From Hemiscyllium ocellatum (taxonomy: Eukaryota), in contig NW_026867492.1 of NCBI RefSeq assembly GCF_020745735.1, positions 124,001 through 188,000 of the forward strand: 64,000 nucleotides of DNA, given 5' to 3'. Below the pieces are notes generated by a model, which saw only the letters and a program-made list of their open reading frames with translations, was not told the origin of the DNA and did not search any database. The position numbers and the translations under genes were made by a program. Every line of letters begins with the position of its first letter. Positions within the stretch are counted from its first letter, which is position 1. Below are positions 1 through 64,000 of the stretch, one piece after another.

Positions 1-224
1 GACAGTCACTCAATCCATCGGGACCTCAACGATTTTCAACTATGATTCTTTGAGAAGGAGCAAAACATTTTGGTTCCTGTTTCAGACAATTTTCAGCATC
101 AGCGGGACTGGATGAGAGTCTCTACTGTTACAGCGCACTTTGTGTAAAGCCTGAAACAGTTATACGGCCAGGAAAGAGGAATTTACTGTGGACAGGGGCC
201 ATACACGAGGCTGTAGCTGCAGCC

Positions 225-1400
225 ATGGTTAAACCAGAGGACTCCCACACCGTGGAGAAACCGTGGAAGTGTTGCGACTGCGGGAGAGGCTTCCATGCCC
301 CATCTGTCCTGGAGATTCATCGGCGAAGTCACACCGGGGAGAGGCCATTCTCCTGCCCCGAGTGCGGAAAAGGCTTTACCTGCTCCTCCCACCTGCTGGA
401 CCACCGCCGAGTCCACACTGGGGAGAAGCCATTCTCCTGCCCTGAGTGTGGGAAGGGCTTCACCTACTCCTCCCACCTGCTGGCCCACCAGCGCGTCCAC
501 GCTGGGGAAAGGCCCTTCCCCTGCTCTGAGTGTGGGAAGGCCTTCAGCAAATCCTCGGACCTGCTGAAGCACCAACGAGTCCACAGAGGGGAGAGGCCAT
601 TCAGCTGCCCTGAGTGCGGGAAGGCCTTCAGTGATTCCTCGATTCTGCTGAGGCACCAGTGGGTCCACATCGGGAAAAGGCCGTTCTCGTGCCCTGAGTG
701 CAGGAAGGGCTTCACCCGCTCTTCTGCTCTGCTGACCCATCTGCGGGTCCACACGGGTGAAAAGCCCTTTAGCTGCCCCGAGTGCAGGATGGCCTTCAGC
801 AGGTCTTCCCACCTGCTGAGGCATCAGCGAGTCCACACTGGGGAGAGGCCGTACTCCTGCCTCCAGTGCGGAAAGTGCTTTACCCAGCCCTCCAACCTGC
901 TGACCCACCAGCGGATCCACACCCGCGAGAGACCGTTCTCCTGCTCCGAGTGCGGGAAGGGTTTTGCTGTTTCCTCTAACCTCGTGGCCCACCGGCGGGT
1001 CCACACGGGGGAGAGGCCATTCAGCTGCCCCGAGTGCGGGAAGGCCTTCAGCAATTCCTCTGCCCTGCTTAGGCACCAGCGCGTTCACACCGGAGAGAAG
1101 CCGTTCTCCTGCCCAGAGTGCGGGAAGGGGTTTACCCGCTCCTCCACACTGCTGACCCACCAGCGGGTCCACACAGGGGAGAGGCCATTCAGCTGCCCCG
1201 AGTGCAGGAAGGCCTTCAGCGATTCCTCCGCTCTGCTGAAGCACCAGCGAGTCCACACCGGGGAGAGGCCCTTCAGCTGCCCTGAGTGCGGAAAGAGGTT
1301 TACATTTTCCCGCAACTTGCGGAAGCACCAGCGGGGGCACCAGCGCTCACAACAATCAGATTCCACCGCTGACACTGCCATGAGTAACCCCCAGGACTGA
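225..1400 (+). CDS. C2H2 zinc-finger protein, 13 tandem fingers, no effector domain visible (ZNF-A, copy 1)
   Basis: 391-aa ORF with good Kozak context (GCAGCCATGG). 13 Cx2Cx12Hx3H units joined by TGE[KR]P-type linkers, with all Zn ligands intact. Confidence 0.92.
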   Translation: MVKPEDSHTVEKPWKCCDCGRGFHAPSVLEIHRRSHTGERPFSCPECGKGFTCSSHLLDHRRVHTGEKPFSCPECGKGFTYSSHLLAHQRVHAGERPFPCSECGKAFSKSSDLLKHQRVHRGERPFSCPECGKAFSDSSILLRHQWVHIGKRPFSCPECRKGFTRSSALLTHLRVHTGEKPFSCPECRMAFSRSSHLLRHQRVHTGERPYSCLQCGKCFTQPSNLLTHQRIHTRERPFSCSECGKGFAVSSNLVAHRRVHTGERPFSCPECGKAFSNSSALLRHQRVHTGEKPFSCPECGKGFTRSSTLLTHQRVHTGERPFSCPECRKAFSDSSALLKHQRVHTGERPFSCPECGKRFTFSRNLRKHQRGHQRSQQSDSTADTAMSNPQD

Positions 1401-1474
1401 TTCTCCTGACAGTGGGTGCAGTGGGAGAGTTGGTGCACTGTATTTGTTTTCCGTTGGACTGCAACCCCACGGTG

Positions 1475-1870
1475 GCTCAGAGGTGGCATGGTGACTGAGT
1501 GATTAGCACTGTTGCCTCATGGCACCAGGAACCAAGGATCAATTCCACCCTTGGGGCGACTGTCTGTGTGGAGTTTGTGGAGGGTAGGAGAATGGATGAG
1601 ATAAGAAACCGCTGCCTGCCTTGAGACAAGTCTCCCGGAGAGAACTTGCTGACTGATTGATTGTCTGATCTCCTGATCCTCACAGTGCCCTATTGCCCTC
1701 AGTTAACTGGAGGAGGTCCACACAGATGTACCGAAGCCCCTCTTTGGACTGTGGAAGGAAACCTGTGCAGACAGGGAAAGCATGCAAACTCCACATAGAC
1801 AGTTACCGGAGGCTGGAATTAAACTTGGGTCCCTTATGCTGTGAGGTAGCAATGCTAAGCAGTGTGCTAC
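1475..1870. mobile_element. Two fragments of tRNA-derived V-SINE (HE1-like) in opposite orientations
   Basis: GGTGGCATGGTGACTGAGTGATTAGCACTGTTGCCTCA... head on the plus strand at about 1482-1578. Reverse copy (AAACTCCACATAGACAG...GCAATGCTAAGCAGTG) at about 1740-1870. Confidence 0.7.
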
Positions 1871-2569
1871 CCCAATATGTTATAAAATTTGAATAAACCT
1901 ACTAAGTTGGAAATGTGTCCATGCCAAGAACTTACTGTAAATGTTTGGAAGCAAAAGTCCATCGAAATTGTCTTTGTGACGGATCTAAAACTTACTTCAT
2001 TAATGATTGAAAATACTTTGACCTCTGGAACTGTCTGCCAGAGAGTGTGTTGGAGTCAGATTCAATTACGGTATTCAAAATAGAGGTGGATCATTCAACT
2101 GAAAAGGAAAGCAATTGTAGTGTTCAGTGAAGAATAGTACAAGGTACTGTAGTGGATGTCAGAATGAATTTTCTGATTGGGGCTGTTCACTTGCTCCTGT
2201 TACCATTTCAGGTTGCTGACTTTTCGTTAGCATCCTGCACATGTTGGGATTTTTTTCTCCTTTCTAGGATCTATTTGAGTGACTCAGTGACAAATCTAGT
2301 TTATGAATTGTTCCTATGATATCTCATGAGAGGGTTTATGATATTCAGTGCTGTATAAATTGTTGTGGGTCACAATGTGTCCAAGTGAGGAAAAACAAAC
2401 TGTTCATCTTAAATATTTGTTTTTAAACAATGGAAATAAACAATGGAAAACACACACAACTTGCTGTGTAGGAATCATCATAAATAGGAATGGGAGTAAG
2501 TAATTGACTGTCGAGATGCTCTGTCTTTCATTTATCTAAATTCTCTTTCCTGTACTTGTTTTTTCGTGA

Positions 2570-3015
2570 CTTCATCTGCTGAAGTGACTACACTCCAAAA
2601 GCTTGTGATTTCAACATAAGAACTAGGAGCAAGAGTCGGCCTTCCGGCCCTTCGAGTCTGCTTCACCACTCAATAAAATCATGACTCATCTTTTCGTGGA
2701 CTATGTATGCTCCACTTACCTGCACTTTCACCATATCCCTTAATTCTTTTATTTTTTCAAAAACGTATCTACTGCTTCTAGTGATTGCTGAAGTAATGTC
2801 AAATACTTCCCTGGGCAAGGAATTCCATAGATGAACAACCCTCTGCGTGAAGAAGTTTCTTCTCAGTTCAGTTTTAAACCTGCTTCCTCTAATCTAGAGG
2901 CCATGCGCTCTTATCCTAGTCTCACCTACCAGTCCAACATTCTATTTCTATTTCTGTAAGATCATCCAAACAACCTGTTGGACTATAACCTGGTGTCATG
3001 TGACTTATGACTAAA
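2570..3015. mobile_element. Penelope-type terminal repeat interrupted by a minus-strand CR1 3' fragment (about 2615-2960)
   Basis: Degenerate hammerhead-like CTGCTGAAG...CAAAAGCTTGTGATTTCAA, resuming at AACCTGTTGGACTATAACCTGGTGT (same family as 15645-15765). The CR1 3' end CATAAGAACTAGGAGCAAG... lies between. Confidence 0.6.
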
Positions 3016-3389
3016 AAATGTGTTACCACGCATCCTCATAGCAGTGGGATTTCAGGGCTCGAAGATTGGGACACTACCACTGCATCATAAAATAAAACCC
3101 TCTGCAGCAAATAGGTCCTCTTCTATTGAATGAATGGGGAGAGGTTTCTTCTCAACATGGGGTACAAATATTATACCCTCAGAGCCCATTACACTGAATT
3201 GAGCCCTCTTCGGTTGAATGAATGGATGTGGAGGTGCCATAGTTGAAAACGTTAAAAATCACATCTTGCCCCTAAATATGTGACACTACCGCTATAGCCC
3301 CAGAGCCCGTTGCAGTAAATTGGGTCAGCTGCTGTTGAATGAATGAACGGGAATGAAAAGGGCGGATTCACTGAGCCGCTTGTGACATT

Positions 3390-3880
3390 CCCCACCAATC
3401 CCAAAGCTTGTGGTCGGTACCGACCAATCGGAGAGAGAGATTGCAGAGGGTGGGACAACATGACACACAAACACGGCCGCTATTGGTCAGGTGGAGACAG
3501 GTGCGCTCTGATTGGAGGAGGGGCGGATGACGCGCGTCACAGGAGGAGACGATGGAAAGAAGAAGAAAAACAAAAATGGCGGCGCGAGGCTGCGGTTTCT
3601 GACGGAGGGAGGGGGGCAGACAGGCATCGTTTACCTCAGAAAATACCTTTAAAATACATTTCACATTAAAGTCGGAACTTTTCAAACAAGAGGTGACGGT
3701 TACCAGGTGAACGGGAAAACAAATTAAAACTGTCGGCGGTGGAGGAGAGAGAGCCGGCGCCCGCGGCTTCTTCGGCGGCGGCCGGAGCCCAGGAGCTCAA
3801 CAACCCCCCGGAGCTGGAGGAAGGTCCGAGCTCCAAGAAGCGGGGGGTCCGGCTGGAGGCTGGATTTACTCAAGGCTTGT
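3390..3880 (+). promoter_or_regulatory. CpG-rich promoter/first-exon region (candidate promoter of ZNF-B)
   Basis: Several CCAAT/ATTGG boxes, GC box GGGGCGG, TGACGC half-CRE, YY1 consensus AAAATGGCGGC at 3573-3583, and high CpG density relative to flanks. Confidence 0.65.
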
Positions 3881-4839
3881 ATCTATTAACTTATTTAAAT
3901 GGTACCTACTGTATGGGGGTATGGTTTACATTAAAACCGGAGGATCATGTCAGAGTGTTTGTTTATATTGAGCAGTTGTAGTTGGTAAAATACACTCCCT
4001 GGAGGAACACCTTCTATGATGCTGCATTTCTTACCTTCTGCCCTTCCCCCATTTGTTATCTCTCATCTCAATTTTACATTTTCGGTCAAATTTAATTTCA
4101 CATTAATCAGCCTTGGTATTCATTGTGTATTATTAATTAATCTGTTGGATTATTGTAAGACAAAATTAATGGTGTAATTTCGTTTATGATGTCTGAGTTT
4201 GACATTGAATGTGCAGGTGTGAATACCAGTACGGTGTAAAAATAAATCAAGAGCTTGTCCTTTTTTAACAAAAAAAGGAGTTTAATGATATTATTGGCAC
4301 TGTCTCCTTGAGCATGATGATTCAAATCTGAGCAACAAACCATTTCATGCAGTCACCCAGTTTAATTCAAGTCGAAGAAAATAATTCTGGCAGGCTAAGA
4401 TTTATACAACCCAAAATATGATTGATTATCTTGTGTATTCTTACCTTTAAGCCGTAACAGAAGGCATTGCGTGGCAGTTTGAGACTGAAACACGGCTGGA
4501 AAGAATGTAGATTGATGAGGAAAATCAAATGGCAGAGTCTGAATCTGTCAGTCTGGCTTGATTGCATGAGTGGTGGTTCTTCAAAAGCATCTTCCAAGCC
4601 ATGACCTCAACCACCAAGAACAGAGAAGTGTGAACACAGGATTCCGACTGCAAGATATATCGCATTGCTTCTTTGTTATTGACCAAAATGCTGGAACTCA
4701 CTCCTGAACATTGTTGCAGACCACACCATGTTTGTGAAGCAATTTAAGAGGCAGCTCAGCACCACCTTTTCAAGGTCAGTTTGGAAAGAGTTGTTGGCAC
4801 AGCCAATGATATTCACATCTCATGAAATAGTAAGCAAAG

Positions 4840-5865
4840 AGCCCAGGGTGTTGGAGGCTGAATGTTAGCATGGATAGAGGATTGGCTAACTACCACAGTT
4901 GTGGTAAGGGGCATGTTCAGGATGGCAACTTGTAACTTGTGGTGTACCACAGGGATCAGCGCTGGGGTCAACATTATTTACAATATGTATACGAATTACT
5001 TGGATAAGTAAAGTGACTGTACTATTGCTAAGTTTGCAGAAGAGACAGTTGATGTGAAAGCAGGTGGTGAGGATGACATTAGATATCTGGAGAGGGATAT
5101 AGACAGGTTAAGCAAATGAACGAAAGCTTGGCAGATGGGAAAATGAGGTCATGCAGTTTGTCAGGAGGTGAAGAACTGAATATTAAATGGAGAAAACTTG
5201 AGAGGGATTTGGAATCACATCCACGAATCTCTTCATCCAATTTCAGTAAGTAATAGGGAGGCAAATGGGAGTTTGGCCTTTTCAACAGAGTATAAATGTA
5301 GAAAGGTTATAGTGAACCTTTGTAAGGCCCTAGTCAGGCCACAAGTGAATACTATGAACAGTTTAGGACCCTTTTACCTGAGGAAAGATATATTGGCATT
5401 GGAGGCAGTCCAGAGATGGTTGACCATGATGATATCAGGGATGGAAAGAATGTCTTATGAGGAGAACTGAATAGGTTGGGCCTGTGCTTATTAGAAGTTA
5501 GAAGAATTAGAGGTAACCTTATTGTCACGTACAAGATTCTGAGGAGACTTGACAAGCTGGACGTGGGAAAGTGGGTGAGTCTGGGACCAGAGGAAGTAAC
5601 CTCCAAATAAGAGATTGCATGTTTAGGACAGATAGGAATTACTCCTGAGGGCAGTAAATCTGTGGAACTTGATACTAAAAGGGCTGTTGAGCCTGGGTTG
5701 TTATGTGCATTCAAGGCTGAGATAGTGTTTGTTTTAATCAGTAAGCGAATTGAGGATTACTGAGGATTATGGGACAATGGCAGAAAAGTGGAGTAAATGT
5801 TTACCAGAATAATTGTGATCTGAATGAATGGCAGAGTCAACTCAATGGGCTGAATTGAACAGTAA
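4840..5865 (+). mobile_element. Old CR1 LINE, ORF2 3' part, degraded
   Basis: Remnant motifs VTCGVPQGS, AKFAE, LVRPQ, ALEAVQRW, MSYEE, ending in a CR1-type 3' tail. Confidence 0.8.
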
Positions 5866-5934
5866 ATACTAATGAGGAAAAGGATACAACTGGCAATTAC
5901 AGACCAGTCAATGTTGGGAAGCCTAGAGATTGTA

Positions 5935-6870
5935 GGGAGTTGGTGGCATTTGGGCATTGTTACTGGATTTAACATCTGGAGTTTCAAAATGATGCTGCTA
6001 TGGCCGCGATGCAATTTGAAATCAATTTATGTATCTGGAATATAAAGCTGCTTTGATGATCTTATCAATTGTCATAAGTACCGATCTTGTTCACTAATAA
6101 CCTTGTTTTTAAGGAAGGAAATCTTCAGTCCTTTCCCAGTTTGGTGAATGTGTCACTCTTGATCCAAAGTCATGTGATTGACTCTTAACTGCCCTCTGAA
6201 TTGGCACTTGGTTCTTTTAGGAGACAAAGTGTCACATTCCATGAATGAATAAAGAAAAATATTCAGGACAAGATTGTCACTGTCAGTGAAGGGAAGATTG
6301 TGATCTAGTGATACTGGTTAAGTAGCCCAGAGATTTCGGTTTTCTGAGAACAAAAATTAAAATCCCATCCTGGATGCTAGTGGACTTTATTTTCAATGAA
6401 TAAAAAGATCAGGAAGTGAGAGTTTGTCTCAGTACTGGCAACAAGGAAACCATTATTGGCTAAGACAATGAATTGCAGATGTTGGAGATCAGCAACAATT
6501 GCTGGGAAACTGCAGCAGGTCTGGCAGCATCTGTGGAAAGAAAACAATTAATGTTTTGAATCCAGCCTAATTTTGAAGGACCACCGGACTCAAAACAGTA
6601 ACACTGTCGTCTCCTCATAGATGCTGCCAGAACTATTGCTTTTGTCCAATCATTACTGATTGTTGTGAAAGTATTCTTTTCGGGAGGGAAATCTACCATT
6701 CACAACCCTACACATGTGTGCGCACGCTCACATCATGTGACTCCAGACCTACTACAATGTGGTTGACTCTCAACTAAGTTCTAGCATGTAGCCAATTGCT
6801 CGGTCAAAAGGCCATGAAGGATGGTGAGCAAATGTTGGACATGCGAGCAACAATCCCATCCCTCAAAATA
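5935..6870 (+). mobile_element. DeuSINE (SacSINE1-like) fragments with a Penelope-derived insert at about 6460-6640
   Basis: Deu-core-like AGGAAGGAAATCT...TGACTCCAGACC...ATGTGGTTGACTCT(T/C)AACT and a CATGAATGAATAAA tail. Confidence 0.55.
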
Positions 6871-6994
6871 TTTTCTTATATATTATAAAGCATAAGTTAA
6901 TGAAGGACAGCCAAAACAAACTGCTATGGGAAGGTCATGCCCAACTAACTTGATTTGCTTGTAGTTATAAATGTTGTTTTTAAAATCTTCTTCA

Positions 6995-7655
6995 GCGAGG
7001 ACATTGGTTCCATCATTGTTGCAATACTGCATGCAATTCTGTGCTTTCTGATACAGGAAGGGTGTTATGAAATTTGAAAGGGTTCAGAAAACATTTACAA
7101 GGATGCTGCCAGGGCTGGAGGGTTTGAGCTACAGGAAGAGGCTGAATAGATTGGGGCTGTTTTCCCTGGAGCTTTGGAGGCTGAGGAGTGACTTTAAAGA
7201 CATTTATAAAATCATGAGAGGCATGGGTAGGGTAAATAGGCAAGGTCTTTTCCCTTGGGTGGGGGAATCCAAAATTAGAGGGCATAGGTTTAAGTTAATG
7301 GCAAATGGAGTTTAATATAGATAAGTGTGAGTTCTTATATTTTGTATCGTCAAATCAAGACAGGAATTCCATGGTGAATAGTAGGACTTTAAGGAGTGTA
7401 ATGGAACGTAGGGATCTTGGAAGGACTCTAGCAAATTAGAGTCGAGATAAGCACCAAATAATAACACATACCAACAAGCACCAAATCTGTTTCATATGCA
7501 GGATTTCAAACCAAGAGATGTAGGGGTGCAGGTTCATCGCACCTGGAAAGTGGAGTCATGGGTAGACAGGGCGGTGAAGAAGACTTTTGGCATGTTTGCT
7601 TTCATCAGTCAGAGTACTGAGTACAGGAGTTGGGATGAATTATTGCAGCTGTCAT
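6995..7655 (+). mobile_element. CR1 LINE ORF2 fragments (rearranged)
   Basis: ORF 7067-7315 KFERVQKTFTRMLPGLEGLSYRKRLNRLGLFSLE..., followed by upstream-type CR1 sequence (DKCEFLYF...). Confidence 0.8.
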
Positions 7656-8533
7656 AGATTTCACATAACAACACAAGATGTAACCCTGCCCTCCCCTGAC
7701 TGACCGTCCCTTTGCATATCAGGGGGAAGATGCCCATTTAATTGTGATGATCAGGAAACATGCCATCCTTCAAAAACAGGGCTGTGTTCACAAATATTTG
7801 GACAGAGGAAGGAAGTTGAAGTTTGGGTGAAGATCAATCTTCATTCAGAGAGAGAAGAAGAGCAGCAGCAGCTTCTGAAATTCATGGTCCAACTTCTGAA
7901 AAGACCTTGTCTGATTTGCAGTTGTTTCTGGGCTTGTAATACCGTACTGCAGCATATTGTAGATCTTCAGTAAGAACGTCAATACTGCACTAGAGGTCCA
8001 TTCAGCAAGTTGAGTCCATGTGAACTCTTTGTTGAGGTATGCAGTCTGCCCCATAACCCTGTTGGTTTACAGTTACATATAGATCTACACAAAGATCTTT
8101 GGGATTGAGAGGAAAGAATGTTCCACAGTAACTAGAATTACGTTTAGATTTTCTGTCATGGACTGACTGTGATGACCCTTGCAATCACTTCACAAGAATA
8201 TTACAAGAGAAGAATTTGGAGGCAGAAATCTCAGACCAAATATCACATCAAAGTCTGACAGTCACTTGATTCACGAGGACGTGGATATTGATGGCCTTGA
8301 AAACAAAGAGGAGAAAGTCTGTCTGCTTAGTTAGGTTTTAAACGTCAGTGTGACTGGAACCTTAGAGTCTCACATACCCACACACCAGAGTAGTGACTGG
8401 AACAAGCTTTACAGACTGAATGAGAGTGTTCCAATTATCAGAGGGTTCACCAGTAACACCACACACATGCTATAAGTGTGAGCGAGTTTTCAACTGATTG
8501 TTAAGGTCAGAGACAGACGAGGGCACCTGTACC

Positions 8534-9040
8534 ATGGAGAAACCGTGGAAATGTGGGGAGTGTGGGAATGGTTTCCCTTCGCTATCTGCGCTGGAGATTC
8601 ATTGGCGTTTGCACGTCGGGCAGCGGCTATTCACCTGTACTCACTGCAGGAAAGGCTTCACTCAGTTACACCACCTCCTGGCCCCCCAGTGGGTCCACAC
8701 CAGCAAGAACCCGTTCATCTGCCCCGTGTGTGGGCAGGGCTTCACTCAGTCACACCAGCTGTTGCCGCACCAGCGGATGCACACCGGAGAGAAACCATTT
8801 TCCTGCTCCGTGTGCGGGAAGGGCTACACCCGGTCGTATCACCTGCTGCTCGGCTTCCACGTCCACACTGGGAAGAAGCCGTTCACCTGTCCCGTGTGGA
8901 GCAATGACTTCTGTGATTCCTCCACCCTGCACAAACACCAGCGCATCCACACCAAGGAGCAGCCGTTCACCTGTCCAGTGTGTGGGAAGGGCTTCACCCA
9001 GTCGTGCAACTTGTGGAGACACCAGCAACTTCACAAGTGA
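8534..9040 (+). CDS. Short C2H2 zinc-finger ORF, 6 fingers of which 3 lack a Zn ligand (ZNF-B, copy 1; possibly a pseudogene)
   Basis: ACCATGG start at MEKPWKCGECG. Finger 2 has H>P (LAPQWVH), finger 4 H>G (LLGFHVH), finger 5 C>W (CPVWS). The frame is open to TGA. Confidence 0.65.
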   Translation: MEKPWKCGECGNGFPSLSALEIHWRLHVGQRLFTCTHCRKGFTQLHHLLAPQWVHTSKNPFICPVCGQGFTQSHQLLPHQRMHTGEKPFSCSVCGKGYTRSYHLLLGFHVHTGKKPFTCPVWSNDFCDSSTLHKHQRIHTKEQPFTCPVCGKGFTQSCNLWRHQQLHK

Positions 9041-9729
9041 GATTGCGCAGGGATTCAGGTTGGATTCTGCTGTTACCGCTGCTGAGAGTCACATCTTGAA
9101 CCCTGTTTAGTGGGTGAAGTGGGAGGGGTAAGGGGTTCCTTTATGCTGACTGGTCGCTCTCACACCCACTTTACTTCCAATGGGGGCTGATGCTCTCTGA
9201 GCCTGGGATTGCACCATCCCTACGGAACAGTCCACAGAAGTGGCTGAAGTGCATTTAGATCTGAAATAGATACATTTGTCTCTGTCCCATTGAGTCTCCA
9301 GCACAGTCGATCCAATTGGCCTCTGTCAGTGTTTATGCTACACCTGAGCATCCACCCACCCCTTCATCAGCATACAGGTATCCCCTGTTTTTGGAAGTTC
9401 ACTTTACCCCCTACCCCCTCCCCATCCAAGCCTGTGCCAATTCTTAATCCTAACTTAGATCTGCTATTTATTGCCGATGTGTGGTTCCTGTCCCTGTATT
9501 CACCTCCCATTCATGTGTCTATCCAGATATACCTTAAGTGTTGCTAAGGTGCCTCTTTCCACTCCATCCAATGGCAATGCATTCCAGGCATCCAGCATCC
9601 AACTGTGTGAAAAATCTTCCCTTTCAATTCTCCCCCAGACTGTCCCCTTCTCGCCTTGAACCTGTGCCCTCTTGTAGTTGACTTTTCCACTCTGGGGAGA
9701 GGGAAAGCCTCTGACTATCTAACAGACTA

Positions 9730-10090
9730 TCTGGCCCAACACCAAACATCCAAAGAATAATCCACACAGACCCATTTCCCTATCCCTATTACTCGACATT
9801 TACCCCTGACGAATGTACCTAACTTTCAATTCTTGAACACTGTGGGGCAATTTAAGCACGGACAATCCAACTTAACCTGCCAATCCCTGGGCAGTGGGTA
9901 ATTTAGCATAGCCACTCCACCCTAACCTACACATTTGGATTGTGAGAGGAAACCGGAGGAAACCCATATCGACACAGGGAGAATTTGCAAACTCCACACA
10001 GACAGTCGCCTGAGACTGAAATCGAACCAGTTTCCCTGGCGCTGTGAGGCATCAGTGCTAATGATTGAGCCACCATGCCACCCCCAACCA
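9730..10090 (-). mobile_element. HE1-like V-SINE
   Basis: Reverse complement reads GGTGGCATGGTGGCTCAATCATTAGCACTGATGCCTCACAGCGCCAGG...CTGTGTGGAGTTTGCA...GTTTCCTCCGGTTTCCTC, the same family as 35958-36273. Confidence 0.8.
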
Positions 10091-10205
10091 GCCAATCGGT
10101 GTGTCTCATCATTTTGTCGAGGTCATCCCTCCGCCTCTATCTTTACAGTGAAAATAATCCAGGTTTACCCCATCTCATCTCATAATGAGACCTCCAGACC
10201 AGGCA

Positions 10206-10487
10206 ATGTCCTAGTGAACCTTCTCTATACCCTCTCCCCAGAGCATCCATGTCCATGTTATCCATGTCCTAGTGAACCTTCTCTATACCCTCTCCCCAGA
10301 GCATCCATGTCCATGTTATCCATGTCCTAGTGAACCTTCTCTATACCCTCTCCCCAGAGCATCCATGTCCATGTTATCCATGTCCTAGTGAACCTTCTCT
10401 ATACCCTCTCCCCAGGGCATCCATGTCCATGTTATCCATGTCCTAGTGACCCTTCTCTACACCCTCTCCCCAGAACATCCATGTCCT
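10206..10487. repeat. Minisatellite, 58-bp unit x about 4.8
   Basis: ATGTCCTAGTGAACCTTCTCTATACCCTCTCCCCAGAGCATCCATGTCCATGTTATCC starting at 10206, 10264, 10322, 10380 and 10438. Confidence 0.95.
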
Positions 10488-10793
10488 TCCGCAATATTCT
10501 GAATGTGAACGGAATAAATCGCTGTAACATAACTCGCCAACTCTTACACTCAAGGCAAGCGTGCTGTGTGCCTTCTTGATCACGTTACCCACCTGTGTTG
10601 CCACTTTTGGAGATCTATATGGCCAGATCTCTCTCTATGCCGGTGCTTCTATGTGGTCTGAAATTTATCGTACAATTCTTGTATTTCCTATGTATCTGTA
10701 TCCAGCTTCACCTTAATTGTATTCCCCTCTTTATGTCTTTTCCCTTCTTTATCTCTTTTCCCCAATCCTCACCCCCTCCACTCATCAGCATAT

Positions 10794-11520
10794 CATAAGA
10801 CTATAGGAGCAGAAATGATGCCATTCAGCCCATTGAGTCTGCTCCACCATTCAATCACGGCTGATAAGTTTCTCAACCCCATCCTCCCCGTAACCTTTGA
10901 TCCTCTTGATACTCAAGAACCTAGTTATTCCCATCTTAAATGTATTCAGTGATCTGGCCTCCACAGCCTTCTGGGACAGTGAATTCCATAGATACAGCAC
11001 TCTCTGCCTGAAGAAGTTCTCCTTATCTCCGTTCTAAAAGGTCTTCCCTTTACTTGAAGGCTGAGCCCTCGGGTCCTAGTTTCTTCTACCAATGGAAACA
11101 TTTTCCCAACATCCACTCTGTCTAAGCTGTTCAGTATTCTGTAGGTTTCAGTTAGTTCCCTTGTCATCTTCTAAACTCCATTGAGTATAGACCCAGAGTC
11201 CTCTGATGTTCTTCATATGTTAAGCTTTTCAATCCTGGGACTTCTCTCATCAACCTCCTCTGAACATGTTCCAGGGCCTGTACCTCCTTCCTGAGATATA
11301 GGGCCCAAAACTGCGTACAATACTCCAATTGTGGCCTGACTGGAACCTTATAGACCCTCAGAAGTACATCCCTGTTTTTATATTCAAGTCCTGTCCAAAT
11401 AAATGCCATTGTTGCATTTGCCTTCCTCACTACTGAATCAACCTGTAAGTTTACTTTGAGAGAATCCTGAGCTAGAAGTCCCAAGTCTCTTTACTCTTCA
11501 GATTTCTGAATTTTCTCCTC
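10794..11520 (-). mobile_element. CR1 LINE 3' end (5'-truncated)
   Basis: ORFs 11164-11484 and 10946-11167 encode CR1 ORF2 C-terminus (VRPQLEYCTQFWA...; ETRTRGLSL). The 3' tail CATAAGACTATAGGAGCAG lies at the left end. Confidence 0.9.
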
Positions 11521-14049
11521 ATAATCCTTCTGTTCCAAGGTAGCAGCAAAGAGTTCCAGACATATCGATTTGTATTCAGGGATATCCAAGGATCTCAAGA
11601 ACTGCCAGTATCGCAGGAAGAATCGTTATTCCGGGAGGAGGCAGAGAGGAGCGTGGTGTGCACCTGTAAACTCCAGAACTTCCCCCAACTTCATGAGTCA
11701 ACAATAACTTTTTCTGACCAAGAAACGAAAGGGCCGGCGAGAACTGTGACACTACAGGAACTGAAATTAGGCCATTCAGCCCATTGAGTCTGCTCCACCA
11801 TTCACTCATTCTGGAGTATCAAGGGGTTCAAAGGTTACAGGGAGAATGGGGTTAAGAAACATATCAGCCATGATTGAATGGCAGAGCAGATTCAATACGA
11901 TAAATGGACTAATTTCTGCTAGTTAACCATCCCTGGGAAGAAGGAGGCAACACAATAAGTTGTTTCTTGGGACCAGCAAGATAATGTTTAATAATGGTGT
12001 GACAAAAGGACAATTAATTCTGCCTGTGGAAGGAAAGCCCTGACATCGAGGGGTTAATTGCAGAGCAGGCTGTTTCAAACAGACAGCTAACCCTCAAGGA
12101 TAAGAAGGGAAGCTACAGAGCTGAGGTCTCCAGCAATGGGAGGTGATGTTAGAGTCTTAAAAAATAGTCACACCACAGATTTGAAAATGAGGAAATGCCA
12201 CCAAAATTCAACTCCAGAACGATGCTGCAGCAGTAGTACTTAGAAGAATAATACTGCATCAAACCCCTAGACACTTCCAGAGATGGGCACTGTCAGTGGA
12301 AACCCAGTTAAATTCAGCTATCAACTGGGTGATAGCCAAGTTTGGGGGGTAAAGCTGAATGAACTTGAGGGGTTTTATTTGTGGTTGCTAAGTGCAATAA
12401 AGTGCAAATCATTGTTTCAGCAGTTGGTTCTCTGTGCAGTTTGAGTCAGGAGCCAAATTAAGGTGATTCACCCACAACCACACCAAGAGGCTGGGATTAA
12501 TATTGACTCCATTGCATTCAAGAGAATGTCATCAATACTGTTAGAAAGCGAAGGCCCCCACTCTCCAAGATCTCAAACCAAAACGTCTAAAGAGTGGCAC
12601 GTTGCCCTTTAATCTGTAAAGTCAGTGTGATAAGTGGTGTAACCTGCTGTAGTGTTAAAAATAAATCTCCGACACTTTAAAATCAACAATCAGCAATTTA
12701 TTTAACCAACTCTCACAGTGAACAAATGAACAAAGCTACTAACAAACTGAATAAATCCATCTTAACTACTAAGTATTCTGGAATAAATCAAGATTCTCTG
12801 GTATACTGTTCCAATCAATACATGTCCCACTCAGATAACACAAAATAGAATTTAATCGCTTAGATTACAACCAGGTTGTGTGTCTTCCGGAATATTCTGT
12901 GCCATCTTCTGTCGGGGATGCCTCCTCCGATTCCTCTGTCAGGAATGCTCTTTCTGTTTTTCTAAATGATGCTTTCTCTAATACACAGATGACTGAGAGC
13001 ACGGATTCTTTATGATAGGATTGGTCCTGTTGTCAAAACTTTAGGATTTAAATTTAATAAGTTTTTGGTAGCCAATGGGGTTGATTTAAATTGATTGGTG
13101 AAATTGAAAACCTGTTTCTTGTCCTGCTAACTGTACAACCTTTTGATTCAAATGTTTCAGTTCAGCTGCTTTTTGTTGTGATCATGCTGCTCCTTTAAGA
13201 AGATTATGTTGTTGGTTTATTTTCAGAAGGGGTTGTAAATGGCACAGCTTCCCATTCGTCTAGGATTAAGGTTTTCACTAATGGTTAACAGATACTGGCT
13301 AAGGCAACAATCAGGGAAAAGGGTTTCCTTTTTTTTCTAAAATACTTCTACAATGAAAGGGCAGTTGTCCCATTCTTTTCCATTGGTTTTGGTTTTAGCA
13401 AGCGGTCTGTCTGAAGCTGCTGCAGGAAGAGATGTTTCCTGATTCAACAGATGTTTCTGGCTGACTCTGAAGCTTCCGGGAAAATAGTACCAGCGTATTC
13501 AGCCTCTCCCTGTAGCTAAAACCTTGCAGCCCTGGCAACGTCCTTCCAAACCTTTTCTGAACCATTTCAAGTTTCACAATGTCTTAAAAAGACGTCAACT
13601 TTGCTCGACTAATGTGGGAGAATTTTCTGCATGACGCGTTGTGTCTGAAAGAGCCCTCCTGTGTGCTGTGACAGAGCTACAGTGACTTTCAAAAGCCTGA
13701 CAAATGCTGTTATCAGTCAAAGATTCATTGGGAGAAGCTTCTCAATCACATCTGTAAATGGAGAGAGTGTTTTTAATAATGAGACATGAATAAAGGCTGC
13801 ATTAATCTTTTGTTCTGAAGATTTACTCATACATCTCAAAACAGAGCAGTCTACAGGAATAAAAGACACCGCTGCTTATTTCCTGACCAGGACCAACTTT
13901 GCACAGAAAACATGGACATTTTAAATGAATGGGGTGCCATTCGTTTTAAGATGACGTGAACTTAAGAGGCACTGCATTGGCTTAGAAATGAGAGATCCTT
14001 GACACACACAGAGCCAAAATCATCACTGACATTATTATCAAATTAGAAT

Positions 14050-14462
14050 TTAGGCTGGATAGGCTGGGATGTTTTTCTAGTGGAGCAGAGGAAGTTGAGA
14101 GGCAATATTTTCCAAACCATGAGGGGTACAGTTGGGTTAATGATAGCTGTCTCTTCCCTAGGGGGAGGATTTCTAGACCAAGGGCGCGTTTTTATGGTGA
14201 GAGGAGAAAGATGGAAGAAAAGATGTGGGGCAAAATATTTACAGAATCTAGTTCGCCTGGGGAAACAGCTGCCAGTGGAAGTGGTTGAAGCAGGTACATT
14301 AACAACATTGAAAAGGTGTTTTCAACAAATACATGGATAGGAAAGCTTGAGAAGGATATGGGCCAAGTGCAGGGAAATGAGGTCAGTGTTGACAAACATT
14401 TTGGTCAGCATGGACCGGTTTGGGCTGAAGGGCCAGTCTCTGTGCTATAGTACTCTATGACT
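14050..14462 (+). mobile_element. CR1 LINE 3' end
   Basis: RLDRLGCFSSG/EQRKLRG...VVEAGTL remnants, ending GGGCCAGTCTCTGTGCTATAGTACTCTATGACT. Confidence 0.8.
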
Positions 14463-14509
14463 GGCGTCTCTTTGTCACTCTGACAGTGTTGAGTTTCCAC
14501 ATGAACCAG

Positions 14510-14849
14510 GAAAAAGTGAGGACTGCAAATGTTGGAGATCAGAGTTGAGAGTATGGTGCTGGAAAAGCACAGCAGGTCAGGCAGCACCCGAGGAGCAGGA
14601 GAATCGATGTTTCAGGCATAAGGACATCCAGATGAATATCTCACTAAATCAGGCTGAATAAAATCTGATCTCATTTGTCAACTCTGATGCAGAGGTGCAG
14701 GGGGTGGACAGGTCAGAAGTCACACAACACCAGGTGAGAATCCCAATAGATTGATTTGAATTCAGGAGCTTTCGGAGCACTGTTCCACCATCAGGTGAAA
14801 GAACTGATGAAGGAGCAGCACTGATGAAGGAGCAATGCTCCTAAAGCTT
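14510..14849. mobile_element. Cluster of Penelope-derived terminal-repeat fragments with degenerate hammerhead cores
   Basis: AAAGTGAGGACTGC...GCAGGTCAGGCAGCA repeat at 14513-14622. Minus-strand CTGATGG...GCTCCGAAAGCTC at about 14765-14796. Tandem CTGATGAAGGAGC at 14804 and 14821. Confidence 0.65.
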
Positions 14850-14862
14850 NNNNNNNNNNNNN
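14850..14862. other. Assembly gap (13 N)
   Basis: Run of 13 n. Confidence 0.99.
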
Positions 14863-15765
14863 AAAAAGTGCACAAACTGCAGGCAGTCAATCCATGTAAT
14901 ATTTTATAAATTCCTACTTTGGAATGAGAACCAGTCTGATTCAAGATTGGGAGACTGACAGACTCGAACCTCACACCTTTAATGCATTGTCCAGGCTGAG
15001 ATGTCACTTTTTAAAAAAAACCTTAAGTCATCTCGAGAACGTGACTTAATAGTAGTTCTGGGATTTACAGATTAATGAACTGAAATTTGCAACTCTTTCT
15101 AAAAGGTGAAAGACTTAACAGCAACTTGGTTTAGACCATAAGACATAGGAGTGGAAGTAAGGCCATTCGGCCCATCGAGTCCACTCCGCCATTCAATCAT
15201 GGCTGATGAGCATTTCAACTCCACTCACCAGCATTCTCCCCGTAGCCCTTAATTCCTTGTGACATCAAGAATTTATCAATCTCTGCCTTGAAGACATTTA
15301 GCATCCCGGCCTCCACTGCACTCTGCGGCAATGAATTCCACAGGCCCACCACTCTCTGGCTGAAGAAATGTCTCCGCATTTCTGTTCTGAATTGACCCCC
15401 TCTAATTGTAAGGCTGTTTCCACGGGTCCTAGTCTCCTCGCCTAACGGAAACAATTTCCTTGCGTCCACCCTTTCCAAGCCATGTATTACCTTGTAAGTT
15501 TCTATTAAATCTCCCCTTAATCTTCTAAACTCCAATGAATACAATCCCAGGATCCTCAGCCGGTTTGTTCAATATATCCTATCAGTTGCATGACACTGTG
15601 ATCTTTTGCTATAAAATCTGTGTCTCATGCTCCTGCTCCACAGTTACCCGATGAAGGAGCAGTGCTCCGAAAGCTAGTGCTTCCAAATAAACCTGTTGGA
15701 CTACAACCTGGTATTGTGCAATTTTTAACTTTATCCAGCCCAGTCCAACATTGGCTCCTCCACAC
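14863..15765 (+). mobile_element. Penelope-type 3' repeat with hammerhead-like motif, interrupted by a CR1
   Basis: Homologous (reverse) to 28000-28330 and 19600-19770. Ends with CCGATGA-A-GGAGC-AGT-GCTCC-GAAA-GCTA and AATAAACCTGTTGGACT. Confidence 0.65.
15133..15561 (-). mobile_element. Young 5'-truncated CR1 insertion with 5-bp TSD
   Basis: Clean ORF 15215-15544 ([17 protein letters not shown]...FFSQRVVGLWNSLP). GGTTT is duplicated at 15128-15132 and 15562-15566. Confidence 0.9.
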
Positions 15766-16249
15766 AATATTTCGCGAACACTGTCCACACCTCCTGATGC
15801 TGCCAGGAAACTTTACAAGGCCGATGAAATGACACACTCTGCACTCCTGCAAAATTGACAATTTCTTACGATATTGGCTGCTCATTCATGACTCCATCTG
15901 ATACGCGACATTGGAAGCTTAGTGCAGGAGGCTGAAAGAAATGAGCAGCTTTAAAACAAAAACCTCCTTGGGCGCTCAAAGCTTTCAATGAGAGTCTGAG
16001 CCCGGCAGTAAATTCAAGTAACCTTTATTGTGACCCAACTTTGTTACAGCTTCAGATCCCCTCAGCAAAAAGGCAGAGAAAAAGTAGCTTTTTGAACAGC
16101 TCAAGGTCCAAGCGCACACATTTCCCCCCCCCCCGTCTTTACTATTGGTCAGCACCGCGATGTCCCTTTGTAACTGGATCCTTGGTACAGCCGTAACCCG
16201 GAAGAAGTGTTGCCTCACTCGGCAATTTCAACCCATACCCTGTATAGCG

Positions 16250-16334
16250 CCATCTGCTGCAACGGGATTCAAACCCGGGAGCCCCTGGAACTGGGTTGAT
16301 AGTCCAATTGATAATGGCACTCAGCCGTCGCTCC
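16250..16334 (-). mobile_element. tRNA-derived SINE head directly after the ZNF-C stop codon
   Basis: Minus-strand B box GGTTTGAATCC (16265-16275). Homologous to 24822-24908. Confidence 0.6.
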
Positions 16335-16335
16335 T

Positions 16336-17388
16336 TCAATTCCCCTGCGATGGTAAGTGAACTCGCTGGTGCCTCCGGAGGTGGGAGGAGCGGGAGAAGT
16401 CCTTCCCACACTCGGGGCAGCTGAACGGCCTCTCCCCCGTGTGGACCCGCCAATGGGTCAGCAGGGCGGAGGAATTGCTGAAGGCCTTACTGCAATCGGG
16501 GCAGCGGAAGGGCCTCTCCCCAGTGTGGATCCGCTGGTGCTTCAGCAGGTTGGAGGAATTGCTGAAGGCCTCCCTGCACCCGGGGCAGCTGAAAGGCCTC
16601 TCCCCGGTGTGAATTCGCTAGTGCCTCAGCAGGTTGGGGGAATTGCTGAAGTCCTTCCCACATTCGGGACAGCTGAAGGGTCTCTCCCCAGTGTGGATCC
16701 GCTGGTGGGTCAGCAGAGAAGAGGAATTGTTGAAGGCCTTCCCGCACTCGGGGCAGTTGAAGGGCCTCTCCCCCGTGTGGATTCGCTGGTGGGTCAGTAG
16801 GGAAGAGGAATTGCTGAAAGCATTCCCACACTCTGGGCAGCTGAAGGGCCTCTCCCCAGTGTGGACCTGCTGGTGCCTCAGCAAATTGGGGGAATTGCTG
16901 AAGGCCTTCCCACACTCGAGGCAGCTGAAGGGCCTCTCCCCGGTGTGGACCCGCCGGTGGGTCAGCAGGTTGGAGGCCTGGGTAAATCTCTTCCCACACT
17001 TGGGGCAGGAGAACGGCCTCTCCCCTGTGTGGGCTCGCTGGTGCCTCAGGAGGTGGGAGGCCTGGGTAAATCTCTTCCCGCAGTTCGGGCAGCTGAAGGG
17101 CCTCTCCCCCGAGTGGGACCGCTGGTGCCTCAGCAGGTCAGAGCAATTGGTGAAGGCCTTCCCGCACTCGGGGCAGGGGAATGGCCTCTCCCCGGTGTGA
17201 GCCCGCTGGTGCCTCAGCAGGGCGGAGGTCTGGGCAAAGCCCTTCCCGCACTCGGGGCAGGAGAACGGCCTGTCCCCTGTGTGGACGCGCCGATGAATCT
17301 GCAGGGCTGACGGCAAATGGAAGCCATTCCCGCCATCACTGCACTTCCACTGTTTCTCCACGGGGCGGGATTCCTCGGGTTTCTCCAT
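16336..17388 (-). pseudogene. C2H2 zinc-finger gene ZNF-C, 12 fingers, with in-frame TAG in finger 9 (truncated protein or pseudogene)
   Basis: Starts MEKPEESRPVEKQWKC (GCCATGG). The TAG at 16618-16620 (LRH*RIH) replaces a CAG. The frame continues through 3 more fingers to HLPSQGN-TGA (16336-16338). Finger 1 has C>G. Confidence 0.85.
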
Positions 17389-18244
17389 GGCCGAAGCTTC
17401 AGCTGCACACAAATACTTTTTGAGCCCCTCCCTGTCGTCAATTCCTGCTGCTACATGCCCCACACTCAATGCGCTGCAATGGTAGGGTCTCTCATCCAGT
17501 CCCACTTATGCTGAAAACGTACTCAAACAGGAACCAAAACGCTTTGCTCCTTCTCACAGACTCATAGTTGAAAATTGTTTCCGGTCCCGATGGATTGAAT
17601 GACTGTCAGACATTGATGTCAAAGTGAGGACTGCAGATGCTGGAGAGTCAGTGTCGAAATGTGTGGTACTGGAAAAGTGCAGCGGGTCAGGCAGCATCCA
17701 AAGAGCAGGAGAGTCAACATTTGAGATTACAAAAGTCATCACTGTCAGTGCAGGGTAGAAATTCTGAACAAGGAATTCTACTTTCTGCGGAATATTCTTT
17801 TCTTTTGTTTCTCCACAAAATTGAAAGCACCATCCCACTCTCTCTCCCTCTGTTCTCACTCCAATCTAACTAATTCCCCTGAAGGTGCTGATTCAGGATC
17901 TTACAGGGGCAGATGAGCAAAAACATCAGACTGACATCTCTCTGAATTTTGGATAATTCCACCTGAAAGTTAATATCTTTCACAACACTGGGATACTGCT
18001 GACAGTGAGCAGGTCTGCTGTTGGGAAGCAACAGAAAAAGTGTGTCAATTCAGGGTGAACCTGCAATGCAGCTTCTTGAGGAAGGACCAGACACAAAATA
18101 GTTAACGACCCCAGGAAGGTGGGAGCAAAATGAGACATCAACACCAACACACTTCAGTCAAACTCTTCTGCTTCCAGTCAGGGCAAAATATCCTCTGAAA
18201 TTCCAGTCATCACAGCCACACTTCTGCTTTCACTGAAGACAATT

Positions 18245-18775
18245 AGAGTCACACAGCAAGGAAACAGACCCTTGGGCCCAACCTGTCCGAGCTGACCAGA
18301 TTTCCTAAATTAATCTCGTCACATTTGCTATCACTTAGCCCCTATATGGGCTGGGTGCTGGGACTAAATTGGATTGGCTATCTTGTCAGCAAGGACGAGT
18401 TGGATCGAAGGGTCTGTTTCCATGCTGTACATCTCTATGATGCCAGTCGCATTTGCCACCACTTGGCCCCTCTCCATCTGAACCCTTTGTATTCATCCAC
18501 CCTTCCAGATGCCTTTTAACTGTAGGAATTGTACCAGCCCCCACCACTTCCTGTGGCAGCTCATTCCATGTACGCATCACCCTCTTAATGAAAAACCTGC
18601 CCCTGAGGTCTCTTTTACATCTCCCACTGCCCTCACCCTGAACCTATGACCCTCCAGTTCGGGACTCCCCCATCCCAAGGGAAAGACCTTGTCTATTTAC
18701 CCTTTTATAGATTTTATAAAAGTCTATAATGTCACCTCTCAGGCTCTGGTGCTATGGGGAAAACAGCCCCAACCC
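18245..18775 (-). mobile_element. CR1 3' fragments in the ZNF-C intron
   Basis: ORF 18386-18580 RTWNELPQEVVGAGTIPTVKRHL. Orthologous fragments are present at 26600-27380. Confidence 0.75.
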
Positions 18776-18795
18776 ATCCTTCCGTCCTTTCTCAC

Positions 18796-19590
18796 CCGGG
18801 TAATTAAGACACATACCTGAGTTTGCCGAGCCTGCTCCCTCCCTGGATTCACTCCAATTGCCACAAGTGAATAGATTTCCCCTCTCCCCCCGTCTCTCCC
18901 TCCCAGGACGAAAAGTTGCCCAAAGAGTGGGAGTTTCACTCAAACTGACAGGGCCACTTCCGCGTTGTGACGCCATCAATGGGTCAGGGGTGGGGGAGGG
19001 AGAAGGGACGAAACAAAAGGGGCGGGGCGAAGTGCACCGTTTGCAGGAATCCCTTCAATTCACAGAATCCCCACAGCATGGAAGCAGGCCACTCAGCCCA
19101 ACGAATCCAAACCAACCCTCGAAGGGTAACCCACCCACACCCATTCCCCTACACCTGGTGCTCTACTCACTGACTTTCACACCTAACCTGCACATCCCTG
19201 GCCGGCGCCAATGCGACTCGAAAACCCCACCCCTTCCGAATGCAGCACGTAAACCCCGCCATTTGGAACGCTGCCTGTAAACCCCGCCCCTTCGAGACAA
19301 AGCCCCGCCTCTTAGTTCCAAACTTTATCCCTATCGCGCACCAAACCCCGCCTCTTCGCAGCGTTCCCCGCGCGTTGTCAATACCACGCCTCCTGCACCA
19401 ACGCGCAACCTCCGACAAAGCCGAGCGCCTCCAGGCTCGACGTCTCGCCCCGCCTACTAGCGCGCGACCCTCTCACGAGACACGCCCCGCCCATGAGCAC
19501 TGCCCTCCCGCTCTAACCCGTCGCCAGGCTAAACCCGCCCCTCCTGGTAAACCCCGCCCACCCGGATGTTTTTGGAAGCACTAGCTTCTG
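18796..19590 (-). promoter_or_regulatory. First exon and CpG promoter of ZNF-C
   Basis: Minus-strand donor CCGG|GTGAG (intron starts 18795), ETS-like GCGGAAGTG (about 18955-18963), and about 8 GC boxes (CCCCGCC) in 19250-19560. Homologous to 27630-27910. Confidence 0.6.
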
Positions 19591-19779
19591 CAGCGCTGCT
19601 CCTTCTGCGGGGAGCTGTGCTGCAGGATCATAAGATACAGAATTAATAGCAAAAGATCACAATGTCATGCAACCGATGCAATATTTCGAACAAACCTGGA
19701 CCGCTGCTGAGTCCTTCATCCTTTAGAATGGGTTGCAGGTTTCAGTTCATCAATATATAAATTCCAGAACTTTAGAGCA

Positions 19780-19992
19780 GATTCCCCACAGTGTGGAAAC
19801 AAGCCCTTCGGCTCAACAGGTCCACACCGACCCGCCGAAGAGCAAAACACCTAGCCCCATTCCCCGTCACCTAACATTACGGGGCAATTTAGCGTGGCCA
19901 ATTCACCCTAACCCGCACAGATGGGGGGGGTGTGGGGGTGTGGGAATTGAACCCGGGTCTCTGGCGCTGTGAGGCAGCAGTGCTAACCACAA
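19780..19992 (-). mobile_element. HE1-like V-SINE, internally deleted
   Basis: Reverse reads GTGGTTAGCACTGCTGCCTCACAGCGCCAGAGACCCGGGTTCAATTCCC...GGGCTTGTTTCCACACTGT. Confidence 0.8.
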
Positions 19993-19994
19993 AA

Positions 19995-22900
19995 AAGGTG
20001 ACATTTTCTATTTTTCAGCGGCAGCAGCAACCCAGGAGCGGGGAGTCACTGATTTGAGGTTTTAAATTTGAACTCGGAGAGCAGAGGTTCCTGGGTGAGG
20101 AGGGACGACTTATTTTTATTTCCTTCCTGGGTATAAGTCAGTGGGTACTGTTGAGGGGGGAAAACGACCTACCAGGGGTATGCACTGGGGCCCAGGGCTC
20201 TGGCACAGAGCCTGACCCTGTTGCACCAGAAGGGAAGGAGGTAAAGCAGGAGAGTGTTAGCCATTTTGGGGACTCGATAGTTAGAGGGTCAGATAGGTTT
20301 GTTGGGAACGAACAAGACTCGCGGTTGGTGTGTTGTCTCCCAGGTGCCAGGGTGCGTGATGTCTCGGATCGTATCTTTGGGGTCCTGAAGGGAGAGGGTT
20401 TCCAGCCCCAAGTAATGGTCCACGTAGGTACCAATTATATGGGTAGAAATGTGAGAAACAGAACTCACTCACAAATCAATCAGCCTGAGACAAAGCCTTG
20501 GAAACAAGAACAATTTATTACAGTCTTGCAAGTACCGGATGCTTCTGCAATCAAGCAGAAATGTGCGCCAAAACAGAGTATGTTAGCTTTCTTATTCAGT
20601 TTACAAGTTGCGGAATCATGCCTCCATTTTCCCATCCTATCATAAGCTGATTACCTCACTTGTTAGTTATTTTCTTATCTGGCCATCCTGCTGTCCTTGT
20701 CTGCATTCTTTCTTCCTTGTTTGCTACAGCTTGTTCTTTTGTCCACTTTCTCTTATCATACTATAAAGCTTTATTGTGAAATGGTCCTGTTGCTTCTTTT
20801 TGTGGTCAACTACAACACTTTAAAGTTATTTCCTAGCTTAAAACTATTTTCTTTAAAAGACCCTCTATATTCATTAAAGTCTTAGCCTGAAGTAAGCTAC
20901 ATGCTAGAAGAATTCTGCGGCCATTTGTATAATGTTCCCCTTCTCTTCCCCCCCATTACACCCCCTCATCCATCTGCAAAAACACTTCTAATCTCCCACA
21001 GAAAGAGGGATAGGGATGTAAGGCATAATTTCAGGAAGCTAAGGTGGAGGCTGAGGGCTAGAACAAACAGAGTGGTTATCTCTGGTTTGTTACCCGTGCC
21101 ATGTGACAGCGAGGCAAGGAATAGGGAGAGATATCAGCTGAACCCGTGGCTGCAAAGATGGTGCAGAAGGAAGGGTTTCAGGTTTTTGGATAATTGGGGC
21201 TCACTCTGGGGAAGGTGGGACTTGTACAAACAGGACAGTCTTCACTTGAACCAGAGGGGTACTAATATCCTGGGTGGGAAATTTGCTGGTGCTATTCGGG
21301 TGGGTTTAAACTAGCTCAGCAGGGGGATGGGAATCGGAGGTGTAGCTGTAGTGCACAGGAGGATGAGAGTAGGGAGGACAGGGACAGGATTTCAGGGTCA
21401 CAGGAATGTGCTGGCAGACAGCGAAGTGGTTTGAAGTTTGTCTACTTCAACGCCAGAGTATCTGCAATAAGGTAGGTGAGCTTGCAGCACGACTAAGTAC
21501 CTGGGACTTGGATGTTGTGGCCATTTCGGAGACATGGATAGAGCAGGGTGAGGAATGGATGTTGCAGGTACCAGGGTTTTGATCTTTCATTAAGAACAGG
21601 CAAGGCGGTAAAAGAGGGAGAGGCATGGCCTTGTTAGTCAAGGATAGTATAACGGTGGCTGACAGAACTTTTGATGAGGACTCGTCTACTGAGGTAATGT
21701 GGGCTGAGGTTAGAAACAGGAGAGGAGAGGTCACACTGCTTGAAGTTTTTTTTTTAAATAGGCCTCCACAGAGTTCCATGGAGGTGGAAGAGAGGATTAG
21801 CAAAAGTATTCTGGGTAGGAGTGAAAGGAACAGGGTGGTCATTTTGGGGGACTTTAACTTCCCAAACATTGACTGGAAATGCTTTCACGCCAGTACGTCG
21901 TATGGATCAGTTTTTGTCCAGTGTGTGCAGGAGGGTTTTCTGACACAGTATGTCGAAGGGCCGACAAGAGGGGAGGTCACACTGGATCTGGTGCTTGGTA
22001 ATGAACCAGGCCAGGTGTTTGATTGAGTGGTAGATGAGCACTTTGGAGAGGGTGACCATAATTCAGTTAGGTTTCATTTAGCGATGTGAGGGATACGAAC
22101 ATGCCAAAGGTCAAGAGTTATCGATGGGGCAGGGGCAATTATAATGCAATTAGGCAAGACTTAGGATGCATAGAATAAGGTAGCAAAATGCAGGGGATGG
22201 GGACAATTGAAATGTGGAGCTGGTTTAAGGAACAAATATTGTGTATCCTTGATAGGTATGTCCCTGTCAGGCAGGGAGGAAGTGATAAGGTAAGAGAACC
22301 GTGGTTTACAACAGAAATTGCATCTCTTGTTACAAAGAAGAAGGAGGCTGATGTGTTGATGAGGCAAGATGGTTCAGATGAGGCAATGGAGAGTTCCAGA
22401 TCACTGAGGAAGGATTTAAAGAGAGAGTTAAGAGCAAAGAGAGGACATGAGCAGTCTTTAACACATAGAATAAAGGAGAACCCTAAAGCTTGCTCTAGGT
22501 ATCTGAGGAATAAAAGGATGATTAGGGTAGGAATAGATTCAATCAAAGACAGAAGTGGGAAATTGAGTGTGGGCCCTGTGGAGTTTGGAGAGGTGTTAAT
22601 GAATATCTTTCATCGGTCTTCACTCAGGAAAAGGAGAATATTGTAGAGGAAAAGAATGAGGTACGAGATATTAGACTCAAAAGGATCGAGGTTAGTTGTA
22701 CACAGGTAATATCAATTCTAGAAGGAGTGAAAGTAGACAAGTGCTCTGGGCCGGATGGGATTAATCTGAGGATTCTCTGGGAAGCGAGGGAGGAGATAGC
22801 AGAGCCTTTGGCTTTGATATTTGAGTTGTCATTGTGTACTGGTTTAGTACCAGAGAGGAGGATGGCAAATGTTGTGCCCTTGTTCAAGAAGGGCAGCAGA

Positions 22901-24221
22901 GATGACCCAGGTAAGTATAGACCAGTGAGCCTTACTTCAGAAAGCTTTTGGAAAGGAATATTAGAGATAGGATTTATAATCATCTAGCAAGCAACAATTT
23001 GATTTCAGATAGTCAACATGGTTTCATCAAGGGCAGGTCATGACTCACAAACCCCTGAGTTTTTTGAGAAGGTGACCAAGCATGTAGATGAGGGTAGGGC
23101 AGTTGACGTGGTGTACATGGACCTCAGTAAAGCCTTTGATTAGGTTCCACATGGCAGGCTGTTGGAGAAAATGCAGAGGCATGGGATTGAGGGTGATTTA
23201 GCAGTTTAGATTACAAACTGGCTTTCTGAAAGAAGGCAGCGAGTGGTGGTTTATGGAAAATATTCAGCCTGGAGTCCGGTTACTAGTGGTGTGCCACAAG
23301 GATCTGTTTTGGGACTACTGCAGTTTGTCATTGTTATAAATGACTTAGACACAGGCATAGGTGGATGGATTAGTAAATTTGCAGACAACACTAAAGTCGG
23401 TGGAGTACTGGACAGTTTGGAAGAATGTTACAGGTTGCACGGGGACTTGGATAAACTGCAGAATTGGGCTGAGAGGTGGCAAATGGAGTTCAATGCAGCT
23501 AAATGTGAGGTGATTCATTTTGGGAAGAATAACAGGAAGGCAGTGATCGTGGAATCCACATACATAGATCCCTGAAAGTTGCCACTCAGGTGGATAGTGC
23601 TGTTAAGAAGGCATACGGTGTGTTAGGTTTCATTCGTAGAGGGATTGAGTTCCAGAACCGCAATATCATGCTGCAACTATACAAAACACTGGTGCAGCCA
23701 CCCTTGGAATATTGTGTATAGTTCTGGTCCCCATATTTCAGGAAGGATGTGGGAAGCATTGGAAAAAGTGCAGTGGAGATTTACCAGGTTGTTGCCTGGT
23801 CTGGAGGGAGGGTCTTATGAGGAAAGGCTGAGACACTTGGATCTGTTCTTATTGGAAAGAAGAAGGCTAAGGGGGGATTTGATAGAGACATAAAAAATGA
23901 TCAGAGGATTAGATAGGGTAGACAGAGAAAGACTTTTTCCTAGGATGCTGACGTTAGCTTGTATGAGAGGGCATGACTACAAATTGAGGGGTGATAGCTT
24001 TAAGACAGATGTCAGAGGCAAGTTCTTTACCCAGAGAGTGGTAAGGGCATGGAATGCCCTACCTGCTAAGGTAGTCAACTCAGCCACATTAGGGAGATTT
24101 AAACAATCCTTACATAAGTGCATGGATGATTTTGGGATAGTGTCAGGGAATGAGCTGAGAATAGTTCACAGGTCAGCGCAACATTGAGGGCCTGTTCTGC
24201 GCTGGATTGTTCTATGTTCTA
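19995..24221 (+). mobile_element. Near full-length CR1 LINE (ORF1 SGNH esterase-like + ORF2 APE endonuclease/RT), frameshifted
   Basis: ORF1 motifs GDSIVRG, CCLPGARV, HVGTN, VVISGLLP, DSLHLN. ORF2 motifs ILGDFNFPNIDW, LDLVLGN, GPDGI, ANVVPLFKKG, YRPVSLTS, SGVPQGSVLG, KFADNTK. Ends in a GTTCTATGTTCTA tail. Confidence 0.93.
20450..21000 (-). mobile_element. Solo LTR (551 bp) inserted in CR1 ORF1
   Basis: TG...CA termini (TGTGAGA/TCCCACA imperfect inverted repeat), GAAA TSD at 20446-20449 and 21001-21004, and minus-strand AATAAA at about 20514-20519. Removing it rejoins CR1 ORF1 (HVGTNYMGR|KRDRD). Confidence 0.85.
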
Positions 24222-24559
24222 AACTTAGTGCAGGAGGCTGAAAGAAATGAGTAGCTTTAAAACAAAAACTCTTGGAGCTCAAAGCTTTCAATGAGAGTCT
24301 GAGCCCGGTGGTAAGTTCAGGTAACATTTATTGCAACCCAACTTTGTTCCAGCTTCAGATCTGCCTCAGCAAAAAGTAGTTGCTTTTTGAACAGCTCAAG
24401 GTGAAAGTGCACACACCACACCTCCCCTGTGCGCCCCCCTCACTGTCTTTACTATTGGCCAGCACCAAGTTGTCCCTTTGTAATTGGATCCTTGGTACAG
24501 CCATAACCCGGAGGAAGTATTGCCTCACTCAGCAATTTCAACCCATACCCTGTCTCCAA

Positions 24560-24908
24560 GTAAGTTTCTCCCCACTCATTTGCCAGGAAGGGACACTGTA
24601 GAGTCAACCAGACTGCTGTGGGTCTGGAGTCACGTATAGCCCAGACCGGGTAAAGGATGCAGCTGGAACGACTGAGTGAATCCTCTCCCACAATGGCGGT
24701 TCCCTTCCCTAACAAGGGAGAGAGTGAATCAGATGGGGGCTTTCTCCCCTGCACCACCCCCTCCCTGAAACGGTCTCATCGTTAGATTCCGAACTCCACA
24801 TTTCTGACTGAATACCAATTCTGCCATCTGTCGTGGCGGGATTCGAACCCGGGAGTCCCTGGAACCGGGTTGATAGTCCAATCGATAATGGTACTCGGCC
24901 GTCACTCC
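24560..24908 (-). mobile_element. DeuSINE (SacSINE1-like) forming the proximal 3' UTR of ZNF-D
   Basis: Minus-strand tRNA-like head with perfect B box GGTTCGAATCC (24839-24849), followed by Deu-core-like GTGACTCCAGACCCACAGCAGTCTGGTTGACTCT. Confidence 0.65.
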
Positions 24909-24909
24909 T

Positions 24910-25542
24910 TCAATCCCCCTGCGATGGCACGTGAACTCGCTGGTGCCTCCGCAGTTGGGAGGAGTAGGTGAAGCCCTTCCTGCACTGAGAGCAGATGAAC
25001 AGCCTCTCCCTGGTGTGGATCCACTGGTGCCTCAGCAGGATGGAGGAATTGCGAAAGGCCTTCCCACACTCGGGGCAGCTGAAGGGCCTCTCCCCGGTGT
25101 GGATCCGCTGGTGGGCCAGCAGGTGGGAGGAATAGCTGAAGGCCTTCCTGCACTGAGAGCAGGTAAAGGGACTCTCCCCGGTGTGGATCCGGTGGTGCCT
25201 CATTAGGGAGGACATGTCGGTAAAGGCCTACCCGCACTCGTGGCAGCTGAAGGGCCTCTCCCCGGAGTGGACGTGCCGGTGGCTCTGCAGGTTGGGGGAA
25301 TACCTGAAGGCCTTCCCGCACTCGGGGCAGCTGAAGGGCTTTTCCCCCGTGTGGCCCTGCTGGTGGGCCAGCAAGTGGGAGGAATGTCTGAAGGCCTTCC
25401 CGCAGTTGGAGCAGGGGAATGGCCTCTCCCCGGTGTGAGTGCGCCGATGAGTCTCCAGGGCAGATGGGACACGGAAGCATTTTCCGCAGTGACCATACTT
25501 CCACGGTTTCTCCACAGGGTGGGATTCCTCAGGTTTCTCCAT
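24910..25542 (-). pseudogene. C2H2 zinc-finger gene ZNF-D, 7 fingers, with in-frame TAG in finger 4
   Basis: MEKPEESHPVEKPWKY... The TAG at 25228-25230 (CHECG*AF) replaces AAG. The same frame continues as ORF 24910-25215 to HVPSQGD-TGA. Finger 1 has C>Y. Confidence 0.87.
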
Positions 25543-26814
25543 GGCCACAGCTTCAGCTGCTCACAGACATGTGTAGAGCCCCTCCCTGCCATGAAATCCC
25601 CTTCCCAGGCCGTATAACTGTTTCAGGCTCCACACACACTGCGCTGCAACAGTGGGGTCTCTCGTCCAGTCCCACCTGATGCTGAAAACGTCCTCAAAAC
25701 AGGAACCAAAAAGCGTTGATCCCTCTCACAGAAATCACAGTCAAAAATTGTTGAGGTCTCGATGGATTGAGTGACTGTCAGACATTAACATCAAAGTGAG
25801 GACTGCCGACGCTGGAGAATCGGTCAAAAAATGTGGCACTGCAAAAGCACAGCAGGTCAGGCAGCATCCGAGGAGCAGGAAGAGTCAATGTTTTAGACAT
25901 AAGCCCTTCATCTGCTGATTTTGAAACTTCAGTCTTCAGATTTTCAAATACTCTGCAAAAAGAGATTTCAAAAGTCATCACTATCAGTACTGGGTAGAAA
26001 TTCAGAACAAGCAATTCTACTTTCTCTAGAATATTCTTTTGCTGTTCCACAAAATTGAAAGCACCATCCCACTCTCCCTTCCCCTCTGTTCTCACTCCGG
26101 TCTAACTAATTCCCCTGAAGGTGCTGATTCAGGATCTTACAGGGACAGAAAAATCAAAAACATCAAGACTGACATCTCTCTGAATTTTGGATAACTCCAC
26201 CTGAAAGTTAATATCTTTCACAACACTGGGATCCTGCTGAGAGTGAGCAGGTCTGATTTTGGGAAGCAAAAAAAAGTGTCAATTCAGGGTGAACCTGCAA
26301 TGCAGTTTCTTGAGGAAGGACCAGACACAAAATGGTTAACGACCCCAGGAAGGTGGGAGCAAAATGAGACATCAAGGCATTAACACCAACACACTTCAGT
26401 CAAACTCTTCTGCTCCCAGTCAGGAGAAAGGGAGGGCTTCAGGGCTCACGCCTGAAACGTCGATTCTCCTGCTCCTTAGATGCTGCCTGACCTCCTGCAC
26501 TTTTCCAGCAACACATTTTCAGCTGCTTCCAGTCAGGGCAAAACATGCTCTGAAAGTCCAGCCTTCACAATCACACTTCTGCTTTCACTGAAGACAATTA
26601 GAGTCACACAGCACAGAAACAGACCCTTTAGCTCAATCTGTCCGAGTTGACCAGATATCCTAAATTAATCTAGTCACGTTTGCCATCACTTGGCCCCTAT
26701 ATGGGCCGGGTGCTGGCAGCTGGGACTAAATTGGGTTGGCTATCATGTGCAATAGAGCTAAGGGAGAGCCTAATGGGAACAGAATTTTGAGGACCATTGT
26801 CTACCAGATGTACA

Positions 26815-27380
26815 GCACAGAATTCGTCCCTTCGGTCCAACTCATCCATGCCAATCAGATATCCTAAATCAATCTAGTCCCATTTGACAGCACATGGCCC
26901 ATATCCCTCTAAACCCTTTCTATTCATATACCCAGCGAGATGCCTTTTAAATGCTGTAATTGTACCAGCCTCCACCACTTCCTCTGGCAGCTCATTCCAT
27001 ACATACACCACCTTCTGAATATAAGAGTAGCCCCTTAGGGCCCTTTTAAATCTCCCCCAAGCCTAAACCTATTACCCTCTAGTTCTGGACTCCCCCATTC
27101 CAGGGAAATGCCTTGTCTATTTATCCTATCCATGCCACTCATGATTTTACAGTAATCTGTAGGGTCACCCCTCAGCCTCTGGTACTCAAGGGAAAACAGC
27201 TCCACCCTGTTCAGCTCAAACCCTGACAACATTCTTGCCAATCTTTTCTGAACCCTTTCAAGTTTCACAACATCCATGACATCCTTCCTACAGCAGAGAG
27301 ACCAGTACTGCACACAATATTCCAAATATGGCCTAATCAATGTCCTGGACAGCTACAACGTAATCTCCCAAATCCTGTAC
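26815..27380 (-). mobile_element. CR1 3' fragment in the ZNF-D intron
   Basis: ORF 27035-27340 IRPYLEYCVQYWS...KLERVQKRLARML. Homologous (inverted) to 53100-53650. Confidence 0.8.
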
Positions 27381-27629
27381 TAAGACGATTGGGAAAGTTT
27401 TCAAAACCCACAAACGACAACCGGGAAAACATTGAGGTATCAACACCGGGGTGGGGAGTGGAGAAGGGAAAGGAAGCCAAAAGTGCTGGAGGCAAGGCAG
27501 AGGAAGAACACAGGATGCACAGCCGGCTTGAAGCTGCACGTGCTGTTGCATTTACTTGTGGAAATCGGGTGCATTTTGAAAAGGAAAACAGGAAAGATAT
27601 CTCCTCCTCCCAATCTCTGTCCTCCTCAC

Positions 27630-27910
27630 CTGGTAATTAAGTCCTATATCTGAGTTGACAGAGTCTGCTCCCTCCCTGGATTCACTCCCGTTGCTACAAG
27701 TGAACAGATTTTCCCGCCCCAGGATTTGCGCAGACAGAGGGATTTTCATTCATTGTCACTTCCGCGTTTTGATGTCACGAAAGGAGCGGGTGGGCGTGGC
27801 CAAGCCGGGCACACGCACTGCGCCTGCGTTGTCCTGCACCGTTTGCTCATATCCATTCGCTTCAGAGAATCCCCACAGAGTGGGAGCAGGCCACTCGGCC
27901 CAACGAGTCC
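27630..27910 (-). promoter_or_regulatory. First exon/promoter of ZNF-D
   Basis: Minus-strand donor CCAG|GTGAG (intron starts 27629), GCGGAAGTGAC ETS-like motif at about 27756-27766, GC-box-like and NRF1-like (TGCGCCTGCG) motifs. Aligns with 18796-19110. Confidence 0.6.
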
Positions 27911-27999
27911 ACATTCTCTTTAAATCCTTCCTCGCTGATCTGTAATTCTCCATCGCCTCATCTGTACCATCTTGCCTCGTCAACACATAAGCCTCATGG

Positions 28000-28560
28000 A
28001 ACAGCATCATAGGACACAGAACTTATATCAAAAGATCAAGTGTCATGCAACTGATAGAATAAATCGAACAAACTCAGATAGTCTTCATCTCTTAGAATGG
28101 GTGCGGGCTTTGGTTCATTAATATGTAACAATGTTCTTGAGATGACTTAAGGTTTTGTAAAAAAAGATATCTCCGCTCAGACAATGCATTAAAGGTGTGA
28201 GATTTGAGTCTGTCAGTGTTCCAATCTTGAATCAGACTGGTTCTTTTTCCAAAGTCGGAATTTGTAGAATATTACATGCATTGATTGCCTCCAGATTGTG
28301 TGCTTTTTGAACAAAATTGAATGTATCTGCAAATATAATTCAGCCAACACAATTTCACCCCAAAGAGTACTGTGTGCATGAGAAAGTGAGTGTGCGTGCA
28401 TGTGAGTTTGTGTGTGAGAGTGCGCAGAAGCGTGTGTGAGCATGCTTGGGAAAGTGAGAGTGTGATGGAGTATGAGGCTGCGAATGTGAGAGAGTGTTGA
28501 GGGGTGTGTGTCTGTCTGAGATAGAGTATGTGTGTGAGAGAGACGCTTAATAAATGCAAG
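28000..28560 (-). mobile_element. Penelope-type 3' repeat with (GT/GA)-rich low-complexity tract
   Basis: Reverse homolog of 14863-15630. The TG/AG dinucleotide-rich tract spans 28370-28545. Confidence 0.6.
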
Positions 28561-28619
28561 GGGTTGTACAGATAATGGTTGGGCCATGAGTCGTGTTGTA
28601 GAACAGACAGACATGGTTG

Positions 28620-29590
28620 AGGGGCGTGGGGGTTCAGGTACCTAGATCTTTGGAAGTTGCATCACTGCTAGACAGGATGGTTTTCAGACAGCATCTCGCA
28701 ACATTGCCTTCACTGTTCACACCATTGAGTATAGGGGTTGGGACATCATGTTGAGGTTGTACAGGATGTTGGTGAGGCCACTTTCAGAGTACTGAGTACA
28801 GTTCCGGTGGCCCTGTAATAGGAAGAATACTATTAGTGAGGGTTTAATAAAGATTTACCAGGATCTAATGAGGACTGGAGGGTTTGAGTTATAAGGAGAG
28901 GCTGGGACTTTATTCACTGGAGCACAGGAGGTTGGGGAGGTGGTGACCTCATTGAGATTGATAAAATCATGAATGGAGGTAAGGTGAATAGCAAATGGCT
29001 CTTGCTTCGCGGCGGGGTGTTCAAAACTCGGGGGTCATTTTTTTTTAAATGTGAGGAGAGAGATTTAAAAGAAACCGGAGGGGCAACATTTTGAAAAATG
29101 GTGATTTGCACGTGGAATTAACTTACTGAGGATGTGGTAGTTGCAGGTACAGTTACAATATTGTGGTAGATGCAGGTACAGTTACAACGTTGAAACAGCA
29201 TTTGGATGGGTAGATGAATAGAAAGGTTTAGAAGGAAATGGGCCAAATGCAGGCAAGTGGGACTGGTTTAGTTTGGAATCCTGGTGGGCATGGACGAATT
29301 GGACCGAAGTGTCTGTTTCTGTGCTGTATACCTCTATTGAAACCAGTCAATGTCTGAAAGGGACTTGACAGGATAGATGCAGATAAAATGCCTCTTTGTG
29401 GGGAGTGTCTCGAATTCCGACAATGTGGAAGCAGGCCATTCAGCCCATCTATTTCACTCTGGCCCTCTGAGCAGTATCCCACCCATACCCAACCCTTACT
29501 CCGTATTTCCCATGGGCAATCCACCCCAACCTGTACATCCCTGGTCACTATGGGTAACTTAGCACGGCCAATCATCCCTAACCTACACTC
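28620..29590. mobile_element. Degraded CR1 (plus) followed by V-SINE 3' part (minus)
   Basis: LYRMLVRPLSEY...SYKERL remnants with a CR1 tail at about 29330. SINE tail-like sequence spans 29420-29590. Confidence 0.7.
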
Positions 29591-29869
29591 TAATCTGTAA
29601 ATTACCTCCTGAAGAATGTAATTTAAGTGCAGAGCTTTTCTAAGAAAATTGTCAGTTTGACTCAACATTGGGACACAGACAGAATTCACACCTATTGTCT
29701 CTGCTTATAAACAGGGCAACGTCTCTTCGAAATGTAGATTCATTTAGATATAACTGCGTCACTTTACATATTAAGACATCCCTTTGAATGTGCCACATCC
29801 CTTTGAAATGTAATCTCGTCCATTTACATCTCTGTATTTGCGGAAATACCCTTTAAAATGTCCTCGAAA

Positions 29870-30072
29870 CGTGGCAGTGTCCCCCCTGCAGCTGCAGAGC
29901 GAGACAGGAGAGTTTGTTTTTGTGAATGAGCAGTTGTAGCGCGAGGTGGCTGTTGCTTGGTGACGGTGAGGCTCCCCGGCCCCGCCCATTCCCCCCGTGC
30001 AGACGTCACGCGGGGGTGAAGGCGGTTGGGAGGAGAAGTCGCTCGAGCGGGGAAGCGGCGGCCGTTAGGAAA
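29870..30072 (+). promoter_or_regulatory. CpG-island promoter upstream of the QSOX-like exon
   Basis: CCCGCCC GC box, CRE-like AGACGTCA (30001-30008), YY1-like AAAATGGCGCC (30070-30080), and very high CpG content. Confidence 0.65.
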
Positions 30073-30324
30073 ATGGCGCCGTGCGGCCCGGGGCAGACCC
30101 CCGTCACTGGTCACCGCCGCCTTCGTGGTGCAGCTGCTGTGTCACGGCCACACCGGCCGGCTGTACAGCAGGCAGGAGCCGGTGACCATTCTGGAGGCGG
30201 ATGGGGTTAAGGGCCTGTTTGGGAACTGGTCGGCCGCCTGGGTGGTGCAGTTCTACTGGTCGTGGGGCGGCCCCTGTGTCAACTATGGGGCCACCTGGAA
30301 GGTACTGGGCCCGGGAGGTGAAAG
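30073..30324 (+). pseudogene. QSOX1: Decayed exon 1 of quiescin sulfhydryl oxidase (QSOX, most like QSOX1): signal peptide plus start of the first thioredoxin domain
   Basis: Frame of ORF 30026-30328 reads ...LVTAAFVVQLL...RLYSRQEPVTILEADGVKGLFGNWSAAWVVQFYWSWGGPCVNYGATWKVL. This matches the QSOX N-terminus as recalled (LYSPSDPLTLLQAD...AWAVEFFASWCGHC..FAPTWKALA.DVK). After a +1 shift it reads AREVK, then a phase-1 donor AAAG|GTGAGG. The ATG is out of frame and WCGHC has become WGGPC. QSOX1 vs QSOX2 is not certain. Confidence 0.8.
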
Positions 30325-30629
30325 GTGAGGCAGGTTGTGGGGGGGACGGAGGGGAAGGAATGTGGGGCCTGTCCTGTCATAGTCACATTTTACACTCACT
30401 TTCCATCTGCTTTTACGGGCGCTTGTGCTGTTTACCCCTCACTGTTACTTGTGCAATTCCTTAGACTAGTGTGTAAATACTAGTGGAGCAGATTATGCAC
30501 CAGCATCTGTTTCTCCGTCATTGAAGGGATAGGATCTGTGGAGAATGGTTAGTAAAGCATGTGGCGAGCTAAGCCTTGTTAACATGGATATTGTTTGTTG
30601 TTTTTCAAATTATACTTTATTATTTAGAC

Positions 30630-30950
30630 TCGTCAGAATTGTACAGCATGGAAACAGACACCTTTGGTCCAACCCGTCCATGCTGACCAGATATCCTAAA
30701 TTAATCTCTTCCCATTTGCCAGCACTTGGCTCATATGCCTCTAAATCCTTCCCATTCATCTACACACCCAGATCCTTTTAAGTGCTGTAATTGTACCACC
30801 CTCCACCACTTCCTCTGGCAGCTCATTCCATACACACACCATCCCACCCTCTGCATGGAAAAGTTGCCCCTTAGGTACCTTTTATATCTTTCTGCTCTCA
30901 CCCTACACCTATGCTCTCTAGTTCTGAACTTCACCCCTACACTGGGGAAA
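30630..30950 (-). mobile_element. CR1 3' end
   Basis: ORF 30731-30934 FRTREHRCRVRAERYKRYLRGNF, with a CR1 tail. Confidence 0.8.
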
Positions 30951-31369
30951 AGTCAAAAAAGTTGAGCAGCCAGACAAGATGCAAAAACAATAAAATCTTG
31001 TGCCGTATGGGGAAAACAATTGTGGCTCTACTCTTTTTTTTCTCCTATTGGCATTTGGACACTTAAAATCTGTCGATAATACCAGCAGCGCCACTGAGCA
31101 TATTGTGTGCGCTCCTGTGTCAAGAAGCACGGCGCATGTTCACCAGTGTCACCAAAACATTGCGTGTGTTCCTCACTGTTGGCAGAAAAGATGTGAGTCT
31201 TTCTTTTGATTGACCAAGAGTACGACACTCTCATTTCTCATCCTCTTTTCCATTTATTTTTCATTGAGATGTTCAATTGTTGACTTTCTGCAACTGAAAG
31301 GAAAGGGAGTGAATCCAGGGAGTGAACAGACTTGGGAAAATTTGGGCCAGGTCTGTGACTCAATTGGCA

Positions 31370-32112
31370 AAATAGACAGGCAGGAGGCTGGAAGAACGCA
31401 GCAAGCCAGGGAGTGTCAGGAGGTCAAGTCAATGTTTTGGGGGTCACCCTTGTTCAGGACTGGGGATGGGTGTAGGGAGAGCTGCAGAACAAGGATGTGC
31501 TGGGGGTAGGGTGGTGAATTGGAAATAGGTAGAGGGTACAACCTGGTTGGTCACTGGGAGGAAGGAATCTGGTTGGTCGTGGCGGGGATGGACTGGGAAG
31601 GGATTCAAGGGGTGGCGAGGGAGGTTATTTGAAATTGGTGAACTCAATGTTGAGTCCTCCAAGCTGTAGGCCGCCAAGGTGGAAGATGTGCTGTTCCTCT
31701 AATTTGCGGTTTGGTTCGTTGTGGCAATGGAGGAGGCCAAAGATGGTCATGTCAGAAATGGAGTGGAAAGGGGAATTAAAATGGGTGGTGACTGAGAGGG
31801 CTGGTCAGCCTCTGTGGCCCTGGCTGCAGACTGTTCCCCAAGTTTATGCTCAGTTTCCCCAGTGTAGAGAAGACCACAAATGGCAAACACATGGCCAATG
31901 TGAAGTTAGAGCTTTTGCTATGTTAAAAAAAAACAGAAAGGATGTGCATTGTTTGAATGTTGATGTACTTTTTTGGGTTATGGAGAAAGTGAGAACAGCA
32001 GATGCTGGAGATCAGAGTCGAAAAGTGTGGTGCTGGAAAAGCACAGCAGGTCAAATAGCATTCCAGGAGCAGGAGAGTTGACATTTCAGGCATGAGCCCT
32101 TCATCAGGAATG
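31370..32112 (-). mobile_element. Penelope-like element 3' fragment plus terminal repeat with hammerhead-like motif
   Basis: Reverse homolog of 46280-46740 (GLLHCHNEPNRKLEEQHIFHLG). The repeat at 31985-32112 reads CTGATGA-A-GGGC-TCAT-GCCT-GAAA-TGTC on the minus strand. Confidence 0.7.
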
Positions 32113-32114
32113 AT

Positions 32115-33521
32115 GTGTGGATGTACAAAGGGGCCTCAGCATCCTTCTATACCAGTCAATGCCATTTGTCAGGTGCAGCGAGCAATGAGCAAAGCAAGTG
32201 GTATATTAGCAAGAGGAATTGAGTTCAGAAGTGGGGATTTCTTCCTGCAGTTAAGGGGTCATTGAATATGTTCAAGGATGAGTTCAGGTGATTTTTGAAC
32301 AACAAAGAAGTGGATGTTTATGGGGGGGAAGGTGAGAAAATGTCTGGATATTCATTCCACGCACAAACCACTCTCTTTTTAAAAAAAATGTTGCCCCTCA
32401 AGTCTTTTTAAAATCTTTCTCCTCTTACCTTCAAAATTTGCTGCCTAATCTTAAAACCCCCACCCTATCTGACAATGAGGGCAATGACACCTGCGATTCA
32501 TCTCATCTATCCCCCTCATGATTTTATACAACCTATATAGGGTTACCTCTCAACCTCCTGTGCTCCAGTGAGAAAAGTCACAGTCTATCTACAAGATGTA
32601 GGTAGATTAATATCCAGTTATGATGTGTTCAATGCTGGTGCAGGCTCAAGACCAAATGGTCTACTCCTGCTCCCAATTCTGACACCCTGTGCCCAGGACA
32701 GCAAAAGACCATCAGACATAGGTGCAGAAATTAGGCCGTTCAGCCCATCAGGTCTGTTCATACCACACAATCGTGGCTGATAAGTTTCTCAATCCCATTC
32801 TTTCACTTTCTCATTGTAACCCTCGATCCCCTTGATACTCAAGAACCTATCTACCTCAGTCTTAAATATCCTCAGTGACCTGGCCTCCATAGTTGTCTAT
32901 GGCAATGAATTCCATTGATTCACCACTGTCTGGCTGAAGACATTTCTCCTTCTCTCTGTTCTAAAAGGTCTTCCCTTTACTGTAAGGCTGTGCCCTCAGC
33001 TCCTTGTCTCTCCTACCAATGGAAATATTTTCTCAATGTCCACTCGTCCTGGCTGGTCAGTATTTTGACCCTTCAGAATGAGGTACAGCAGGGATTTGGT
33101 TCAGCAAAGTGAAAACAGAGAGGGGAGTGTGTGGTATGAAGATTTTCAGCTTCTAGGGAATAAGAGAGCAAAGAGAGTTTGCTATAAATTAGAATTTTTG
33201 GGATGGGCAATAGGCTGAGGAGTGTCAGATAGAGTTTAATTGAGAGAAATGAGATATTGCATTTTGGTTCAGCAATCCAGGCAGGACTGACAGTTAAGGG
33301 GAGTGTTGCTGAACAGAGATCTTGGAGTCACAGGTAGATAGACTAGTGAAGGTGGTGTTTGGTATGATTTCCTTTATTGGTCAGAGCATTGAATAAAGGA
33401 GTTGAGAGGTCATATTGTGGCTGTATGTTGGTTAGGGCATTTTTGGAATACTACGTTAAGTTTTGCTCCCCCTGATATAGGAAAGAACTGATGAAAGTTT
33501 GAAAGGGGTCATGAGAACATT
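32115..33521. mobile_element. Mosaic of short CR1 fragments in both orientations
   Basis: Multiple CR1 ORF2/3'UTR remnants, e.g. 32715-33065 (minus) and 33200-33520 (plus). Confidence 0.65.
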
Positions 33522-34150
33522 TGTAACGAAAACTTGTCCTTCAGAATTTAGACTAAAATGTAATGTTGAATTATAGAACACATTTGCTCCACACTAGACA
33601 ATAGACAGGCAGGGAGGGTAAGACAATTAAGAACGTTTGACATCAGTGAATTTGTATAAACAGGATATTGAGTGATCACATTCATGGCTGTTCCTTTGTG
33701 AAATGAATAAGTGTTTGATTCTGACCTCAAAACGAAACTTGGTATCAATTACTTCTCTCCCAAATTATTGCCCTTCACTGTTATCTGTGTTGTTCAGAAC
33801 ATGCAGTGCTTTTGTAAAATAAAATTCATATAAAGAAAGCTTGTTTGCGACAGCACCATCTTTGTAAAAAACTTGTATATAAAGATAGTACACAGAGTAG
33901 CCCGCCAGGGCTCTTGGAAGAAGAGTGATTGCTACTCTCCTGGGTTAATAGAATCCAGTTAGCTTGTCTTATAAGTATCGGTGTTATGTTGTAACGGTGA
34001 TGGTATTAATGAAGGGGATAATTTAAAATTAAACTAAACTGTCTGTAAGAGTTTTATTTTTATTCCAGACTTCTAAAGAGTACGATCTCCAGGATGAACC
34101 AAGATAGGCTGACAGGTCTGAGTCCACAAGGGACTCCTTGGGCTGTCTCA
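33522..34150 (+). repeat. ERV 5' LTR (about 630 bp)
   Basis: TGTAAC...GCTGTCTCA. The first about 220 bp align to 39597-39875 and the rest to about 40655-40955. Contains TATAAA and ATTAAA. Confidence 0.8.
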
Positions 34151-34153
34151 ATT

Positions 34154-34171
34154 TGGCGCTGCAAGCAGGTT
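34154..34171 (+). promoter_or_regulatory. Primer-binding site, tRNA-Ser-like
   Basis: TGGCGCTGCAAGCAGGTT lies 3 nt after the LTR. It matches about 15/18 to the complement of the vertebrate tRNA-Ser(CGA) 3' end as recalled (TGGCGCTGTGAGCAGGAT). Confidence 0.75.
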
Positions 34172-34899
34172 TCCAACAAGAGCTACATTTGAGTGAAACT
34201 GGAAAAGAGGAGTTCCATCTAAGGGTTGGACTCGCGACCAATGGACCCACAAGGTAAAATTGTACCTTGATTACTCTGTCTACATCTGTGTTGTGTTTCC
34301 CCCATTTCACTCTCGATACCCTGACGGAGCCCTAAATGAGATCATTTAAATAGGACTAAAAATAGAAATTGTCAGGATTTTACAATGTTGAGAATGTTTT
34401 GCAGAAATCATTAGTCTTGTTGTTCATTGTCGGGTTGTTGATTAGTGAAAGTTTTAAGTTGAGATTATCTTCTCTGTTGTATCTGTTCAGCTTGGCTTGT
34501 CTTGCTTTGCTGTTTTGTCTTGTTTGTTAGTCATGATTTTGTTCTGTTTGGGTGTTCTTCGTTTATGAAATATAGAGGGTGGCTGCTGCTTTTGTCATGT
34601 ATAAAATAAAAAGCTGGCCAGTGATACAATTCTTGTATGCTTGGTTAAGCAACTATGTGCCACATCCAGGATTTATGAGACACCTGGAATGTGAGTGCCT
34701 AATTCCTCTTAAAATGTTCATGTGTATGTATGAGTGAGCACGCGAGTGAGACAGACAGAGTCAGCACTGATTCCCTGCAGCTTGCAGAAAGTTTAATCCT
34801 TTGAGATTTGGTTTGGATGCACATTTGCTTGTTGACAAATGAATGTTTGTGTTTTGTGGGATTGGAGCCCCTGTAGATCAGTAGTTTTGTGAAGATTTA

Positions 34900-37039
34900 A
34901 AGGATGAGCGTGCCCCTAAATAAGACGTAGATGACATTTGTCTTAACAGAAATAACAAGTCTGTATCCTTAATTATGAGAAACAATTGAGAATATCAGCT
35001 GCAGCTGCTCAACAGAATAAGGATTGGTCTCTAGGAGGCACACATGATTTAACTGTATTCACTAAAATTGAACAAGGGGTTTGGAAAAAAAAGGGAAGTA
35101 AGCAGAAAGAAGTCTTTACCAGAATGGAAAAGGGTAGCTTGGGAGAAAAATGGGAAAAATCCATGCAACCATCATGGAGACAAACTGTATTAAAAGGGGA
35201 GTTACTTCATTAACTGAGGAAGGATCTGAACTAAATTGGACAGAACTAAAACATAAATGTGAAGCACATGATTTAGAAGCAGAATTGGAATAGGCAAGGG
35301 AGAAAATTTTTTTTCAAAAAAAGCAAAGATTCAGAATCTACGTTGAAACGTCAAGGGCACCAATTAAAAAGGAAACTGGTGAATAAACAACAGACTGCAA
35401 TTGCAGCTGCGCAGGACGAAGCTGACAAGGCCTGTTCTTTATACCCCAACCTCCCCTCTTCCAGAGGCCCATTACTGAAGAATCCTGATCCATTTGTGGA
35501 TGGTGGATGGGATACTGACTCGAAGGAGGAAATATTTTATGCCCCTCATCCTGTCAGCTGACAACCTCCGGTTCCCTGCCTGAACTCTCCGCCCTTACTC
35601 TGATGACGAATGTGCCAAGGCTCATGACCTTCCCCCCAGCTGTTCTGCTGAATAAAAATTCAGCTTACCACAAACCTGGTGCCTACTGTACTAGGAGTCA
35701 ATTAAAATTAAAACCTGGAGGAAACATTGAAGAGACTGCTTTTGATTTCCACTGCCCCTAAACTAAATTTGCAATCAAAGTCTCAGGACCTTAATATTGG
35801 TCCTTGCACTCACCCTGATGTGGGAGGGCAAAAAAGAAATTTCCTGAATAGAAGAGGTTCCTGACCCACAGGCTCTGAATCTAGGACAAGCCCAATTTAT
35901 GGATCTTTATCAACCATGGAAACCTCATGACTCCCAAGCATTATCAAGCAATATTGTGGGCGGCACGGTGGCACAGTGGTTAGCACTGCTGCCTCACAGC
36001 GCCTGTAGACCTGGGTTCAATTCCCGACTCAGGCGACTGACTGTGTGGAGTTTGCACGTTCTCCCCGTGTCTGCGTGGGTTTCCTCCGGGTGCTCCGGTT
36101 TCCTCCCACAGTCCAAAGATGTGCGGGTCAGGTGAATTGGCCAAGCTAAAATTGCCCGTAGTGTTAGGTAAGGGGTAAATGTAGGGGTATGGGTGGGTTG
36201 CGCTTCGGCGGGTCGGTGTGGACTTGTTGGGCCGAAGGGCCTGTTTCCACACTGTAAGTCTAATCTAATCTAAGGCTGCAGATTATGGAAAGAATCCTAA
36301 GGGATCTGTTAATTACATTAATAGGACTAAGACCATTCATAATGCTGCCTTCCAAGGCCTAATTCACCTCAATGCAGCCTTTCGCTGCGAGTTCGGAGAA
36401 ATTTTACATGGTAATAATCATACCCAGCTTGTAGTCCGGCGTCCGGCCAAAACTATCATTGGATTATCCTGTCTCCACCAAGCAGTGTGTCGTGCAGTTG
36501 ATGTGGGTAAAGTCTTATCATGTAAACCCAGCTCGGGCGAAGAGGCTGAGGAGTTCCTTACCCGTTTTAAGGAATAATATGGCGCTTCCTCTGGTGACGC
36601 TAACTACCTACAAGGGTGATCATCCCAATTTAATGCCATATGTCTGACTGTCTTACCTGATCAGGTACAGAAAGCTATTAAAACCCACAACATCCACGAG
36701 CAAGATGCTGAGGTTGCACAGGACAGTAGAAATGGTACTGTGTATTCACAACATCCCAATGGACTATGCGGTGGTCCTATTGTCCTTCCCCAACAGTCCA
36801 TGATGCCCCTATACACCCCCTCATTACTCTTCACTGCCTCCCCCACCCCCTAGGGTCCCCCAACAACTACACCTTTGTTTCAATTGCAATCAACCAGGAC
36901 ATTGGTCCAAGAACTGCTCTTTCCATAGCAATCCCTGGTTCATCACCGGAGTAAAAACAACAGACAATCTCCTGGTCTCCCTCCCCAATGACCTCAGCAG
37001 GTGGCCCCTTTTACTGCACAAAACCCTTTTCAAAACTGA
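34900..37039 (+). pseudogene. ERV gag remnant
   Basis: LYPNLP motif (about 35440), YQPWK capsid-start-like motif, zinc knuckle CFNCNQPGHWSKNC (36876-36917), ending NPFQN-TGA (37037-37039). Many stops and frameshifts. Confidence 0.75.
35958..36273 (+). mobile_element. Full-length, young HE1-like V-SINE inserted in gag
   Basis: A box TGGCACAGTGG, B box GGTTCAATTCC, V-domain CTGTGTGGAGTTTGCACGTTCTCCCCGTGTCTGCGTGGGTTTCCTCCGGG, CR1-like 3' end and (TCTAA)3 tail. Confidence 0.92.
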
Positions 37040-39157
37040 CTCCCGGATATAGAGCAACTTCCCGCTTTGAATTTTCCCATACTTACCGCTAGCCCAGAGG
37101 ACGGACCTATGCTAATTCTCAACCGTAATGGCCACGATATTGAATTCATGTTTGACACAGGAGCCACTGTTTCATCACTTCCCATCCATCTTGCTAATGC
37201 TTTTGATTTTCAAATCTCGATGATGAAATCCTGCAATGTTTTGATGGTTCCTCTAATAAACATGCATACGCTGTCCCTCTGACAGTGGTGTGGAAAAATT
37301 GTGTCATGCTCCCTTTTTGCTTTGTTGTTACTAATGGATTACGTATCCCTCTACTTGCTAGAGATCTCGTCTGTACTCTAAATATTACTATTGAATGTCA
37401 TGATGGTATCCTGATTCAGGATCCACCTCATTTTGTTCAATGCATCAATACCAAACCAAAGCCTCCTCAATAGTGGTCATTTGATTTGGATCCTTACGCT
37501 TTTGATCCTATTTTATATAACGTCCCTCGCCCCCACATTACTTTAGCTTATGACTCATCTGGGAATGATCTCAGGCTTGAACACATGTTATAATCCCTTA
37601 CTGGGCACTACTCAGCATGCTTGGGTGATTGGTGATATCAGGTCACCAGCTGGTGGTGTTTTTTTCGTGTCAGTTTCTCCTCATAGCGGGAAAACTGGCC
37701 CTCTCATTTTCCCCCGTGTCACCACTCATTTGAACCCAGAACACAAAGCCCAAGATGTAGGTTTTGACGCTAAGACTCTTTTTGACCATGCTGATCAAAC
37801 TTGCCATGAAATTCAGCTGCTCACTCAAGGATCAATCCGATTTTATGTACAGCCTCAGTCGATCCATGGCAGCCTTCATCATCATCATGCCTACCCTCGC
37901 CCGCAGGACGCAGTATATCCTGGAGTGTGGGTGGACTCCAAAACACAAGTGGGCCTTGCTAAGGTCCCAACCATCATTGTTCTGGCCAAAGCTAATTCTG
38001 TCCTCCTGTCTATATCTCAATACCCCCTGAAACCAGAAGGTGAAGCTGGCATTCAACCTGTCATTGATTCATTTCTACAGCAAGGCCTTCTAGTCCCATG
38101 CCATTCTTCTGTCCATACACCTATCTTTCCAATCCCGAAACCAGGATGTCATGAATGTCGTTCATGACCTTCGTGAAGTAAATAAAATCATTGAGGCTCA
38201 CTATCCTCCAGTTGCCAATCCTGCTACTGTCCTCAGCCAAGTTCCAGTTGATACCAAGATCTTCACTGTCATTGACCTCCAGCATGCATTCTTTTGTCTT
38301 CCTTTGCATCCAAATAACCCAATACATTTTTGCTTCCTTTTAACGGCCACCAATATACGTGGACTTGCCTACCTCAAGGGTTTATTCACTCGCCCACACT
38401 CTTTTCAGAGACTCTTCATGCCCAGTTTGAATTTCCTGGAGACGCTACCCTAGTTCAATACATCGATGATCTTCTCGCTAGCCCTGACAAAGTGTCCAAT
38501 CACATTGACTCCACTACCTTTCTCAACCATCCACATCAATGTGGCTATATTGTACTCCCCAGCAAAGTTAAGACTAATCAGAAAGAAGTTAAGTTCTTAA
38601 TGAGCCTTAACTGTATGAACTCACCCCAAAACAACTACAAGTCTTACAGAGCTTAAAACTACCATCTCTTCAGCACCACACTGGGCCGACATTTGTATGA
38701 CTGCCACTTTCATCTTTATGTTGCCATCCTTAATACCTGTGCTACAGCTGTTCTCACCCAGCAACATGGCTCCCCTTGGCACCCTAATGCCTGTTATTCC
38801 ACTAAGCTTGACCCTGTTGCTCAAGGTATGCCTTCCTGCACCCAGATTCTCTCTGCCATCCATACTCTAGTAGTGGCTGCCTCTAATATAACTTTACGTC
38901 AAAATGTAGAAGTCTGTACCTCGCATTCTGCAGTATCCTCGCTGATTTCTAAACATACTCAGCACTCCGCTATGGTTCGTATCAGTCGCTATGAGATCTC
39001 ATTACTTCGGAATCCATTTCTCTCCTTTAAATACTGCTCTAACATTAACCCCTCGACATGCCTGCAGGAAGAACTGCTTGAACTGCCTGATCCTCCCCAT
39101 GATTGTGTTCTCATACATGAACTTGTTACTAAACCATGTTCTGATCTTACGGACGAT
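37040..39157 (+). pseudogene. ERV pro-pol remnant (protease, 2H-phosphoesterase-like insert, RT, connection domain); RNase H and integrase missing
   Basis: EFMFDTGATVS, PLLARDL, PHITLAY, QYPLKPE, TPIFPIPKPG, LPQGFIHSP, QYIDDLL (YIDD 38459-38470), AVLTQQHG, YSTKLDPVAQGMPSC, HDC...PCSDLTD. Confidence 0.88.
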
Positions 39158-39520
39158 ACAGATGTGATCAACAAAACAGGTCAAGATGCAGGGAAGATAC
39201 CTGCCCAACTGTCGTCTGATTCATGTGGATGGAAGTTTACTTGCTGACTATGATCGCTGTGTGGATGGATCGTGTGGGATTGACTGATAATCCTTGATCT
39301 CATCCTAGGAATATACACTGTCGTCCGCTTATGCGTGAGATGGACTGTGCATTGTTTTTCACCGAAGCCAAAGAGGAATCTGGTTAATTGACCCTTGTCT
39401 ACCCCTCTAACTCCGTGCCCGCACTTCCAGCTGAAATCCTGTATCTTTCAGACTCTGCTCGTCTGGACGATGACCTGGCAGAGGAGGCACTTGACTTATT
39501 TGAAAATACAAATTGACTGG
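39158..39520 (+). pseudogene. Probable env TM C-terminal remnant
   Basis: Trp-rich stretch followed by hydrophobic LIILDLILGIYTVVRLCV, located just before the PPT AAAAGGAGGGAA (39566-39577). Confidence 0.45.
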
Positions 39521-39577
39521 ATGGACTAATTATAGTTATAAGCCAAGTAGTTGTCATGAAATAACAAAAGGAGGGAA

Positions 39578-40955
39578 TAAAAAAGTCTATAGCCATAAAA
39601 CTTGACTTTAAACATTTAAACTAAAATGTAATGTTGAATTATAGAGCACATTTGCTGCACACTATAAAATAGACAGACAGGGAGGCTTGGTAAAAGGGGA
39701 GAACTCAAGGTATGCAGAAGATAACCAAGTGATAACAGAATACCCTAAGACAATTAAGAACATTTGCCTTAACAGTGAATCTGTGTAAATAGGACACAGA
39801 GTGATAACATTCAGGCTGTTCCCTTGTGAAATTAATGACAGTGTTTGATTCTGACCCCGAAACAAAACTCGGTACTATCAAAGGCCTTGTAATTGACAGT
39901 CAGGAACTGTTAATTATAATGGATTCTTATTATCCTTTGCAAGCTAGGCAAACAGAGGGAAAACACCTTTACTGTTACAACTCCCTGACTTGAGAGTTCA
40001 AAAGGACAAGAGAGAGAGAAACCATTATAGCACTGGGGCTCCTGAAGCCATTAAAACATTACCTCTTCGTGCTTACCTGCTTTGGATTGAACGTAATTGC
40101 ATTTTTGAGACTTTATGATGGTATTGAGTAGCCATTGCCGGTTATTAAATATGAACTCTGTAAAAGGTAACATTGATGAAGCTTTAACTTACTTGCTGTT
40201 CTGGTAGACCACTCTACAGACCTTTCAGACTGCCCCACTGTCAATTCCAACTAATCAGATCTTATGTCTTATTTGAATCACAACCCTGAAAAGAAAGCAT
40301 GTTTAATTCAAACAGTAATGAATCAGTTTAAATGCAACCTTTTGGTAACATCTCAGCCTCAGGTACAGTATGATTCTGGCGCAATGTGTCAGCAAGCCAT
40401 TTTATGGTCAAAAGTTTGCCCTCCTGCTAAGAAGCCATTTTGGAAACAGTTGTATCTGACATGTGACCTGTGCAAGGTTCGGAACTCTCCAATTAGCTCA
40501 GATTGGTACCTCTTCATGATAGGAGTTTATCTCGCTAGCAGGCACCTAACTTGGCTGGGTATGTTTTTCCCACCTGATGAATGGCTTAGGGCCTGTGGGA
40601 GTGATTAGTCAAGCGTACAGAGACCTGTCAATTGACTTTTCTTCCTTACGTATTAAGAACATGCAATGTTTTTGTAAATCTTTGTGTAAAGGAAACCACT
40701 TTGTATCAGTACATCAGAGTAGCCTGCCAGGGTACTTGAAGAGTTGGTCCCCTACTCTCCTAGGTTACTATAGCCTAGCTAGTTTAGCTTATCGGTATCA
40801 GTGGAGCTGTTGGTAAGTAAAGGGGATAACTAAAATTAAACTAAACAGTCTGTAAGAGGTTTTTTTTATTCCAGACTCTCAAAGAGTACAATCTCCAGGA
40901 CGAATCGTGAGAGGTTACAGGTCTGACTCCACAAGGGATTCCCTGGGCTGTCTCA
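39578..40955 (+). repeat. ERV 3' LTR (about 1.38 kb)
   Basis: Follows the PPT. Both ends are homologous to the 5' LTR, and it ends CCACAAGGGATTCCCTGGGCTGTCTCA. Confidence 0.75.
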
Positions 40956-40969
40956 AATCCCTACTTTAA

Positions 40970-41845
40970 CACTCCAACTCATCCATGTTGACCAGTTAGC
41001 CTCAACAGTATAGTCCCATTTGCTAGTAGTTGGCCCATATCCCTCAACTCTTCCATCCAGATTCCATTCAAATGTTGTAATTTTACCAGCCTCCACGACT
41101 TCTTCAAGCAGCTAATTCCATACCCGCACCACCCTTTGCGTTAAAAAGTTGTCGCTTAAGTCCCTTTTATTTCTTTCCCCTCTCACCCTAAATGTATGCC
41201 ATCTAGTTCTAGACTCCCCCCAACTCAGGGAAAATACCATGTCTCTTTATCCTATCAATCCCTCTCATGATTTTATAAGGTCACCTCTCAGCCTCCGACC
41301 CTCCAGGGAAAACAGGACCAACCTATTCAGCTTCTCCCGATAGCTCAAATCCTCCAACCCTGGCAAAGTCCTTCTAAATCTTTTCTGAACCCTTTCAAGT
41401 TTCACAACAAACTTCTGACAGGAAGGAGATCAGAACTGCACACAATACTCCAAAAGTGGTCTAACCAATGCCCTGTACAGCTGCAACATCACCTCACAAC
41501 TTCGATACTTGATACTCTGATCAATAAAGGAAAGCATTCCAAATGTTGCCTTCGCTATCCTATCTACCTGTGACTACTTTCAAGGAGCTATGAACCTGCA
41601 CTCCAGATCTCTTTGTTCAGCAACACTATCTTGGATCTTACCATTAAGTGTATAAGTCCTCCTCTGATATGCTTTTCCAAAATGCAGTGCCTAAATTAAA
41701 CTCCATCTGCCACTTCTCAGCCCATTGGCCCATCTGATTAAGGTCCTGTTGTCCTCTGAGCTAAGCATCTTCGCTGTCCACTACACCTTTAATTGTGGTG
41801 TCATCTGCAAAATTAGTAACTATACCTCGTATAGTGACATCCACA
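40970..41845 (-). mobile_element. CR1 ORF2 3' part, degraded
   Basis: Paralogous to the adjacent 41853-42780 element along its length. Confidence 0.85.
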
Positions 41846-43586
41846 GCATTTGGAGTCATAGAGATGCACAGCATGGAAACAGACCCTTCAGTCTAACCCG
41901 TCCATACCAACCTGATATCCCAACCCAATCTAGAGCCACCTGCCAGCACCCTCCAAATCCTTCCTATTCATATACCCATCTAAATGCCTCCTAAATGTTG
42001 CAATTGTACTAGCCTTCACCACTTCCTCTGGCAGTTCATTCAATAAACGTACCATCCTCTGCGTGAAAACGTTGTCCTGTAGGTCTCTTTTATATTTTTC
42101 CCCTCTCACCCTAAACCTATGCCCTCTCGTTCTGGATTCCCCAACTCCTGGGAAAAGACTTTGTCTATTTATCCTATTCATGCCCCTCATAATTTTGTAA
42201 ACCTCTGTAAGGTCACCCCTCAGCTTCCGACGCTCCAGGGAAAACAGCCCCAGCCTGTTCAGCCTCTCCCTGTAGCTCAGATCCTCCAACCCTGGCATCA
42301 TCCTTGTAAATCTTTTCTGAACCCGTTCAAGTTTCACAACATCTTTCCGATAGGAAGGAGACCAGAATTGCATGCAGTATTCCAACAGTGGCCTAACCAG
42401 TGTCCTGTACAGTTGCAACATGACCTTCCAACTCCTGTACTCAATACTCTGACCAATAAAAGAAAGCATACCAAATGCCTTCTTCACTATCCTCTCTACC
42501 TGTGACTCCATTTTCAAGGAGCTATGAACCTGCACTCCAAGGTCTCTTTTTTCAGCAACACTCCCTAGGACCTTACCATGAAGTATATAAGTCCTGCTAA
42601 GATTTGCTTTCCCAAAATGCAGCACCTCGCATTTATCTGAATTAAACTCCATCTGCCACTTCTCAGCCCATTGGCCCATCTGGTCCAGATCCTGTTGTAA
42701 TCAGAGGTAACCCTCTTCGGTGTCCAGTACACCTCCAATTTTGGTGTCATCTGCAAACTTACTAACTGTACCTCTTATGCTTGAATCCAAATCATTTATG
42801 TATTTGACAAAAAGTAGAGGACCCAGCACTGATCCTTGTGGCACTCCACTGGTCACAGACCTCCAGTCTGAAAAACAACCCTTCACCACCACCTTCTACC
42901 TTTGAGCCAGTTCTGTATTCAAATGGCTAGTTCTCCCTGTGTTCCATGAGATCTAAGCTTGCTAATCAGTCTCCCATGGGAACCTTGTCGAACACCTTAC
43001 AGAAGTCCATATAGATCAGATCTTCTGCTCTGCCCTCATCAATCATCTTTGTTACTACTTCAAAAAAAACTCAATCAAGTTTGTGAGACATGATTTCCCA
43101 CGCACAAAGCCATGTTGACTATCCCGAATCAGTCCTTGCTTTCCAAATACATGCACATCCTGTCGCTCAGGATTCCCTCCAACAACTTACCCACCACCGA
43201 GGACAGGCTCACTGGTCTATAGTTCCCTGGCTTGTCTTTACCGCCCTTCTTAAACAGTGGCACCACGTTTCTCAACCTCCAGTCTTCCGGCAAATGATGA
43301 TACAAATATCTCAGCAAGAGGCCCAGCAATCACTTCTCTAGCTTCCCACAGAATTCTCGGGTACACCTGATCAGGTCTTGGGGATTTATCCACTTTTAAA
43401 CATTTCAAGACATCCAGCACTTCCCCCTCCGTAATCTGTACATTTTGCAAGATGTCACCATCTATTTCCCTACAGTCTATATCTTCCATATCCTTTCCAC
43501 AGTAAATGCTGATGCAAAATATTCATTTAGTATCTCCCCACTTTCTATGGCTCCATACAAAGGCCGCCTTGCTGATCTTTGAGGGG

Positions 43587-43770
43587 AAAGTGAGGACTGC
43601 AGATGCTGGAGATCAGAGCTGAAAAATGTGTTGCTGGAAAAGCGCAGCAGGTCAGGCAGCATCCAAGGAGCAGGAGAATCGATTTTTTGGGCATAAGCCC
43701 GATTCCTGAAGAAGGGCTTATGCCCGAAACGTCGAATTTCCTGCTCCTTGGATGCTGCCTGACCTGCTGT
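43587..43770. mobile_element. Fold-back Penelope-derived insertion with 11-bp TSD inside the CR1
   Basis: TCTTTGAGGGG flanks it at 43576-43586 and 43771-43781. The arms (about 43646-43700 and 43714-43769) are inverted copies. Confidence 0.88.
43701..43738 (+). ncRNA. Minimal type-I hammerhead ribozyme motif (Penelope-associated)
   Basis: GAUUC-CUGAAGA-A-GGGC(UUAU)GCCC-GAAA-C-GUC-GAAUU. Complete catalytic core, 4-bp stem II, 5-bp stem I, and palindromic ACGU in place of stem III. Confidence 0.72.
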
Positions 43771-44067
43771 TCTTTGAGGGGCCCGATTCTCGCCCTAGTT
43801 ACCCTTTTGTCCTTAACATATTTGTAAAAACCCTTTGGATTCTCCTTAATTCTATTTGCCAACGCTGTTTCATGTCCCCTTTTTGCCCTCCTGCTTTCCC
43901 TCTTAAGTATACTCCTACTTTCTTTGTACTCTTCTAACGATTCACTCAATCTATCCTGTCTATACCTGACATATGCTTCCTTCTTTTTCTGAACCAGACC
44001 CTCTATTTCTTTACTCATCCAGCATTTCCTATATCTACCAGCCTTCCCTTTCACCCTGACAGGAATA

Positions 44068-44650
44068 TTTATATAAATGATGAAGAGTAGTGGACCCAGC
44101 ACCCATCCTTGTGGTATACTGCTGGTCACAGGCCTCCAGTCTGAAAAGCAACTCTCCACCACCACTCTCTGTCTTCCTATCTGTGAGCTGGTACTGTATC
44201 CAAATGGCTAGTTCTCCCTGTATTCCACGATATCTAACCTTGTGAACGTGTCTCCCTTGGGGAATCTTGTCAAACACCTTACTAAAGTCTATGTAGTACC
44301 CTGGCACGTAGGCCATCAAGCCCAGGGGACTTGTCTGCCCTCAATCCTAATAGTTTGCTGTGTACCTTTTCCCTCTCAATGTTATTGTTTAAGTTCTATC
44401 CTTTCTATCAGCTGACTTGCCCGTTCCAATAGGAATGGTACTATTGTCCTCCAGCTTGAAAACTGAGGAAAAGGATTGACTTAGCATCTCTGCCATTTCA
44501 GTGTTCCTCCTATTAACTCATCGGTTTCATCTTCCAAGGGGCTTGAGTAACTCTGTTCCCTTCAGCATGCCAACAGAAGCTTTTGCTATTCTTTTTGATA
44601 TTTTGCGCTAGGTTTCTTTCGTAATTTACTTTTCATTTTTTTAGTATCCC
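44068..44650 (-). mobile_element. Additional CR1 ORF2 fragments
   Basis: YIDFSKVFDKIP..., SDWRPVTSSIPQGWVLGPLLFIIYIN, and an older fragment beyond 44300. Confidence 0.7.
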
Positions 44651-44774
44651 TTCGTTTATGTTTGCAAGTTTTCCAATGTTTCATCTTTCGAGGTCTGGAA
44701 TAACATTTCGGAAAAGACTGAATTTTTTTTAAAAAACTACGTTCAAAATTAAAGAAAAACCCACCTTTCAGGTG

Positions 44775-45142
44775 GCTGGCGAGGGGAGCAGGGAACACAT
44801 TTGCCCCGCCCCCATTGCCTCCGATTGGTTGGATGCTACGTCGAACCGCGCCCACGACACGCGGGGTGACGTCAGGATCTGGTCATCCAGCCCCGTGAGT
44901 TGGCGCATGTGCAGTGTAGGTCATGTAGTGGGACAAAGACAGTGTTACTGAGTGTGGGAGAGGAATGGCGCCGGCGGCTGAAGGAACAAGAACAGAAACC
45001 GCTGGAAAAGCTGAGCAGCCCTGGCTGCATGTGTCAAGAGACTCCGAGGAAACGTTACGTGTCCAGTGATTCTCTTTCAGAACAGAAACAGGTTTCGGAG
45101 AGGTCGCCAGGCCTGAGCGCCCGGGGAGAGGGGACAGTGAGT
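44775..45142 (+). promoter_or_regulatory. CpG promoter and probable first exon (candidate upstream promoter for ZNF-A copy 2)
   Basis: GC box GCCCCGCCCC, ATTGG, full CRE TGACGTCA (44867-44874), NRF1-like GCGCATGTGC, YY1-like AATGGCGCC, and donor GTGAGT at 45137. Confidence 0.6.
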
Positions 45143-45144
45143 AC

Positions 45145-46742
45145 CTACTTCGACACTGTCCTATCCCCCCCCCCCCCCCAGTCCAGGAACTCCCCACATA
45201 CGTTCAGGACACCACCCACGCCCTCCACCTCCTCCAAGACTTCCGTTTCCCCAGCCCCCAACGTCTCATCTTCACCATGAATATCCAAACCCTCTACACC
45301 TCCATCCGCCATGGCCAGGACCTCGAAGCCCTCTGTTTCTTCCTCTCCCGACGTCCCCAACAGTACCCTTCCACCGACACTCTCATTCGTCTGGCCAAAC
45401 TGGTCCTCATCCTTAACAATTTCTCCTTCGAATACTCCCACTTCCTCCAGACCAAAGGGACAGCCATGGGCACCCGTATGGGCCCAGCTATGCCTGTCTC
45501 TTTGTTGGCTACGTAGAACAGTCCATTTTCCATAATTAAACCGGCACTCTCCCCACCTCTTCCTCCGCTACATTCATGACTGCATTGGCGCCATCTCGTG
45601 CTCCCGCGAGGAGGTTGAGCAAGCTTCACCGACACATTCCACCCTGACCTTAAATTTACCTGGACCATCTGACACCTCCCTCCCCTTCCTGGACCTCTCC
45701 ATCTCCATTAATAACAACCGACTTGACAGTAGCGTTTTATAAACCCACCGACTCCCACAGCTACCTGGACTGTACCTCTTCCCACCCTACCTCCTGCAAA
45801 AATGCCATCCCGTATTCCCAATTCCTTCGCCTCTGCCATATCTGCTCCCAGGAGGACCAGTTCCACCACAGAACACACCAGATGGCCTCCTCCTTCAGAT
45901 ACCGCAATTTCCCTTCCCACGTGGTTAAAGATGCCCTCCATCTTAAGCTTCGCATAAACCAAATCATCCGCCGACATTTCCGCCACCTCCAAATAGACCC
46001 CACCACCAGGGATATATTTCCCTCCCTATCCCTTTCCACCTTCCACAAAGACCGTTCCCTCTGTAACTAGCTGGTCAGGTCCATGCCCCCCAGAACCCAC
46101 CCTCCCATCCTGGCACCTTCCCCTGCCACCTGCGCCCTCACCTCCATCCAAGGCCCTAAAAGTGCCTTCCACACCCATCAAAGTTTTACCTGCACATCCA
46201 CCAATATCATTTATTCTATCCGTTGCTCCAGATGCGGTCTCCTGTACATTGGGGCGACTGGACGCCTCCTAGCAGAGCGCTTTAGGGAACATCTCTGGGA
46301 CACCCGCAGCAATCAACCACACCGCCCTGTGGCCCAACATTTCAACTCCGCCTCGCACTCTGCGAGGACATGGTGGTCCTGGGCCTCCTTCGCCGCCGCT
46401 CCCTCACCACCAGATGCCTGGAGGAAGAATGCCTCATATTCCACCTCGGAACACTTCAACAATTTCCTCATTTCCCCTTCCCCCACCTCACCCCAGTTCC
46501 AAACTTCCAGCTTAGCACTGTCCCCATGACCTGTCCTACCTACCTACCTATCTTCTTTTCCATCTATCCACTCCACCACTCCTCTCTCTCCCCCCATACC
46601 TATCACCTTCCTCCCACCCCCACTCACCTATTGTACTCTATGCTATTTTCTCCCCACCCCCACCCTACTCTCATTTATCTCTCCACCCTTCAGGATCTCT
46701 GCCTGTATTCCTGATGAAGGGCTTTTGCCCAAAATGTCGAAA
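45145..46742 (+). mobile_element. Penelope-like retroelement (RT + GIY-YIG endonuclease), 5'-truncated and frameshifted
   Basis: IFTMNIQTLYTSI, NNFSF..FLQTKGTAMGTRMGP, FLRYIHD, PFLDL, YKPTDSHSYL..SSHP..AIPYSQFLRL, IIYSIRCSRCGLLYIGATGR..ERFREH. Terminal hammerhead-like motif at 46711-46738. Confidence 0.9.
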
Positions 46743-49029
46743 TGTGAGGCAGCAATGCTAACTACTGAGCCACCGTGTCGCCCCCTTATATCTCAACGGT
46801 CTTTCAACTTTAAACACATTCATCACAGTCTTCCCAGAGGATCAGACTGTTCTCTCTCATTAGAGATTGCTGGTGGTGGTTTATCTTGAAGGTCACCACA
46901 CCTCAGCCGAGGGGAAAGGCCGAGAAGGAGATCCTCACATTTCTCCAACTTGGGTGATACATAATGTGAAGCACCTTGGTATACTTTTGTTGAAGTGTTA
47001 TCATCCGTATTAGCTGTTGCTGTTGCTGTCATTTATTGGCAAGACTCATGTCAAGTGAAACAATTTCAGCAAGAAATTGTCAGCCAATGCCAAAAAAGTG
47101 ATTGCCTTTGGTGAAAGAAAATTGGCGAAGAAAAAGAAATTAAAGTGTCGTGTACCTTTAGAGAGAATGGAAGGGTTGATGTTTCAAAATAAATGAAAAC
47201 AACATTTATGGAGTGGAGCAACAAACTAAATTAACAACGCAGGTTTTTTTCACATTACTGCGCTACTGCAAATGTCTGTATTATGGGAAAATGTTATGCA
47301 CTAAAATATGTTCTTATTTTGTAAAGAGTCAGGTCAATAGGTTTAATTTTGTCAACAGTGATCAATAAGATCTTGATTTATACAGCATCTATGTGAGATG
47401 CACTGGTAGTTAATATTTGATCGAGTAAGTCTCCACTGACCACCGCAAGAACAAGTTTTTCCCCTGTCTGAACTGTCAGAAAAGATGTACTTTCTTCACA
47501 AAGTTTGACTTCTTGATGTGTTTGTATGTCTTGCAATATTTGATTTTAAAATATGTAATTTACAGTGAAAATGAATTTTGTGCTTTTTAATGTTGATTTT
47601 AAGGTACGCTGATAAGAAACTATGTATGCATTTAGGCTGTCTTAAAAATAGAATGCTTTTCATACTCAAAGTTGCTGTGCAAACAAAACACAATTTGGGA
47701 GGTGATGGTTGTTCCCTATCTCAAAGCCAATATAAATAATACCTGTGGTGTCAACACATGCAGCCACTGCCTTTCACTCTTTTTTTTTGGAAATCATTGG
47801 GAATTTAACACATCACACTACTGCAGAAAATCAGAGCACGTTACATCGGGCTTCCCATCAGGATGCTGTAACAAAACTCAACCTAATTTGGGGCGTTGTG
47901 GAAAGTGAAAAATAAATGAATCTCTAGTATATACCCTGTGGTTAAAGAGCACTACAACAGTATTGTATGGACATGTCAGCTGTCTTGGTGAGACCTAACT
48001 TTACTCTGCGACACTTTGATTGGCTTGAGTTGTCGCTGACTGCATGTAAAACAAAACATTATGGAGTAAAGACATTTTTGCGACTGAAAATGTTTTATTT
48101 AGCCTTCAGCAGTCACACCTACACTTTTACCATATATTTTGCTGCTTATTTTGATTGAACTTGATGATACGTAACCTCAGTTGCTAAACAACCCTCAGTG
48201 GAGCCTCAAGCGTTATTTGAGATCCAACACAAAAGCCAACTTCTTCCAAATACAAAATGTTGCTGACTACAAAGAAAAATCATACAAAAGCTTTTATCAA
48301 CTCCCAGATTGATTTCCCGCAAGAAATAGCAGTATTGGCCATTCTGCTCCACCATTCAGTGAGATCATGTCTGATCTGATAACCCTCAATTCCATTTTCC
48401 AGCCTTTTCAACAAAACCCTTGATTCCCCACTGATCTTCCTTTGACACCTTCAATTTTTCAGAAGTTTTACTTATCTAGAACTTTGAAGACTGAGACACT
48501 TAGACACACAGTACCAACATCAATCCTTGTTAATTGTCCTTGCTTCTGCGCCACAGAAAATTGTTTTCTGGATCCTTGTTTGAGTCTACAAACTGCTCAA
48601 TAAGCTCAAACAACCCTCTTCTGTTCTTTTAATGAGCCAATATCTCTGACCACTCCAATTGAATGAAACTGAAAAAGCTTCCGAGCACTTTTGGTTGCAG
48701 CCAATAGGGCCAGGATTGAAGATAATTCTCATTTTCCTAAATACTTGGAATAGATTCAATTGATTTTAAACAAACAAGTTCTGACACATGTTCGGGTTCA
48801 CTTGAGAAGTTTAGCAGAATTGTTTTTCTCAGATGGGACAATGAAACTTCTTGAGATTGTTTCCACGATTGGAGGTCTACCTCCAGTTCTTTTTCTTAGC
48901 ACATTATAATTGATCTTCTGAATTAGTTTTATTTCATTATATCCATCCCTTCAAACAAACCAATTCTTCCCATAAGTAAATTCATCCATCTCCTGCACAT
49001 TCTAGTTGAAATTTTTCCTTAAATTCCAT

Positions 49030-49640
49030 GAAAATGTCCTTTCTCTTTCCTTAAATCTATGCCCCCTAGTTGCTGAAGCCATGCACCAAGGGGAAAAGTT
49101 TCTTCCTATCTAGACCCTAAGTTTCTTATCTGTACACTCCAAACAGGTCCTCACCCAGCCTTCTCTGCTCTAAGGAAAATACCCTCAGCCGATCTAATCA
49201 TTCTCATAGCTGAAACCCACCAACATGCACCACCCTGGGTTAGTATTCCCTTCTGCACCCTTTCTAGTGCCATCACATCCTTCTGATAATGTGACAACCA
49301 GATCCACTACTCCAGCTATGGCCCAACTAATGTCTTGTACAGTTCCAACATGATCTCCTGGTTCTCATGTTCAATGCCTTAACTACTAAGGGCAAGTATT
49401 CCATATGCCTTCTTAACCACTTAATCCACATGTCCTGTTGCCTTCAAGAATCTATGAACACATATACCTTTCTCTGATCTTCAGTACATTCTAAGTTCTT
49501 GCGACTCATCATGTACTCCCTTGCCTGTTGATCCTCCTGAAATGTATCATCTCAATCTTTTCAGGATTGAACTCCATCTGCCATTGTTCTGCTCATCTGA
49601 CCAAGCCATCTTTATTGCCCTGTAGTCTAAAACTTTCCTC
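49030..49640 (-). mobile_element. Old CR1 3' fragment
   Basis: Reverse-strand CR1 ORF2 remnants (WQMEFNPEK..., LYKTLVGP, LERVQK). Confidence 0.7.
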
Positions 49641-50659
49641 CTTGCCATATATTAGTGTGGGGTCTGAATTTCTTTTGGGCCTGATTTATTTAGGTTGCAT
49701 TGTGTTCATTCTGTGGGCATAGTTTTAGAAGATTAGGAAGATACTTGGATCCAGTATCTGTTTATACCCAAAGAAGAAACTCAAACCAGATTTTTTTTGA
49801 TCCAATGTTTTCCCTGGTAACATTTTCACAATGACTTCAATTTCCGCAACACCCTTTGCTTAACTTAAACTATGTTCAAATCAAGACATTACTGAATCGA
49901 GATCATAACTTCTTGTACTATTAAATCTGTCTCAAGCAATGCTGCAAATTAGGTAATCTTGCATTATTATTTTATAACTGCTCAAAACCTTTTCTAAAAA
50001 GTGACCGGATGAAGATTGAAGTTGACTGACTGAACTGCTTTCTTCATTTTATAATATTGCCAAAAAAAATAAATGTTCAAACATGTGCCATCTTTTTCTT
50101 TCTCTAAAATAGGTAATAAGGTGAAAGGGGATAATGGACAAAGCAATGAAAACAATGCTGACTCTAATTCTGCAAGTATGTTCTTTTCAATAAGTTTAAT
50201 TCAATATTTACATTAATTACAGTTATGTGAGTGACACAAATAACAATAAGGCTGTTACTTAAGTTTAGAAATTCAATCACACTCTGTGTAGATGGCTTAA
50301 AATCATTATATCAAAAGCTTAAAGCGCTTGCATAAAACACAAAACCTCAGTTATGTTTATTATTTCCCAAAATGGGTTATCAAGTGAAAGGGAAGTATAA
50401 TTAGAGATTTGATGACAGCGAGCAAAATGGTAACTCTAATTTTGCAAGTATGCAAGGTTTAAGCTTAAAATGCATGACAGGTTTATTTATCCAAGAAATA
50501 CGCACCTTTACTCTCTCTAATATTAGCTCCAATTATCAATATTTGATATCAAATTAGAAGATCTAGCTTGAGAAATCTACAACGTATTGCCACACGCTTG
50601 CTATAAATACGACAGGGACACAGTAAAAGTCGTGAAAATTAAGTCAGATCTTTGTGGTT

Positions 50660-50905
50660 ACAGATCCATAAGATACAGAAGCAGAATCAGTCCATTCAAC
50701 TTGTTGAATCTGCTCCACCATTCGATCATGGCCAATGTTTCTCAACCCCATTCTCCTGCCTCCTCCCTGTAACCCTTGATTTCCTTACTAATCAAGAGCC
50801 TATCTTTGTCTGCTTTAAAAGCACTGTTACTTGCCTCATTTCAGTGGCAATGAGTTCCGCAGAGTCACCACTTTCTGACTGAAAACAATCTTCCTTATCT
50901 CATCC
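50660..50905 (-). mobile_element. CR1 3' end
   Basis: CATAAGATACAGAAGCAGAA...TCTGCTCCACCATTCGATCATGG tail, as at 10794. Confidence 0.7.
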
Positions 50906-50989
50906 CAGCATTTCTTGCCACCGAGAACTATGGGGACAGAGTCTATGTCTATATTTCTTTGTATGGTAATTTGTAAATAATATTTGTTT

Positions 50990-53000
50990 TTTTTCAGGTT
51001 CATTAGCTGCTGCTTAAGTGTGTTGGTAGGTTTGTGGGCTACCGTGATGCAGAGAGGTTTGAGTTGTCTAGACATTATTTAGAACATAGAACAATACAGC
51101 ACAGAACAGGCCCTTCCGCCCACGATGTTGTGCCGAACATTTGTCCTATCCATGTACCTATCCAATTGCCGCTTAAAGGTCACCAATGATTCTGACCCTG
51201 CCACTCCCACAGGCAGCGCATTCCATGCCCCCACCACTCTCCGGATAAAGAACGTACCCCTGACATCCCCCCCCATACCTTCCACCCTTCACCTTAAATT
51301 TATGTCCGCTTGTAACACTCTGTACCCGGGGGAAAGGTCTCTGACTGACTACTCTATCTATTCCCCTGATCATCTTTTAAACCTTTATCAAGTCACCCCT
51401 CACCCTTCGCCGTTCCAATGAGAAAAGGCCTACCGCACTCAACCTATCCTCGTACGACCTATTCTCCATTCCAGGCAACAGCCTGGTAAATCTCCTCTCC
51501 ACCCTCTCCAAAGCTTCCACATCTTTCCTAAAGTGAGGCGACCAGAACTGCACACAGTACTCCAAATGTGGCCTCACCAAGGTCCTGTAAAGCTGCAACA
51601 TCACCTCACGACTCTTGAATTCACTTCCTCTTCTAATGAACGCTAATACACCATAGGCCTTCTTACAAGCTCTATCCACCTGAGTGGCAACTTTCAAAGA
51701 GCTATGAACAAAGACCCCAAGATCCCTCTGTTCCTCCACCTTACTAAGAACCCTACCGTTAACCCTGTATTCCGCATTCTTATTTGTCGTTCCAAACTGG
51801 ACAACCTCACACTTGACAGATGTCTTTGATGTAAGGTAATGTGGCTGGGGTTTCTGTGCATGTCTGCTTGTTTGAGTTTGTTGTTGAGAAATCAGTGAAC
51901 AGGGTTTATTGGGTACCTGTTCTTGAATATGCTGTATAACTATGCTCTTCATAGTTCCTGGGAGGTGCAGTATGTAGTGGCTCGTTGAAATAGTGTCCTG
52001 ATGCAGATTTGTTTGGGATAATTTGCTTCTGCATTAAGTACTTGGGTCTGTGTATGTTGTTTTCCTGTAGACGTTAGTCTGAAGTTCCCTATTGACTGTT
52101 CACTCTACTGACATCTAAGAATGGCACTTTGTTGTTCTCTTTTGTGAATTTTATGCCAGTAAGGATATTGTTCCTGGTGTTGTAGGTTTCCTCTAATCTG
52201 TTTCATTTTGTGATGATAAAGGTGTCATCACTGTGGTGGACCCAAATTTTGGGTTGGAGCGTTGGGAGGACTGTTTGTTCAAGTCTCTGCATTATTGCTT
52301 CTGCTAGGAACCTTGATATTGGTGGTCTCATGGGTGTTCTGTTGATTTATTTGTAAGGCTTATTATTGAATGTGAAGTAGGTGATAAGATACGGGTCCAC
52401 AAGCTTGACAGTGTTATCTTTGCTGATGAAGTTGGTGCTGTTTGGTGTTTGTGTCTTTGGTGGTTTTTGTAGTGTAGTCAGTGTTTCTTTGGCCATGTTG
52501 ATGTTCATGGATGTGAGCGGGGCTGTTATGTCAAAGGACAGCATTATTTCATCCTCTTCTATCTTGGTGTCTTTGGTGTTCAGGAATTCTTGGGTGGAGT
52601 GAATGGAGTGGCATGAATCTTCTACTCAGTGCTTTCGTCTTCACTGGAGGCCTTTGACTAGTCTGTACACTGGTGTTCCAAGTGGTGAGACTGTGGGCCT
52701 GAGGGGGACTCCTGGTTTGAACAGGAGGAGAACAACAACAAAGTGCCATTCCTAGATGTCACAGTAGAGCAAACAGTTAAGGGGAACTTCAAACTCGCGT
52801 CGACAAGAAACAATACACACGGACCAAATACGTAACTACAGAAACAATCATCCCAACACCCACAAACGAAGCTGCATCAGATTATTTCAACGAGCGACCA
52901 CACATTGCAGCACAGAGGAACTGCGATGGGCAGAAGAGAAATACGTATACGTACTCAAGAAGAATGGGTAGCAATAAATCCAGTGCGCCATTTTCTCATT
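50990..53000 (-). mobile_element. Second Penelope-like RT family, degraded, with an inverted plus-strand segment at about 52720-53000
   Basis: Minus strand: LSFDITAPLTS, TYFTFNNKPYK, WVHHSDDTFII, HKPTNTLKQQL. Plus strand: VPFLDVTV...NHPNTHKRSCIR. Confidence 0.75.
51079..51817 (-). mobile_element. Young CR1 3' insertion nested in a Penelope element
   Basis: ORF 51377-51952 core CEVVQFG...LVRPHLEYCVQFWSPHFRKDVEALERV, with a (TTCTATG)-type tail AGAACATAGAAC. Confidence 0.9.
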
Positions 53001-53099
53001 GATGCTTCCAAGCTGACCCTCAAATTTGGTTTGTCCCTGCATTCTTTCCTGGTTGTCTTTTTGTGGGTTTTGAAAACTTTCCCAATCCGCTGACTGAGG

Positions 53100-53655
53100 A
53101 TAAGAGTTGGGAAGTTGTGTTGTGACTGATAGGACATTGGATAGACCACTTTTGGAATGTTGTGTGAAATTCTGGTCTCGCTCCTATCAGAATGATGTTG
53201 TGAAACTTGAAAGGGTTCAGAACACATTTAAAAGGATGTTGCCAGGGTTTGAGCTGAATGGGCTGGGCTGTTTTTCCTCGTGCACCAGAGGCTGAGGGGT
53301 GACTGAGAGTCATTAATAAAATCATGAGGGGCATGGATAGGGTAAATAGACAAGGACATTTCCCTGGGTGAGAGAGTCCAGAACTAGAGGATAAAAGGTT
53401 TAGAGTGGAGGAGGGCAAGATTTAAAAGGGTCCTAAGGAGTAACCTTTTCATGCAGAGAGTGGTGTGTATAAGGAATGAGCTGCCAGATCAAGTGGTGGT
53501 TGTTGATTCAGCTATGACATTTAAAAGGCATCTAGATAGGTATTTGACTAGGAAAGGTTTAGAGGGATATGGGCCAAGTGCTGGCAAGTGGGACTAGATT
53601 AGGCTAGGATATCTGGTTGGCCCGAAGGGGCTGTTTCTGTGCTGTAGATCTGACT
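53100..53655 (+). mobile_element. CR1 3' fragment in the ZNF-A upstream intron
   Basis: LDRPLLECCVKFWS..KLERVQ. Orthologous to 26815-27380. Confidence 0.8.
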
Positions 53656-53809
53656 CTGGCTTGCCACAAACATTTGCCATGTCCGTATGTTTAGTTTCTC
53701 TCGGGTTGTCTGTGTCAATGCCTTGATGTCTCATTCCACCCACCACATACCACCACCACCCACCACAGGGACGATAACCAATTCATGTCTGATTTTTTTA
53801 TCATTGCAG

Positions 53810-54459
53810 GTTCAACCTGAATTTACACTTCTTTTGCTTCCCAAAATTAGACTTGCTCACTCTCAGCAATATCCTGAAAGATATTAACTTTCACGTGGTG
53901 TTATCCAAAATTCGAAGATGTCAGTCCTGACGTTTTTTGAGAGTGGGATGCTTTCAATTTTGTGGAACAGCAAAAGAAAAAAATGTTCTGCAGAAAGTGG
54001 AGTAGCTTGTTCTGAATTTCTACCCTGGACTGACCGTGATGACTTTTGTAATCTCTTTTTCCAGAGTATTTGAAGATCTGAAGACTGAAGTTTAAAAATC
54101 AACAGATGAAGGGCCTATGCCTGAATCGTCGATTCTCCTGCTGTTTGGATGCTGCCTGACCTGCTGTGCTGTTCCAGCACCGCACTTTTCAACTCCTCTC
54201 CAGCCTCTGCAGTCCCCACTTTCACATCAATGTCTGACAGTCACTCAATCCATCGGGACCTCAACGATTTTCAACTATGATTCTTTGAGAAGGAGCAAAA
54301 CATTTTGGTTCCTGTTTCAGACAATTTTCAGCATCAGCGGGACTGGATGAGAGTCTCTACTGTTACAGCGCACTTTGTGTAAAGCCTGAAACAGTTATAC
54401 GGCCAGGAAAGAGGAATTTACTGTGGACAGGGGCCATACACGAGGCTGTAGCTGCAGCC
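53810..54459 (+). other. Inferred 5' UTR exons/intron of ZNF-A, shared with ZNF-C and ZNF-D
   Basis: Acceptor TCATTGCAG|G (53810) is homologous to minus-strand acceptors at 18060 and 26294. Last-exon acceptor TTTTCCAG|AGTATTTG (54065) is homologous to 25952. Confidence 0.55.
54104..54222 (+). mobile_element. Penelope-derived repeat with decayed hammerhead in the ZNF-A 5' UTR
   Basis: (C)AGATGA-A-GGGC-CTAT-GCCT-GAAT-CGTC...GATGCTGCCTGACCTGCTG. Orthologous at 25793-25913 and 17621-17721. Confidence 0.8.
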
Positions 54460-55635
54460 ATGGTTAAACCAGAGGACTCCCACACCGTGGAGAAACCGTG
54501 GAAGTGTTGCGACTGCGGGAGAGGCTTCCATGCCCCATCTGTCCTGGAGATTCATCGGCGAAGTCACACCGGGGAGAGGCCATTCTCCTGCCCCGAGTGC
54601 GGAAAAGGCTTTACCTGCTCCTCCCACCTGCTGGACCACCGCCGAGTCCACACTGGGGAGAAGCCATTCTCCTGCCCTGAGTGTGGGAAGGGCTTCACCT
54701 ACTCCTCCCACCTGCTGGCCCACCAGCGCGTCCACGCTGGGGAAAGGCCCTTCCCCTGCTCTGAGTGTGGGAAGGCCTTCAGCAAATCCTCGGACCTGCT
54801 GAAGCACCAACGAGTCCACAGAGGGGAGAGGCCATTCAGCTGCCCTGAGTGCGGGAAGGCCTTCAGTGATTCCTCGATTCTGCTGAGGCACCAGTGGGTC
54901 CACATCGGGAAAAGGCCGTTCTCGTGCCCTGAGTGCAGGAAGGGCTTCACCCGCTCTTCTGCTCTGCTGACCCATCTGCGGGTCCACACGGGTGAAAAGC
55001 CCTTTAGCTGCCCCGAGTGCAGGATGGCCTTCAGCAGGTCTTCCCACCTGCTGAGGCATCAGCGAGTCCACACTGGGGAGAGGCCGTACTCCTGCCTCCA
55101 GTGCGGAAAGTGCTTTACCCAGCCCTCCAACCTGCTGACCCACCAGCGGATCCACACCCGCGAGAGACCGTTCTCCTGCTCCGAGTGCGGGAAGGGTTTT
55201 GCTGTTTCCTCTAACCTCGTGGCCCACCGGCGGGTCCACACGGGGGAGAGGCCATTCAGCTGCCCCGAGTGCGGGAAGGCCTTCAGCAATTCCTCTGCCC
55301 TGCTTAGGCACCAGCGCGTTCACACCGGAGAGAAGCCGTTCTCCTGCCCAGAGTGCGGGAAGGGGTTTACCCGCTCCTCCACACTGCTGACCCACCAGCG
55401 GGTCCACACAGGGGAGAGGCCATTCAGCTGCCCCGAGTGCAGGAAGGCCTTCAGCGATTCCTCCGCTCTGCTGAAGCACCAGCGAGTCCACACCGGGGAG
55501 AGGCCCTTCAGCTGCCCTGAGTGCGGAAAGAGGTTTACATTTTCCCGCAACTTGCGGAAGCACCAGCGGGGGCACCAGCGCTCACAACAATCAGATTCCA
55601 CCGCTGACACTGCCATGAGTAACCCCCAGGACTGA
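54460..55635 (+). CDS. C2H2 zinc-finger protein, 13 fingers (ZNF-A, copy 2)
   Basis: 391-aa translation identical to 225-1400. Confidence 0.92.
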   Translation: MVKPEDSHTVEKPWKCCDCGRGFHAPSVLEIHRRSHTGERPFSCPECGKGFTCSSHLLDHRRVHTGEKPFSCPECGKGFTYSSHLLAHQRVHAGERPFPCSECGKAFSKSSDLLKHQRVHRGERPFSCPECGKAFSDSSILLRHQWVHIGKRPFSCPECRKGFTRSSALLTHLRVHTGEKPFSCPECRMAFSRSSHLLRHQRVHTGERPYSCLQCGKCFTQPSNLLTHQRIHTRERPFSCSECGKGFAVSSNLVAHRRVHTGERPFSCPECGKAFSNSSALLRHQRVHTGEKPFSCPECGKGFTRSSTLLTHQRVHTGERPFSCPECRKAFSDSSALLKHQRVHTGERPFSCPECGKRFTFSRNLRKHQRGHQRSQQSDSTADTAMSNPQD

Positions 55636-57624
55636 TTCTCCTGACAGTGGGTGCAGTGGGAGAGTTGGTGCACTGTATTTGTTTTCCGTTGGACTGCAAC
55701 CCCACGGTGGCTCAGAGGTGGCATGGTGACTGAGTGATTAGCACTGTTGCCTCATGGCACCAGGAACCAAGGATCAATTCCACCCTTGGGGCGACTGTCT
55801 GTGTGGAGTTTGTGGAGGGTAGGAGAATGGATGAGATAAGAAACCGCTGCCTGCCTTGAGACAAGTCTCCCGGAGAGAACTTGCTGACTGATTGATTGTC
55901 TGATCTCCTGATCCTCACAGTGCCCTATTGCCCTCAGTTAACTGGAGGAGGTCCACACAGATGTACCGAAGCCCCTCTTTGGACTGTGGAAGGAAACCTG
56001 TGCAGACAGGGAAAGCATGCAAACTCCACATAGACAGTTACCGGAGGCTGGAATTAAACTTGGGTCCCTTATGCTGTGAGGTAGCAATGCTAAGCAGTGT
56101 GCTACCCCAATATGTTATAAAATTTGAATAAACCTACTAAGTTGGAAATGTGTCCATGCCAAGAACTTACTGTAAATGTTTGGAAGCAAAAGTCCATCGA
56201 AATTGTCTTTGTGACGGATCTAAAACTTACTTCATTAATGATTGAAAATACTTTGACCTCTGGAACTGTCTGCCAGAGAGTGTGTTGGAGTCAGATTCAA
56301 TTACGGTATTCAAAATAGAGGTGGATCATTCAACTGAAAAGGAAAGCAATTGTAGTGTTCAGTGAAGAATAGTACAAGGTACTGTAGTGGATGTCAGAAT
56401 GAATTTTCTGATTGGGGCTGTTCACTTGCTCCTGTTACCATTTCAGGTTGCTGACTTTTCGTTAGCATCCTGCACATGTTGGGATTTTTTTCTCCTTTCT
56501 AGGATCTATTTGAGTGACTCAGTGACAAATCTAGTTTATGAATTGTTCCTATGATATCTCATGAGAGGGTTTATGATATTCAGTGCTGTATAAATTGTTG
56601 TGGGTCACAATGTGTCCAAGTGAGGAAAAACAAACTGTTCATCTTAAATATTTGTTTTTAAACAATGGAAATAAACAATGGAAAACACACACAACTTGCT
56701 GTGTAGGAATCATCATAAATAGGAATGGGAGTAAGTAATTGACTGTCGAGATGCTCTGTCTTTCATTTATCTAAATTCTCTTTCCTGTACTTGTTTTTTC
56801 GTGACTTCATCTGCTGAAGTGACTACACTCCAAAAGCTTGTGATTTCAACATAAGAACTAGGAGCAAGAGTCGGCCTTCCGGCCCTTCGAGTCTGCTTCA
56901 CCACTCAATAAAATCATGACTCATCTTTTCGTGGACTATGTATGCTCCACTTACCTGCACTTTCACCATATCCCTTAATTCTTTTATTTTTTCAAAAACG
57001 TATCTACTGCTTCTAGTGATTGCTGAAGTAATGTCAAATACTTCCCTGGGCAAGGAATTCCATAGATGAACAACCCTCTGCGTGAAGAAGTTTCTTCTCA
57101 GTTCAGTTTTAAACCTGCTTCCTCTAATCTAGAGGCCATGCGCTCTTATCCTAGTCTCACCTACCAGTCCAACATTCTATTTCTATTTCTGTAAGATCAT
57201 CCAAACAACCTGTTGGACTATAACCTGGTGTCATGTGACTTATGACTAAAAAATGTGTTACCACGCATCCTCATAGCAGTGGGATTTCAGGGCTCGAAGA
57301 TTGGGACACTACCACTGCATCATAAAATAAAACCCTCTGCAGCAAATAGGTCCTCTTCTATTGAATGAATGGGGAGAGGTTTCTTCTCAACATGGGGTAC
57401 AAATATTATACCCTCAGAGCCCATTACACTGAATTGAGCCCTCTTCGGTTGAATGAATGGATGTGGAGGTGCCATAGTTGAAAACGTTAAAAATCACATC
57501 TTGCCCCTAAATATGTGACACTACCGCTATAGCCCCAGAGCCCGTTGCAGTAAATTGGGTCAGCTGCTGTTGAATGAATGAACGGGAATGAAAAGGGCGG
57601 ATTCACTGAGCCGCTTGTGACATT

Positions 57625-58115
57625 CCCCACCAATCCCAAAGCTTGTGGTCGGTACCGACCAATCGGAGAGAGAGATTGCAGAGGGTGGGACAACATGACA
57701 CACAAACACGGCCGCTATTGGTCAGGTGGAGACAGGTGCGCTCTGATTGGAGGAGGGGCGGATGACGCGCGTCACAGGAGGAGACGATGGAAAGAAGAAG
57801 AAAAACAAAAATGGCGGCGCGAGGCTGCGGTTTCTGACGGAGGGAGGGGGGCAGACAGGCATCGTTTACCTCAGAAAATACCTTTAAAATACATTTCACA
57901 TTAAAGTCGGAACTTTTCAAACAAGAGGTGACGGTTACCAGGTGAACGGGAAAACAAATTAAAACTGTCGGCGGTGGAGGAGAGAGAGCCGGCGCCCGCG
58001 GCTTCTTCGGCGGCGGCCGGAGCCCAGGAGCTCAACAACCCCCCGGAGCTGGAGGAAGGTCCGAGCTCCAAGAAGCGGGGGGTCCGGCTGGAGGCTGGAT
58101 TTACTCAAGGCTTGT
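57625..58115 (+). promoter_or_regulatory. CpG-rich promoter (copy of 3390-3880)
   Basis: Same CCAAT, GC-box and YY1 (57808-57818) motifs. Confidence 0.65.
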
Positions 58116-61100
58116 ATCTATTAACTTATTTAAATGGTACCTACTGTATGGGGGTATGGTTTACATTAAAACCGGAGGATCATGTCAGAGTGTTTGTTTA
58201 TATTGAGCAGTTGTAGTTGGTAAAATACACTCCCTGGAGGAACACCTTCTATGATGCTGCATTTCTTACCTTCTGCCCTTCCCCCATTTGTTATCTCTCA
58301 TCTCAATTTTACATTTTCGGTCAAATTTAATTTCACATTAATCAGCCTTGGTATTCATTGTGTATTATTAATTAATCTGTTGGATTATTGTAAGACAAAA
58401 TTAATGGTGTAATTTCGTTTATGATGTCTGAGTTTGACATTGAATGTGCAGGTGTGAATACCAGTACGGTGTAAAAATAAATCAAGAGCTTGTCCTTTTT
58501 TAACAAAAAAAGGAGTTTAATGATATTATTGGCACTGTCTCCTTGAGCATGATGATTCAAATCTGAGCAACAAACCATTTCATGCAGTCACCCAGTTTAA
58601 TTCAAGTCGAAGAAAATAATTCTGGCAGGCTAAGATTTATACAACCCAAAATATGATTGATTATCTTGTGTATTCTTACCTTTAAGCCGTAACAGAAGGC
58701 ATTGCGTGGCAGTTTGAGACTGAAACACGGCTGGAAAGAATGTAGATTGATGAGGAAAATCAAATGGCAGAGTCTGAATCTGTCAGTCTGGCTTGATTGC
58801 ATGAGTGGTGGTTCTTCAAAAGCATCTTCCAAGCCATGACCTCAACCACCAAGAACAGAGAAGTGTGAACACAGGATTCCGACTGCAAGATATATCGCAT
58901 TGCTTCTTTGTTATTGACCAAAATGCTGGAACTCACTCCTGAACATTGTTGCAGACCACACCATGTTTGTGAAGCAATTTAAGAGGCAGCTCAGCACCAC
59001 CTTTTCAAGGTCAGTTTGGAAAGAGTTGTTGGCACAGCCAATGATATTCACATCTCATGAAATAGTAAGCAAAGAGCCCAGGGTGTTGGAGGCTGAATGT
59101 TAGCATGGATAGAGGATTGGCTAACTACCACAGTTGTGGTAAGGGGCATGTTCAGGATGGCAACTTGTAACTTGTGGTGTACCACAGGGATCAGCGCTGG
59201 GGTCAACATTATTTACAATATGTATACGAATTACTTGGATAAGTAAAGTGACTGTACTATTGCTAAGTTTGCAGAAGAGACAGTTGATGTGAAAGCAGGT
59301 GGTGAGGATGACATTAGATATCTGGAGAGGGATATAGACAGGTTAAGCAAATGAACGAAAGCTTGGCAGATGGGAAAATGAGGTCATGCAGTTTGTCAGG
59401 AGGTGAAGAACTGAATATTAAATGGAGAAAACTTGAGAGGGATTTGGAATCACATCCACGAATCTCTTCATCCAATTTCAGTAAGTAATAGGGAGGCAAA
59501 TGGGAGTTTGGCCTTTTCAACAGAGTATAAATGTAGAAAGGTTATAGTGAACCTTTGTAAGGCCCTAGTCAGGCCACAAGTGAATACTATGAACAGTTTA
59601 GGACCCTTTTACCTGAGGAAAGATATATTGGCATTGGAGGCAGTCCAGAGATGGTTGACCATGATGATATCAGGGATGGAAAGAATGTCTTATGAGGAGA
59701 ACTGAATAGGTTGGGCCTGTGCTTATTAGAAGTTAGAAGAATTAGAGGTAACCTTATTGTCACGTACAAGATTCTGAGGAGACTTGACAGGCTGGACGTG
59801 GGAAAGTGGGTGAGTCTGGGACCAGAGGAAGTAACCTCCAAATAAGAGATTGCATGTTTAGGACAGATAGGAATTACTCCTGAGGGCAGTAAATCTGTGG
59901 AACTTGATACTAAAAGGGCTGTTGAGCCTGGGTTGTTATGTGCATTCAAGGCTGAGATAGTGTTTGTTTTAATCAGTAAGCGAATTGAGGATTACTGAGG
60001 ATTATGGGACAATGGCAGAAAAGTGGAGTAAATGTTTACCAGAATAATTGTGATCTGAATGAATGGCAGAGTCAACTCAATGGGCTGAATTGAACAGTAA
60101 ATACTAATGAGGAAAAGGATACAACTGGCAATTACAGACCAGTCAATGTTGGGAAGCCTAGAGATTGTAGGGAGTTGGTGGCATTTGGGCATTGTTACTG
60201 GATTTAACATCTGGAGTTTCAAAATGATGCTGCTATGGCCGCGATGCAATTTGAAATCAATTTATGTATCTGGAATATAAAGCTGCTTTGATGATCTTAT
60301 CAATTGTCATAAGTACCGATCTTGTTCACTAATAACCTTGTTTTTAAGGAAGGAAATCTTCAGTCCTTTCCCAGTTTGGTGAATGTGTCACTCTTGATCC
60401 AAAGTCATGTGATTGACTCTTAACTGCCCTCTGAATTGGCACTTGGTTCTTTTAGGAGACAAAGTGTCACATTCCATGAATGAATAAAGAAAAATATTCA
60501 GGACAAGATTGTCACTGTCAGTGAAGGGAAGATTGTGATCTAGTGATACTGGTTAAGTAGCCCAGAGATTTCGGTTTTCTGAGAACAAAAATTAAAATCC
60601 CATCCTGGATGCTAGTGGACTTTATTTTCAATGAATAAAAAGATCAGGAAGTGAGAGTTTGTCTCAGTACTGGCAACAAGGAAACCATTATTGGCTAAGA
60701 CAATGAATTGCAGATGTTGGAGATCAGCAACAATTGCTGGGAAACTGCAGCAGGTCTGGCAGCATCTGTGGAAAGAAAACAATTAATGTTTTGAATCCAG
60801 CCTAATTTTGAAGGACCACCGGACTCAAAACAGTAACACTGTCGTCTCCTCATAGATGCTGCCAGAACTATTGCTTTTGTCCAATCATTACTGATTGTTG
60901 TGAAAGTATTCTTTTCGGGAGGGAAATCTACCATTCACAACCCTACACATGTGTGCGCACGCTCACATCATGTGACTCCAGACCTACTACAATGTGGTTG
61001 ACTCTCAACTAAGTTCTAGCATGTAGCCAATTGCTCGGTCAAAAGGCCATGAAGGATGGTGAGCAAATGTTGGACATGCGAGCAACAATCCCATCCCTCA

Positions 61101-62768
61101 AAATATTTTCTTATATATTATAAAGCATAAGTTAATGAAGGACAGCCAAAACAAACTGCTATGGGAAGGTCATGCCCAACTAACTTGATTTGCTTGTAGT
61201 TATAAATGTTGTTTTTAAAATCTTCTTCAGCGAGGACATTGGTTCCATCATTGTTGCAATACTGCATGCAATTCTGTGCTTTCTGATACAGGAAGGGTGT
61301 TATGAAATTTGAAAGGGTTCAGAAAACATTTACAAGGATGCTGCCAGGGCTGGAGGGTTTGAGCTACAGGAAGAGGCTGAATAGATTGGGGCTGTTTTCC
61401 CTGGAGCTTTGGAGGCTGAGGAGTGACTTTAAAGACATTTATAAAATCATGAGAGGCATGGGTAGGGTAAATAGGCAAGGTCTTTTCCCTTGGGTGGGGG
61501 AATCCAAAATTAGAGGGCATAGGTTTAAGTTAATGGCAAATGGAGTTTAATATAGATAAGTGTGAGTTCTTATATTTTGTATCGTCAAATCAAGACAGGA
61601 ATTCCATGGTGAATAGTAGGACTTTAAGGAGTGTAATGGAACGTAGGGATCTTGGAAGGACTCTAGCAAATTAGAGTCGAGATAAGCACCAAATAATAAC
61701 ACATACCAACAAGCACCAAATCTGTTTCATATGCAGGATTTCAAACCAAGAGATGTAGGGGTGCAGGTTCATCGCACCTGGAAAGTGGAGTCATGGGTAG
61801 ACAGGGCGGTGAAGAAGACTTTTGGCATGTTTGCTTTCATCAGTCAGAGTACTGAGTACAGGAGTTGGGATGAATTATTGCAGCTGTCATAGATTTCACA
61901 TAACAACACAAGATGTAACCCTGCCCTCCCCTGACTGACCGTCCCTTTGCATATCAGGGGGAAGATGCCCATTTAATTGTGATGATCAGGAAACATGCCA
62001 TCCTTCAAAAACAGGGCTGTGTTCACAAATATTTGGACAGAGGAAGGAAGTTGAAGTTTGGGTGAAGATCAATCTTCATTCAGAGAGAGAAGAAGAGCAG
62101 CAGCAGCTTCTGAAATTCATGGTCCAACTTCTGAAAAGACCTTGTCTGATTTGCAGTTGTTTCTGGGCTTGTAATACCGTACTGCAGCATATTGTAGATC
62201 TTCAGTAAGAACGTCAATACTGCACTAGAGGTCCATTCAGCAAGTTGAGTCCATGTGAACTCTTTGTTGAGGTATGCAGTCTGCCCCATAACCCTGTTGG
62301 TTTACAGTTACATATAGATCTACACAAAGATCTTTGGGATTGAGAGGAAAGAATGTTCCACAGTAACTAGAATTACGTTTAGATTTTCTGTCATGGACTG
62401 ACTGTGATGACCCTTGCAATCACTTCACAAGAATATTACAAGAGAAGAATTTGGAGGCAGAAATCTCAGACCAAATATCACATCAAAGTCTGACAGTCAC
62501 TTGATTCACGAGGACGTGGATATTGATGGCCTTGAAAACAAAGAGGAGAAAGTCTGTCTGCTTAGTTAGGTTTTAAACGTCAGTGTGACTGGAACCTTAG
62601 AGTCTCACATACCCACACACCAGAGTAGTGACTGGAACAAGCTTTACAGACTGAATGAGAGTGTTCCAATTATCAGAGGGTTCACCAGTAACACCACACA
62701 CATGCTATAAGTGTGAGCGAGTTTTCAACTGATTGTTAAGGTCAGAGACAGACGAGGGCACCTGTACC

Positions 62769-63275
62769 ATGGAGAAACCGTGGAAATGTGGGGAGTGTGG
62801 GAATGGTTTCCCTTCGCTATCTGCGCTGGAGATTCATTGGCGTTTGCACGTCGGGCAGCGGCTATTCACCTGTACTCACTGCAGGAAAGGCTTCACTCAG
62901 TTACACCACCTCCTGGCCCCCCAGTGGGTCCACACCAGCAAGAACCCGTTCATCTGCCCCGTGTGTGGGCAGGGCTTCACTCAGTCACACCAGCTGTTGC
63001 CGCACCAGCGGATGCACACCGGAGAGAAACCATTTTCCTGCTCCGTGTGCGGGAAGGGCTACACCCGGTCGTATCACCTGCTGCTCGGCTTCCACGTCCA
63101 CACTGGGAAGAAGCCGTTCACCTGTCCCGTGTGGAGCAATGACTTCTGTGATTCCTCCACCCTGCACAAACACCAGCGCATCCACACCAAGGAGCAGCCG
63201 TTCACCTGTCCAGTGTGTGGGAAGGGCTTCACCCAGTCGTGCAACTTGTGGAGACACCAGCAACTTCACAAGTGA
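62769..63275 (+). CDS. Degenerate 6-finger C2H2 ORF (ZNF-B, copy 2)
   Basis: Translation identical to 8534-9040. Confidence 0.65.
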   Translation: MEKPWKCGECGNGFPSLSALEIHWRLHVGQRLFTCTHCRKGFTQLHHLLAPQWVHTSKNPFICPVCGQGFTQSHQLLPHQRMHTGEKPFSCSVCGKGYTRSYHLLLGFHVHTGKKPFTCPVWSNDFCDSSTLHKHQRIHTKEQPFTCPVCGKGFTQSCNLWRHQQLHK

Positions 63276-64000
63276 GATTGCGCAGGGATTCAGGTTGGAT
63301 TCTGCTGTTACCGCTGCTGAGAGTCACATCTTGAACCCTGTTTAGTGGGTGAAGTGGGAGGGGTAAGGGGTTCCTTTATGCTGACTGGTCGCTCTCACAC
63401 CCACTTTACTTCCAATGGGGGCTGATGCTCTCTGAGCCTGGGATTGCACCATCCCTACGGAACAGTCCACAGAAGTGGCTGAAGTGCATTTAGATCTGAA
63501 ATAGATACATTTGTCTCTGTCCCATTGAGTCTCCAGCACAGTCGATCCAATTGGCCTCTGTCAGTGTTTATGCTACACCTGAGCATCCACCCACCCCTTC
63601 ATCAGCATACAGGTATCCCCTGTTTTTGGAAGTTCACTTTACCCCCTACCCCCTCCCCATCCAAGCCTGTGCCAATTCTTAATCCTAACTTAGATCTGCT
63701 ATTTATTGCCGATGTGTGGTTCCTGTCCCTGTATTCACCTCCCATTCATGTGTCTATCCAGATATACCTTAAGTGTTGCTAAGGTGCCTCTTTCCACTCC
63801 ATCCAATGGCAATGCATTCCAGGCATCCAGCATCCAACTGTGTGAAAAATCTTCCCTTTCAATTCTCCCCCAGACTGTCCCCTTCTCGCCTTGAACCTGT
63901 GCCCTCTTGTAGTTGACTTTTCCACTCTGGGGAGAGGGAAAGCCTCTGACTATCTAACAGACTATCTGGCCCAACACCAAACATCCAAAGAATAATCCAC

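What the first reader, a model, noticed from the sequence alone, without database searches (positions are those of the whole stretch)
1..64000. 54,235-bp near-perfect direct repeat: possible ZNF macro-tandem array or false duplication
Seen: 1-9765 equals 54236-64000, including old decayed TEs, with only one substitution noticed (A5555/G59790). Identity runs to both window edges, so no breakpoint is visible. Inference: the whole 54-kb block (4 ZNF loci, QSOX exon, ERV, Penelope elements) may be one unit of a very recent or homogenised tandem array that amplifies ZNF-A. Alternatively two haplotypes were assembled in series.
Basis: partly seen in the sequence, partly recalled or inferred. Interest (0 to 1): 0.7.

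Follow-up and report, generated by a model that had tools for sequence, protein, structure and literature searches.

The report
False 54-kb tandem at assembly gap
The 54,000-letter twin stretch is in the file, but both copies stop exactly at a 13-letter assembly gap, so it is likely two overlapping assembly pieces pasted end to end and not a real back-to-back duplication of zinc-finger genes.

Summary
In detail: 1-9765 equals 54236-64000 with one substitution. The macro-tandem reading is not supported. With the flanks fetched, the left copy (C79:84,292-138,849) ends on the last base before the gap and the right copy (138,863-193,079) starts on the first base after it. Scaffold C94 ends exactly one base before the right copy's start, so that contig was likely cut there and re-joined. 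Five other 13-N gaps carry overlaps of 11-78 kb or more with the same pinning, three exact at both edges. Optical-map scaffolders are documented to write unmerged overlaps as 13 N. The copies differ by 29 real-looking substitutions in 50 kb, so they likely come from two haplotypes or from two paralogous loci sharing a ~95-kb near-identical core. Read depth could not settle which. The family does contain real, gap-free, older tandem duplicates elsewhere. Earlier scan notes on this genome describe other ZNF clusters, not this artefact. Verdict: known assembly artefact, low interest.

The parts
1..14849 (+). Tail of left contig (A). The full left copy is C79:84,292-138,849 and ends on the last base before the gap
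   Evidence: 4 A-only error-like events in the last ~1.5 kb where B and C83 agree
14850..14862 (.). 13-N scaffold gap: the breakpoint of the duplicate
   Evidence: meaning of 13 N
14863..64000 (+). Head of right contig (B). The right copy runs on to window 69,079 (C79:193,079)
14863..18900 (+). Divergent head of B: 94-97% to A, closer to paralogue C66 (97.7%). It abuts the end of scaffold C94 with no overlap and no gap
   Evidence: (35 A-only, 7 B-only, 8 C66-only substitutions in 17320-19100)
15022..15027 (.). CTTAAG (DLE-1-type label site, recalled) 160 bp after the inferred cut; a second site lies 102-107 bp before it on C94
1..9765 (+). Part of the overlap visible in the window (left)
54236..64000 (+). 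Part of the overlap visible in the window (right); one substitution, at 59790
54..1400 (+). ZNF-A: 448-aa open frame of tandem C2H2 fingers; no KRAB family among the best 25 of 26 Pfam hits
54289..55635 (+). Identical second copy of ZNF-A, present at this locus only because of the overlap (inferred)
8498..9040 (+). Degenerate C2H2 finger array (second copy 62733-63275)
16357..17505 (-). ZNF-B finger array; the A and B versions differ by one 84-bp finger
24938..25437 (-). Fourth finger array (six 84-bp repeats)
35948..36270 (.). Young high-copy 323-bp insertion (99-100% to copies on many chromosomes), shared by A and B and absent from C105 and C66; marks A and B as sisters
38657..39247 (+). Decayed retroviral-type RT-RNaseH fragment (described only)
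46071..46529 (+). GIY-YIG fragment (Penelope-like, by recalled association)
   Evidence: E 8.6e-5

Best explanation
The 54.2-kb direct repeat is pinned at both edges to a 13-N gap and is likely a scaffolding artefact, in which two long-read contigs that overlap by 54 kb were written one after the other instead of being merged. Inferred order of events: (1) contig A ended naturally inside a near-identical block. (2) A second contig, today's C94 (reverse) plus B, entered the same block from another upstream context. (3) An optical-map scaffolder saw a conflict, cut that contig at a label site, left C94 apart, and placed B behind A with its fixed 13-N mark for overlapping contigs. The two copies are real but different molecules: two haplotypes, or two paralogous loci that share a ~95-kb core at 99.95%. 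The 54,235-bp period is then just the distance between where A happened to end and where B was cut. This locus would carry one ZNF-A, not two.
For: Shown: both edges coincide with the gap to the base. C94 base 1 corresponds to C79:84,291 and C66:639,107, while B base 1 corresponds to 84,292 and 639,108, so they abut exactly. B's first 1.38 kb has no B-only indel against A and C66, whereas A's last 1.5 kb has 4 A-only events: a cut start and a natural end. The cut lies between two CTTAAG sites ~260 bp apart, with 10 and 9 such sites in the two copies. Of 8 13-N gaps seen, 2 lie inside a 3.3-kb array and cannot be tested. Of the other 6, both edges are exact in 4 (C79, C64 50.8 kb, C87 26.2 kb, C83 11.4 kb) and one edge in 2 (C86 78.4 kb, left edge 224 bp short; C73, right edge not matched). 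The C86 edges were predicted before fetching, and the C83 gap was met without selecting for a duplicate. 23 of 23 homologues (>=97%) of A's end listed run straight into B-type downstream sequence. 0 of 6 homologues of B's start have A's end upstream, and 5 of 6 have A's upstream context. Literature: 13-N gaps mark unmerged overlaps and duplicate up to 237 kb (PMC7649008); overlaps are annotated as 13N gaps and chimeric contigs are cut at conflicts (10.1101/2020.01.14.906230); gaps between pairs typify false duplications (PMC9516828).
Against: No optical map, AGP file or raw reads were seen, so use of an optical-map scaffolder is inferred from the 13-N length and the cut. Four of the six test gaps (C64, C86, C87, C73) were fetched because near-identical pairs pointed to them, so that count is biased. 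Edges pinned to a gap also arise if a real tandem junction lies inside the gap. Real gap-free tandem duplicates of this family exist with periods of 51.9 kb (C73) and 58.9 kb (C64), close to 54 kb and to the 50.8-kb C64 overlap. Three near-identical versions (A, B, C83) of a 12-kb segment exist, with three allele combinations at two sites 68 bp apart, so the block is probably duplicated somewhere. Short-read contigs shared by A, B and C66 had depths of 1.9 to about 9 times the rough single-copy level in four other samples, more than a one-locus model needs.
Confidence: 0.9

Rival explanations
1. Real ~54-kb tandem duplication or macro-array amplifying ZNF-A, with its junction hidden in the gap.
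For: The family forms gap-free tandem duplicates with 52-59-kb periods, plus a 7,033-bp tandem at 99.84% in C64 that its C73 homologue lacks. Copies are 99.94% alike over 50 kb. Contig depths in other samples are often 3 times single copy or more (weak).
Against: B's own upstream exists and is C94, not A's end. No homologue shows the junction (23 of 23 and 0 of 6). There are only two full copies in the whole scaffold. Real gap-free pairs are mosaic, 92-99.6%, and do not stay near-identical over a full period. The same gap-pinned pattern recurs at unrelated lengths.
Confidence: 0.04
2. Source of the two copies, option 1 (within the best explanation): two paralogous loci. Locus 1 would be A-upstream + core + tRNA arrays, and locus 2 C94 + core + C83-downstream. 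They would share a ~95-kb core at 99.95%, across which the assembler switched.
For: Two different upstream arms: C94 follows A for only ~2.7 kb, and none of its other ~106 kb before a long N run matches A-upstream in blocks of 1.2 kb or more at 85%. Two downstream arms: C83 follows B for 57 kb at 99.7%, then drops to 92-96% and has one initiator-type Met tRNA unit where C79 has ~60. Shoulder divergence of 2-6% is far above the 0.05-0.07% of the cores. Three versions of one segment.
Against: No depth or phasing data. Mixed-read consensus could make a third mosaic version from two haplotypes. No second assembled copy at 99% or more of window 14,863-57,000 was found apart from A and B (40 candidates scored in each).
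Confidence: 0.5
3. Source of the two copies, option 2 (within the best explanation): maternal and paternal haplotypes of one structurally polymorphic locus (heterotype false duplication).
For: PMC7649008 says such overlaps usually correspond to allelic duplications. Core divergence of 0.058% resembles that at C86 (0.071%). Of the 29 substitutions, 13 are A-odd, 11 B-odd, 4 have each allele shared with a paralogue, and 1 is unpolarised. A and B share a young insertion and an 8-bp deletion that most outgroups lack.
Against: It needs alleles that differ by 2-6% on both shoulders and are unrelated beyond them. It leaves C83 as a third version. Overlap divergence ranges from 0.06 to 0.37% across the gaps.
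Confidence: 0.38
4. Homotype false duplication: one molecule assembled twice, with the differences being sequencing errors.
For: Error-like 1-bp indels at A's end and at C83's end.
Against: Core differences are mostly substitutions (14 transitions, 8 transversions in 43 kb), several alleles are shared with paralogues, and the 4.2-kb head differs by 3-6% with an 84-bp and a 59-bp indel.
Confidence: 0.02

Closest known systems
13-N unmerged contig overlaps of Bionano hybrid scaffolding (BiSCoT, PMC7649008; maize B73-Ab10 pipeline, 10.1101/2020.01.14.906230)
   Same: 13-N gap, contig tail repeated as the next contig's head, size within the reported range (up to 237 kb), and a conflict-type cut next to label sites.
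   Different: The map alignment itself was not seen. Here the overlap may be between paralogues rather than alleles.
Heterotype false duplications (PMC9516828)
   Same: Gap between a duplicated pair on one scaffold, giving a false gain of a gene (ZNF-A).
   Different: Half depth, discordant linked reads and 1-copy k-mers were not shown. Depth may be normal if two loci share the block.
Segmental-duplication growth of tandem C2H2 zinc-finger clusters (KRAB-ZNF clusters of tetrapods; recalled, and named in earlier scan notes)
   Same: At least 40 homologues at 85-100% on many small scaffolds, with mosaic-age tandem duplicates at 52-59-kb periods.
   Different: This particular 54-kb pair is not shown to be such an event. 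No KRAB family was among the listed Pfam hits of these ORFs.

Membership tests
13-N unmerged overlap (optical-map hybrid scaffold) | A gap of exactly 13 N between the copies | tested here: met
13-N unmerged overlap (optical-map hybrid scaffold) | Left copy ends at the gap and right copy begins at it | tested here: met
   138,849 and 138,863
13-N unmerged overlap (optical-map hybrid scaffold) | Both contig ends carry the same label sites | tested here: inconclusive
   In silico 10 vs 9 DLE-1, 4 vs 4 BspQI and 9 vs 9 BssSI sites with matching spacing (sites recalled). The enzyme used is unknown.
13-N unmerged overlap (optical-map hybrid scaffold) | Both contigs align to the same map labels (negative gap in the XMAP/AGP file) | not testable with these tools
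   No map files available
Conflict-cut chimeric contig | The severed partner abuts the cut with no overlap and no gap | tested here: met
   C94 base 1 and B base 1 are neighbours in A and in C66
Heterotype false duplication (PMC9516828) | Gap between the duplicated pair | tested here: met
Heterotype false duplication (PMC9516828) | Half read depth over both copies | tested here: inconclusive
   Only short-read contigs of other samples; depths 1.9 to about 9 times a rough single-copy level
Heterotype false duplication (PMC9516828) | Discordant linked reads; 1-copy k-mers | not testable with these tools
   22 of 22 listed runs are contigs only
Homotype false duplication | Differences are sequencing errors | tested here: not met
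   only A's last 1.5 kb looks erroneous
Real macro-tandem array | Contiguous junction from unit end to unit start | tested here: not met
   Gap at the junction; 23 of 23 end homologues continue B-like; 0 of 6 start homologues follow an end
Real macro-tandem array | More than two units, or periodicity running through the flanks | tested here: not met
   Whole scaffold: two copies plus one 10.9-kb piece at 98.2%
Real macro-tandem array | A single molecule spans two units | not testable with these tools
   No long reads or optical molecules

The most novel reading that the evidence does not exclude
The tandem is false, but the block is truly present twice per haploid genome. Two old (92-98%) zinc-finger/tRNA loci share a ~95-kb core that is 99.95% identical, with sharp shoulders on both sides. 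That would be a very recent, very long homogenisation or segmental duplication that copies ZNF-A and its neighbours between cluster units, one of which then expanded a ~60-copy initiator-type tRNA array in which 26 of 59 genes carry a CGT anticodon.
Probability: 0.45. Interest if true: 0.35.

Novelty: not a real feature. Interest (0 to 1): 0.1.

Why it matters
As biology the 54-kb tandem matters little: it is likely a known scaffolding error. In practice it warns that zinc-finger gene counts and 'recent amplification' claims on these small scaffolds are inflated. All 6 testable 13-N gaps seen were flanked by near-identical duplicates of 11-78 kb or more (four of them were fetched for that reason). 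It also shows that the usual half-depth test can mislead in clusters rich in segmental duplications. Had the tandem been real, it would have been a fresh ZNF amplification caught in the act.

Tried and rejected
Read evidence: 22 runs hold part of window 9500-14800, all as short-read contigs, with a best share of 0.64. Laying 4 runs on 17320-19100 was swamped by repeats. Only 32 pieces were shown and 99,810 were not. One 110-bp contig fits the A type by its count of differences (letters not shown), and two fit the B/C66 type, each at about twice the rough single-copy depth read from joint contigs (about 9-17, 9, 28 and 8). These are other samples, and the tool warns that depth is no copy number, so this is inconclusive. 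No depth was obtained at the A+B-specific insertion junctions, so haplotype versus paralogue stays open.

In one search the alignment columns for L098-L101 were in the wrong orientation and were dropped. Only the B, A and C66 columns and the BLAST rows were used.

QSOX exon: not confirmed. A six-frame Pfam scan of the whole unit was not obtained.

The idea that A continues as C83 on the same molecule was weakened: C83 shares A's allele at 2 sites, but A and B share a derived base and an 8-bp deletion against it.

The idea that the 13 N are a masked stretch was rejected, because the duplicate edges and the C94 cut coincide with them. A 32,305-N run in C94 may be a map-sized gap or a withheld stretch, and was not used as evidence.

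Paper searches on shark ZNF/tRNA clusters and on initiator-tRNA anticodon variants gave nothing relevant in their listings (15 of 27 and 12 of 17 shown). This is no claim of absence. PMC8081667 and PMC5411772 passages added only general background. No supplements were read.
Full report
Observation. At offset 54,235 the window matches itself over 9,765 bases with one mismatch, A5555/G59790. The window is G000:C79:124,001-188,000, on a 576,962-bp scaffold of a 3.98-Gb assembly. Earlier scan notes call the animal a shark; I did not test that. The only N run in the window is 13 N at 14850-14862.

Extent. With the scaffold's flanks fetched, the duplicate resolves to C79:84,292-138,849 against 138,863-193,079. 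The left copy (contig A) ends on the last base before the 13 N, and the right copy (contig B) begins on the first base after them. Over the core there are 29 substitutions in 50,124 aligned bases. Of these, 13 are A-odd, 11 B-odd, 4 have each allele shared with a paralogue, and 1 is unpolarised. The first ~4.2 kb of B is only 94-97% like A and closer to paralogue C66. The whole scaffold holds no third full unit, only a 10.9-kb piece at 98.2%.

The nature of the two ends. A's last 1.5 kb has 4 events in which A alone differs from B, C83 and most outgroups, as at a thinly covered contig end (inference). B's first 1.38 kb has no B-only indel against A and C66. A search with the sequence that precedes the duplicate found scaffold C94, whose base 1 corresponds to C79:84,291 and to C66:639,107, while B's base 1 corresponds to 84,292 and 639,108. 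C94 (reverse) and B therefore abut exactly, which indicates one contig cut in two (inference). CTTAAG sites lie 102-107 bp before and 160 bp after the cut, against about one site per 5.4 kb in the block; that this is the DLE-1 site is recalled. Beyond ~2.7 kb C94 no longer follows A's upstream sequence, which would give a map conflict.

No junction elsewhere. All 23 homologues (>=97%) of A's end listed outside C79 run directly into B-type downstream sequence. None of 6 fetched homologues of B's start has A's end upstream, and 5 have A's upstream context. Each genome search scored only 40 candidates, so these lists are lower bounds.

The pattern recurs. Eight 13-N gaps were seen in the sequence fetched; two lie inside a 3.29-kb array and cannot be tested. 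Of the other six, both edges are exact at C79 (54.2 kb), C64 (50.8 kb), C87 (26.2 kb) and C83 (11.4 kb). At C86 (78.4 kb) the right edge is exact and the left 224 bp short (predicted before fetching). At C73 the left edge is exact, but the scaffold's first 10 kb does not match at the expected place. C64, C86, C87 and C73 were chosen because of near-identical pairs; the C83 gap was not.

Against my reading. Two pairs have no gap: C64 with a 58.9-kb period (28 kb at 98.8-99.6%) and C73 with a 51.9-kb period (92-99.6%). Real tandem duplicates of this family therefore exist at similar periods, but they are mosaic in age.

Literature. BiSCoT (PMC7649008; abstract, introduction, methods and start of results read) states that the Bionano scaffolder writes contig 1, 13 N, contig 2 when contigs share labels. 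This duplicates the shared region: 515 cases, up to 237 kb, in a human test, usually allelic. A maize preprint (10.1101/2020.01.14.906230; 4 passages) says overlaps are annotated as 13N gaps and chimeric contigs joined through repeats are cut at map conflicts. PMC9516828 (12 of 27 passages) lists gaps between pairs, half depth, discordant linked reads and 1-copy k-mers as marks of false duplication. PMC8081667 and PMC5411772 (passages) gave background only.

Mechanism. Shown: the gap, the pinned edges, the C94/B abutment, the error profile of the two ends, and the recurrence. Inferred: that an optical-map scaffolder cut C94 from B and laid B over A without merging, and that the locus has one copy of the block and one ZNF-A. 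Confidence 0.9; a real 54-kb tandem 0.04.

What the two copies are. C83's end follows B for 57 kb at 99.7% (20 substitutions in a 41.9-kb part), then falls to 92-96% and holds one Met(CAT) tRNA unit where C79 has about 60. So two upstream arms (A, C94) and two downstream arms (B, C83) surround a ~95-kb near-identical core (C79 ~142.9-237.8 kb). Three versions of a 12-kb segment exist, with conflicting groupings. This fits two paralogous loci (0.5) slightly better than two haplotypes (0.38). Public data are short-read contigs of other samples and did not decide it. If two loci are right, depth over window 14,863-57,000 would be normal even though the tandem is false.

Content. Finger ORFs, a GIY-YIG fragment and an RT-RNaseH fragment are confirmed by Pfam (6 of the 14 scanned frames were not needed for this; 5 of 14 had hits). 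ZNF-A's best solved relative is ZNF568, at the level of generic finger arrays. The QSOX exon is unconfirmed.

Verdict. A real observation with an ordinary cause: a documented scaffolding artefact in a zinc-finger cluster rich in segmental duplications. Interest 0.1. The most interesting by-product is outside the window: 26 of 59 tRNA genes in the neighbouring array have an initiator-Met-type body with a CGT anticodon.

Noticed in passing
G000:C79:258,316-454,352 (L056-L079; outside the window): Tandem array of a 3.29-kb unit, about 60 copies, 98-99.7% alike, one tRNA gene per unit. 30 genes are identical with anticodon CAT, 26 differ only by A>G at the middle anticodon base (CGT), and 3 are single variants. 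The two types come in runs. The body has initiator-Met hallmarks (A1:U72, three G:C pairs in the anticodon stem, A54; recalled), so ARAGORN's 'Thr' label is likely wrong. If expressed and charged, it would read ACG. A 24-base pattern finds 46 exact CGT copies in the genome: C79 26, C90 12, C66 6, C101 1, C406 1; control 0. Two 13-N gaps inside the array may inflate the counts. Expression untested; one paper search showed nothing relevant. Worth its own look.
   Followed up: partly
G000:C79:486,105-495,584 (L082-L083): 727-bp tandem array, 13 copies at 99.9%, each with a tRNA-Glu(CTC) gene, no gap inside.
   Followed up: partly
G000:C64:538,730; C86:277,294; C87:206,351; C83:316,911; C73:83,213: Further 13-N gaps flanked by near-identical duplicates (50.8, 78.4, 26.2 and 11.4 kb, and at least 43 kb at C73): likely more false ZNF gains on these scaffolds.
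   Followed up: yes
G000:C64:424,913-511,966 and C73:290,265-369,770: Gap-free tandem duplicates of the same ZNF block family (periods 58.9 and 51.9 kb, mosaic 92-99.6%). C64 and C73 share about 70 kb at 99.2-99.9%, except for a 7,033-bp tandem (99.84%) found only in C64. These are the better candidates for a real macro-array.
   Followed up: partly
window 18,700-18,900: Sharp switch of relationships: upstream B groups with C66, downstream B groups with A. This looks like a recombination or conversion breakpoint just upstream of the ZNF-B exon.
   Followed up: partly
window 10,206-10,486: 58-bp minisatellite, 4.8 copies at 97%.
   Followed up: no
   Followed up: partly
G000:C83:~335,789 and C86 fetched part: ARAGORN calls a tRNA with anticodon CTA (labelled Pyl) on C83 and one with TCA (labelled SeC) on C86, among Trp/Glu/Asn genes; possibly further anticodon variants.
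   Followed up: no

Follow-up and report, generated by a model that had tools for sequence, protein, structure and literature searches.

A once-captured QSOX2 promoter in zinc-finger gene clusters of Hemiscyllium ocellatum: probably a borrowed non-coding first exon with a core kept uniform by recombination between copies

The stretch of Hemiscyllium ocellatum DNA analyzed here (64,000 nucleotides, hereafter the window) carries the CpG-island promoter, first exon, and splice donor of QSOX2 among zinc-finger (ZNF) genes, and the genome holds at least 307 copies of this element. The promoter was captured once, as DNA, and some copies are spliced onto ZNF exon 2. We think it likely that the family is now a borrowed, non-coding alternative first exon, and that its core stays uniform by recombination between copies. 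The copies probably overwrite each other and swap neighbors, which would make the borrowed promoter a hub for reshuffling the clusters.

In the window, the element lies on the forward strand. Positions 29701 to 29863 are homologous to QSOX2 upstream DNA (parent -479 to -321) and are followed in this copy by a deletion of about 107 bp. The homogenized core of promoter, exon 1, and donor extends from 29833 to 30373 (-240 to +300 from the former QSOX2 ATG, from which all signed offsets are counted). Its GC content of 0.63 and CpG observed/expected ratio of 0.73, against a whole-window mean ratio of 0.37, agree with the CpG promoter proposed in an earlier reading made from the letters alone (the sequence-only reading). 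Promoter-like motifs of putative function lie at 29980 to 30078; we take them to be a GC box (29980), a CRE-like site (30002), and a YY1-like AAAATGGCG (30070) that overlaps the ATG. This last motif is intact in 61/61 full-length copies.

Exon 1 spans approximately 30013 to 30324; its 5' end is at -60 in one RNA-like contig and at -19 in a retrocopy on contig C8. The former start codon now opens a 45-codon upstream open reading frame (ORF) at 30073 to 30210, with a frameshift at codon 6, and a second upstream ATG at 30201 stays open up to the donor (30324), with a stop predicted a few codons into ZNF exon 2. The thioredoxin active site at 30263 to 30277 is dead family-wide, WCGHC having become WGGPC. 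A GTGAGG donor, intact in 63/64 copies, leads into a remnant of QSOX2 intron 1 (30325 to 30917; about 620 bp of intron) that ends at the common 3' breakpoint, +873. The ATG, WGGPC, and exon end followed by GTGAG can all be read where the sequence-only reading had put them, and the ATG is, as it claimed, out of the QSOX frame, meeting a stop after 45 codons.

The QSOX similarity suspected at the outset holds up in database searches: an 83-amino-acid frame matches PDB QSOX1 chains (E 1.2e-10), and the DNA is homologous to an intact exon on contig C56. A Pfam scan of the 83-amino-acid frame matched no family. Genome-wide, two loci fit a degenerate pattern of the intact motif; in one of them, on C56, about 1.35 kb aligns to the window and both frame and WCGHC are intact; alignment to the C9 paralog reaches 42 bp at most. 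The named relatives of the C56 exon are QSOX2, and its best match is a Hemiscyllium ocellatum protein (100%). On the strength of this alignment and of these names, we identify the parent by homology as QSOX2, not QSOX1. In RefSeq, QSOX2 of several sharks is named "Lhx3 isoform" (P0015, P0016, P0019, P0023, P0024; C56), and two of those proteins combine QSOX with LIM/homeobox domains, as QSOX2-LHX3 read-through models.

The search for a parent locus that the sequence-only reading recommended leads, then, to intact QSOX2 on C56, with a capture span of at least -2041 to +873. In the 48 copies compared, the 3' limit of parent homology is mostly between +872 and +875, and the 5' limit is -267, -364, -479, -498, -805, or -2041; a near-common 3' breakpoint with varied 5' starts indicates a single capture, at least 2.9 kb long, followed by 5' truncations. 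Although 5' truncation has happened several times independently, none of the 61 full-length copies has lost the region from about -267 onward. QSOX2 upstream and intron DNA are retained along with the promoter and first exon, in line with the earlier proposal of DNA-level duplication rather than retroposition. Parent homology stops at +873, within intron 1, and there is, as that proposal had it, no QSOX exon 2 downstream.

A leucine codon kept in the copies is absent from three hemiscylliid QSOX2 proteins and present in those of Stegostoma and other sharks; since the copies still have it, the capture probably predates its loss from hemiscylliid QSOX2. Hemiscyllium and Chiloscyllium are the only genera in which homolog searches recovered the family, which is weak evidence for its absence elsewhere. 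At one codon, parent QSOX2 and copies agree within each species, reading HTGRL in Chiloscyllium plagiosum and HTARL in C. punctatum (proteins P0016 and P0017 compared with P0004 and P0138), possibly through parent-copy exchange or parallel change.

Coding function has been lost throughout the family. The motif-killing changes at +184, +192, and +199 are present in 65, 64, and 65 of 65 copies, and the RefSeq models of three species (H. ocellatum, C. plagiosum, C. punctatum) share the dead motif. WGGPC is therefore not a sequencing error, and the error-prone consensus that had been offered as one option can be set aside. In the ATG frame a stop precedes the donor in 61/61 full-length copies sampled. 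We rejected the element as a QSOX enzyme: the copies lack WCGHC, the frame ends after 45 codons and the homology at +873, and the four Evr1_Alr matches in the genome, which would mark an Erv domain, are all away from copies among the matches listed. It is also very unlikely that the copies encode short peptides made of a signal peptide and a dead thioredoxin fragment, as the "sulfhydryl oxidase-like" models would have it. Such RefSeq models, of 86 to 192 amino acids, exist in three species, and in a few of them (P0003, P0135, P0137, P0138) the ATG is in frame, but the stop ahead of the donor is universal in the sampled full-length copies, both catalytic-motif changes are fixed, the C termini of the isoforms are mutually unrelated, and the 83-amino-acid frame resembles no Pfam family. 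The "sulfhydryl oxidase-like" RefSeq models of these sharks are most likely not enzymes.

Most differences from the parent are transversions (8 of the 25 are C>G), as had been noticed from the letters. The fixed differences comprise 8 C>G against 1 G>C (one-sided p 0.009, post hoc), an excess that is absent from the variants distinguishing copies from one another (exon, 2 versus 5). The promoter part differs from the parent at 8/267 positions and the ex-coding part at 25/252 (p 0.002), the latter figure being inflated by differences that arose on the parent side. The lower divergence of the promoter part from the parent suggests constraint on the promoter.

Genome-wide counts contradict the description of the exon as an orphan. 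A 24-mer across the dead motif has 268 exact matches and a promoter 25-mer has 307, with 0 for the reversed-pattern control in each case. A search with 801 bp returned 403 candidates, of which the best 40 of 403 were scored, at 91 to 100%, on contigs up to C921; among the exact matches listed, all lie on C63 to C85 except one on C8. The sample used below has 65 copies (61 full-length, 3 truncated, and 1 retrocopy), chosen by similarity or by the exact 24-mer, and includes related duplicates, so its members are not independent. We rejected the element as a transposon, since its 5' ends vary (-267 to -2041) and its flanks are held in common in blocks of many kilobases; only the C8 copy looks retroposed.

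Copies are often arranged in pairs that face each other across a one-finger ZNF remnant at a distance of about 13 kb (L039, L041, L043, L031), and C85 has back-to-back pairs 1.5 kb apart (151382/152842 and 568665/570115). The window spans a 54.2-kb tandem unit (1 to 9765 and 54236 to 64000) whose neighbor is 99.4 to 99.9% identical (C79:87297-138849 compared with 141723-193079; a 13-N gap lies at window 14850). The neighboring unit may be a very recent duplication or an uncollapsed haplotype. We consider it extremely improbable that an assembly or polishing artifact inflated the copy number and made the cores look identical. Most copies among the matches listed do sit on small contigs, and the near-identical neighbor of the window's unit is perhaps such a haplotype, but the flanks differ by 8 to 14% and fall into many types, two clusters have distinct cores, and the family recurs with its own variants in independent assemblies and runs of other species.

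The copies differ far less in the core than around it. Mean pairwise difference is 1.4% from -267 to -121, 1.1% from -120 to -1, 1.7% in the exon, and 0.6% at the donor, versus 8.0% upstream and 11.3 to 13.6% in the intron remnant (61 to 64 copies in the core and 32 to 51 in the flanks). A core of about 550 bp, with roughly 1% difference between copies, is set off from flanks with 8 to 14% by sharp edges near -240 and +320. The same holds for 41 copies not chosen by similarity to the window (0.4 to 2.8% in the core versus 9.9% and 13.8% in the flanks). Core distance stays at 0.9 to 1.4% while intron distance spans 6% to more than 18%.

Core variants also depart from the ancestry of the flanks. 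When 21 informative core sites are placed on an intron tree of 49 copies, 94 steps are required, where the minimum would be 22 and shuffling gives 100.5 on average; the lowest of 100 shuffles was 94, so a faint flank signal is left in the core. The retention index of the core is 0.20 on the intron tree and 0.41 on a half-intron tree, on which the other half of the intron reaches 0.78. Cores differ by 0.09% within C85 (12 copies), by 0.73% within the others (49 copies), and by 2.2% between the two sets, while introns differ by 12 to 14% in all three comparisons and C85 introns are scattered over the tree.

The cores are species specific as well. A G at +154 is found in 62/65 copies and is absent from five Chiloscyllium models (three of C. 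plagiosum and two of C. punctatum, compared at the peptide level), which share states of their own, even at the orthologous locus. Because flank exons at the orthologous locus are 88 to 95% identical between the genera in peptide sequence, the comparison suggests that the paralogous flanks predate the genus split and that the cores were rewritten after it. Paralogs thus resemble each other more than orthologs do in the core, and the core disagrees with the flank tree, as in concerted evolution.

The C8 retrocopy, which escaped the clusters, records an older core: it keeps three older states (+25, +40, +112), and four of its 11 differences are CpG transitions. Copies in the clusters show any transition at only 6/38 exon CpG bases, a difference that fits unmethylated cores. 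As a control, the native CpG island of the neighboring gene ZNF-D differs by 4 to 7% in three duplicates, no less than its flanks; a fourth native-island pair (island at 3600 to 4000) differs by 0 to 1% and is ambiguous.

Flanks have been shuffled around the core. Among 61 copies, upstream type U1 occurs with downstream types D1 to D4, U2 (one common junction) with D1 to D3, and U3, U5, and U7 each with two downstream types; the window copy is U1/D3, and its private letters are a G at +54 and a C at +174. Two upstream and two downstream types occur in every one of their four pairings, which requires exchange in or next to the core, and we infer non-allelic conversion and crossover there. The evidence for a hotspot is this historical shuffling. 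We give very little credence to purifying selection alone, acting on the promoter and leader of each copy without exchange. It would account for a sharp peak of conservation across promoter, exon, and donor, the last intact in 63/64 copies, but selection on separate copies cannot produce fixed variants specific to a cluster or species, or shuffled flanks, and core variants ignore flank ancestry. Orthologous copies resemble the paralogs of their own species more than each other, which largely refutes this explanation.

Loss of PRDM9 as the trigger of exchange was considered but finds no support, because the genome has genes that we read as PRDM9-like: three lie in tandem at G000:C116:33.95-34.16 Mb, with KRAB, PR/SET, and 11, 10, and 9 fingers. 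The contact residues of their fingers differ, and a fourth copy is degenerate (L140-L142, L146-L148, L150, L153-L159).

We offer as a tentative possibility a bolder version of recombination between copies, in which the foreign promoter has been domesticated as a recombination hub of KRAB-less ZNF clusters and a strand-biased C-to-G drive rewrites the core in each species. If so, some 300 near-identical open cores would be crossover points that re-pair promoters with zinc-finger genes.

Evidence that the family is transcribed and spliced comes first from the C8 retrocopy (C8:116538981, minus strand). It is devoid of upstream and intron DNA, and its exon 1, beginning at -19, is joined at the donor to a foreign exon of 71 bp, followed by a repeat with a tandem tail in repeat-derived surroundings; we take the repeat to be SINE-like and to lie inside LINE-like DNA. 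The 71-bp exon matches C63:4864569 (minus strand) at 97% and 39 other places at 79 to 100%, one of which is itself. The C63 match, which follows a normal acceptor, is exon 2 of a 10-finger gene and lies 18.4 kb downstream from a copy in the same orientation. Retroposition of a spliced product implies transcription in the germ line. C8 was the one site found when the joined exon-1/ZNF form was sought by exact pattern. The stretch C8:116538340-116539000 (L047, L099) is a chimera of the 5' part of an mRNA and a SINE-like repeat with a tail; no repeat of this kind adjoins the source exon, which suggests that the template was switched during retroposition.

RefSeq models, which are predictions, give further junctions. 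The tails of C. plagiosum P0005, P0006, and P0007 map best to three exons behind the C63 copy (53/56, 16/17, and 22/25 residues), one of which is ZNF exon 2, and in C. punctatum P0139 the junction leads into a ZNF exon 2 with 13/14 residues matching window positions 54066 to 54107. For the family, the retrocopy and these junctions show splicing into recipients, the partners being ZNF exon 2 as well as exons of LINE- or LTR-like origin. RNA-like contigs agree weakly with the spliced junction. Contigs of runs X1 and X3 cross it with 71+20 and 71+29 letters, short of 31 on both sides, and a contig of run X6 ends exactly at the donor; the RNA status of the runs is a guess, none of the listed holders being recorded as RNA, and the letters of such contigs differ from H. 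ocellatum copies. Among the matches listed for contigs on a 6.6-kb locus, repeats dominate and no exon-1-to-exon-2 joint occurs. In Chiloscyllium-type contigs and P0012, a lineage-specific change at +107 to +112 creates an internal GTGAG donor, which is used in contigs of runs X1 and X4. The proposal that the exon was recruited as a non-coding leader is supported for the family by the retrocopy, RefSeq junctions, and RNA-like contigs; for the window copy it is a prediction.

The partners guessed for the window copy, an endogenous retrovirus (ERV) remnant and ZNF-A, do have plausible acceptors, at 34069 and 54065, and are putative partners of this copy. The candidate exon 2 in the ERV remnant (34069 to 34151, forward strand) lies in its left LTR-like direct repeat (33887 to 34151), and 28/30 letters match the loose end at the donor in run X1. 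Degenerate direct repeats (76 to 88%) at 33529 to 34151 and 39597 to 40956 flank broken pol-like frames, and the same ERV remnant stands behind all D3-type copies fetched far enough. At window 33100, the homolog of a partner exon from Chiloscyllium has no acceptor AG. The CpG-rich fragment at 45070 to 46529, with reverse-transcriptase-like and GIY-YIG-like peptides, is presumably Penelope-like.

ZNF-A exon 2 and its C2H2 ORF occupy 54065 to 55635 on the forward strand, behind an acceptor AG ending at 54064. The ORF (ATG at 54460, 391 amino acids) has 13 fingers and no KRAB among the matches listed (25 families); an SSXRD search was blank, as was its control. Between element and ZNF-A lie 24 kb and the ERV remnant. 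A first-exon profile found no native first exon in this interval, a tentative result because the profile also matches repeat pieces and the donor test is too strict. For a ZNF-A paralog at C79:223330, the 28 kb separating it from the preceding ZNF exon 2 contain no copy of the element. A hypothetical exon-1/ZNF-A transcript would carry nine ATGs ahead of the ZNF start, three of them from the element.

On the other side lies ZNF-D (minus strand), with a native CpG-island first exon at 27615 to 27900 (donor near 27630) and exon 2 at 25882 to 25952, of the same family as the exon joined in the C8 retrocopy. Since ZNF-D has its own first exon, the divergent position of the element, which the sequence-only reading had thought relevant, needs no role. 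Native ZNF genes possess their own CpG-island first exons, and the joined 10-finger gene on C63 also has a native first-exon match. Since, in addition, just 12/27 copies have a co-oriented ZNF exon 2 as their nearest downstream exon 2, most ZNF genes need no element.

This random orientation is what one would expect if the core were a passenger hotspot, an open, recombination-prone promoter that spreads itself while its transcripts are noise of no benefit to ZNF genes. Many of the modeled partners are short-tailed exons of LINE- or LTR-like type, the ex-coding part evolves between species at about the rate of flanking exons, and the upstream ORFs come before any ZNF start. We nevertheless regard this account as unlikely: the promoter part is nearer the parent than the ex-coding part (p 0.002), 61/61 full-length copies retain the region from about -267 through independent 5' truncations, and the same ZNF junction is found in two genera at the orthologous locus.

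The history that we favor, of a borrowed first exon homogenized by exchange, begins with one DNA capture of at least -2041 to +873 of QSOX2, to judge from the shared breakpoint, and with its spread by segmental duplication. Frameshifts and the dead CxxC ended coding while the donor was kept. Transcription and splicing, germ line included, are documented for the family and predicted for the window copy. An open, CpG-rich core active in the germ line would be the site of exchange between copies; conversion would make cores alike within a cluster and a species, and crossovers in the core would join the upstream flank of one copy to the downstream flank of another and so give ZNF genes new promoter partners. 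With translation presumably damped by the upstream ORFs, the output would more likely be regulatory than a strong source of ZNF protein.

The family is a traceable natural experiment: its foreign promoter is dated, its parent gene is still intact, and there are copies by the hundred as well as orthologs from three species. Two questions thereby become open to test, namely by what route zinc-finger clusters outside tetrapods are rearranged and whether non-allelic exchange is driven by CpG-island promoters in a vertebrate with PRDM9-like genes still present. Borrowed promoters and promoter conversion are each already known; the literature searched (titles and starts of abstracts, with few subscription journals) yielded no description of the combination at this scale. 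Vandepoele 2009 is reportedly the source for the EVI5-derived promoter of NBPF genes. Passages of a 117-genome duplication preprint name H. ocellatum once and QSOX never, and PMC10602909 has no shark passage.

Among partial parallels, the NBPF genes, a duplicating multigene family, acquired a promoter derived from EVI5 (PMC3429928), which, like the shark element, comes from an unrelated gene and is an alternative to a persisting native promoter. NBPF comprises about two dozen genes, whereas the shark family has at least 307 copies, many not facing a family member, and the NBPF passages describe no homogenized core with shuffled flanks (PMC3429928). LRRC37 likewise took promoters foreign to it, those of BPTF and DND1, by segmental duplication; its passages concern few copies with tested promoter activity, while in the shark activity is predicted and the donor's first coding exon is included (PMC3371713). 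In NPEPPSP1-TBC1D3, as described in part of PMC12871316, a partial housekeeping duplicate with its promoter is spliced into exon 2 of a family member, giving two out-of-frame ORFs and no fused protein; that case is one locus with a 110-kb duplication, whereas the shark capture of 1 to 3 kb was amplified hundreds of times.

Homogenized promoter blocks have counterparts in the promoter "peaks" of mouse V1R genes (PMC1955453) and in silkmoth Hc chorion gene pairs (PMC4639761), where blocks of 500 to 1000 bp resemble each other more between paralogs than their surroundings do; gene conversion is proposed in the passages on both, for V1R as a suggestion. Those promoters are native, whereas the shark block is foreign and the native ZNF control is not homogenized, and, unlike in V1R and chorion genes, shark flank shuffling points to crossovers as well as conversion. 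Recombination hotspots at promoters and CpG islands are described for birds, dogs, and, beside PRDM9 sites, snakes (PMC11703093, in part); there, too, exchange centers on CpG-island start sites, but it is allelic and directly measured, whereas the shark exchange, deduced from copies, would be non-allelic and in a genome with PRDM9-like genes. By analogy with these systems, the element appears to work like the promoter captures of NBPF/EVI5, LRRC37, and NPEPPSP1-TBC1D3 with homogenization of the V1R type added.

What the first reader, a model, noticed from the sequence alone, without database searches (positions are those of the whole stretch)
37474..37915. Endogenous retrovirus carries a 2H-phosphoesterase (CNPase-like) domain between protease and RT
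Seen: after the protease (DTGA...LLARDL) and before RT (VWV..QVGL...QYPL) there are about 145 extra codons. They read WSFDLDPYAFDPILYNVPRPHITLAYDSSG, then after one frameshift ...PLIFPRVTTHLNPEHKAQDVG. PHITL (H at 37534-37536) and P[R]VTT (CGT at 37715-37717, one change from CAT) fit the two Hx[T/S]x motifs of 2H phosphoesterases about 60 residues apart. The second is followed by an A-x-D-h-G tail. Established: 2H enzymes cleave 2',3'-cyclic phosphates or 2-5A (coronavirus NS2 and rotavirus VP3 antagonise RNase L), and a 2H domain has been noted in some fish retroviral polyproteins. Inference: this shark ERV lineage encoded an RNA-end-processing or immune-antagonist enzyme within Pol.
Basis: partly seen in the sequence, partly recalled or inferred. 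Interest (0 to 1): 0.8.

Follow-up and report, generated by a model that had tools for sequence, protein, structure and literature searches.

The report
CNPase-like domain in dead fish retrovirus
A dead retrovirus in what is likely a shark genome carries, between its protease and reverse transcriptase, a broken copy of a domain predicted to fold like the host enzyme CNPase, which likely opened cyclic-phosphate RNA ends; such domains were already reported in fish retroviruses.

Summary
A ~150-codon insert lies between protease and RT of a decayed provirus. This copy has a stop, a frame break and Arg in motif 2. The Arg copies appear to come largely from host duplication of one dead insertion; 14 of 15 dispersed copies examined have His there.

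An unaltered in-frame sister copy folds confidently (pLDDT 90). Its best match is vertebrate CNPase (Z 13.4), far above the 2-5A enzymes VP3, NS2 and AKAP7 (7.3, 6.6, 5.2) and cGAMP nucleases (6.1, 5.2). The same PR-2H-RT layout occurs in catshark, skate, ray and teleost ERV proteins. The best viral fold matches are walleye retrovirus proteins labelled Env, so the domain seems to occupy two polyproteins.

Most likely job: a virion-borne 2',3'-cyclic phosphodiesterase for RNA ends (inferred, ~55%). RNase L antagonism is unlikely as the general role, because ray-finned fish lost OAS-RNase L yet their retroviruses keep both motifs.

2H/CNPase domains in fish retroviruses are already in print, and this scan found the same thing five times on other DNA. 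New member of a known kind; I found no functional test.

The parts
33522..34150 (+). 5' LTR (approximate)
   Evidence: Blocks 33529-33617, 33619-33744 and 33887-34151 repeat at 39597-39685, 39746-39874 and 40708-40956 with 88, 83 and 76% identity; ends TG...CA read from sequence
34154..34169 (+). Primer-binding-site-like TGG-starting sequence just after the 5' LTR
   Evidence: Seen in the window and L088, L089, L092; resemblance to a tRNA-Ser 3' end is recalled, not tested
34956..36950 (+). Decayed gag, with a single CCHC zinc knuckle at about 36876-36920; start is approximate
   Evidence: zf-CCHC E 2.4e-7; tblastn to skate protein P0034 at 36383-36697, E 7e-13
35954..36270 (.). Interspersed repeat (SINE-like) inserted in gag
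   Evidence: Repeated elsewhere in the window; absent at this place in L088 and L092; SINE label is my reading
37106..37443 (+). Retroviral aspartic protease, frameshifted (DTGA at 37154, LLARDL at 37351); FVQC at the end may be a cleavage site with Gln at P2
   Evidence: Gln-aromatic or Gln-Cys motif at the same place in relatives; cleavage inferred
37465..37891 (+). 2H phosphoesterase domain, CNPase branch; broken in this copy by a stop (37471-37473), a frame break shortly after motif 1, and Arg in motif 2
   Evidence: fold from unaltered sister copy L057
37534..37545 (+). 2H motif 1, HITL
37715..37726 (+). 2H motif 2 position, RVTT here; His in 14 of 15 dispersed copies examined
37919..38600 (+). 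Reverse transcriptase, several frame breaks
   Evidence: RVT_1 E 2e-9; tblastn pieces in frames 2, 3, 2; relative P0003 matches gammaretroviral RT structures from its residue 271
38681..39154 (+). RT connection / RNase H-like tether; no match to the rest of Pol (RNase H, integrase) follows
   Evidence: RT_RNaseH E 1.6e-9; the P0003 match ends at residue 749 of 1225
39597..40955 (+). 3' LTR (approximate; about 800 bp inside has no counterpart in the 5' LTR)

Best explanation
This is a broken copy of a CNPase-type 2H phosphoesterase encoded between protease and RT of a fish class-I-like retrovirus, and in the living virus it likely worked as a virion-packaged 2',3'-cyclic phosphodiesterase that opens cyclic-phosphate RNA ends. 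Shown: position in Pol, two His motifs kept across shark, ray and teleost relatives, joint descent with RT, and the lesions of this copy. Predicted: the CNPase-like fold. Inferred: (1) it was made as part of Gag-Pro-Pol and so entered particles at RT stoichiometry; (2) the viral protease likely cut it from PR at a Gln-P2 site, while it may have stayed on the RT N-terminus, as only ~10 residues separate the fold from RT's first conserved motif; (3) the two His and two Thr/Ser would hydrolyse 2',3'-cyclic phosphates left by host RNases on tRNA primer, genomic RNA or free 2',3'-cNMPs, giving 2'-phosphate/3'-OH, as CNPase and the Trl1 CPD domain do (established knowledge). The window copy itself makes no protein.
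For: Model of unaltered L057 domain: pLDDT 89.8, five models 88.5-89.8. Among 48,161 PDB representatives the best match is mouse CNPase, Z 13.4, 142 residues aligned, rmsd 3.4; the next is Z 7.3. Second look: CNPases Z 13.2-14.0, goldfish RICH 12.2, fungal RNA kinase 6u05 11.6 (residues 645-832, read as the Trl1 CPD domain), VP3 7.5. Teleost homologue P0015: CNPase Z 16.9, next 8.9. Atlas for P0015: CNPase TM 0.79; features point to tRNA_lig_CPD clusters at 0.94. A teleost profile aligns to the host CNPase exon around motif 2, pairwise E 9e-4; host motif 1 reads HCTT and several teleost viral ones HCTL. 19 of the 31 library hits have both motifs 60-63 apart. 2H and RT trees both separate elasmobranch-type from teleost-type sequences with 100/99-100 support. 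WDSV cleavage sites have Gln at P2 (PMC3185560, passage).
Against: No activity was measured, and 2H folds have switched substrate repeatedly in viruses (PMC11410667, passages). No Pfam CNPase hit for any viral sequence. Profile searches of PDB sequences found no 2H protein for A1 or A2 and RICH only at E 1.2 for A3. Identity to CNPase is 12-14% by structure. In walleye viruses the fold match is to proteins labelled Env, not Gag-Pol, so a role tied physically to RT cannot be general. Most retroviruses replicate without such a domain (established knowledge). The cleavage pattern is untested.
Confidence: 0.55

Rival explanations
1. The domain is a nuclease for a cyclic-dinucleotide immune signal (2'3'-cGAMP) made when reverse-transcribed DNA is sensed, delivered inside the particle or acting at the assembly membrane.
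For: Viral 2H enzymes of avian poxviruses and phages cleave cGAMP (PMC11410667, passages). Placement in Pol in some viruses and apparently in Env in walleye viruses fits a diffusible substrate. That retroviral DNA triggers cGAS, that virions can carry cGAMP and that fish keep cGAS-STING are recalled, not checked here.
Against: Structural scores to Acb1 (Z 6.1) and penguinpox PDE (Z 5.2) are less than half that to CNPase. Pfam Acb1 gives only E 0.18 on one motif.
Confidence: 0.18
2. The domain degrades 2-5A and antagonises RNase L, like coronavirus NS2 and rotavirus VP3.
For: Cartilaginous fish have a coupled OAS-RNase L pair (PMC10400998, passages). This genome has OAS1_C matches at two places. 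VP3 is the second-best fold family (Z 7.3).
Against: OAS-RNase L was lost in the ancestor of ray-finned fish, yet teleost ERV proteins keep both motifs. Known 2',5'-PEs belong to the eukaryotic-viral LigT group (PMC8406329), which scores far lower than CNPase. The RNase L nuclease-domain search here returned 2 exons, both IRE1-like; this is inconclusive, as exon-wise searches can miss a divergent gene.
Confidence: 0.08
3. The domain acts mainly by binding: a mimic or competitor of host CNP, which blocks retroviral particle assembly, or an RNA-binding spacer on RT.
For: Host CNP binds HIV-1 matrix and inhibits particle formation (PMC7471995, table row).
Against: The His/Thr catalytic positions are the most conserved columns (H173, T175 invariant, H236 nearly so in A3), which points to catalysis. 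The viral domain lacks the rest of CNP.
Confidence: 0.1
4. The domain processes ADP-ribose-1'',2''-cyclic phosphate or a related NAD-derived metabolite, alongside the macro domains reported in other fish ERVs.
For: Fish ERVs are reported to carry CNPase or macro domains (PMC4977317, passage). 2H enzymes are linked to RNA-repair and ADPr networks (PMC9503650, passage).
Against: Arabidopsis Appr>p CPDase scores Z 6.5 against 13.4 for CNPase. No macro domain was detected in the 13 proviral frames scanned with Pfam.
Confidence: 0.09

Closest known systems
CNPase-encoding epsilon-like ERVs of ray-finned fish (Basta et al. 2009, not held; known from PMC4977317 passage) and 2H domains of fish retroviruses and WDSV (Mazumder et al. 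2002, not held; known from PMC9503650 passage)
   Same: A 2H/CNPase-like domain inside a fish retroviral genome. Teleost ERV proteins found here (killifish, denticle herring, cichlid) have the same PR-2H-RT order.
   Different: Elasmobranch-type domains are shorter: motif spacing 60-61 against 62-63, and 43-50 against 83-91 residues from the protease RD motif to His 1. They form their own clade. I could not read where those papers place the domain.
WEHV-1 Q9WHI8 and WDSV A4GTG3 (BFVD models), and unnamed Q2VF30_1
   Same: Top three viral fold matches, E 3e-8, 6e-7 and 5e-5. Q2VF30_1 matches the teleost PR+2H model over 307 columns at 31% identity.
   Different: The two walleye proteins are labelled Envelope polyprotein. 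The WDSV Gag-Pol piece A4GTG2_1 matched only 110 columns, protease-sized. The position inside Env was not shown by the tool.
Vertebrate CNPase / fish RICH catalytic domain (PF05881; 2xmi, 1woj, 2i3e)
   Same: Whole-domain structural match (142 residues, Z 12-14), two HxT/S motifs, helix with Gly after motif 2.
   Different: 12-14% identity, no Pfam hit, ~142 against ~215 residues, His spacing 60 against 79 (H230/H309 in PDB titles), embedded in Pol. The host CNPase exon is a long, unplaced branch, so no recent capture from this host is shown.
Fungal tRNA ligase Trl1 cyclic phosphodiesterase (PF08302; 6u05 read as such)
   Same: Top Foldseek PDB hit, E 2.3e-5, Z 11.6. It sits in a multi-enzyme RNA end-healing protein (established knowledge).
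   Different: No ligase or kinase partner in the provirus.
2',5'-phosphoesterases NS2, NS4b, VP3, AKAP7; cGAMP nucleases Acb1 and avipox PDE
   Same: Same superfamily; virus-encoded.
   Different: Z 5.2-7.5 against 13.4-14.0 for CNPase; a different branch of the superfamily.

Membership tests
2H phosphoesterase superfamily | Two Hx[T/S]x motifs in one chain (virus family) | tested here: met
   L057 natural frame HVTL/HVTI 60 apart; 19 of 31 library hits carry a motif pair
2H phosphoesterase superfamily | Both catalytic His intact and in frame in the window's own copy | tested here: not met
   Arg at 37715, frame break and stop
2H phosphoesterase superfamily | 2H fold | tested here: met
   Predicted model pLDDT 89.8; the 13 best VIA matches are all 2H proteins
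2H phosphoesterase superfamily | Phosphoesterase activity | not testable with these tools
   Needs an enzyme assay
CNPase / Trl1-CPD branch | Closest structural neighbours are CNPase, RICH and the Trl1 CPD | tested here: met
   Z 13.4-14.0, 12.2 and 11.6 against 7.5 or less for all others; teleost homologue Z 16.9; Atlas TM 0.79
Vertebrate CNPase proper (PF05881) | Profile match to PF05881 | tested here: not met
   No PF05881 hit among 3, 17 and 29 proteins scanned; the host gene is found by the same model
Vertebrate CNPase proper (PF05881) | Free-standing protein with N-terminal kinase-like domain (AAA_33 in 93% of the Atlas cluster) | tested here: not met
   The domain is flanked by protease and RT
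2',5'-PE subfamily (NS2, NS4b, VP3, AKAP7) | Structural grouping with the eukaryotic-viral LigT group | tested here: not met
   Listed but far lower: VP3 7.3, NS2 6.6, AKAP18 5.2
2',5'-PE subfamily (NS2, NS4b, VP3, AKAP7) | Host has OAS-RNase L | tested here: inconclusive
   OAS1_C present; RNase L not detected, only IRE1-like exons; pathway reported present in cartilaginous and lost in ray-finned fish
2',5'-PE subfamily (NS2, NS4b, VP3, AKAP7) | Cleaves 2-5A | not testable with these tools
   Needs an assay
cGAMP-cleaving 2H enzymes (Acb1, avipox PDE) | Structural or profile grouping | tested here: not met
   Z 6.1 and 5.2; Pfam Acb1 E 0.18
Fish retroviral 2H domains | Homology to the domain in walleye and teleost retroviruses | tested here: met
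   Profile hits to teleost ERV proteins at E 1e-6 to 9e-4; top BFVD fold hits WEHV-1 and WDSV
Class I (gamma/epsilon-like) ERV | LTR-gag(single CCHC)-pro-pol order; RT closest to gammaretroviral RT | tested here: met
   relative P0003 matches p80 RT structures at E 5e-136, foamy virus 2e-53, HIV 1e-18
Genus Epsilonretrovirus | RT phylogeny with WDSV/WEHV | not tested
   No reference sequences were available from the tools

The most novel reading that the evidence does not exclude
Fish retroviruses have kept, since before the shark/bony-fish viral lineages split, a mobile CNPase-branch enzyme that rides in Pol in some viruses and in Env in others, and it destroys a cyclic-nucleotide immune signal such as cGAMP: the first retrovirus-encoded second-messenger nuclease, and a new substrate for the CNPase branch.
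Probability: 0.15. Interest if true: 0.8.

Novelty: new member of a known kind. Interest (0 to 1): 0.33.

Why it matters
Retroviral Pol has very few accessory enzymes, and this one is shared by shark, ray and teleost retroviral lineages with its catalytic motifs kept, so it did something useful for a long time. I found no functional test in eight literature searches (open-access library only). A simple substrate panel would show whether retroviruses use RNA end healing or nucleotide-signal destruction, and could bear on what vertebrate CNPase does with RNA. This locus itself is a dead pseudogene and adds only another example.

Tried and rejected
Word-based homologue searches found nothing from the window piece or L057 and only skate copies from P0003; the exhaustive profile search was needed.

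Pfam never gave a significant 2H hit (best 2_5_RNA_ligase2, E 0.038). Profile searches of PDB sequences gave chance hits only. The A2 profile against the host CNPase exon gave E 0.13. The viral-contig scan found 14 pattern matches and no relative. The Atlas feature search on the skate domain scored only 0.76-0.78, a lead.

Two of the 31 library hits (P0013, P0018; many short stretches) were not inspected and may be spurious.

Rejected: that Arg in motif 2 is the family state. It is confined to copies that also share the frame break (8 of 8 tested). Rejected: recent capture of this host's CNPase (long branch, 25% identity to the skate domain). Rejected: chance motifs.

Mazumder 2002, Basta 2009, Holzschu 1995 and Fodor and Vogt 2002 were not held. 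Term searches in PMC8672886 and PMC12690878 found no mention of CNPase or phosphoesterase, and PMC11410667 has no mention of retroviruses. No supplements were read; those of PMC9503650 and PMC11410667 may list retroviral 2H domains. No complex prediction was run, as no binding is claimed.

Full report
Observation. The window holds a decayed provirus from about 33522 to 40955: LTR, gag with one CCHC knuckle (E 2.4e-7), protease, an insert, RT (RVT_1 E 2e-9) and the RT connection region. An intact skate Pol (P0003, 1225 aa) aligns piecewise to 37106-39154 in changing frames and stops at its residue 749, so RNase H and integrase are missing here; no env was recognised. The LTR blocks are 76-88% identical, so the insertion is old. 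There is also a stop at 37471-37473. This copy cannot make the domain.

Is Arg in motif 2 the family state? A DNA search of the own genome (3.98 Gb) gave 48 matches at 40 places, a lower bound. Of the first 30 loci, 20 have Arg, 8 have lost that stretch and 2 have His. All 8 Arg copies tested share the window's frame offset after motif 1. Of 10 copies fetched with long flanks, 4 share host DNA upstream of the 5' LTR at 91-98%, and 3 of these also share the downstream flank. So most Arg copies are host duplicates of one already dead insertion; one Arg copy (L028/L089, 78-86% identical) showed no clear shared flank and stays unresolved. Among 15 dispersed copies at 70-87% identity, 14 have His in motif 2 and one does not cover it; motif 1 has His in 9 of the 15, the rest being decayed or unaligned. 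One dispersed copy (L057) has both motifs in one natural 292-aa frame, HVTL and HVTI 60 residues apart, continuing into RT. More distant ERV groups in the same genome, at 26-37% identity, carry the same insert.

Relatives elsewhere. A profile of 17 natural pieces found 31 proteins at E <= 0.001 among 1.84 billion. I inspected 29; two repetitive ones were left out. 15 of the 29 have a Pfam protease before or an RT/RNase H after the domain, and the others are short fragments. Of 10 looked up, 6 are named: catshark, skate, devil ray, killifish, denticle herring and a cichlid. This is my basis for a cartilaginous-fish host; the host was not identified directly. 19 of the 31 have both motifs, 60-63 residues apart. 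In 100,000 shuffles of the skate domain, 20 gave two such motifs at 55-90. Trees of the domain (21 rows) and of the RT N-terminal part (10 rows) both split elasmobranch-type from teleost-type sequences, with 100/100 and 100/99 support. This fits joint inheritance with Pol, though the trees are unrooted and small. The host's CNPase exon is a very long branch of uncertain place.

Fold. The unaltered L057 domain folds with pLDDT 89.8. Against 48,161 PDB representatives the best match is mouse CNPase (Z 13.4, 142 residues, rmsd 3.4). Then come rotavirus VP3 7.3, drCPDase 7.2, MHV NS2 6.6, archaeal 2'-5' ligase 6.6, Acb1 6.1, AKAP18 5.2 and penguinpox cGAMP PDE 5.2. Foldseek ranks 6u05 (fungal RNA kinase; I read residues 645-832 as the Trl1 CPD domain) and CNPases first; VIA gives them Z 11.6 and 13.2-14.0. 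A teleost homologue gives CNPase Z 16.9 against 8.9 for the next, and the Atlas agrees (CNPase TM 0.79; tRNA_lig_CPD features 0.94). Sequence evidence is weak: no Pfam CNPase hit and a pairwise E of 9e-4 between the teleost profile and the host exon. The domain therefore belongs to the CNPase/Trl1-CPD branch but is not a vertebrate CNPase proper.

Two placements. Among viral models the best matches are WEHV-1 Q9WHI8 (E 3e-8) and WDSV A4GTG3 (6e-7), both labelled Envelope polyprotein, and unnamed Q2VF30_1. With the teleost PR+2H model, Q2VF30_1 matches over 307 columns, the walleye Env proteins over about 172 columns at rmsd 3.1, and the WDSV Gag-Pol piece over only 110. So walleye viruses appear to carry the domain in Env, while the sequences here carry it in Pol. 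The tool did not show where in Env.

Mechanism. Shown: position, motif conservation, joint descent with RT. Predicted: fold. Inferred: translation within Gag-Pro-Pol and packaging with RT. Release from protease is likely at a site with Gln at P2: relatives show Q-Y, Q-F, Q-W or Q-C at the protease end, the window has FVQC, and WDSV sites have Gln at P2 (PMC3185560, passage). The fold ends about 10 residues before RT's first conserved motif, so the domain may stay on RT. By its branch it most likely opens 2',3'-cyclic phosphates on RNA ends or free 2',3'-cNMPs, leaving a 3'-OH (55%).

Rivals. The RNase L reading is weakened by structure and by host range: OAS-RNase L was lost in the ancestor of ray-finned fish but is present in cartilaginous fish (PMC10400998, passages), while teleost viruses keep both motifs. 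This genome has OAS1_C matches; the RNase L search returned only two IRE1-like exons, which is inconclusive. A cGAMP nuclease remains possible (18%), since viral 2H enzymes have gained that activity (PMC11410667, passages) and the Env placement suits a diffusible substrate. A binding role against host CNP, which blocks HIV-1 particle formation (PMC7471995, table row), is less likely given the conserved catalytic residues.

What is known. PMC9503650 (passages) states that 2H domains occur in fish retroviruses and WDSV, citing Mazumder 2002. PMC4977317 (passages) states that epsilon-like ERVs of ray-finned fish sometimes encode CNPase or macro domains, citing Basta 2009. Neither primary paper was held. 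PMC4422223 (first of two parts read) reports epsilon-like ERVs in elephant shark without mentioning this domain in that part. PMC8406329 (passages) defines the 2',5'-PE subfamily. PMC3185748, PMC6307210 and PMC9967133 (passages) added only background. Eight searches showed no functional test; subscription papers and supplements were not seen. Five earlier notes of this scan describe the same domain in at least three other genomes; they agree with my reading, which was set down before that look-up, and they are not independent evidence.

Verdict. A real, conserved CNPase-branch 2H domain in the Pol of a fish retroviral lineage, here in a dead copy. New member of a known kind; interest 0.33, carried by the untested function and the apparent Pol/Env double placement.

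Noticed in passing
window 1-9765 and 54236-64000: The two stretches are 99.99% identical, marking a 54,235-bp tandem unit; a second copy of the provirus lies one unit upstream, 100% identical over 581 bp. A very young duplication or an assembly duplication.
   Followed up: partly
window 246-1254, 8612-8864, 16443-17283 (-), 25017-25437 (-), 54481-55489, 62847-63099: C2H2 zinc-finger arrays: the provirus sits in a zinc-finger gene cluster. Database proteins P0009 and P0034 also join ERV Pol to zinc-finger-like arrays, possibly gene-model fusions in such clusters.
   Followed up: partly
G000 C67:377525-388464 and C104:65602-81721 (L008-L010, L013-L017): Part of the dead provirus, including the 2H region, is repeated in tandem at about 5,178-bp spacing.
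   Followed up: partly
BFVD Q9WHI8, A4GTG3: The walleye retrovirus fold matches are to proteins labelled Envelope, suggesting that the domain sits in a different polyprotein there.
   Followed up: partly
window 34154-34169: Primer-binding-site-like sequence after the 5' LTR, shared by L088, L089 and L092; resembles a tRNA-Ser end by recall, whereas walleye viruses use tRNA-His.
   Followed up: no
window 35954-36270; L085, L086: A similar short repeat sits at a different place in gag in copies L085 and L086 (near window 35110) and is absent in L088 and L092, so insertions continued after the duplications began.
   Followed up: no
window 39875-40707: About 800 bp inside the 3' LTR has no counterpart in the 5' LTR.
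   Followed up: no
G000 C59:18296037-18357854 and C2:58010075-58017411 (L097-L100): A cluster of OAS-like genes and a second OAS-like locus; no RNase L nuclease domain was detected, only two IRE1-like exons.
   Followed up: partly
G000 C110:38517724-38525247 (L095, L096): The host's own CNPase gene, single locus, with motifs HCTT and HITL on two exons.
   Followed up: yes
window 41930-42700 and 43545-44340 (-), 45070-46529 (+): Decayed RT-like frames that look like LINE and other retroelement fragments by eye.
   Followed up: no
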